Of a stretch of DNA of 35,937 nucleotides, positions 1-35,937 are shown in pieces. The stretch is from Octopus bimaculoides. Its lineage: Eukaryota. Location: the NCBI RefSeq assembly GCF_001194135.2, contig NC_068990.1:54527784-54563720 (forward strand), read 5' to 3'. The notes beneath the pieces are model-generated. The model made no database searches. It was given only the letters and a program-made list of their open reading frames with translations, and was not told the DNA's origin. Every line of letters begins with the position of its first letter. The first letter of the stretch is position 1. The position numbers were made by a program, and so were the translations under genes.

Positions 1-31
<31 letters not shown>

Positions 32-234
32 CTTTCTATATCTCTATATCTCTTTGTACCTCTCTCTCTGTATCTCTCTCTCTGTATCTCTCTATCTCTC
101 TCTTTCTCTCTCTTTCTTTCTATCTCTCTCTATATATCTCTCAATATATCTCTGTATCTCTCTCTATATATATATATCTATATATCTCTCTATGTATATC
201 TCTATAACTCTCTCTCTCTGTCTCTCTCTCTCTC
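1..234. repeat. (TA)n and (TC/TA)-rich microsatellite
   Basis: Direct inspection. Confidence 0.95.
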
Positions 235-844
235 GAATTATAGTTAATTAAACATTTCGTCAAGATCAGAATTTGATAGAAAAAAGAACTACATTCCAAT
301 GTGTCGATATATCATTGGTAGACTTAGCATTAAATTCAGATTTGTGCATTCTAATGTATTTTTAAAAAACTGTTACTCGTGTGCATGCAACTTCGTTTTA
401 ATTTATTTGGGCATGTATGTGTATTAATGTGTTGAAAAACAAAGGAGCCGTTAGGTTGAATTATAATTAAAAACATTTATTCCTAATTTTCATAATTACT
501 TGTGAGAGCACAAAGTGTCAGCAAAGTTTTTGAATCACTTAAGAATTATATTGTAAGTCATTGTATTAATAATTAAATACTAATTTTTTTTTTTTATAAT
601 TTAAAACATAAATCATAGTTACTTTAACTATGTACCACATGACCATGATGAAATCGCACATGCATAAAATTAAAACAAAATTGCATATACACAAGAAATG
701 GTTTAAAAAAACACACATTAGAATGCACAAGTGCATATATCTGAATTTAATGCTGAGTCTACCAATGATATATTAATACATTGGGATGTAGTTCCTTTTC
801 TATCAAGTGCTGACCCTGATGAAATTTTCGATTAACTATAATTC
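235..844. repeat. Diverged inverted repeat, arms about 235-370 and 699-844
   Basis: Shared gaattatagttaat..gatagaaaa.gaactacat..atatatcattggtagact.agcattaaattcagat in opposite orientation. Confidence 0.8.
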
Positions 845-1250
845 AATAAGAATCTTTAATTTAATTTTTCTAATTTGAATTAATTGATTGGACATGGAAG
901 CAATTGTATGTTCTGTGAGTTTGATATTGTTCGAAATTGGATTTGTTTCAATGAATTGATGTCTATATGTCAATTTCTCCATTCTCTTCTTATACACAAA
1001 TGGTAATATACCCATATCTATCAATGTGAAGCTAACATCTTTTAGTATTTCACTGATACACGGGATAAAACTGGGGAACTTGAATGCTGACATCCCTTTA
1101 AGAGGTATCTATATGCTTGAAATAATTTATATATATGTACTAGCTGTTGGACCCAGCATTGCTCGTGTTTTCCGTGTTGAAGTTAAGCCTACCTCTGAAC
1201 TTGTATTGAAATATTCTATGTTACCTGTGCCAACTATTACCCATTAAGAT
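741..1250 (+). mobile_element. Possible heavily decayed Penelope-like reverse transcriptase remnant
   Basis: Stop-interrupted frame DILIHWDVVPFLSSADPDEIFD resembles PLE RT LVSFDVVSLFT..P.DE; later EANIF and PLKRY resemble downstream RT motifs. Confidence 0.3.
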
Positions 1251-1319
1251 GTTATATCTGGTTGGGAAGGGATTTTACTCGGTTAACGTTTTTGACATAC
1301 TAGACCATCTGAAATCGCA

Positions 1320-2435
1320 GTCAAACTTTTGGGTGTACCTCGACTTGTTGAGAGTGATGTTTGTTTATTTCTCTCCCCTTAATGCCACCCTCAGTGTGTC
1401 CAATCTCAGCAAAATCCAAAGAAAAATGTTAAGGTTATGTCATAAAATAGAATCCATGTGACCATTTACATGAAAATACCCCATTGACTTTTAAATCCCA
1501 ATACATTATAGGAATAATTGATGTTGACGTGCTTAATTTTGCTCATGGGTCAATTTTCTTCAAAATCAGTTCATTATTTTATTGTGAGTGAATTTTGACG
1601 ATTTCTGCCTTTCACCAGTTTAATTTTAATTCTACTACATGACTCAGACCATAAACTTTGTCAAAATGTCAAATTTCATCAAAATCACATGAATTCTGTA
1701 AAAGTTACAGCATAAAATATTAATCCTATGGGTAATTGCATACAAAAAGCTTATTGATTTCTTAAAATCCCCCGCTCATGTGCAATTGTCAATTTTTTGT
1801 CAACTCTTCATGCTGGCATCAACTAATTGACATGAACTGTAATCACGTGTAAAATTTCTACAAAATCAATAAGAATGTCTCCAAAGAAACGCTTATTTGC
1901 ATTTGTGCCCTTTTCAAGCCCTTTTGAATTAAATAAACATCTTTACCGTCTCCCCCATCACAAAATTTACCTACATCTCAAATTTCATTAAAATTGGATA
2001 AAAGCATAACAGTTACGGCCAAAAAAAAAATCCCTATGGATATTTGCACACAAAAAGCCTATTGATTTTACAAAATCACTGCTCGGGCGCAATTATCGAT
2101 TTTTTGTCAACACCATATACTGACATAAACTCACTGCCAAGAGCCTTGCTCACTCATCAATTTTCATCAAAATCGGACAAAAAATGCAAAAGCTACAGCT
2201 AAAATAACATCGTTAATGGGAATTTCCATTGAAACACCCGAATGAGCTCACAAAAATCGATGCCAACTGAGCATTATCGAGTTTTCGAAAAATTCTGGCC
2301 TTATTCGAACTTGAGGGCATGTGATCTACCTATGTGCCAAAAATCATTAAAATGGTTGGACGGTGTGGAAGGAGTTAGAGTAACCCAAAACACACATACA
2401 GAGACAGACACCATTACACATTTATGTATATAGAA
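1320..2435 (+). mobile_element. Non-autonomous element with internal imperfect direct repeats, resembling Helentron-associated (HINE/DINE-1-like) elements
   Basis: Recurring aaatttcatcaaaatc-like anchors at about 1671, 1851, 1980, 2159, 2338 with shared cctatgg..caaaaagc.tattgattt; ends acacacatacagagacagac..atttatgtatataga. Confidence 0.4.
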
Positions 2436-2444
2436 TATATTGTG

Positions 2445-2670
2445 AGGGCACATGGCTCTGTGTTTAGGGTGTTGCATTCACAACTATGATATTATGGGTT
2501 CAATCCCAGACTGGGTGATGCATTGTGCTCTGCAATCACTTTGACATCTGACAAGTGGCATACTGTAGACCTGTACAGGCAATGTTGACTGGATGGAGGG
2601 TGTGAGCTTATTTGTAGCACAACCATTTGATTGCTTTAGAGAAATCATATGTACAAGTTATTAAGTAAGG
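2445..2670 (+). mobile_element. tRNA-headed SINE-like repeat
   Basis: gcacatggctctgtgtttagggtg..gggttcaatccc B-box-like head. Confidence 0.5.
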
Positions 2671-2721
2671 AAGTATATGTATATATGTGTGTGTATATAT
2701 ACACATATACATATATATAAA

Positions 2722-2900
2722 TTATCATCATTTAACATCCGCTTTCCATGCTGGCATGGGTTGGACGGTTTGACATGGAACTGGTTAGCAGGGAGCTGTC
2801 CAGGCTCCAGCTGTCTGTTGACGCATGGTTTCTACAGCTGGATGCCCTTCCTAGCATCAACCATTTAACAGAATGTGCTGGGTGCTTTTTATGTGCCACC
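2722..2900 (-). mobile_element. RTE-tail repeat (short)
   Basis: catcatttaacatccgctttccatgctggcatgggttggacggtttgac terminus shared with other copies. Confidence 0.75.
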
Positions 2901-3615
2901 AATATCACTTTCTTTAAAACAGGGGTTCTCAGCCATTTTTTTATCTATGGACCCCTTTGATTACTATTTTATTCTGGTGCACCCTCATAGCCATTCGATG
3001 TTTAAAAACTAGTTTTATAGAATCCTCTTTCAAAATTCATATTTTATCTTTCACACATTAACTTGTGTAAATTGAACTATGTAAATGTTAGAGAAAGAAA
3101 CCTAGTTGGTTTTTCTCTCGTGCTTTCAAAAGTACCAGCATACTGATTTGAAAATTGAACTGACCGTGTGCTCAAAGCCCTCAGATTGCTTGGAAGCACA
3201 AGACATTATAAAAACGTGCCTAGACCCATGTCTCTAAGGCAAGAAACTATTAGTAGCTCATTACTTTATACTGTGTGCATTAAATGATATTTATTTCTCA
3301 CTGGATGGAGTCCTTTTTAGTTGATCNNNNNNNNNNNNNNNNNNNNNNNNNNNNNNNNNNNNNNNNNNNNNNNNNNNNNNNNNNNNNNNNNNNNNNNNNN
3401 NNNNNNNNNNNNNNNNNNNNNNNNNNNNNNNNNNNNNNNNNNNNNNNNNNNNNNNNNNNNNNNNNNNNNNNNNNNNNNNNNNNNNNNNNNNNNNNNNNNN
3501 NNNNNNNNNNNNNNNNNNNNNNNNNNNNNNNNNNNNNNNNNNNNNNNNNNNNNNNNNNNNNNNNNNNNNNNNNNNNNNNNNNNNNNNNNNNNNNNNNNNN
3601 NNNNNNNNNNNNNNN

Positions 3616-3657
<42 letters not shown>

Positions 3658-3665
3658 GTAGAAGA

Positions 3666-3875
3666 CCAACATAATAATGAATAGTTCCAGAATGTTGTTT
3701 ATGTTTATAAAAATGAACTGTGTCCTGGAGTTTGAGTAAAGTTGAATCAGTTGTTGAGTGTTAAATGTTGGATTCTTTAACACAAAATGGTGTTCAAAGA
3801 TAGGAAACACTGTCTTCTCTGTATATTACCCTGTAGTGATTGATTCATGCCATACGGTTTCCTTTGAATAGAAAC
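3666..3875. repeat. Arm 1 of a 210-bp inverted repeat (partner 7441-7650)
   Basis: Reverse complement of 7441-7650, about 6 mismatches by eye. Confidence 0.92.
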
Positions 3876-3877
3876 AT

Positions 3878-4470
3878 AAGGCTGCACCAGGCTCAATCTG
3901 ATCTGGCAAAGCTTCTACAGGTGGATGCCCTTCCTAACACCAACCACTCTGAGAATGTAGTGGATGCTTTTATGTGCCACTGGCATGAGGGCCAGTCAGG
4001 CGGTTCTGGCAACAACCATGCTCAAAAGTTGTTTTGTAGGTGCTACCTCCACAGGAGTCAGTCTGGCAGCACTGGCAAAGACCACACTTGAATGTTGTTT
4101 TTCACATGCCATTGGCACAGGAGCCAATCCATGGCCCTGGCAACGATGACGCTTGGATGTGCTTTTAACGTTCTACCGGCATGAGTGCCAATCAGGCGGT
4201 GCTGTCATCGGTCATGTCAGTGATTTTGATTTGATCTCACTTGCCTCAATAGGTCTTCACAAGCAAAGTTTATTGTCCATTGAATAAGGGGTACTCATAA
4301 GTGGGCTGGTTACACCCCCACGCTGAGTTGTGCTTTCAATGTTCCACTGGCACAAGTGCCAATCAGGCGGTACTGTCATCGGCCATGTCAGCGATTTTGA
4401 TTTTCATTTTACTTGCCTCAATAGGTCTTCACAAGCAAAGTTTATTGTCCATTGAATAAGGGGTACTCAT
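3878..4470 (-). mobile_element. RTE 3' UTR fragment with an internal tandem duplication of about 170 bp
   Basis: ggatgcccttcctaacaccaaccact motif; caatcaggcgg..gggtactcat occurs twice (about 4190-4298 and 4360-4470). Confidence 0.75.
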
Positions 4471-4480
4471 NNNNNNNNNN

Positions 4481-4589
4481 GTTAAAAATGTAAACTTCTC
4501 CTCAGGGAAATGCATGGGAATCATCCTAAATGTAAGACATTATGACCGAGTATGATAACTATAGTTGGATAATGTTATGACGTGATTCA
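4481..4589 (-). repeat. Inverted copy of 6296-6404 carrying the 5' half of the hammerhead; cut by the 4471-4480 gap
   Basis: Reverse complement matches 6296-6404 with 2 mismatches in 109 bp (counted by eye). Confidence 0.9.
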
Positions 4590-5166
4590 TTTGAAAAAAC
4601 CGTTAGAGAGTTCCAACAGTAATAACATTGAGCCAGGCATTATTAACACTTACCAAAATAACAATAATAACACTAATAATAATATAGGGAACAATAATAA
4701 TAACACGATACATAATAGTTATAGTCACAACAACAAAATCATTATTTCTGAAGTTAATAACAAAAGAATTAGTTTTTTAAGCGATAATGCGAAACTTAAA
4801 AATACTGTCTACCAATGCCAAGTTAGTACTCCTACAAATATCCACTTTTATGTTGGATCTTCCTCTTCAACATTATCCACCAGAATTTCTAACCATTTCT
4901 CGACATTTAGAGATAAAAACAAATGTAATACTACGAGCCTAAGCAAACTAATTTGGGATCTTAAAGATATTAACATTAAATTTAAACTAGACTGGCTAAT
5001 TCTTTCTATTTCTAGGCTGTATGAAAAGGGTGGAAAATTTTGTTCCCTTTGTGTTACAGAACTTTACTTTATTTTATTTTCAAAGAATTACCTGGTAAAT
5101 ACCTTTATAGAAAATTCTTACAGATGTAAACATTGGCAAAAACATGTATTTTCAGTGTTTAAATAA
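4582..5166 (+). mobile_element. Penelope-like element fragment, GIY-YIG endonuclease ORF (5'-truncated, no RT visible)
   Basis: TVYQCQV..FYVGS..LSTRISNH GIY-YIG pattern and C-terminal CSLCVTE..LVN..E..RCKH motif typical of PLE endonucleases. Confidence 0.82.
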
Positions 5167-5379
5167 CAATCATTGTTTTTATAGAAAGCTATCATATTAA
5201 CCCTTAATATGTGAGTTCATCAAATAGTTCTAGTAAAACAGGTTATTAATTCCCTCACATGTTAGAAGATTAAGATTAAAATTGATCACGATTCACAAAA
5301 TTTATCTAATCATTTGTTATTTATTAACTTAAATTAGAACATATATTAAATCTTGATATATTCATGTAACAGCAAATAC

Positions 5380-5760
5380 ATACAAAAAATATATGTGCAT
5401 ATGAGTATACATGTATAAGTGTTTATATATACACGTGTATTTGTGGGAGAATGTGTGTGTGTCTGTGTGCATATATATTCATGTTTTTGTATAAACTAGA
5501 TGAGTTTGTATATATTTTTGTGTACATTTTTATGAACAGATATATTTATGCATAAGTTTCTTTATATATTCATATATGAGTGTATTTGTGAATTTGTATG
5601 TGTGCGTATTTGTGTAAATGTATTTTTATATATATAAAAAAATATATGTGTATATTTGGATGTATATGTGTGTATATATATATGTGTGTGTGTGTATATA
5701 ATTGTGTATACATGTGCATGTATGTGTGTATGCGTATGTATATATATGTATGTGTGTGTG

Positions 5761-5797
<37 letters not shown>
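5380..5797. repeat. (TG/TA) compound microsatellite running into gap
   Basis: Direct inspection. Confidence 0.9.
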
Positions 5798-6370
5798 NNN
5801 NNNNNNNNNNNNNNNNNNNNNNNNNNNNNNNNNNNNNNNNNNNNNNNNNNNNNNNNNNNNNNNNNNNNNNNNNNNNNNNNNNNNNNNNNNNNNNNNNNNN
5901 NNNNNNNNNNNNNNNNNNNNNNNNNNNNNNNNNNNNNNNNNNNNNNNNNNNNNNNNNNNNNNNNNNNNNNNNNNNNNNNNNNNNNNNNNNNNNNNNNNNN
6001 NNNNNNNNNNNNNNNNNNNNNNNNNNNNNNNNNNNNNNNNNNNNNNNNNNNNNNNNNNNNNNNNNNNNNNNNNNNNNNNNNNNNNNNNNNNNNNNNNNNN
6101 NNNNNNNNNNNNNNNNNNNNNNNNNNNNNNNNNNNNNNNNNNNNNNNNNNNNNNNNNNNNNNNNNNNNNNNNNNNNNNNNNNNNNNNNNNNNNNNNNNNN
6201 NNNNNNNNNNNNNNNNNNNNNNNNNNNNNNNNNNNNNNNNNNNNNNNNNNNNNNNNNNNNNNNNNNNNNNNNNNNNNNNNNNNNNNNNNNNNNNNTGAAT
6301 CATGTCATAACATTATCCAACTATAGTTATCATACTCGGTCATAATGTCTTACATTTAGGATGATCCCCA

Positions 6371-6470
6371 TGCATTTCCCTGAGGAGAAGTTTACATTTT
6401 TAACATCGCCGATTCCTATGGATCGCATAAATTGTAATTCTTCGAAACATATGTCGGAATAAAGTATGCA
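6371..6470 (+). ncRNA. Type I hammerhead ribozyme (Penelope-associated, palindromic minimal stem III)
   Basis: Stem I TTCC(6376-79)/GGAA(6456-59) plus TGCAT/ATGCA; core CTGAGGA(6380-86); stem II closed by GAAG/CTTC; GAAA(6444-47); ACATATGT palindrome; GTC cleavage triplet (C6455). Confidence 0.85.
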
Positions 6471-6666
6471 GTTATAACATGCGTTTTCTCCATTCCTTAA
6501 ATGTTTATATATACTCAAATACCCAAAATATCAAGGAGTTTCTGCCTCACCAACAGGAATTACACCACAGTTATTTTGTGATCTTTGCTACCTTGGTTTC
6601 TATTAACCCATTTATTCTATCAGAATTATTATTTATTAGGATAGAATAAATACATATAATTAAATA

Positions 6667-6708
<42 letters not shown>

Positions 6709-6764
6709 TAAAGATGATTTTTCCTATTAAGAATGTTGTCAATAACATCCCAGATTTAACTTAC

Positions 6765-6835
6765 CTTTGGCTGATCCTAGCACTACTTTTAGTTGTTCCT
6801 TTGGAGTCCTGGCTTCCAATGTCTGACCGTGTCAG
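6765..6835 (-). CDS. P4HA: P4HA paralog B exon 7 (LTRSDIGSQDSKGTTKSSARISQ-S/)
   Basis: ttgcag|CTG acceptor, AG|gtaagt donor, 71 nt, phase 0-2; same length and phase as the vertebrate LRRATI..YRISKS exon. Confidence 0.88.
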
Positions 6836-6904
6836 CTGCAATATATATATATGCAAATTAATTTAAAACAAAAATAATGAATGTTTTTTTTTGTAATTGA
6901 GTGT

Positions 6905-7410
6905 TGGTTATGAGAGTGGTTGTTGTTGCTGTGGTGGTAGTGGTGGTGGTGATTGTGGGGATTTTCTTGAAGGTAATATGTGAAGTAGAGGTGCTTATTT
7001 AAGATTATAATGATATTTGATGGTGGTGATGGTAGGATGAATAGTGATTAATATTTAAATGTCTGTAGTGGAGGATGTTGTGATAGTGGTGGTTGTGATG
7101 ATGGTAGTGGCAGATGTTATGATGGTGATGATTCTTGAAATGATAGTGATTTTTGTGATGAAGATGATTGTGGTAGTGGAGATGGTAGTGATAGTGGTTG
7201 TGGTTATGGTGGTAATAGTTGTGAGGGTAGTGGCGGTAGTAGTTGTTGCTATGATAGTGATTATTGTGATGGTAGTGTTTGTGGTGATGGAGATAGTTGT
7301 GGTAATGACAGTGGTTTTGTGATGGTAGTAGTTGTTGTGATAGTAGTCATTGTTGTTTTGGTGGTTGTGATGGTGTTGACTGTTGTTGTTGTACTGATGG
7401 TGGTAGTTTT
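6905..7410. repeat. Degenerate (GTG/GTA/GAT)n trinucleotide tract
   Basis: Direct inspection; source of the Val/Met-rich spurious ORF. Confidence 0.9.
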
Positions 7411-7440
7411 CTTATGTTTAAATTTTTAAAAAATGGTAAA

Positions 7441-7650
7441 GTTTCTATTCAAAGGAAACCGTATGGCACAAATCAATCACTACAGGGTAATATACAGAGA
7501 AGACAGTGTTTCCTATCTTTGAACACCATTTTGTGTCTAAGAACCCAACATTTAACACTCAACAACTGATTCAACTTTACTCAAACTCCAGGACATAGTT
7601 CATTTTTATAAACATAAACAACATTCTGGAACTATTCATTATTATGTTGG
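7441..7650. repeat. Arm 2 of a 210-bp inverted repeat (partner 3666-3875)
   Basis: Direct comparison as above. Confidence 0.92.
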
Positions 7651-7684
7651 CTGAAAGTGGTTGGCTCAGTTCCTGTGTAACAAA

Positions 7685-8010
7685 ACAACATCATTATTAT
7701 CATTGTTTAACATCTGTTTTCCATGCTGGTATGGATTTGACTGTTTCACAGGAGCTGGCCAGCTGGAGAATTGCCTGGGCTCCATTTGTCTGTTTTGGCA
7801 TGGTTTCCCTTGATGCCCTTCCTAATGCCAACCACTTTACAGAGTGTGTTGGGTGCTCTTTACATAACTTCAGCATGGATGCTTTTTAATGTGGTGCCAG
7901 CATGAGTGCATTTTATGTAGTGCCAACTCAAGTGCTTTTCATGTGGTGCTGGCACAAGTGCTTTGCACATAGTGCCAGCATGAATGAATTTTATGTGGCA
8001 CCAGTATGAG
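7685..8010 (-). mobile_element. RTE-tail repeat
   Basis: tttaacatctgttttccatgctgg..gatgcccttcctaatgccaaccact..gtgccagcatga subrepeats. Confidence 0.7.
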
Positions 8011-8894
8011 ACTCGTTTAAATGGTTACCTTGTCTCTATTTGATTTTTGTTAAGCATTGTTTAATAATATATGCTTCTTTGCAATACATGAATAATTTTG
8101 ATTGATTTAAGTGATTGTGCTCATTACATGAACTGTGCTTGGACTTCATTATGAAGGACTTTGTTATCAGATCAAAGCTATGGAAACTGGAGATATGTAC
8201 ATTTAAGCCTCAATAATCTAAACATTAATTATCTATATTTCAGATTACCCAAACAAGATTTCAAAGTTTGTGAATAATCTAATTCACCATAACCCAAACT
8301 CAAGAATAATACTGGTACTATCATTTCCTATTTTGTTTTCAATAATTAAAGTTAATTTGAATTACTGATGGACATGTAAAAATGTAGCATCAAAGAGGTA
8401 TTACAGACACTATTGTAACAGTTGTGCCTTTTGTTTACAATTATCAAAAGTACCTTGTGTCTGTTAGTTTTCTTGGTCATCTTATTTGAGTTCAGCTGGT
8501 CACTTACAACAGTGTTAAAAAAGATATAAACATGCAAAGCAGTGACAATATACAAACTTAGGATTAATTCAAATATTTTGAGAGATATTTGAATTCATTA
8601 CAGGTTTCTTACTGTAGTTAGTCATGAAGAAAAAAAAAATTCTCACTTAAGACAAAAAAAAAAAATGTCAGTTCACATCGTTCTCTATTGAAGTGATGGA
8701 TGTGTTTTTATCATAGGTGAGAAATTTTTCCCTGCAACAACAGGAAGTGAAAAGCCTTTTCAGATTCAAATATTTTTCTAATATACTTGAACTGATCATA
8801 AAACATTGGAACCAGGTTAACTTGTTTTTGATAGCAGAGTACTTTATGGAATAGTGGATAGAGATAAAAAATATGTTTGAATTATTCTCTATCT

Positions 8895-9305
8895 TTTATC
8901 TTTTATCTTTTACTTGTTTCAGCCTTTAGACTGTGGCCATGCTGGTTCACTGCCTTGAAGAATTTTTACTCAAATGAATCAACCCCAGTACTTTTTTTTT
9001 TAAACCTGGTACTTATTCTATCAACATCTTTTGCTGATTGCTAAGTTACAGGGACATAAACACACTGATACCAATTATCAGGAGGTGGTGGGGGACAAAC
9101 ACAGACACAAAGACACACACCCATAGATATACATATATTATATGTCGGGCTTCTTTCAGTTTCTGTCTACCAAATTTACTCACAAGACTTTGGTTGGCCT
9201 AAGACTATAGGAGAAGACACTTGCCTAAGGTGTCACATAGTAGGACTGAACCCAGAACCATGTGGCTGGGAAGCAAACTTCTTACCACAGTCACATATGT
9301 GCCTA
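8895..9305 (-). mobile_element. tRNA-derived SINE family 2 (CORE-like ccttgggcaagtgtcttc segment, internal CA/TA microsatellite)
   Basis: Minus-strand head gtggtaagaagtttgcttccc..ggttcagtcc..accttaggcaagtgtcttc. Confidence 0.8.
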
Positions 9306-9685
9306 CATAACTTGGGCATGCTGATTTCAGCCAATTTTAACAAATTGATTATTGGTATGTTAGTATACAAAAGCTTAATCAGTGCAGTAATTAAGTTCAA
9401 TATGGCTTCTTTGTCTGTGTTCACACCAATTATCTGAAGAATTACTTATCCAAACAAAATACTTCTCTTTTGTTTTATCTAGATACTTAAAAAGATCTAA
9501 ATGTATAGGATTTATAAGAGTCTTGACGTTCTGAAAAAGGTAAGTGTTGCTTATATTTTAAGACAAAAGATAGATGGAGTATTGTAGATATGAACTCTCA
9601 AACTTTTCCTAGTTTTTATTTTTCATAAAAATCCTGTAAAAATGGTTTAACTAATAAATAAATCAAAGTACACAATAGTATTTAC

Positions 9686-9847
9686 CTTGCGAACTGTTGT
9701 ATTCTTTATATAAGACATTTCTGAATCTGTGATGACATCATGATAGAGAACCACCAGAGGGTCATAGTGTAATATTTCTTGTTTGAAATTCAAATATGGT
9801 ACAAGTCTCTCTTGGAATGAACAGACAACACTGTTGGAGATTTGTGG
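9686..9847 (-). CDS. P4HA: P4HA paralog B exon 6 (PQISNSVVCSFQERLVPYLNFKQEILHYDPLVVLYHDVITDSEMSYIKNTTVRK)
   Basis: AAG|gtaaat donor; KQEILHYDPLVVLYHDVITDSE matches KQEDEWDKPRIIRFHDIISDAE; acceptor is an atypical tgaaaaaag|CCA, so the 5' boundary is less certain. Confidence 0.88.
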
Positions 9848-11659
9848 CTTTTTTCATTTTATTTGTAAAAAATGTTTAAAAAATAAAAACAAATATAAAT
9901 AAGAAACAATATGTACCTGTATATATGTGAAGGTATGTATGCATTTTTGATGTACATGCATGATTGTGTGTGTGTATAAAAATATACATACATAAACATA
10001 TATATGGTTGTATTTACATGCGACTACTAGGATGATTTTCATTACCCAATAATATATTTAAATGAATTCTAGTTTCTAACTTTTGAAGGCTCAATATCTT
10101 ATTAAACATTTTTCTGTAAAACAACAATTTGTTTTTGAAAAATTTAAAGTCTGAACATTTTGTTGAACCCTTTTACTGTAAAAAAGGAAATTTTTTCCAT
10201 TTAAATTTCTTGTTTTTTAAGATTATAATATATCATTTATTATTTAGATTATCATTCAAGTACCATTGCCATCATTAACCCAATTTTTGGTTCACCTCCA
10301 TACCACATTAAGGTGATTATTGGTTTTTATGGGGGTAAGGTCACCACTGATTTTTAATTTTTATTTTATAATGTACAGAAAACATATCTGATTATTTAGC
10401 CCCAGATCACTCCTGAGCTAGCAGACCTATGATCAAAGATGTTTCAGCTTGACCAGCCATTCTGTCTTTCTGAGACAGTACGAATAGAAATACATCATCA
10501 AATGTATCTTTTCTAAGAGACAATAGGAAGAGATTTGAAGACAATCTGGCTGCTATTTCTAACACCTTGAGTGATCATGTTGTCTCCATAATAATACCTG
10601 TACCTCCCTCTGTTCATGCTATTCAGGTTACCCTTGAGCTCAGTGAAAAAGAAAACAAGTACTAATTTAATGAATTAACAAGAATTCGGACAGTGTTAAT
10701 TAAATTTGACCTGGCAATGATCACCGGAAAGAAGAGACAAGACATAACTAGAGAGAAGTCATGACCCGGTGGATGGTTTAACTTCTCTAGTATTGTGATA
10801 TAGAGAGGAAAAGGTAGAGTAGACAGGAAAGAAAGGGTAGGAGGAAAAGTGTAAAAGAGACAGCTGAACAAAATGTGGATATGAAGAGGTTCTTGAGAAG
10901 ATAATGTTAAAAAGATTTTTATTATTATTATAATTATAATTATTAATTATTATGTTATAAAATTTATATGAAAATAAAGGTTATAATACAATGAATATTT
11001 TAACAGAAAGTATATGCAATTTTAAACAAGTTTAAGAATGTTAATGGAAATTAAAAAATAAAAAAAATTGATATTTCTAATGTGTGGCGAGGTTATGGAA
11101 TTATAGCCAAGGTCTGTTTGAGATTGACTCAACATTTTGTTGGGTCAAGCATGTCCATAAAAGATTTTAACTTCAGACTAAAATTGCAGTAACTTGCCTG
11201 CAAACAGTGTATATATACACTAAGTATGATATATAGATGGTTAGTACAGCTGATGATTCACCAGCCACAAACTTATATCAGCTGTAGGTATTATTTTTCA
11301 GCAGAATATTTGATTCCTCAGAGCAATAATCATCTGGCCAATATGTGTTAGAATCTTCTAGAGAGGGCTCCTGTGATAATTTGGTTTCTTATCAAAGGGA
11401 TTATTCATCTGATTTATCTGATTTATTCTTTTTAAATCTACTGTATATTTTAGTATCTGAATGGATGTAGTAGGCGGACATGATGGACAGTTTGACAAGA
11501 AGTCAAGGTAAGTGGAGCATTAAGTAAAGAGATAAGGCATACCTTATCTCTTTAGTGCACACATTAAATAGATATTGTAAGTAGGAGGAAAATGATATAT
11601 GGGAGGGTTGAATTCTTTACAAAACTAGATCTGATGTAGGATTGAGACACTAACAGTGA

Positions 11660-11945
11660 CAACAACAATGATGATGATGATGATGATGGCACTGTAGACA
11701 ACAATAGTGTCTATAATGGAGAGAACTGGAACTGGAAACTCTAATGATGACAATGATGATTATGAAGATAATGGTGAAGATGGAGATGACTATATTGGAA
11801 AGAACTGGAAGATATAAAGATGATGATGATGATGATGATGAAGGTAATGATGGTAGTGATAATGAAGATGATAAAAATGACAATGGCAGTGATGATAACA
11901 ATGAAAATACCAAGAACAATGACAATGCTGATGATAGTAATAATG
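11660..11945. repeat. Degenerate (GAT/AAT)n tract
   Basis: Direct inspection. Confidence 0.85.
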
Positions 11946-12148
11946 ATTTCAAATGTTTGTTACAAGGGCAGTTTGGGGGAGGTTGATTAAGTTGATTACA
12001 TTGACCCCAATGTTTCACTGGTTCTTAATTTATCGACCCAGAAAGGATGCAAGGCAAAGTCAACCTTGGCAGGATTTGAACTCAGAATGCAGTGACAGGC
12101 AAAATATCACTAAGCATTCCATCTGGTGTGCTAACAATTCTGCCTGCT
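11946..12148 (-). mobile_element. SINE family 1 copy
   Basis: tttatcgacccagaaaggatg..gtcaacc..atttgaactcagaatg. Confidence 0.75.
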
Positions 12149-12256
12149 GATGATAGCAATAATGATAATTATAATTATGAATATAATCATAATAATAAAG
12201 ATGACAATGACTTTTGCATGTCTGTTAACTTTAAGTATTTTTCAAAAACGTATTAC

Positions 12257-12420
12257 CTGTAACTGAGCCCGACACAATTTCTCAAAGTCATAGTAACCTA
12301 TCCATTTTGGTGGTGGGCGAATCAATGGATGCAAAACTTGTTTGTTACTAGATTTCTGAAGATAATTCCGTAATTCTGTCTGCAACTGATTGTCATGGAT
12401 ACCACTCCCATTCTTCTTGA
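12257..12420 (-). CDS. P4HA: P4HA paralog B exon 5 (/V-KKNGSGIHDNQ...YYDFEKLCRAQLQ)
   Basis: tttttcag|TC acceptor, CAG|gtaata donor, 164 nt, phase 1-0; FEKLCR matches the conserved YEMLCR. Confidence 0.88.
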
Positions 12421-12586
12421 CTGAAAAAATATCAACTCCTTAATTCTTTAGAAGGTTCTGATGATGCCAAAATCAGCACCATAACTTTGACAAAGTTGTT
12501 ATTTCAATATATTGCTGTTGTTGTTGTTTATTTGTCATTTCTCTAATTGTATGGTTAGTAATGTTACAACTGTGATGTTTGATATA

Positions 12587-12794
12587 CAAGGGGATGCTGA
12601 AAAGTTCCTGGCTTTAAGGGTATGGTGAAAGGCATGGTTGGAGGCCTAACCTTCTGAGTTCTTTTACTGGGCTTAGTAAAACTGAAGGACTGCTGCAATA
12701 AGTGAGTGAATCTGAGAGGCGAATATTTTGAATGATTAATTTATCTTCATGTATTATCTTTTATCCAAAGCCAAGGACTTTTCAGTACCCCCTC

Positions 12795-12795
<1 letters not shown>
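12587..12795 (+). mobile_element. Mariner-derived MITE (about 209 bp), TA target-site duplication
   Basis: TIRs caaggggatgctgaaaagttcctggcttt / aaagccaaggacttttcagtaccccctcg flanked by TA; keeps transposase tail (NLRGEYFE*). Confidence 0.85.
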
Positions 12796-12834
<39 letters not shown>

Positions 12835-12835
<1 letters not shown>

Positions 12836-12972
12836 AAGCATGGTTGAGTATTGCCTCTCAACCACATGGTTTCAGCTTCTCACTACATGTCACAAGTGTG
12901 TTCTGCTATAAGCTCAGGCTGACCAAAGTCTTGTGATTGAATTTGGCAGGCAGAAGTTTCAGTTGTGTTTCT
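12835..12972 (+). mobile_element. SINE family 2 head, cut by gap
   Basis: caaccacatggttt..caagtgtgttctgctata..gctgaccaaagtcttgtgattgaatttgg. Confidence 0.6.
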
Positions 12973-13649
12973 NNNNNNNNNNNNNNNNNNNNNNNNNNNN
13001 NNNNNNNNNNNNNNNNNNNNNNNNNNNNNNNNNNNNNNNNNNNNNNNNNNNNNNNNNNNNNNNNNNNNNNNNNNNNNNNNNNNNNNNNNNNNNNNNNNNN
13101 NNNNNNNNNNNNNNNNNNNNNNNNNNNNNNNNNNNNNNNNNNNNNNNNNNNNNNNNNNNNNNNNNNNNNNNNNNNNNNNNNNNNNNNNNNNNNNNNNNNN
13201 NNNNNNNNNNNNNNNNNNNNNNNNNNNNNNNNNNNNNNNNNNNNNNNNNNNNNNNNNNNNNNNNNNNNNNNNNNNNNNNNNNNNNNNNNNNNNNNNNNNN
13301 NNNNNNNNNNNNNNNNNNNNNNNNNNNNNNNNNNNNNNNNNNNNNNNNNNNNNNNNNNNNNNNNNNNNNNNNNNNNNNNNNNNNNNNNNNNNNNNNNNNN
13401 NNNNNNNNNNNNNNNNNNNNNTATTAAGACCTAAAAAGTTCTCAGACACAAGATGTGATCTATTTCTAGCGCATTAATTGTCCACGTTAGTGGTCGACGT
13501 TATTTTTTAAAATGTACCTTAATCCCCTGAGATTGCAGATAATATTTCTGAATCTCTTTGATTCTTTAAATGTGCTGGCCCCCTGATAATTAATCGATAT
13601 TAATTAATATATTAATATATGACTAATTACCAGATCTTATAATTATATA

Positions 13650-13982
13650 GATAGATAGATAGATAGATAGATTGATAGATATGGCCAGTCTATGGGGTTA
13701 CTCTGGGTTTCACGTCCATAAAGCAGTTAGCTTTACAGCATTTCTTCAAACCCTAGGCCTATGGCCTCTTTAGCAAGTGCCCTCTCTAGCAAGTACCCTC
13801 TCTAGCAAGTGCCCTCTCTAGAAAATGGACGAGGAAAAAACTTCATTACTCTATGTCAACAAGTCTTTTCCTCCTCCATAGGCCTAGGGTCTGAAAAAAA
13901 AAGATGCTGTAAACCTAAGTGGTTTATGGATGTGAATCTAAGAGTAACTGCATAGACCGGTTATATCTATCTTTATCTATAT
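13650..13982. mobile_element. Foldback/long-TIR MITE with internal 3 x 16-bp tandem repeat
   Basis: About 80-bp arms (13683-13765 vs 13878-13960) plus flanking (GATA)n/(TATC)n; tagcaagt(g/a)ccctctc x3 at 13771-13818. Confidence 0.75.
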
Positions 13983-14190
13983 ACTCTACTGCTCTATACC
14001 TTAGAGTGTGCTTCTTTTTTGGTTTTATAATTTACCAACGATGTGTGTGTGTGTGTGTGTGTGTGTTATGCTAAGAAATGGTGCACAATACCAGAATTTT
14101 CAATGTTTTAACCAAGGAAGGTCTTATGTAATGGATGGATTTCCTATTATATATTCCACAGACCTGAAATATACATATTAAATGATTTGT

Positions 14191-14221
<31 letters not shown>

Positions 14222-14384
14222 CATAGTTCAAATTTACAGAAAACAAAAGACAAAGACAGGTGAGAGAATAACAAGTGGGTGCATTAGTTTAATGCTTGGG
14301 AAGAATGGAAAAGTCTTTGACATGTTGAGCCTATGCTCTTCAACAGAAAAAATTGAGGGGAAAGAAAATGGAGAGAGAATGTAT

Positions 14385-14990
14385 ATATCATCATTATCAT
14401 TGTCATTTAATGTCCATTGTCCATGTTTGCATGGGTTGGACGATTTGACCAGTGCTGACAAACTGGAAGGCTGCACCAGATTTTAGTCTGATTTGGCATG
14501 ATTTCTATGGCTGGATGCCCTTCATAAACACCAAGAAAGTAACGGGTGCTTTCACATGCCACCAGTATGAATGCCATTTGCATAAAACCAGTATCTGCCA
14601 CAGCTGCAATTTTACTTGGCTTAATGAGTCTTCTTCTCAAGCATGACATAATGCCAAAGGTCTCGGTCATTGCCTCCATGAGGCCCAACACTCAAAAAGA
14701 ACTTTGCATGTGTCACCGGCATCAGCCATTTTGTCTCCATGAGGCCCAATGCTCAACCAGTGCTCTTTACATGCCACTGGCATAGATGCCAGTTACCTGA
14801 CACCAACATCAGCCATGACTACAATTTCACTTGACTTGATGGGTCTTCTCAAGCACAGCACATCGCCAAAGGTCTTGGTCATTGATCATTTCCTCTGTGA
14901 GGCTCAAAGTTTGAAGATCATACTTCACCACCTTGTCCCATATCTTCCTGGATCTACCTCTACCATAGGCTCCCTCCACAGTTAAAGATC
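14385..14990 (-). mobile_element. RTE 3'-end fragment in opposite orientation, abutting the + strand RTE
   Basis: Reverse complement resembles 15945-16730; ends in catcattatcat tail and the ccatg..gcatgggttggacg terminus. Confidence 0.8.
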
Positions 14991-14991
14991 A

Positions 14992-16736
14992 GCTGTCCAC
15001 GTCCATATGCAAGGGTTGGTAACAAGTATCGCGAAAAATTCAGGGTACAAGTAGGTTCATCAAGGATCAATCCTCAGCCCCCTCTTGTTCATCATAGTCC
15101 TCTAGACTATAACAGAGGAATTCAAGACAGGATGCCCCTGGGAGCTCCTCTATGCTGATGACCTTGCCCTTATAGCTGAATCACTACCAGGACTAGAAAA
15201 GAAGTTTCAGGTATGGAAGCAAGGTCTAGAATCGAAGGGCCTTAGAGTTAACCTAGCAAAAGCAAAAGTTTTAGTGAGTAGGAAGGCAGACAAATCCCAA
15301 ATCCCTTCTGGTAGATGGCTCTGCTCGATTTGTAGAAAAAGCGTTGGTAGAAACTTCATAAGATGTACCCGGTGTAAGCTATGGACACATAAGAAGTGCA
15401 GCAATATCAGAGGAAGGTTAACAGGAAAAATAGTTTTTGTGTATGGAAGGTGCACAGGTACAATAAACACCAAAAATGTACAAAAAATAGATTCCATCAC
15501 ATGCCAGTGGGGATAACTAGAAGTAGTCGATATCTTCTGTTACCTACGTGACCAAGTCAGTAGCAGGGTTGATACTCTGAGAGCATAGCTGCAAGAATAA
15601 GAATAGCCTGGGCAAAGTTCAGAGAGCTCCGAACTTTGTTGGTAACAAAGGGCCTCTCACTCAGAGTGAAAGGCAGACTGTATGATGTCTGTGTATGAAT
15701 AGCCATGCTACATGGTAATGAAACATGGGCTGTGATTGCTGAGGACATGCATGGGCTTGTAAGAAATGAAGCTAGTATGCTCCGCTGGATGTGTAATGTC
15801 AGTGTGCATGCATGACAAAGTGTATGTGTCCTGAGAGAAAAGTTGGACATAAGAAGCATCAGATGTAGTGTGTAAGAGAGACGACTCATTATTATGGTCA
15901 CATGATGCGTATGGATGAGGACAGCTGTGTGAAGAAATGTCACACTCTAACGGTGGAGGGAACCTGTGGAAGAGCTAGACCTGGGAAGACATGGGATGAG
16001 GTGGCGAAGAACGATCTTTGAATGTTGGGCTTCGCAGAGGCAATGACATATGCTGTCAAGCCAAGTGAGATCGTAGTCATGGCTGGTGCCAGTGATGGTT
16101 AACTGGTCCATTAAAAGAACCCTTCAATTATTGGGTAATGTGCTGTGCTTGTGAAGACCTGTTGAATAGAGTGAAATCTTAGTTGTGGTCAATGCCAGTG
16201 CCATCTGACTGGCACCCATACTGGTGGCATGTAAAGTGTACCGTTCGGGTGTTGGGCCTCATGGAGATAGTGATGTGAAGCCGAGTGAGATCATAGTCAT
16301 GGCCAATGCTAGTGTCGCATAACTAGCCTGTTAAAAGCACCCTTCAATCGTTGGGCGATATGTTATGCATGTGAAGATCTGTTGGACCGAATGAAATTTT
16401 TGTTGTGGCCGATGCCAGTGCCATCTAACTGGCATGTAAAAAGCACTATTCAAGCATTGGGCAGTGAAAGGTGACCAAGACCCTTGGTATTATATCATGC
16501 TTGTGTGGGCCTGTCAAGCCAAGTGAGACTGTAGTTGTGGCTGATGTTGGCGTCAGGTCAATGGCATCCATGCTGGCGGTACATAAAAATCCCCCACTAC
16601 ACTTTCAGAGTGGTTGGTGTCAGGAAAGGCATCCAGCCATAAAACCTTGCCAAATCAGATGGGAACCTGGTGCAGGTCTCCGGCTTACCAGTTTTCAGTC
16701 AAGCTGTCCAAACCATATGATGATGATGATGATGAT
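14992..16736 (+). mobile_element. RTE-clade LINE, 5'-truncated 3' half (RT C-terminus, repetitive 3' UTR, (GAT)n tail), decayed
   Basis: LFIIVL..ITEEFKTGCPWELLYADDL, GLRVNLAKAKV, KFREL..LLVTKGLSLRVKGRLY, with stops; tail gatgatgat at 16717-16736. Confidence 0.9.
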
Positions 16737-17043
16737 AACCAAGAGAGAGAGAGAGAGAGTGGCCCAATTCTATCTCATTATTTTTATTACTATTCTNNNN
16801 NNNNNNNNNNNNNNNNNNNNNNNNNNNNNNNNNNNNNNNNNNNNNNNNNNNNNNNNNNNNNNNNNNNNNNNNNNNNNNNNNNNNNNNNNNNNNNNNNNNN
16901 NNNNNNNNNNNNNNNNNNNNNNNNNNNNNNNNNNNNNNNNNNNNNNNNNNNNNNNNNNNNNNNNNNNNNNNNNNNNNNNNNNNNNNNNNNNNNNNNNNNN
17001 NNNNNNNNNNNNNNNNNNNNNNNNNNNNNNNNNNNNNNNNNNN

Positions 17044-19190
17044 ATAAAATGATGGTGCAGTGTATGCAGGTTGAAGGCTATTCTATGGTTATGAGTTCTG
17101 CCAAATGCAAGCTTTCTTTTCAGGTACCTGATGCGGCTGTCTCTCATCCCAGGGTTACACAGGTCCACACCTTCCACACCCTCAGAGTTGGGACACTTAA
17201 TGTTGGCATATTGAAAGGTAGGTCCGGTGAGATTGTTGAGATGTTTGAACGGAAATGTGTAGATCTGTGCTGCATCCAAGAAGTAAGATGGAGAAGTTCT
17301 GCTAGGTTCCTCACAGGCAAAGAACATAGGTATAAGATTTTCTGGGTAAAGAACACTGACAGGTTTGGGGACGTGGGTATACTTCGTGTGGAGAAATGGG
17401 TTGATTAGGTAATTGAGGTAGACAGAGTCTGTGATAGAATACTTAAGCTTAGATTAGTGCTGCAACATGGATTAGCAACCGTTATCTCAGCTTATGCCCC
17501 TCAGCCAGGACTACATGATAAGGACCTTCTCTTTGTGGCTGGTGACTTCAATGGGCATGTTGGACAACATGCAGGGGGCTTCCATGGCATACATGGTGGC
17601 TATGGTTTTGGTTCTTGCAATGAGGAGAGAACCAGGCTGCTGGAGTTCTGTGATGCAAATGATTTTATGGTTTGCAATACCAACTTCAGGAAACCTGCCA
17701 GTCACCTAATCATCTACCAGTCTGGTGGACACACTAATCAAATTGACATCCTCGCCAAGAAACAGGAAAGATGGCTACTTATAAATGCCAAAACCTTCTC
17801 AGGTGAAGAATGCACCCACAACATAGATTAGTAGTTAACGACTTCAGGATCAGGGCTAAATGGATGCCCAGAAGACTACCAGCATGGAAAAGAAGGGTCT
17901 GGTAGCTTAAGGATCCTGTGAATGGACAGAGATTTTGAGATGTATTACTCAAAGCTTTTGACAAAATAGAGGAGGATATAGCATCATATGATGTGGAAGA
18001 CAACTGAAGGCTCCTATAGGACAACCTGTTGAGGGTTACTGATCAGATCTGTGGATGGTGCAAAGTCCCCTCTCGACCCAAGGTAACATGGTGGTGAAAC
18101 AATGTAGTTGACAGGGCCATTAGGGAAAAGAAAGGGCATGAGAAAACTGGAAGAACAGTGGTAGCAAGGAATTGTATCAGATTGCCAGAAGGGAAGCTAG
18201 GAGACAGGTTTACTTAGCCAGAGGGAAAGCAGATAAGAAAAAATTTGCCAATGTTCTGCTTCATGAGGACCAAAGACTTGAAGTGTTTCATGTTGCAAGA
18301 CAGTGTGTGAGAGAGAAATGTGATGTCATAGAAGAGAAATGTGTTCGCATAGATGATGGCTCACTTGCATTTAATGAGGCTGCAAAGAGAGAGATACTTG
18401 GAGATGCTACTATGAAAGGATGCTAAATGAAGAGAATGAATGGGAGAAAGAGAGTCTGCCGTATGTCGACCCAACAGAGGGACCAGCTATCCGAATTGAC
18501 AGTACCTTGGTAGATAAAGCAATTAAGGGTATGAAGACAGGGAAAGCCCCTGGCTCATCAGGAATCACCACAGAGATGCTCAAAATGTCTGGCGGTGTTG
18601 GCTATATTCTTGTCACCAGTATAGTCTATCAGGTAATACATAAAGGAGTCATACAAAAGTCATCACCTTTACAAAAGTAAAGGTGATGCATTAGATACGA
18701 ATAATTACAGAGGTATCAAATTGTTGGATCAGGTGATGAAAGTCACGGAGAGTGTCATAGCCCAACTAATTAGGGAGAGAGTTAGTTTAGACACGATACA
18801 GTTTGGGTTTGTGCCAGGGAAAAGCACCACTGATGCTATATTTCTGGTAAGACAGCTGCAGGAGAAATACCTAGCCAAAGTCAAACCTCTGTACCTGGCT
18901 TTCGTTGACATGGAGAAAGCCTTTGACAGGATCCCTTATCTAGTGGTCAATGCGGAAACTAGGGATAGATGAGTGGTTAGTGAGAGCTGTACAAGCCATG
19001 TATGGGGATACAATCAGTAAGGTAAGGGTTAGCAACAAGTATAGTGAAGAATTCTGGGTAGGGATAGGGGTCCACCAAGGATCAGTCCTCAGCCCCCCCC
19101 CCTCTTATTCATCATAGTCCTCCAAGCAATAACAGAGGAATTCAAGACAGGATGCCCCTGGGAGCTTCTCTATGCTGATAACCTTTCTCT
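17044..19190 (+). mobile_element. RTE-clade LINE, 5' part (APE endonuclease and RT N-terminal domains), decayed and 3'-truncated
   Basis: LRVGTLNVG..CCIQEVRW, VAGDFNGHVG, KAPGSSGI, QFGFVPGKSTTDAIF..RQLQEK..AFVDMEKAFDR, GVHQGSVLS, LYADN; several frameshifts and stops. Confidence 0.95.
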
Positions 19191-19297
19191 AATACAGGAC
19201 ATCACCAACAGTAAACATGAAATACGTGAACAAATGAACGAGAGAAACAAATGGAAAACAGGACAAGTAATATAAAGACCAACCCTTCATCAGTTGA

Positions 19298-19363
<66 letters not shown>

Positions 19364-19392
19364 TCACACACACACACATGTGTATATGTTTA

Positions 19393-20240
19393 TGATGGGG
19401 TAGCCAAAAGTAACTGGAAATGTTCTCTGTAGGACAAGCCTGTTGTAGTTCAGGCTTCTACCGCTAGAAGTCACATGATGCAACCCTCAGGCATCAGTGT
19501 GCTGACTAGTGGCATCGAGTGAAGTTGTGCTGCCACGTGGTGCATCTTTGTTTTGTAGTACTTTTCCCCTGTTTGTTGATTTTTGCAATGGTCTAAATGA
19601 AGGAACAGTATGCTTCTATGAAATTCTGTTTTCTGATGGGGAAAACAATGGGTGAAACAATTCTCAAGCTTCTAACAGCTTATAAGGACGCTGCCATGAG
19701 CAAAACACAAGCCTATGAGTGGTTTTCATGCTTTAGGAACGGTCACTTGTTGGCTAAAGATCAACCTCGTCCAGGGCGTCTGTTGACCCCCCCACCCCAA
19801 AACAAATGAAAACATCATGAAAATTCATGAACTGATCTAGGAGGACCATCACTGAACAATTGATGAACTTGTTGATATAACTGGTATGTCCAGGAGCACC
19901 TTCCAATGAATTTTAAGTAATGAATTGTGAATGGAAAGAGTTGCAGCAATATTTGTGTCTCACTTGCTCACAGAAGATCAAAAGCAATCACAACTGAATG
20001 CAATCTGTGAACTGAAAGAAGAGTTGGAAGTTGATCCAGCCATTTTTTCGAAGGTCATCACTGGTGAGGAAAGCTGGTGCTGCAGTATTTGCAGATGTAG
20101 AAGAGATGAAAAAAAACAACACTGACATTGAAAGGCATCACTTCACAAGAGTTCCAGAACTGCTCCAAAAAGTAGAAAACACATCCAGACTGATGCATTG
20201 CTTCAAATGGATGATATTCTGAAGACAATAATTATCTGAA
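19393..20240 (+). mobile_element. Decayed mariner transposon with internal deletion
   Basis: TA + tgatggggtagccaaaagtaactggaa 5' TIR-like end; KFCFLMGKT..ET..L..AY.DAAMSKTQAYEWF..F helix-turn-helix; FVSHLLT (WVPHEL-like); ITGEESW (first catalytic D altered); C-terminal CIASNG.YSE; no clear 3' TIR. Confidence 0.85.
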
Positions 20241-20541
20241 ACCTTCTTTTGAGAAAGGAGATGGTTTCTAACAAAGATACAAAGCTCCTCATCAGAATGT
20301 AAATAAAAAAACAAATTCACATTTTAAACTTGAGAAAAGTCTTGTATATTTTCACTGTTCTACTTATAGATAGTATTTTTAATGTATGAATTAGCTGGTT
20401 GATTTAATTTTATGAAAACCCTAGTTTATGATGTATGCGTGCGTGTGTGTGTGTTTGTATGTGTGTGTATGTGTGTAAAACAACTTTCTCCCTAAGATTT
20501 TTTTATTAGGTCTTCATCAATTCATTCAAAATTGTACTCAC

Positions 20542-20587
20542 CAATCAACTGTTGGACAGAATCAGCTGAAAGATCTGGTCTTCCAAG
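20542..20587 (-). CDS. P4HA: P4HA paralog B exon 4 (LGRPDLSADSVQQLI-G/)
   Basis: ttttgtag|CTT acceptor, G|gtgagt donor, 46 nt, phase 0-1; the only candidate I found that bridges exon 3 (phase 0) to exon 5 (phase 1); aligns to the TPR-like QGDLDKALLLTKKLL helix. Confidence 0.8.
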
Positions 20588-20989
20588 CTACAAAATAAAG
20601 TAAAAATCAGCCAAATATTTTCATTGAATCCATTCCATCACACACTGCACTATTTAAGAAAGCACATCTCTATCATTTTATACATCTCCAATGTTAATCC
20701 TAAGTTATTCTTTTCAGATAATGATGGTCATGATTTAAAACAGCTTAATCTTGGGCAGACATCTTAATCCTGGATTCTGAGGCAGGTGTTGTATGTGTTG
20801 CTGATATAGCACACACTTTTAGGGATCGCTTCCTCTCATCTCATTTCTGGGTGAGGTTTACCATACTGCTCATTAGTTATTTCAGTTCCTCTCTGCTAGG
20901 AGATCTGGATCAATCCAGACCCAATTGTTTTAACAGGCACTAAGGGTCCATCACCCTGGATGCTAGCTGGTGTGGGTGTGTCTCTCCAG

Positions 20990-21340
20990 GTGCCAAGTTG
21001 CAAGTCTTCTGACTTGTGGTTGATCAAATTGAAGATTTCGGATTGATCCAAATAGACCAGAACTCCATCACAGCCACATTCATTATCTACCTCTTCTATG
21101 ATGTATCAGATTGGTTAGAGGTTGTCATGGATAGATCTGCCAAGAATCACACAGACCTGCATGCTTTTGGTCACACTATATCAATGGTAAGTGCCAACCT
21201 CTTCATGAGCACCTTGGACAACATCTTAAACTCTACATACTTTGCAGAGTAATAAACCAGAAATAGTTAATGATATCACCTTTGTTTGCAGCCTTCTTCA
21301 GCTGCACCACCACTACCTGGTTAACACAATTGGAAATGTC
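20990..21340 (-). mobile_element. Decayed L1/Tx1-type reverse transcriptase fragment
   Basis: LKKAANKGDIINYFWFITL / VEFKMLSKVLMKRL..ILGRSIHDNL..LVYLDQSEIFNLINH resemble L1/Tx1 RT domains 1-3; frameshift and stops. Confidence 0.65.
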
Positions 21341-22176
21341 CCCAGTCGCTTAGTAATTGTGACAGATGTCTGCTAAAAAACATGTATCCTTAAAACTCAC
21401 AACAGATAGACCATCCAAACAAAGTGATTTACTTTTTTTTACACCTGCCACTCACTAGCAAATGTACCTCAGCTACTGTAATTGTTTTTTGTAAGATTCC
21501 ACCTCTTCTACTAAGAATTATGGAAGGCTGTCGAAATAGGTGCCATTTCCAGTTCACAACTACTCCCTGTTAGAAACCAGAAACTTAGAATCAGGTAAGT
21601 GTCTGTTGCTGCCCACCAAAAATATAACTGTGTCTTTGTTGTCATGTGACATCTCTATCAACAGGACCTACTGAATATCATTCCCACTTTCAGGTGTAAG
21701 AGTACACATCTTATCTTTGATAATGCAACTTTTGAGCTTTACATAGAAAAAATGCCGCAGTGCCATTTTCACTGCTAGTACATTGTTTTTTTTTTTTGAT
21801 GTTTTTTATGGTCTCCTCTTTTAATCAGGTAATTCCTTCTCTAATCTGTTGCTATGCTGGATTGAAAAAATCTCCCCAAAGTCCACTATTTATATAAAGC
21901 TTTCACCCATTTTCTTATTGTTTTGTAACTTTATTAAGTCCACTACCACATGTATTGTAACCCTTATTTATATACTGTTGTAAGTTTGAAAGGGTCTTGG
22001 TACCGATAATAAAGAAATTTATGTTGTTATTTTACTACTGTCCTCGTTGTTTTTGAGTCCTTGTGGTCAATAAAAAGACAGTTATTGTTATTATTGTTAA
22101 TGTTGTTGTTGTTACTGTTATGTGTGAGTTCTTGACAAACAAACAAATAAAAAAGACAGAAATACTGCACAATTAC

Positions 22177-22505
22177 CTTATAAAGCATAGCTGCCATTGA
22201 CTTATGGGCTTTAGTGAGTAAATGTTGTGATGCTGTGTCTGTACCAAGTATACTAATGGTATAATTATACCATTTCACAGCTTCCCACTCCATTTCCATG
22301 TCCTGGGCCACATCAGCAATGCTAAGGTATTGTGTCGTCTCTAAAGCCATAGTTCTCTTTCCCAGCAGATTCCCTCTTGCCAGTTGATACAGTGGTACTT
22401 GGTATATTTCTACAATCCGTAGAAGTCCAAGTGATGCCCCCTCAAGGTCATCTGTGTCTGGCCACATTTCTGAGTCTTGTATGAATTTGGCAGTGTGTAA
22501 GAATT
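22177..22505 (-). CDS. P4HA: P4HA paralog B exon 3 (FLHTAK..MWPDTDDLEGASLGLLRIVEIYQV..LARGNL..AAMLYK)
   Basis: gttatag|AA acceptor, AAG|gtaatt donor, 329 nt, phase 1-0; WPDTDDLEGASLGLLRIVEIY aligns to FPNDEDQVGAAKALLRLQDTY. Confidence 0.93.
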
Positions 22506-22667
22506 CTATAACAAAAGAATATGTTAAGTAATGGCATTGCTCCAGCATGGCACCACCCAGAGGCTGGAACCAGTAAAATAGTAAATGCAAAATATGTAAA
22601 TAAGTTGGATATTTAAGAATTTTAAGTAGTGGCAGGATTAGAAACTAAAGCTGCTTGGTGCAATATT

Positions 22668-22880
22668 GGTTTCAAATTTTGGCACAAGGCCATCAATTTT
22701 AGGGGAAGGAAAAGTTAATTATATTGACCCCAGTATACAACTGATACTTATTTTATCAACCCCGAAAAGATGAATGGCAAAGTCAACCTTGGCAGCATTT
22801 GAACTTAGAATGTAAACATGGATGAAATAATACTAAGCATTTTGTTTGGCAAGCTAATGATTCTGCCAGCTTTCTGCCTT
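22668..22880 (-). mobile_element. SINE family 1 copy
   Basis: tttatcaaccccgaaaagatgaatggcaaagtcaacc..tttgaacttagaatg. Confidence 0.8.
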
Positions 22881-24186
22881 TATGTCCAGTGACATAAATC
22901 AGAGACAGTGATCAAGAATGTTGCGGAGTTACTTCTTTTAACTTCTCCTCTCATACTGATATTTACTATCAACTACACCACCTTTGCACATCATTCACTA
23001 CATAACCTTCTTCACTCATCTCCAACCACTTATTACTCTCCTCCCAATCTCCTATGTATTTATCCAGCCACCCCTCCTCATCCTCAGTCTGTATTCTCTC
23101 TTATAATCATCTTCTTGCACCTTGAGAGTATGCTCTGTCATCTACCAACTTATCTTCTTCCCAGATATCCACATTGTCCTTACATAATGCAGGGTAGCCA
23201 TGTATTTCTTTTATAACAAGACACTTGTACCTGTCCCTCTGTTATACTTTGACCCCTCCACACTTGGCATAAAGCCACGTCCACCCTCTCCTACAACCCC
23301 ACTCAGCTGAGGGGATTTCTTCTTTCCCTTTGTTTTGCAAGTTACTTGGTAACTTTTTTGATCTTCCAAAGTCATCTTGGTGTATAAGACAATCTACTCA
23401 TTTTGACTAAATTTTGGTCTGAAAAATTCAACTTGTATGCTAGAAATTCGATGTGTGTATGTGTGTGTATATATATATGCACATATTTTTGAAAGCAAAG
23501 TTTTTAGTTTTTCATCACATATTTAATCTTATTTAATTAAATCTAAACAAAATTTTTTACAAAATCCATCATTGACATCAATAGGATTTGAACTTGTAAC
23601 ACAGAGAGCTGGAGCAAATACCACAAGTTATTTTATATGATGCAATAATAAATTTTGCCAGTTTGCTGTTATTGTATTATAATTAATAAAAGACAAATAG
23701 ATGGAAAGATGGCTAGAAATATTATGGACCCTTGGTTACATTTCACCATCTTAGTCTCATTTATTTGTGGCTTAGTCTGAATAAGATCTTTGGGACAAGG
23801 TTGTTGGTGGGGATAGAGAACAGAGAGGAAGAAACCACAACCCATGGGTTGTGGAAAAGTGGTGTACTCAGATATTGAGTTATCTCTAGAGTGGTTGATC
23901 TGTCTAAATGTCTTGCAATGGAGTGGAATCTACTAAAGGTACTCAGTGGTAAAAAGGTTGTGTTATGTCAGGCAATAATCTACTACTCAAAAATATGCAC
24001 ACTAAGATAGACTTAAGCACTGTTTTTGTTTAACCAATTTTGCTTGTGATGCTTGGGTTGATCTAGGGTCATACAAGAATACATATACATAATGTTGTGC
24101 TGTGGGATTGAATCTGGATTGACATTATTGCAAACTAAAGTTCTTAAGCACATGAAACTAAATGTCAATTCTATTGTGGTACTTAC

Positions 24187-24362
24187 TGTTTGCAAATGTT
24201 TCTGACTCTGGTGTAACATGTTCAGTCCTTAATATCATGTTTAATAGGTCCTTTATTCGGTGCCATTCATACAAGAATCTGTGAACAAGCTGATAACTAT
24301 TCACTGCATTTCCTACTTGTCTGCCTTCTTGGGACAACTTGTGTTCAGTTTTCACAACAAAT
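24187..24362 (-). CDS. P4HA: P4HA paralog B exon 2 (FVVKTEHK...GNAVNSYQLVHRFLYEWHRIKDLL...FAN)
   Basis: ctgcag|A acceptor, A|gtaagt donor, 176 nt, phase 2-1; GNAVNSYQLVHRFLYEW aligns to P4HA GHPVNAFKLMKRLNTEW. Confidence 0.9.
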
Positions 24363-24543
24363 CTGCAGTGAATTATTAATATGTTACATAATGGATGGAA
24401 TCAGAAAAATCATGTTTTATTTATCTGTTTATAAACTTAATGTAACAAAATGCTCGGTTTTAGTTTCATTTGTCTACTTTCTGAGTTCAAATCACACTGA
24501 GATTGATTATATCTTTCACCTCTTCAGCATTGTTAATATAAAT

Positions 24544-25028
24544 ATTTGTTCCCACTTAAACATGGATTATCTGTTAGAACAAACTGTATTGTGGTAGATA
24601 CCATGAGAGAAACTCTCATATTGGCTTTTGGTGCAAAATGCACTCTTGTTTATATTGCTAGCAGGGAGATAAATTCATGCCCTCTCCAGTGCTGAGACCA
24701 CCAGATCACGTGATTTTGATCTTTCTTGGTCTTGTCAATGATGGATGCTTAACCACTAGAGATAGGAGTAACTCATCTCCAGCCAGCAATATATAGAAAA
24801 CAATGCCAGAATAGGCACTGCTGTTGTTATTAGCCAGTGAGCTTGTTATAAATATATATATTAGTGACAAAAGCAATATAAATACTGAGAGGTAATATTT
24901 ATCCCCACTTGAATGTGAATGTTCTGTTAAAACAAACTTTACTGTGGTAGATACTATGAAAGAAACTCTCATATTTTGCTTTTGGTGCAAATTACACACT
25001 TGTTTATATCACTAGTGGGGAGATAAAT
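24544..25028. repeat. Two related units of about 131 bp (24544-24674, 24897-25028) with short terminal inverted repeats
   Basis: Shared gtggtagatac.atga.agaaactctcatatt..cttttggtgcaaa; ends atttatccccact / agtggggagataaat. Confidence 0.7.
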
Positions 25029-25270
25029 CCCTAAAGTATCAAAATGATAAATTATCATGTTCATGGATAACAGTGAGTATCAAATCAATGACATTCATAT
25101 TCATTCTTAATGCAGTCCTGAAGATTTGAAAGTAAATATGTTACTGACTGTTGAATTTTGTCTTCTGATAAATGTGTGTTGATAATACACTTAATACATT
25201 GAGGTAAAGAGATTCTGAGACACCACAGTAAGAGGGTGCTGTACTAGCACTAGGCTTGTACTCATTTTCA

Positions 25271-25273
<3 letters not shown>

Positions 25274-25316
<43 letters not shown>

Positions 25317-25384
25317 GAAGAGAGGATGGATAGCTAGCTAGCTAGATAGATAGATAGATAGAAAGATATAGAGAGACAGACAGA

Positions 25385-25460
<76 letters not shown>

Positions 25461-25482
25461 AGGGAGAGAGAGAAAGAGAGAG

Positions 25483-25515
<33 letters not shown>

Positions 25516-25674
25516 ATAGTAGACAAATAGACAGGCAAACAAATAGGAAGATACACAGATAGACAGGTGGATAAACAGGCAGTTAAACAGAAAGACAGAG
25601 ACGGCGGGATAGATGGACAGACAAGAAGACTGACAGACAGATAAATAAATATGTGGACAGGTTAGGAGAGAGTA

Positions 25675-25741
<67 letters not shown>

Positions 25742-25745
25742 GAGA
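25274..25745. repeat. Compound (GA)n/(TA)n/(GATA)n/(GACA) microsatellite cluster in paralog B intron 1
   Basis: Direct inspection. Confidence 0.92.
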
Positions 25746-25852
25746 GAAGTAGGTAGGTAGATAAGGGAGAAGGAGTGGAAAGAAAATGTGTTTGGATGTT
25801 TATAAATATTTCCCAATCAGTAAAATGAATTAAACAATTTTTTCTATCTTAC

Positions 25853-26064
25853 CTGATAATATCGTTCATATTTTGACCACCAATATCTCGAGATTCAATA
25901 CCATTTTGACTTTGAATGAATTTCCCGAGAGAACTCAATAAAACCAATTCTAGATTGGATAAAACTTTCAGTTTCACAACAGATGAGAAGACCTCAGCAT
26001 TGATATTCAAAGTTATTTGTGAGGACCACACCAGTAAGAAAGCAGTGACTGTCTGCTTGAACAT
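25853..26064 (-). CDS. P4HA: P4HA paralog B exon 1: signal peptide and start of N-terminal dimerisation domain (MFKQTVTAFLLVWSSQITLNINA-EVFSSVVKLKVL...)
   Basis: cacaccATG start, hydrophobic leader ending INA/EVFSS (cf. P4HA EFFTS), AG|gtaag donor in phase 2 that matches the next exon. Confidence 0.85.
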
Positions 26065-26068
26065 GGTG

Positions 26069-26121
<53 letters not shown>

Positions 26122-26264
26122 TAATATATTTATGTATGAGTATATTTATATATATAATGTGTATGTATCTGTATATTTTTATATAATGTGTGCTTGTCTG
26201 TTGCTGTGTCTGTCTTCTCTATGTATGTATGTATGTATGTATGTATTATGTATATATGTATTTT

Positions 26265-26296
<32 letters not shown>

Positions 26297-26335
26297 TTAT
26301 GTATTATGTATATGTGTATGTGTGTGTGTGTATGA
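26065..26335. repeat. (TG)/(TA)/(TATG) microsatellite immediately upstream of the paralog B start codon
   Basis: Direct inspection. Confidence 0.9.
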
Positions 26336-27297
26336 AAGATATTTGTAACCCTGTGTTAACTTCAACTTTCCAGTCTTAGATATTGTAATTGTAAAATATA
26401 TCAGCACAAACACAACATGATCCAATGTATATTGCTTGTACAATATATCTGTACAATATATTTGTATATCAACGCAAATACAAGATGGATCCAGTCAAAA
26501 GAATCAGAGCTACTGAAGTATTTTCAAATGAGTGTGCATGTATGGTGTATGTGCGTACATGTGTGTGTACGTGTGTGTGTGTGTGTGTGCATGTGCTGTT
26601 ACTTTTTCTTTCCCTCCTGAATCTAGAATCCAGTAAAGACAAGTCGTGATTAACGAAGGGAGGTTGAAACAAATCTCTATTGATTTTGAGCAAGCATGTT
26701 GTTTTTACAAGCTTGTTTAATAAATCACATCTTTTTGGTGATTTGTGTTTGGACAAGTCAGAGAAGGCTATCTGTCAGACACATTTAGTGAATCTGAACA
26801 ATAATTTCCTTGGTCAGTGATGGTCAAAGTTGGTGGTAAAGTTCTTTTCTGCTGAGATGCAGTGAGATATTTGAAGGAATCTTAAATGTTGTCAGCATCA
26901 CTTTTAATCTGGCTTCTGTCACATTAATTGCAACATCTTATGTTTTTTCCCTCTAATATATTCCATTGATTTTTGAAGTCAATCTCTAAAACACTTATGT
27001 GATTATATGTATGTTTTGTCCGTCCATTTGTCCATCCAGCTATCGATCCATTTATCTATATATCTATCTGTCTGTCTAATCAATCTAGCTTGAGATAAGT
27101 ATCATTTAATAGATATAGGGGTCATCAAGTTTCATACTCAGATAGTGCAGTAATTGGATGGACTTCTGTATAGTGTATTATGCATGATGCAGCAATCATT
27201 CACATGGTACCAGGCTATTAGATAATGGCATTATTTGAACATGAAAGTTCACATATAACCCATCTATTCATTAAACAATCTTTCTCTCTCTCTCTTC

Positions 27298-27337
<40 letters not shown>

Positions 27338-27624
27338 TTGTGTGGGTATATGTGCATGTGTGTGTCTGTTTTACGTGTGTGCAAATCAATTAGATGCAAT
27401 CTAATGTCTTTGTAACATTTCAACAGAACCTCCATTACTTCTCTTCTTTTCCCCTTCCAACTCTTCTTCCTTCTCTTCCTCATTAGAATCCACTTCATCC
27501 TCTTCAATAGCATTACATCCATTTTGGGTTTTGTTACTATCATCCTAACAAGTACCCCACCACCATCCCTTCACTACTTCTACTCTACTCTGATAGACTT
27601 TTCCATTGTCTGTTACAATTTCAT

Positions 27625-27811
27625 CTCTTTTACTCTTTTACTAGCTTCAGTCATTTGACTGCGGCCATGTTGGAGCACCACCCTTAGTTGAACAAGTTGA
27701 CCCCAGGACTTATTTTATTGGTCTTTTTCAATGAACCACTAAATTACAGGGATGTAAACACACCAACATCAGTTGTCAAGTGATGGTGGGGGAGGCAAAC
27801 ACAGACACACA

Positions 27812-27857
<46 letters not shown>

Positions 27858-28040
27858 CAAAAATAAATATATATGTATATATATATGATGGGCTTCTTTC
27901 AGTTTCCCTCTACTAAATCCACTCACAAGGCTTTGGTCAGCCCGAGGCTATAGTAGAAGACACTTGCCAAAGGTGCCACGCAGACTGAACCTGGAACCAT
28001 GTGGTTGAGAAGCAAGCTTCTTACCACACAGCCACTCCTG
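27625..28040 (-). mobile_element. SINE family 2 copy
   Basis: Colinear with 8895-9305. Confidence 0.8.
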
Positions 28041-28259
28041 TTTACTTATGCTTGATATGATGACTGGCACGCCACATATACCACTAACTATAGGGTCTCT
28101 GTGGCATTAGTCTGTCATTTGAGCATTCAACGTTAATTTTTCCTGGAGTCACTGCTCCTCATAGGAATACTGTGGATGTCAGGTTTTACATCTTTGTCTG
28201 CATTAAAAGTGCAAGCAGCTTAAATGAGATTCATTTGAGATTCTCAATTTGAAGAACTC

Positions 28260-28405
28260 TGCAAGACATCAGTATCAGTAGATTAAATCAGTTCCAATAT
28301 TTTACTGGTTCTTTATTTTATCAAGCATGGGTGGATAAAAAGAAAAGTTGACATCAGAAGGATTTGAACTCAGAATGTAAAGGTTCAGAATTGAACACCA
28401 TAAAG
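28260..28405 (-). mobile_element. SINE family 1, partial and decayed
   Basis: actggttctttattttatc..ggatttgaactcagaatg. Confidence 0.55.
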
Positions 28406-28624
28406 GTTTAATCAAAGGAGGAAGGACAATACCCAAGATCAACTTCTAGGGCTTCCATAGTTGGTGAGATGAAGGATGGAAGTTACCCCCAAACCAGAGT
28501 CTTGACCTGAAATGCTTACCACATTGTGGACTTTTCCAAAGGCACCCAACAGTCAGATGGTGTTAAACCAGGTAGCAGAGTAAATCTAACTCTTAAGAAC
28601 AGGAAGAATGCATTCAATAGACTT

Positions 28625-28770
28625 CCAGATAATTTCCATCTAAATTTTATTCACAAGGCCTTGACCAACCTGAGATTATAAAAGAAAACAGCTGCCCAAG
28701 ATACCACATGGTGGGATTGATCATGAAACCATGTAGTTGCTAAACAAATTTGTTAACCACAGTCATAACT
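28625..28770 (-). mobile_element. SINE family 2, decayed head part
   Basis: ttcacaaggccttgacc..ctgcccaag..aaaccatgtagttg. Confidence 0.55.
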
Positions 28771-28901
28771 TTGACTTAAATATCCTTCATTCCAATTAAT
28801 ACATTATTGATTGATTAATGATTTCATTGTACATGTTAAGTCATTGAGTGGTGATCTTGGTAATTAGAACTTGTTTGTTTTTAACAATAAAATTATATAT
28901 A

Positions 28902-29130
28902 TAACTTGTTAGCATTCGGTTTACTGTGTCAAATGTAATGCTTGTTTATTCACATTGTTTTGAATTAATCAGGTATCATCTCATAGCTAATAGATTTCAA
29001 TGCTGTGATTGTTTATTTTTTTAGAATGACATCTTAGAGCAGGTGTGTAAAGCCAGATCTGGATGGTTTGGACATAAAACAGGTAGAACATTTGGGCTGG
29101 ATATGCCCAGTTTAAATGCTAAAGGGCTAA
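28902..29130. mobile_element. Probable piggyBac-type MITE
   Basis: Degenerate ends aacttgttagcattcggttt / ccagtttaaatgctaaagggctaa resembling TTAA-CCCTTTAGCATT termini. Confidence 0.45.
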
Positions 29131-29974
29131 TTAAGGATTTGCGTAATTAAAACTGTACAAAAAAATGAAATATAATCAATAAAAATGGAGGAACCTTTAT
29201 ACAGCCTGTTCCACCTGATAAAAATAACAAAAAGTGGTATCTAGAATTGAAGAACTTCAGTCAATTTTAATGATGAAGAATGAGTTGTTCAAAAAACTGA
29301 ATTGATTATATGAAGTGGTTAAGTATTCTACAGACACATGTACCTTTAATGTAATTCTCAGCAGAATCAGTGACTCAGATTGTCCAAGATGGATTTTTAA
29401 ATGACAGGTACAATCCATCCAGAAGCTTCTTCACAGTTTCCAGGTCTATCTTCTTTCATCCACTAGTATGATTTGACTCAAGACTATAATCCAAGATTCT
29501 TCACAGCAGACTCAGATCTACAGTCTTGTGATTGTGAAATGAACTTAGATAATGTAGTAGTTCCTGTCCCAGATACCTACTTCATAAAAATAATGGCCAT
29601 GACAAGGATGATTCTGATAATAGATCTACTCAAACATGATTGACCTGGGGCTAAATAATACAAAACAAAATGCAATAACAACAAACCACATTTCTGTTTT
29701 ATTGTAGTTTTCTAAAATACGTCCATCAAATGATATTTCAATTTTTATCCAAAGTTGTATCTTGATACATCTAAGTTAGTCCAAGTTACTCAGAATGACA
29801 CTGAGTTTGCTGCTCCTGGTTTCATCACCTGATCAATCTTACTAAACATTAATTCACTTAATTGCACACTGGAACATTGAATAATGTTTGACTCAAATAA
29901 TATTTCACATACTTTATTCATGAAATCATACATATTACTCAAGCATTAATAATAATTATAAAATGATGATGGTA

Positions 29975-30008
29975 TATATATGTGTATGTGTGTGTGTGTG
30001 TGTGTGTA

Positions 30009-30042
<34 letters not shown>

Positions 30043-30076
30043 CATATATATATAATTATATATATGTGTGTGTGTG

Positions 30077-30116
<40 letters not shown>

Positions 30117-30150
30117 CATATATATATGTATGTATACGTATATATATATA

Positions 30151-30203
<53 letters not shown>

Positions 30204-30218
30204 ATGTATATGTATATG
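29975..30218. repeat. (TG)/(TA) microsatellite just downstream of the paralog A stop
   Basis: Direct inspection. Confidence 0.92.
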
Positions 30219-30228
30219 TTTTATTGTT

Positions 30229-30308
30229 TTAGATATCTTCAGCATTTATTTTTAATCCACATGGTCGTTGGAACATCTGTTCTACTTCATGAATCCATTT
30301 ATTGGCAA
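30229..30308 (-). CDS. P4HA: P4HA paralog A terminal coding exon (/[26 protein letters not shown])
   Basis: ttctag|TT completes GTT (Val) from the previous phase-1 exon; NKWIHE..F.RPC is the P4HA C-terminal motif; TAA at 30231-30229. Confidence 0.95.
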
Positions 30309-30344
30309 CTAGAAATGAAAACAAAAACAGAAATATTGTCAAAT

Positions 30345-30367
30345 GTAATAACAACAACAACAACAAC

Positions 30368-30423
<56 letters not shown>

Positions 30424-30445
30424 TAATCTTGATGATAATAATAAT
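30345..30445. repeat. (AAC)n(AAT)n microsatellite
   Basis: Direct inspection. Confidence 0.95.
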
Positions 30446-30653
30446 GGTTTCAAATTTTGGCACAAGACCAGTAAGTTTAGGGGGTGGGGTCAAATCAAGT
30501 ACATCAACCACAGTACTCAACTGGTACTTATTTTATCGACCCCGAAAGGATGAAAGGCAAAGTCAACCTTGGCAACATTTGAACTCAGAATGTAAAAGAC
30601 AGATGAAATGCTACTAAGCATTTTGCCCAGCATGCTAATGATTCTACCAGCTT
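30446..30653 (-). mobile_element. SINE family 1 copy
   Basis: Reverse complement of the 31385-31599 pattern; tail merges into (AAT)n. Confidence 0.8.
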
Positions 30654-31384
30654 GAATAATAACAACAGTTTTTATATAGTTAAAAAGATATCTGGTGTGG
30701 CATCTGGTGAGATGTGTGGTACAAGAAAACAGAGGTCATCATCATCTTCATCATCATCGTTTAAAGTCCGCTGAACTATTTGAAAGAAACATCTAGACGA
30801 GGATATTTTATGGCTGATTTCAATTTAATGAAAAATATTTAATGAGATATTCAATGAAACTGCAACAATAATAACATTAAGACTAAATTAATCGTGTCTG
30901 TTTTATATTTCAATAAACTTCTGAAATAGTAACAACGACTCCAATGGCTTGAGATGCTGTTATTTTGAATCTTGCATTGTCAAGGAAGTTTGTTTTAAAT
31001 GCCTCTATTACACAAATAAAGGGAACAGTAAATAAGAAATAGAGTTACTGTATAATTAATAATGTATAGGAAGAAGCATTTGCACATCCCTTCCTCCAGA
31101 AAAATTAATTTTAAAATAAAAAGAAAATCATTTTCAGAATGCCAAAAAGTAAATAGTCTGAAAGAACCTTCAGTTAATTCAATATCATTGTTAACTGTTA
31201 ACCAATTATTGTCAGGATCATCAATTGTAACCAAAATGGAATAAATTATGTTTATGAACATAATTTATGGTTTCATTAATATAGAAGGTGTTAACGCAAT
31301 ACAAGTAAATAAACATTCAGATAAAACAATAGATATGACAAGTGCAGAAATTCTTTATTGGGAATTCAATATTTAAGCTAATTA

Positions 31385-31599
31385 AGGCAGCGAGCTGGTA
31401 GAAATAGCACGTCGGGTGAAATGCTTAGCAGTATTTCGTCTGTCTTTACGTTCTGAGTTCAAATTCCACTGAGGTCGACTTTGCTTTTCATCCTTTCAGG
31501 GTTGATAAATTAAGTACCAGTTGTGTACTGGGGTCAATGTAATTGACTGGACCCCTCTCCCAAAATTTTGGGCTTTGTGCCTAGAGTAGAAAAGAATAT
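31385..31599 (+). mobile_element. tRNA-derived SINE family 1, near full length
   Basis: A-box-like gagctggtagaa, B-box-like gagttcaaattcc, body tttcatcctttcagggttgataaattaagtacc. Confidence 0.85.
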
Positions 31600-32240
31600 T
31601 TAAGCTAATTTTTACACATTAATTCATATTCTTGATGCCATGATGTGTCTCCTTCTTCAATTGTTCCAGGTTGAGTATGTAGCTGTGAAGACATCTATAT
31701 GTGGAGAGTGAACATCACCAGAAACCAAATCCCTCTGGTGTTTTGGTGATCAGTTGAGCTGTATTTGTTGGTTATGTTCATGGAAGGTTCTAGTCATGAC
31801 ACCAAACTATCACATGAACAACAGCTAGGTTTGTGCACATGATCAAATTGTGATTTCTATGTGGTCAAATGTGGGATCAAATCCAATTGTAACAAATGTA
31901 TTCAAATACTATAAAACTGTGAAAAACTTAGAATCACAGAGGTGAGCAGCAGACATAAACAAACTAACTCATTTCCAGCAGCTGCCTTTACAAGTTTCAA
32001 AACTGCCACTAGGTTGGGTTTTCCTTATTCTTGGGACCATTATTGTATAGAGGTGTGCACAACACAGGGGGATTCAATGGTAGAGTGTCAGACTAAACAT
32101 CTTGTTACTTCATTTCAAATGTTTACATTTTGTGTTCAAATTCTTGCATATTTTACTTTGCTTTACCTTCTTCCAGTCCATAATGACAGATAATTTGTCA
32201 TTCTTGTAGTAATTTGCTGTAGTTGCAAGTGAATTCTTAC

Positions 32241-32337
32241 CCCACTTTGATCCTACTGCAACTGGACAACTAGCATGTAATGTCTTGGGATCTCGGCGCT
32301 GGTTTCTTTTCAAATTGTACCAAAAGACTGCTGAACC
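32241..32337 (-). CDS. P4HA: P4HA paralog A exon (GSAVFWYNLKRNQRRDPKTLHASCPVAVGSKW-G/)
   Basis: tttcag|GGT acceptor, TGG G|gtaag donor, 97 nt; contains G.AVFWYNL, distal iron-binding His (LHASCP) and 2OG-binding Lys (GSKW). Confidence 0.97.
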
Positions 32338-32459
32338 CTGAAACAGAAACACAATAATCACTTTAGGTGACTTAGAGAACAAAACAAAAATAGTTCTGAA
32401 TCCATGATGTTTAATAGTACGAAATAGAAACTAAAGTAATAACAATAAGAGGCTATGGT

Positions 32460-32473
32460 AATAGCAACTATAT

Positions 32474-32506
<33 letters not shown>

Positions 32507-32585
32507 CGACGACCACGACAACAACAACGACAGCAACAATGATGACGACAATGATGATGACAATAATGATGATGATGATGATGGG
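32460..32585. repeat. (GAT/GAC/AAC)n tract
   Basis: Direct inspection. Confidence 0.9.
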
Positions 32586-32904
32586 GCTGTATTGGTTCTG
32601 ACATCTATAAATATAATAAAAGAACAATGCTTTCTAAACCTCCAGAAAGCTTTCAGTGCTTGGTACTGTAGAAGGGTGGAGGGTATTAAACGAATAAATG
32701 ATGAGTATCTTCATGGATGGATCTACCTCTTATGGTTAGATACTGATTCTACAGTGAAAGGTGAACTGAGAAACAAGATTAACAATAATGTCCACATACA
32801 AAACACAATGTCCAAAGAAGAATTCAACTGAAGAACTGCTTCATCCAATACAATGTCAATTTAGAGTCTCATGGTCCAGCACTGCAGACACTGGGACACT
32901 TCAT

Positions 32905-33110
32905 TTCTTCTTTTAACTATTACTTGTTTCAGTCAATGGGTCACAGCCATGCTGGAGCATCACCTTAGTGGGTTCAGTCAAATAAATCAACCCCAGTACT
33001 TATTTTTAAGTCTGGTACTTATTCTATCAGTCTCTTCTGCCAAACCACTAAGTTATTGGTTAAACAAACCAGCACTGGTTGTCAAGCGGATGGGAGATAC
33101 AAACACACAT

Positions 33111-33164
<54 letters not shown>

Positions 33165-33310
33165 GGCTTCCACATAGTTTCCATCTAACAAATTCACTCA
33201 TAAGGGTATGGTCAGTTCAGGATTATAGTAGAAGACATTTGCCCAAGTTGACATGCATGGAACTGAACTCAAAACCATATGCTTCCAAGCTAGCTTCTTA
33301 ACCATGCAAC
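32905..33310 (-). mobile_element. SINE family 2 copy
   Basis: Colinear with 8895-9305. Confidence 0.8.
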
Positions 33311-33384
33311 AAATCTAAAAGAAATTTGTTAAATATATTTCTTCCATCTCTAAAACATTTTTGACAAAACAGAGTGAGACCCAC

Positions 33385-33453
33385 CTTTATTACAGGTATC
33401 TGCACATTAATCTTTGGAAAAATTGTGGCTCCTCCAAGTGTAACATTGGACAT
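33385..33453 (-). CDS. P4HA: P4HA paralog A exon (MSNVTLGGATIFPKINVQIPVIK)
   Basis: ttctag|ATG acceptor, AAG|gtgggt donor, 69 nt, phase 0-0; matches MSDVSAGGATVFP..PKK exon of P4HA. Confidence 0.95.
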
Positions 33454-33559
33454 CTAGAAGAGAGAAAGAAAAATGGTAAAAGAAGCAGGAGAAAAGAAAG
33501 AAAAAGAAAACTGTGAATATATCATTGAAGAATTGAGGGGTTATTTTTAGTAGTCATTT

Positions 33560-33750
33560 TTAGCAGTTGTTGGGGAAAAGATGTGGTGATATTTGTGATG
33601 CTGGGTGGGGATAGGGTGGGGGTGATGGTACCAGTGGTGATGACGGTGCTGGTGGTGGTGGTGGCAGGGGGCCTGGTGCTGGTAATGGTGATGGTGGTGG
33701 TGATGATCATGATGGTGCTGATGGTGATGGTGCTAATGGTGGCAGTGCCT
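33560..33750. repeat. Degenerate (GGT/GAT/GCT)n tract
   Basis: Direct inspection. Confidence 0.88.
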
Positions 33751-33925
33751 ATACACACCGGGTCATTTATTAAGTGTGTGTATAACCCTAGTGATTGTCA
33801 CACCTATTTTACTTCTTTAATTAAAGACTGGACAACCAGAACAAACCAATGTGATTGCTGTTAGTACACATCCACTAGATACAACAAACCCAATGTTACA
33901 AAAATGGTACATTCCTAAAAATATT

Positions 33926-34114
33926 GGTTTTAAATTTTGGTTCAAGGTCAGCAATTTAGGGGAGGGGTTCAAATGGTACTTATTTTATCATCCCCAAAAA
34001 GGATGAAAAGCAAATTTGACCCCAGCAGCATTTGAACCCAGAATGTAAAGACAGATGAAATGCAGGTAAGCATTTTTGTCTGGCATGCTAATGATTTTGC
34101 CAGCTTGCTGCCTT
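33926..34114 (-). mobile_element. SINE family 1 copy
   Basis: ggtacttattttatcatccc..ggatgaaaag..tttgaacccagaatg. Confidence 0.8.
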
Positions 34115-35182
34115 AAACGTTCTTTAAAATATTATGGTAACATTGAATTCCATAATTTGAAAGATCCTTCTCATCAATTTCCATTTTACATAGATTACTA
34201 GGAAATAGGTTTGGTATCATAGACTTTAAGATTTTCAGGAATACATTTTCACAATTGAGGTGATGTCTATCTGTGGCAGTTATTCTTGACATTTTTAGTA
34301 ATCTCATTGGAAGAAGTTTTAATTTTGTGCTTTTAGTTATGCAGGTATTTTGAAAATACCTCACGGAGTGATGACTGTGCCCTGCGTAGTTTCAGGTTGC
34401 CCTTTGGCAAGGCATAGCACCCATTCAGCTACCCTTAATGGTGAAGTCATAGGACTACAGCATGGCAGATTGTGAAGAGGTAGCAGAAGAGTTCAACTGA
34501 GCCAGTGGTGCTTCTTACATTGATACCGATCAGAAGAATCCTAGAAGATCGATGGTCAGGATCACCAAACTCTATCAAGAGAGTAACTGTAATGCATCCA
34601 TAGGGGTGGTATCTATGGTTGTGTAATCAGCTAATAAAAGAGTAACGCTTTGACTCAAGTTCTCAATTCAAATTCATAATAATGGAATTGGATGGTGAGA
34701 GAGAGCCATGGAAATCTGTGAAAGCAACGAAATAATTTTAAATAACAAGAGGGGTAAAAAAGGTTGTTGACTGTGCATTTTGTAAGGAAAATGTATAATT
34801 TATTTTTTCACCTTCTTTGATATCTTCAAGATGTCACAAACCAATGTGAGATGCCTCAAGCGGGACACTCGACCTGCTAGAAATATCAGCCAAAATTTTC
34901 CACAAATCGCACCCACCGGAAGGAAGGTTCATCCAATGACATGCTTTTACAAATCTCTAAAATATAGGGTGACCACAGCTGGAGTACTTTTGATCATAGG
35001 TCTCTTCGATAAGAGCTGAAATGGGTCTAAGAACCCCACCACCATCACCACAACAAATAACAACAACAGCAGCAACAACAACAATGGCAATAACAACAAC
35101 CTCAAAGTATTTTCAAAGCATTTTATTAAGTATTTAATTACTTTATCCAACCCCAAAAATGTTTATTAAAGCTGTGACTCAC

Positions 35183-35263
35183 ATAAAGCATCCATGTTGC
35201 TATACGATCTCCAGAACCAATGAGGAATTGACTGGCAGATTTTTCCAACTGTTCCTTGGATTC
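35183..35263 (-). CDS. P4HA: P4HA paralog A, internal coding exon (ESKEQLEKSASQFLIGSGDRIATWMLY); upstream exons lie beyond the right edge
   Basis: cccag|GAA acceptor, TAT|gtgagt donor, 81 nt, phase 0-0; GDRIATWMLY matches the P4HA GNRIATWLFY motif. Confidence 0.93.
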
Positions 35264-35367
35264 CTGGGTAATGAATTAAAAAAAAGTCATGCTAGATAGA
35301 TACACTAAATGATATTAACAACAAACACACACACACACACACACACACATGCACACACACACACATA

Positions 35368-35508
35368 TGACTGGCTCCTTTCAATTTCCATTTACTAAAT
35401 CCACTCACAAGACTTTGTTCAGTAGTGGGGCTAAAGTAGAAGACACTTTAAGATTCCATGTAGTGGGACTGAACCTGAAACCATGTGGGAAGAAAACTGC
35501 CAGTGCCT
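35368..35508 (-). mobile_element. SINE family 2, head part
   Basis: ctaaatccactcacaagac..tagaagacact..gggactgaacctgaaaccatgtgg. Confidence 0.7.
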
Positions 35509-35827
35509 TCATTGTATACATCTTACGTCTAAATGATGTTGAGGCTGACTTTCTGTAATTCGATTTATTTCAATCAGTCAACTATGTCCCTTCTCTATAA
35601 GTGTTGGCCATGTGTGTCAGGTATGGAAGATGTCTTTAAACAGATCTAGATAAACAACTACTTTGAAATATTTGAAGAAAATGAAAACAAAACCAGTCAA
35701 ATACTTACAAAATAATCAACACGTGGCTCATACATTGCTCCTAGACCATAATTCAGAACCTGAGAACAAAACATCAACCAAAAGCATTAATATATATATA
35801 TATACATATACTTTAAAGATTGTAGTT

Positions 35828-35861
<34 letters not shown>

Positions 35862-35865
<4 letters not shown>

Positions 35866-35937
35866 TCATCATCATCATCATCATCGTTTAACGTCCGCTT
35901 TCCATGCTAGCATGGGTTGGACGATTTGACTGAGGAC
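35862..35937 (-). mobile_element. RTE-tail repeat running off the window edge
   Basis: (cat)n cgtttaacgtccgctttccatgctagcatgggttggacg. Confidence 0.75.

What the first reader, a model, noticed from the sequence alone, without database searches (positions are those of the whole stretch)
6765..35263. Tandem head-to-tail array of divergent prolyl 4-hydroxylase alpha paralogs
Seen: the stop of paralog A (30229) lies about 4.2 kb upstream of the ATG of paralog B (26064) on the same strand; 11 exons join in phase with GT-AG sites and no stops, and most are invisible in the ORF track. Established: collagen P4HA subunits are ER 2-oxoglutarate dioxygenases, few in vertebrates, with lineage-specific expansions in some invertebrates such as Drosophila. 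Inference: a local mollusc/cephalopod expansion with specialised paralogs, possibly for non-collagen secreted substrates (gland, venom, sucker, egg-case or skin proteins).
Basis: partly seen in the sequence, partly recalled or inferred. Interest (0 to 1): 0.7.

Follow-up and report, generated by a model that had tools for sequence, protein, structure and literature searches.

The report
Tandem octopus prolyl 4-hydroxylase genes
The window holds the tail of one octopus collagen-type prolyl 4-hydroxylase alpha gene and the head of a very different second one just downstream; this pair is real, old and already annotated in related octopuses, and its only unusual point is that the first gene has lost an iron-binding histidine.

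Summary
On the minus strand, gene A ends at TAA 30231-30229. Gene B starts at ATG 26064, 4,164 bp downstream.

Both genes are partial. A lacks its 5' two-thirds. B lacks exons 8-13, its catalytic core.

The two flagged gaps lie in B intron 4, inside two ~3.2 kb insertions absent from O. vulgaris. They break no exon.

Misassembly of a single gene is excluded. O. sinensis and O. vulgaris carry the same A-then-B order, and each gene there has its own N- and C-terminus. The window is collinear with O. vulgaris at 88-93% nucleotide identity.

A and B orthologues share only 31.5% identity. Each has its own orthologues in other cephalopods, and neighbour-joining does not unite them. This is an old pair, not a recent local expansion.

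B's orthologues keep the full His-X-Asp...His/Lys site. A has Arg in place of the first iron ligand in three Octopus species, yet shows no sign of decay.

Substrate ideas remain untested. Interest is modest.

The parts
35709..35759 (-). Gene A exon (VLNYGLGAMYEPRVDYF). It carries the His-X-Asp position, here Arg-Val-Asp, with Arg codon CGT at 35723-35721.
   Evidence: tblastn with P0026; AG/GT borders; aligned to the EPHFDF of human P4HA2 in 7ZSC
35183..35263 (-). Gene A exon (ESKEQLEKSASQFLIGSGDRIATWMLY)
33385..33453 (-). Gene A exon (MSNVTLGGATIFPKINVQIPVIK)
32241..32337 (-). Gene A exon (GSAVFWYNLKRNQRRDPKTLHASCPVAVGSKW). It carries the second Fe-ligand His and the 2-oxoglutarate-binding Lys.
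30229..30308 (-). Gene A last exon ([26 protein letters not shown]), with stop TAA at 30231-30229
   Evidence: 96% identical to the C-terminus of O. sinensis P0026
26065..30228 (-). A-to-B intergenic region, 4,164 bp and gap-free. It contains microsatellites, SINE-like copies, and at 29885-29799 a sequence that the O. vulgaris gene model uses as an alternative 5' exon of B.
25853..26064 (-). Gene B exon 1: ATG at 26064, a hydrophobic N-terminus resembling a signal peptide, and the start of the P4Ha_N domain
24187..24362 (-). Gene B exon 2 (P4Ha_N domain)
22177..22505 (-). Gene B exon 3 (end of the N domain and the TPR-like peptide-substrate-binding domain)
20542..20587 (-). Gene B exon 4
12421..20541 (-). 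Gene B intron 4 (8,121 bp). It holds both flagged assembly gaps, two ~3.2 kb insertions absent from O. vulgaris (12777-15994 and 16497-19738), a reverse-transcriptase remnant (18721-19117, + strand) and a mariner HTH remnant (19597-19809, + strand).
12257..12420 (-). Gene B exon 5 (linker region)
9686..9847 (-). Gene B exon 6 (start of the catalytic domain: ILHYDPLVVLYHDVITDSEMSYIK)
6765..6835 (-). Gene B exon 7, the last B exon present in the window. It ends ...ARISQ(S) at donor AG|GTAAGT. Exons 8-13 are not in the window.

Best explanation
The window comes from an Octopus genome. It is close to, but not the same as, O. sinensis and O. vulgaris. It cuts across the junction of two neighbouring genes of the collagen-type prolyl 4-hydroxylase alpha-subunit family, both on the minus strand.

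Gene A is the orthologue of O. sinensis 'P4HA1' (542 aa). It contributes its last five exons, which are the C-terminal half of the catalytic double-stranded beta-helix domain.

Gene B is the orthologue of the O. sinensis 'alpha-2-like/alpha-3-like' gene and the O. vulgaris 'alpha-1-like' gene (about 547 aa). It contributes its first seven exons: a signal-peptide-like start, the N-terminal dimerisation domain, the TPR peptide-substrate-binding domain, the linker and the start of the catalytic domain.

The two are ancient paralogues (about 32% identity) kept side by side in the genus. They are not a recent local duplication and not an assembly artefact.

The mechanism is inferred from the family. 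Both would be ER-luminal alpha subunits that dimerise through the N domain, bind proline-rich peptides through the TPR domain and associate with protein disulfide isomerase.

B's orthologues keep every residue needed for Fe(II)/2-oxoglutarate catalysis, so B is predicted to be an active prolyl 4-hydroxylase of unknown substrate preference.

A has Arg in place of the first iron ligand (His-X-Asp has become Arg-Val-Asp) in all three Octopus species examined. It keeps the remaining active-site residues and evolves no faster than its His-bearing Argonauta orthologue. A is therefore most likely a conserved non-catalytic, or mechanistically altered, alpha subunit.
For: Gene models:
- All 12 exons have AG/GT borders and consistent phases, with no stops.
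- A is 96% identical, and B 92.5% identical without gaps, to annotated octopus proteins.
- The same splice borders are present in O. vulgaris DNA.

Domains:
- Pfam finds P4Ha_N in B (E 2.4e-13) and 2OG-FeII_Oxy_3 in A (E 2.8e-10).
- An AlphaFold model of the O. sinensis B orthologue (P0024) has pLDDT about 85-95 over residues 30-280. Its eight best PDB matches are all the human C-P4H-I N+PSB double domain (E 1e-6 to 1e-4, TMt 0.58-0.65).

Conserved tandem:
- O. sinensis has A followed 8.2 kb later, on the same strand, by a P4Ha_N gene.
- O. vulgaris has A, then B, then a convergent third P4HA-like gene.
- Window 35832-6667 is collinear with O. vulgaris at 88-93% nucleotide identity.
- The stretch 17044-35937, which holds both the A stop and the B ATG, has no gap.

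Distinct genes:
- B's orthologues have their own C-terminus, only 47% identical to A's.

Age of the split:
- Bootstrap support is 99.5% for the A-type clade, 100% for the B-type clade and 1% for A+B.
- The A-type cluster includes a cuttlefish protein.
- A B-type 547-aa ORF is found uninterrupted on six ~2 kb transcript-like contigs.

Selection:
- Exons are 96.5-97% identical to O. vulgaris at the nucleotide level, against 88-93% for introns.
- dN/dS is 0.44 for B (binomial p=0.011 for a value below 1) and 0.34-0.48 for A.

Active site:
- A's Arg aligns with the His of the His-X-Asp motif of human P4HA2 (7ZSC) and of Chlamydomonas P4H.
- That motif is described as fully conserved, and as the Fe(II) site, in PMC9676403.
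- The Arg is present in the window, O. sinensis and O. vulgaris, but not in Argonauta or the cuttlefish cluster.
- Only four of the 217 fetched P4HAs in which the motif search found this site have a residue other than His there.
- Tajima relative-rate test on the catalytic domain: 16 Octopus-unique against 16 Argonauta-unique changes.
Against: - Neither gene is complete in the window. B's catalytic core (exons 8-13) is absent, so B's integrity in this species is unproven.
- Collinearity with O. vulgaris ends near 3875, at a small inverted piece and a gap.
- dN/dS values of 0.34-0.48 rest on few substitutions and indicate only moderate constraint.
- Another octopod contig carries a 2-bp frameshifting insertion in B exon 3. 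B may therefore be dispensable in some lineages.
- The phylogeny is neighbour-joining on very divergent sequences. Deep branching order, including whether B groups with chiton or limpet genes (27% support), is unresolved.
- Loss of activity in A is inferred from one residue. No enzyme assay, expression data or PDI-binding data exist here.
- Pfam's TPR_P4H model does not hit A or B.
Confidence: 0.8

Rival explanations
1. The two segments are parts of one P4HA gene whose 3' exons were misplaced upstream of its 5' exons by the assembly. The parts are complementary: A covers the last ~125 residues and B the first ~386.
For: The in-window parts of A and B do not overlap in protein coordinates and nearly add up to one protein. 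The scaffold has five gaps and a broken end.
Against: The A stop, the intergenic region and the B ATG lie on one gap-free stretch, 17044-35937. O. sinensis and O. vulgaris chromosome-scale assemblies show the same order. There A has its own N-terminus and B has its own C-terminus, the latter only 47% identical to A's. Complementarity is expected in any case, because the repeat period (gene plus spacer, about 36-45 kb) is close to the window length.
Confidence: 0.02
2. A recent, octopus-specific tandem duplication followed by very fast divergence: the 'local expansion' of the first reader.
For: The genes are adjacent and in the same orientation. B's best non-self hits are A-type proteins by a small margin (272-275 bits against 252 or less). 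Long-branch effects could hide a sister relationship in neighbour-joining.
Against: A and B share 31.5% identity, no closer than either is to bivalve, limpet or chiton P4HAs. A-type has a cuttlefish-cluster orthologue at 47%, and B-type has a separate orthologue at 53%. A+B monophyly gets 1% bootstrap.
Confidence: 0.07
3. Gene B is truncated or decaying in this species, that is, a pseudogene or a gene fragment lacking its catalytic exons.
For: Exons 8-13 are not found anywhere in the window, although exon 8 lies only ~1.05 kb after exon 7 in O. vulgaris. Collinearity breaks at ~3875. Another octopod has a frameshift in exon 3. dN/dS is 0.44.
Against: The seven exons present are intact, with conserved splice sites, and are more conserved than the introns. 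The place where exon 8 is expected coincides with an assembly gap (3327-3615) and an apparent misjoin, which is the simpler explanation. Full-length B-type mRNAs exist in a relative.
Confidence: 0.12
4. Gene A is still a working prolyl 4-hydroxylase despite the Arg, through a substitute ligand or a two-residue iron site.
For: All other active-site residues are kept: the 2-oxoglutarate-contacting Tyr, Thr and Lys, the Asp and the second His. The catalytic domain shows no rate acceleration. A nemertean paralogue also has Arg at this position, though followed by His (Pro-Arg-His-Asp).
Against: The His-X-Asp...His triad is described as fully conserved and as the Fe(II) site (PMC9676403). From my own knowledge, not checked here: Myllyharju and Kivirikko 1997 reported that mutating this His abolishes activity of the human enzyme. 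Arg cannot coordinate Fe(II) in the usual way. The window sequence has no nearby His (MYEPRVDY).
Confidence: 0.2

Closest known systems
Vertebrate collagen prolyl 4-hydroxylase alpha subunits (P4HA1, P4HA2, P4HA3; structures 4BT8/4BTB for N+PSB and 7ZSC for CAT+PDI)
   Same: The domain order is the same: signal peptide, N dimerisation domain, TPR peptide-substrate-binding domain, linker, then a 2OG-Fe(II) catalytic domain. The length is about 540 aa. A's catalytic part aligns end to end with 7ZSC (E 5.8e-51 for the full orthologue). The model of B's N-terminal half matches 4BT8/4BTB best of all PDB entries. Exon number is also similar: 13 exons in the O. vulgaris B gene.
   Different: Overall identity is only about 30-34%. 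Pfam's TPR_P4H model does not recognise the PSB region of A or B. A has Arg in place of the first Fe ligand. B has Arg where vertebrates have the His of the WxHE motif, but so do scallop and nemertean relatives. Vertebrate P4HA genes are dispersed; these two are adjacent.
Drosophila PH4alpha-related genes, including the 99F8-9 cluster (Abrams and Andrew 2002, cited in PMC12340787; at least 26 candidates in the fly)
   Same: This is an invertebrate multiplication of P4HA-like genes with clustered genomic arrangement. Some members lack parts needed for catalysis (PMC12340787).
   Different: The fly cluster is a large lineage-specific expansion. Here only two genes, or three with the degenerate convergent gene in O. 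vulgaris, lie together, and the A/B split is old. Tissue specificity is known in the fly and unknown here.
C. elegans PHY-1/PHY-2
   Same: Two divergent alpha subunits in one animal that can assemble into a mixed tetramer with PDI. This is a precedent for the idea that A and B could work together.
   Different: Both nematode subunits have an intact iron site. Their genes are not reported as neighbours. No interaction data exist for the octopus proteins.

Membership tests
Collagen-type prolyl 4-hydroxylase alpha subunit (P4HA) family | N-terminal P4Ha_N dimerisation domain (PF08336) | tested here: met
   Window B protein residues 28-178 score E 2.4e-13 (50.5 bits, cut-off 25.3). The A orthologue P0026 scores E 2.5e-21. 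A's N-terminus is not in the window.
Collagen-type prolyl 4-hydroxylase alpha subunit (P4HA) family | TPR-like peptide-substrate-binding domain after the N domain | tested here: met
   By fold: the model of the B orthologue has pLDDT 85-95 over residues 30-280. Its top eight PDB matches are the human N+PSB double domain, with 258-265 aligned columns and TMt up to 0.65. By sequence: Pfam TPR_P4H (PF23558) does not hit. Conservation of the groove tyrosines was not examined.
Collagen-type prolyl 4-hydroxylase alpha subunit (P4HA) family | C-terminal 2OG-Fe(II) oxygenase domain (PF13640) | tested here: met
   Window A fragment scores E 2.8e-10 (41.5 bits, cut-off 27). The B orthologue P0023 scores E 8.8e-10. 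In the window B has only the first ~80 residues of this domain.
Collagen-type prolyl 4-hydroxylase alpha subunit (P4HA) family | His-X-Asp...His iron-binding triad | tested here: not met
   This applies to gene A. It has Arg-Val-Asp (codon CGT at 35723-35721) in the window, O. sinensis and O. vulgaris, while the second His is present. A therefore belongs to the family by descent and architecture but fails the catalytic criterion. Gene B's orthologues have His-His-Asp...His; B's own exons for this are not in the window.
Collagen-type prolyl 4-hydroxylase alpha subunit (P4HA) family | Residues binding 2-oxoglutarate (Tyr, Thr and Lys; Tyr421, Thr467 and Lys511 in human P4HA2) | tested here: met
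   A has NYG, RIATW and GSKW. The B orthologue has NYG, RIATV and GDKW. Residue roles are taken from PMC9676403.
Collagen-type prolyl 4-hydroxylase alpha subunit (P4HA) family | Alpha2-beta2 assembly with protein disulfide isomerase in the ER, and hydroxylation of X-Pro-Gly | not testable with these tools
   This needs co-expression and an enzyme assay. B's N-terminus (MFKQTVTAFLLVWSSQITLNINA) looks like a signal peptide, but no predictor was run.
Lineage-specific tandem gene expansion (recent local duplicates) | The neighbouring copies are each other's closest relatives, to the exclusion of genes in other lineages | tested here: not met
   A+B monophyly gets 1% bootstrap. The A-type and B-type clades each get 99.5-100%, with members from other cephalopod lineages. 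The method was neighbour-joining only.

The most novel reading that the evidence does not exclude
Octopus A is a conserved 'dead' alpha subunit. It lost its iron ligand after the split from Argonauta but kept its fold, its 2-oxoglutarate pocket and its evolutionary rate. It could work together with its catalytically intact neighbour B, or with another alpha subunit, in a mixed alpha/alpha'-PDI complex. Alternatively it could act as a proline-rich-peptide-binding chaperone without hydroxylating. The conserved adjacency of the two genes would then reflect co-regulation of a two-part enzyme.
Probability: 0.12. Interest if true: 0.55.

Novelty: new member of a known kind. Interest (0 to 1): 0.3.

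Why it matters
Hydroxyproline chemistry underlies collagen stability and several invertebrate secreted materials. Knowing which of an animal's many P4HA-like genes are real enzymes is a precondition for studying that chemistry.

This locus shows that octopuses keep at least two, and in O. vulgaris three, very divergent P4HA-like genes side by side. The one that automated annotation names 'P4HA1' lacks an essential iron ligand. Anyone using that annotation as the octopus collagen hydroxylase should be warned.

Beyond that, the locus is an ordinary case of an old paralogue pair in a known family. The genes are already predicted in public annotations of two related species.

Tried and rejected
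- Single-exon protein searches returned only short fragments and no cephalopod proteins. A chimeric B+A query was needed to pull out the octopus orthologues.
The O. sinensis orthologue P0024 was used instead.
- P0024 could not be looked up by exact sequence, because only the longest isoform is on record. The O. vulgaris orthologue P0023 gave the B locus.
- I searched the window for B exons 8-13 by tblastn (E up to 1) and by blastn with short words. I found only microsatellite noise and weak paralogous matches to A exons.
- I searched the flanks of the O. sinensis and Argonauta loci, and Argonauta's 34-kb last intron, for further P4HA copies. None was found. A B-type gene elsewhere in Argonauta was not looked for.
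- The third O. vulgaris gene was only weakly detectable. Its catalytic motifs are degenerate.
- Rfam and tRNA scans of the window found nothing.
- Literature searches for an octopus or mollusc P4HA tandem found nothing specific.
- I considered and rejected the idea that the Arg is an assembly error. It is present in three independent assemblies.
- I also noted that A-to-I RNA editing cannot turn a genomic CGT back into a His codon. This is reasoning, not a test.
- The species behind the B-type mRNA contigs (runs SRR23936173, SRR19578105 and others) could not be identified with the tools.

Full report
**What is in the window.**
- The window is 35,937 bp, AT-rich, and has five N-gaps (3327-3615, 4471-4480, 5798-6295, 12973-13421, 16797-17043).
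- Reading the three minus-strand frames showed recognisable pieces of a prolyl 4-hydroxylase alpha subunit.
- Single-exon searches were uninformative.
- A query joining the clear pieces retrieved annotated octopus proteins:
  - O. sinensis 'prolyl 4-hydroxylase subunit alpha-1' (P0026, 542 aa);
  - O. sinensis 'alpha-2-like X2' (P0024) and 'alpha-3-like X3' (P0025);
  - O. vulgaris 'alpha-1-like' (P0023, 470 aa);
  - Argonauta hians 'alpha-1' (P0027).
- tblastn of these proteins against the window and inspection of every border gave exact models.

**Gene models.**
- Gene A has five exons: 35759-35709, 35263-35183, 33453-33385, 32337-32241 and 30308-30229, with TAA at 30231-30229. They encode 125 aa, 96% identical to the C-terminus of P0026.
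- Gene B has seven exons: 26064-25853, 24362-24187, 22505-22177, 20587-20542, 12420-12257, 9847-9686 and 6835-6765. They encode 386 aa, 92.5% identical without any gap to a composite of the O. sinensis and O. vulgaris B proteins.
- All borders are AG/GT, the phases fit, and there are no stops.
- The same borders exist in O. vulgaris DNA.
- The A stop and the B ATG are 4,164 bp apart.

**The gaps.**
- Both flagged gaps lie in B's 8,121-bp intron 4.
- DNA comparison with O. vulgaris shows that window 19738 and 16497 both abut the same O. vulgaris position (L002 ~26999). Window 15994 and 12777 both abut L002 ~27533.
- Each gap therefore sits inside a ~3.2 kb insertion that O. vulgaris lacks.
- One insertion carries a reverse-transcriptase remnant. 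A mariner remnant lies just beside it, in sequence that O. vulgaris shares.
- Exons 4 and 5 are contiguous in the O. sinensis protein and join in phase.
- The gaps therefore do not touch the coding sequence.

**Is it one misassembled gene?**
- The in-window parts of A and B do not overlap in protein coordinates, so this had to be tested from outside the window.
- The stretch 17044-35937, which holds the A stop, the spacer and the B start, has no gap.
- In O. sinensis the A gene (36.9 kb) is followed 8.2 kb later, on the same strand, by a P4Ha_N gene.
- In O. vulgaris the order is A, then B (42.8 kb, 13 exons), a small gene, and then a third P4HA-like gene on the opposite strand.
- Window 35832-6667 is collinear with O. 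vulgaris at 88-93% nucleotide identity.
- B's orthologues have their own C-terminal catalytic exons, only 47% identical to A's. A's orthologue has its own N-terminus.
- The one-gene explanation is excluded.
- The near-complementarity is simply what a 36-kb window gives on a repeat unit of about that length.

**What is missing.**
- A's first two-thirds lie beyond 35937.
- B's exons 8-13, which in the orthologues carry the His-X-Asp...His site, are not in the window.
- Collinearity with O. vulgaris continues, at lower identity, to window ~3875 (L002 35138). Then come a 177-bp inverted copy of 7441-7617, a microsatellite, the gap 3327-3615 and unrelated sequence.
- O. vulgaris exon 8 lies 470 bp beyond the last collinear point, so in the window it would fall at or after that gap.
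- I cannot tell whether the exon is hidden by the gap, lost through a misjoin, or truly absent.

**What the genes are.**
- Pfam finds P4Ha_N in B and 2OG-FeII_Oxy_3 in A.
- The A orthologue aligns over 245 residues with the human P4HA2 catalytic domain in 7ZSC (E 5.8e-51).
- An AlphaFold model of the B orthologue is confident over residues 30-280. Its eight best PDB matches are all the human C-P4H-I N-terminal plus peptide-substrate-binding double domain.
- Both are thus collagen-type P4H alpha-subunit family members in architecture.
- They are only about 30-34% identical to any non-cephalopod P4HA, and 31.5% identical to each other.

**Age of the pair.**
- The exhaustive search with the B orthologue found a 547-aa B-type protein at 53% identity (P0283).
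- P0283 is encoded as an uninterrupted ORF on six ~2-kb contigs from sequencing-run assemblies. These contigs are most simply read as mRNAs. The species is unknown; that it is a cephalopod is an inference.
- An A-type 542-aa cluster (47% identity) includes an Acanthosepion (Sepia) pharaonis protein.
- In neighbour-joining with 200 bootstraps the A-type clade has 99.5% support, the B-type clade 100%, and A+B together 1%.
- Both lie in a loose group of lophotrochozoan P4HAs whose internal order is unresolved.
- A scallop member of that group has no P4HA neighbour.
- The pair is old. It is not a recent local expansion, nor is it shown to be widely syntenic.

**Selection.**
- Against O. vulgaris, exons are 96.5% (B) and 97.1% (A) identical. 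Introns are 88-93% identical.
- Nei-Gojobori dN/dS is 0.44 for B (16 synonymous and 26 nonsynonymous changes; binomial p=0.011 for a value below 1). It is 0.34-0.48 for the short A fragment.
- This means moderate purifying selection on both.
- A contig from another octopod has a 2-bp insertion in B exon 3, so B may not be indispensable everywhere.

**The active sites.**
- In the alignment with 7ZSC and with Chlamydomonas P4H, the His of the His-X-Asp motif corresponds to Arg in Octopus A (EPRVDY).
- The Arg codon (CGT, 35723-35721) is present in the window, O. sinensis and O. vulgaris.
- Argonauta and the cuttlefish cluster have His.
- PMC9676403 calls the His-X-Asp...His motif fully conserved and the Fe(II) site, and names Tyr421, Thr467 and Lys511 as 2-oxoglutarate contacts. 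All of these except the first His are kept in A.
- Only four of the 217 fetched P4HAs in which the motif search found this site have a residue other than His there.
- A relative-rate test with the cuttlefish-cluster protein as outgroup shows no acceleration in Octopus A's catalytic domain: 16 unique changes against 16.
- A therefore looks like a conserved protein that can no longer bind iron in the canonical way.
- B's orthologues keep the whole site.

**Comparison with what is known.**
- The closest known kind is the vertebrate collagen P4H alpha subunit: same architecture, low identity, dispersed genes.
- The closest genomic analogy is the Drosophila set of at least 26 P4H-alpha-like genes, including the 99F8-9 cluster. 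Some of those lack catalytic parts (PMC12340787).
- Full-text searches found no paper on an octopus or mollusc P4HA tandem.
- The genes themselves are already predicted in public annotations.

**Verdict.**
Tandem divergent paralogues: yes. Local expansion: no. Specialised substrates: untested, and unlikely for A as an enzyme.
- Novelty is low. The only mildly surprising element is the Arg-for-His change in the gene annotated as octopus 'P4HA1'.

Noticed in passing
window 35721-35723 (minus strand), within the A exon 35759-35709: The first iron-binding His of the His-X-Asp motif is Arg (CGT) in gene A. The same is true in O. sinensis and O. vulgaris, but Argonauta and a cuttlefish-cluster orthologue have His. 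The gene that annotation calls octopus 'P4HA1' is thus probably not a working hydroxylase.
   Followed up: yes
window 12777-15994 and 16497-19738: These are two ~3.2 kb insertions in B intron 4 that O. vulgaris lacks, and each contains one of the flagged gaps. The second holds a reverse-transcriptase remnant (RVT_1, 18721-19117, + strand). A mariner HTH_48 remnant lies next to it, outside the insertion, at 19597-19809 (+). A PHD-finger-like ORF lies at 15274-15516 (+).
   Followed up: partly
window 3699-3875 versus 7441-7617: A 177-bp stretch is an inverted copy of B intron 6 sequence; it is 93% identical to the same O. vulgaris segment, but in the opposite orientation. It sits exactly where collinearity with O. 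vulgaris ends, next to the gap 3327-3615. This may be a scaffold misjoin, and would explain why B exon 8 is not seen.
   Followed up: partly
window 29799-29885 (minus strand): About 340 bp after the A stop lies a sequence that the O. vulgaris B gene model uses as an alternative first exon (72% aa identity), spliced into the middle of B exon 1. It hints at read-through from A or at a second promoter. The Met of the O. vulgaris model is Ile in the window.
   Followed up: no
window 31381-31605 (+); 30440-30652, 22662-22842, 11972-12133, 33970-34116 and 28304-28382 (all -): A ~200-bp interspersed repeat family (SINE-like, 75-80% identity between copies) has six copies in the introns and spacer. 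Many more copies occur in the O. sinensis and O. vulgaris loci. It gave no Rfam or tRNA match.
   Followed up: partly
window 4582-5166 (+): A 194-aa ORF with an Asn-rich start has no Pfam match. It lies in a block between two gaps that interrupts the collinear O. vulgaris intron 7 sequence, so it is probably part of an inserted element.
   Followed up: no
L002 (O. vulgaris OX597823.1) 56677-62817, minus strand: A third P4HA-like gene (580-aa product, P4Ha_N and TPR_P4H) lies convergent to B. Its catalytic exons are degenerate: GTEIVFP replaces GGATVFP, the region around the second His is shortened, and GSLW replaces G-x-KW, so the 2-oxoglutarate Lys is lost.
   Followed up: partly
L002 30374-31016 (O. 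vulgaris): A ~320-bp tandem duplication includes most of B exon 6, giving two copies at 30559-30699 and 30882-31049. The window has a single copy (9714-10035). The O. vulgaris protein model skips most of this exon.
   Followed up: no
L011 (Logan SRR11869391 contig) ~1400, aligned to window 22230-22240: Another octopod, about 85% identical at the protein level, has a 2-bp insertion in B exon 3 that shifts the frame. This points to pseudogenisation of B in that lineage or to an assembly error.
   Followed up: partly
P0031 (Lineus longissimus 'alpha-2-like'), motif YQPRHDY: A nemertean P4HA-like protein also has Arg at the first-His position, here followed directly by His. Replacement at this site has thus happened more than once in lophotrochozoans. 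Arg in place of the His of the WxHE motif is common in this group (octopus B, scallop, nemertean).
   Followed up: no
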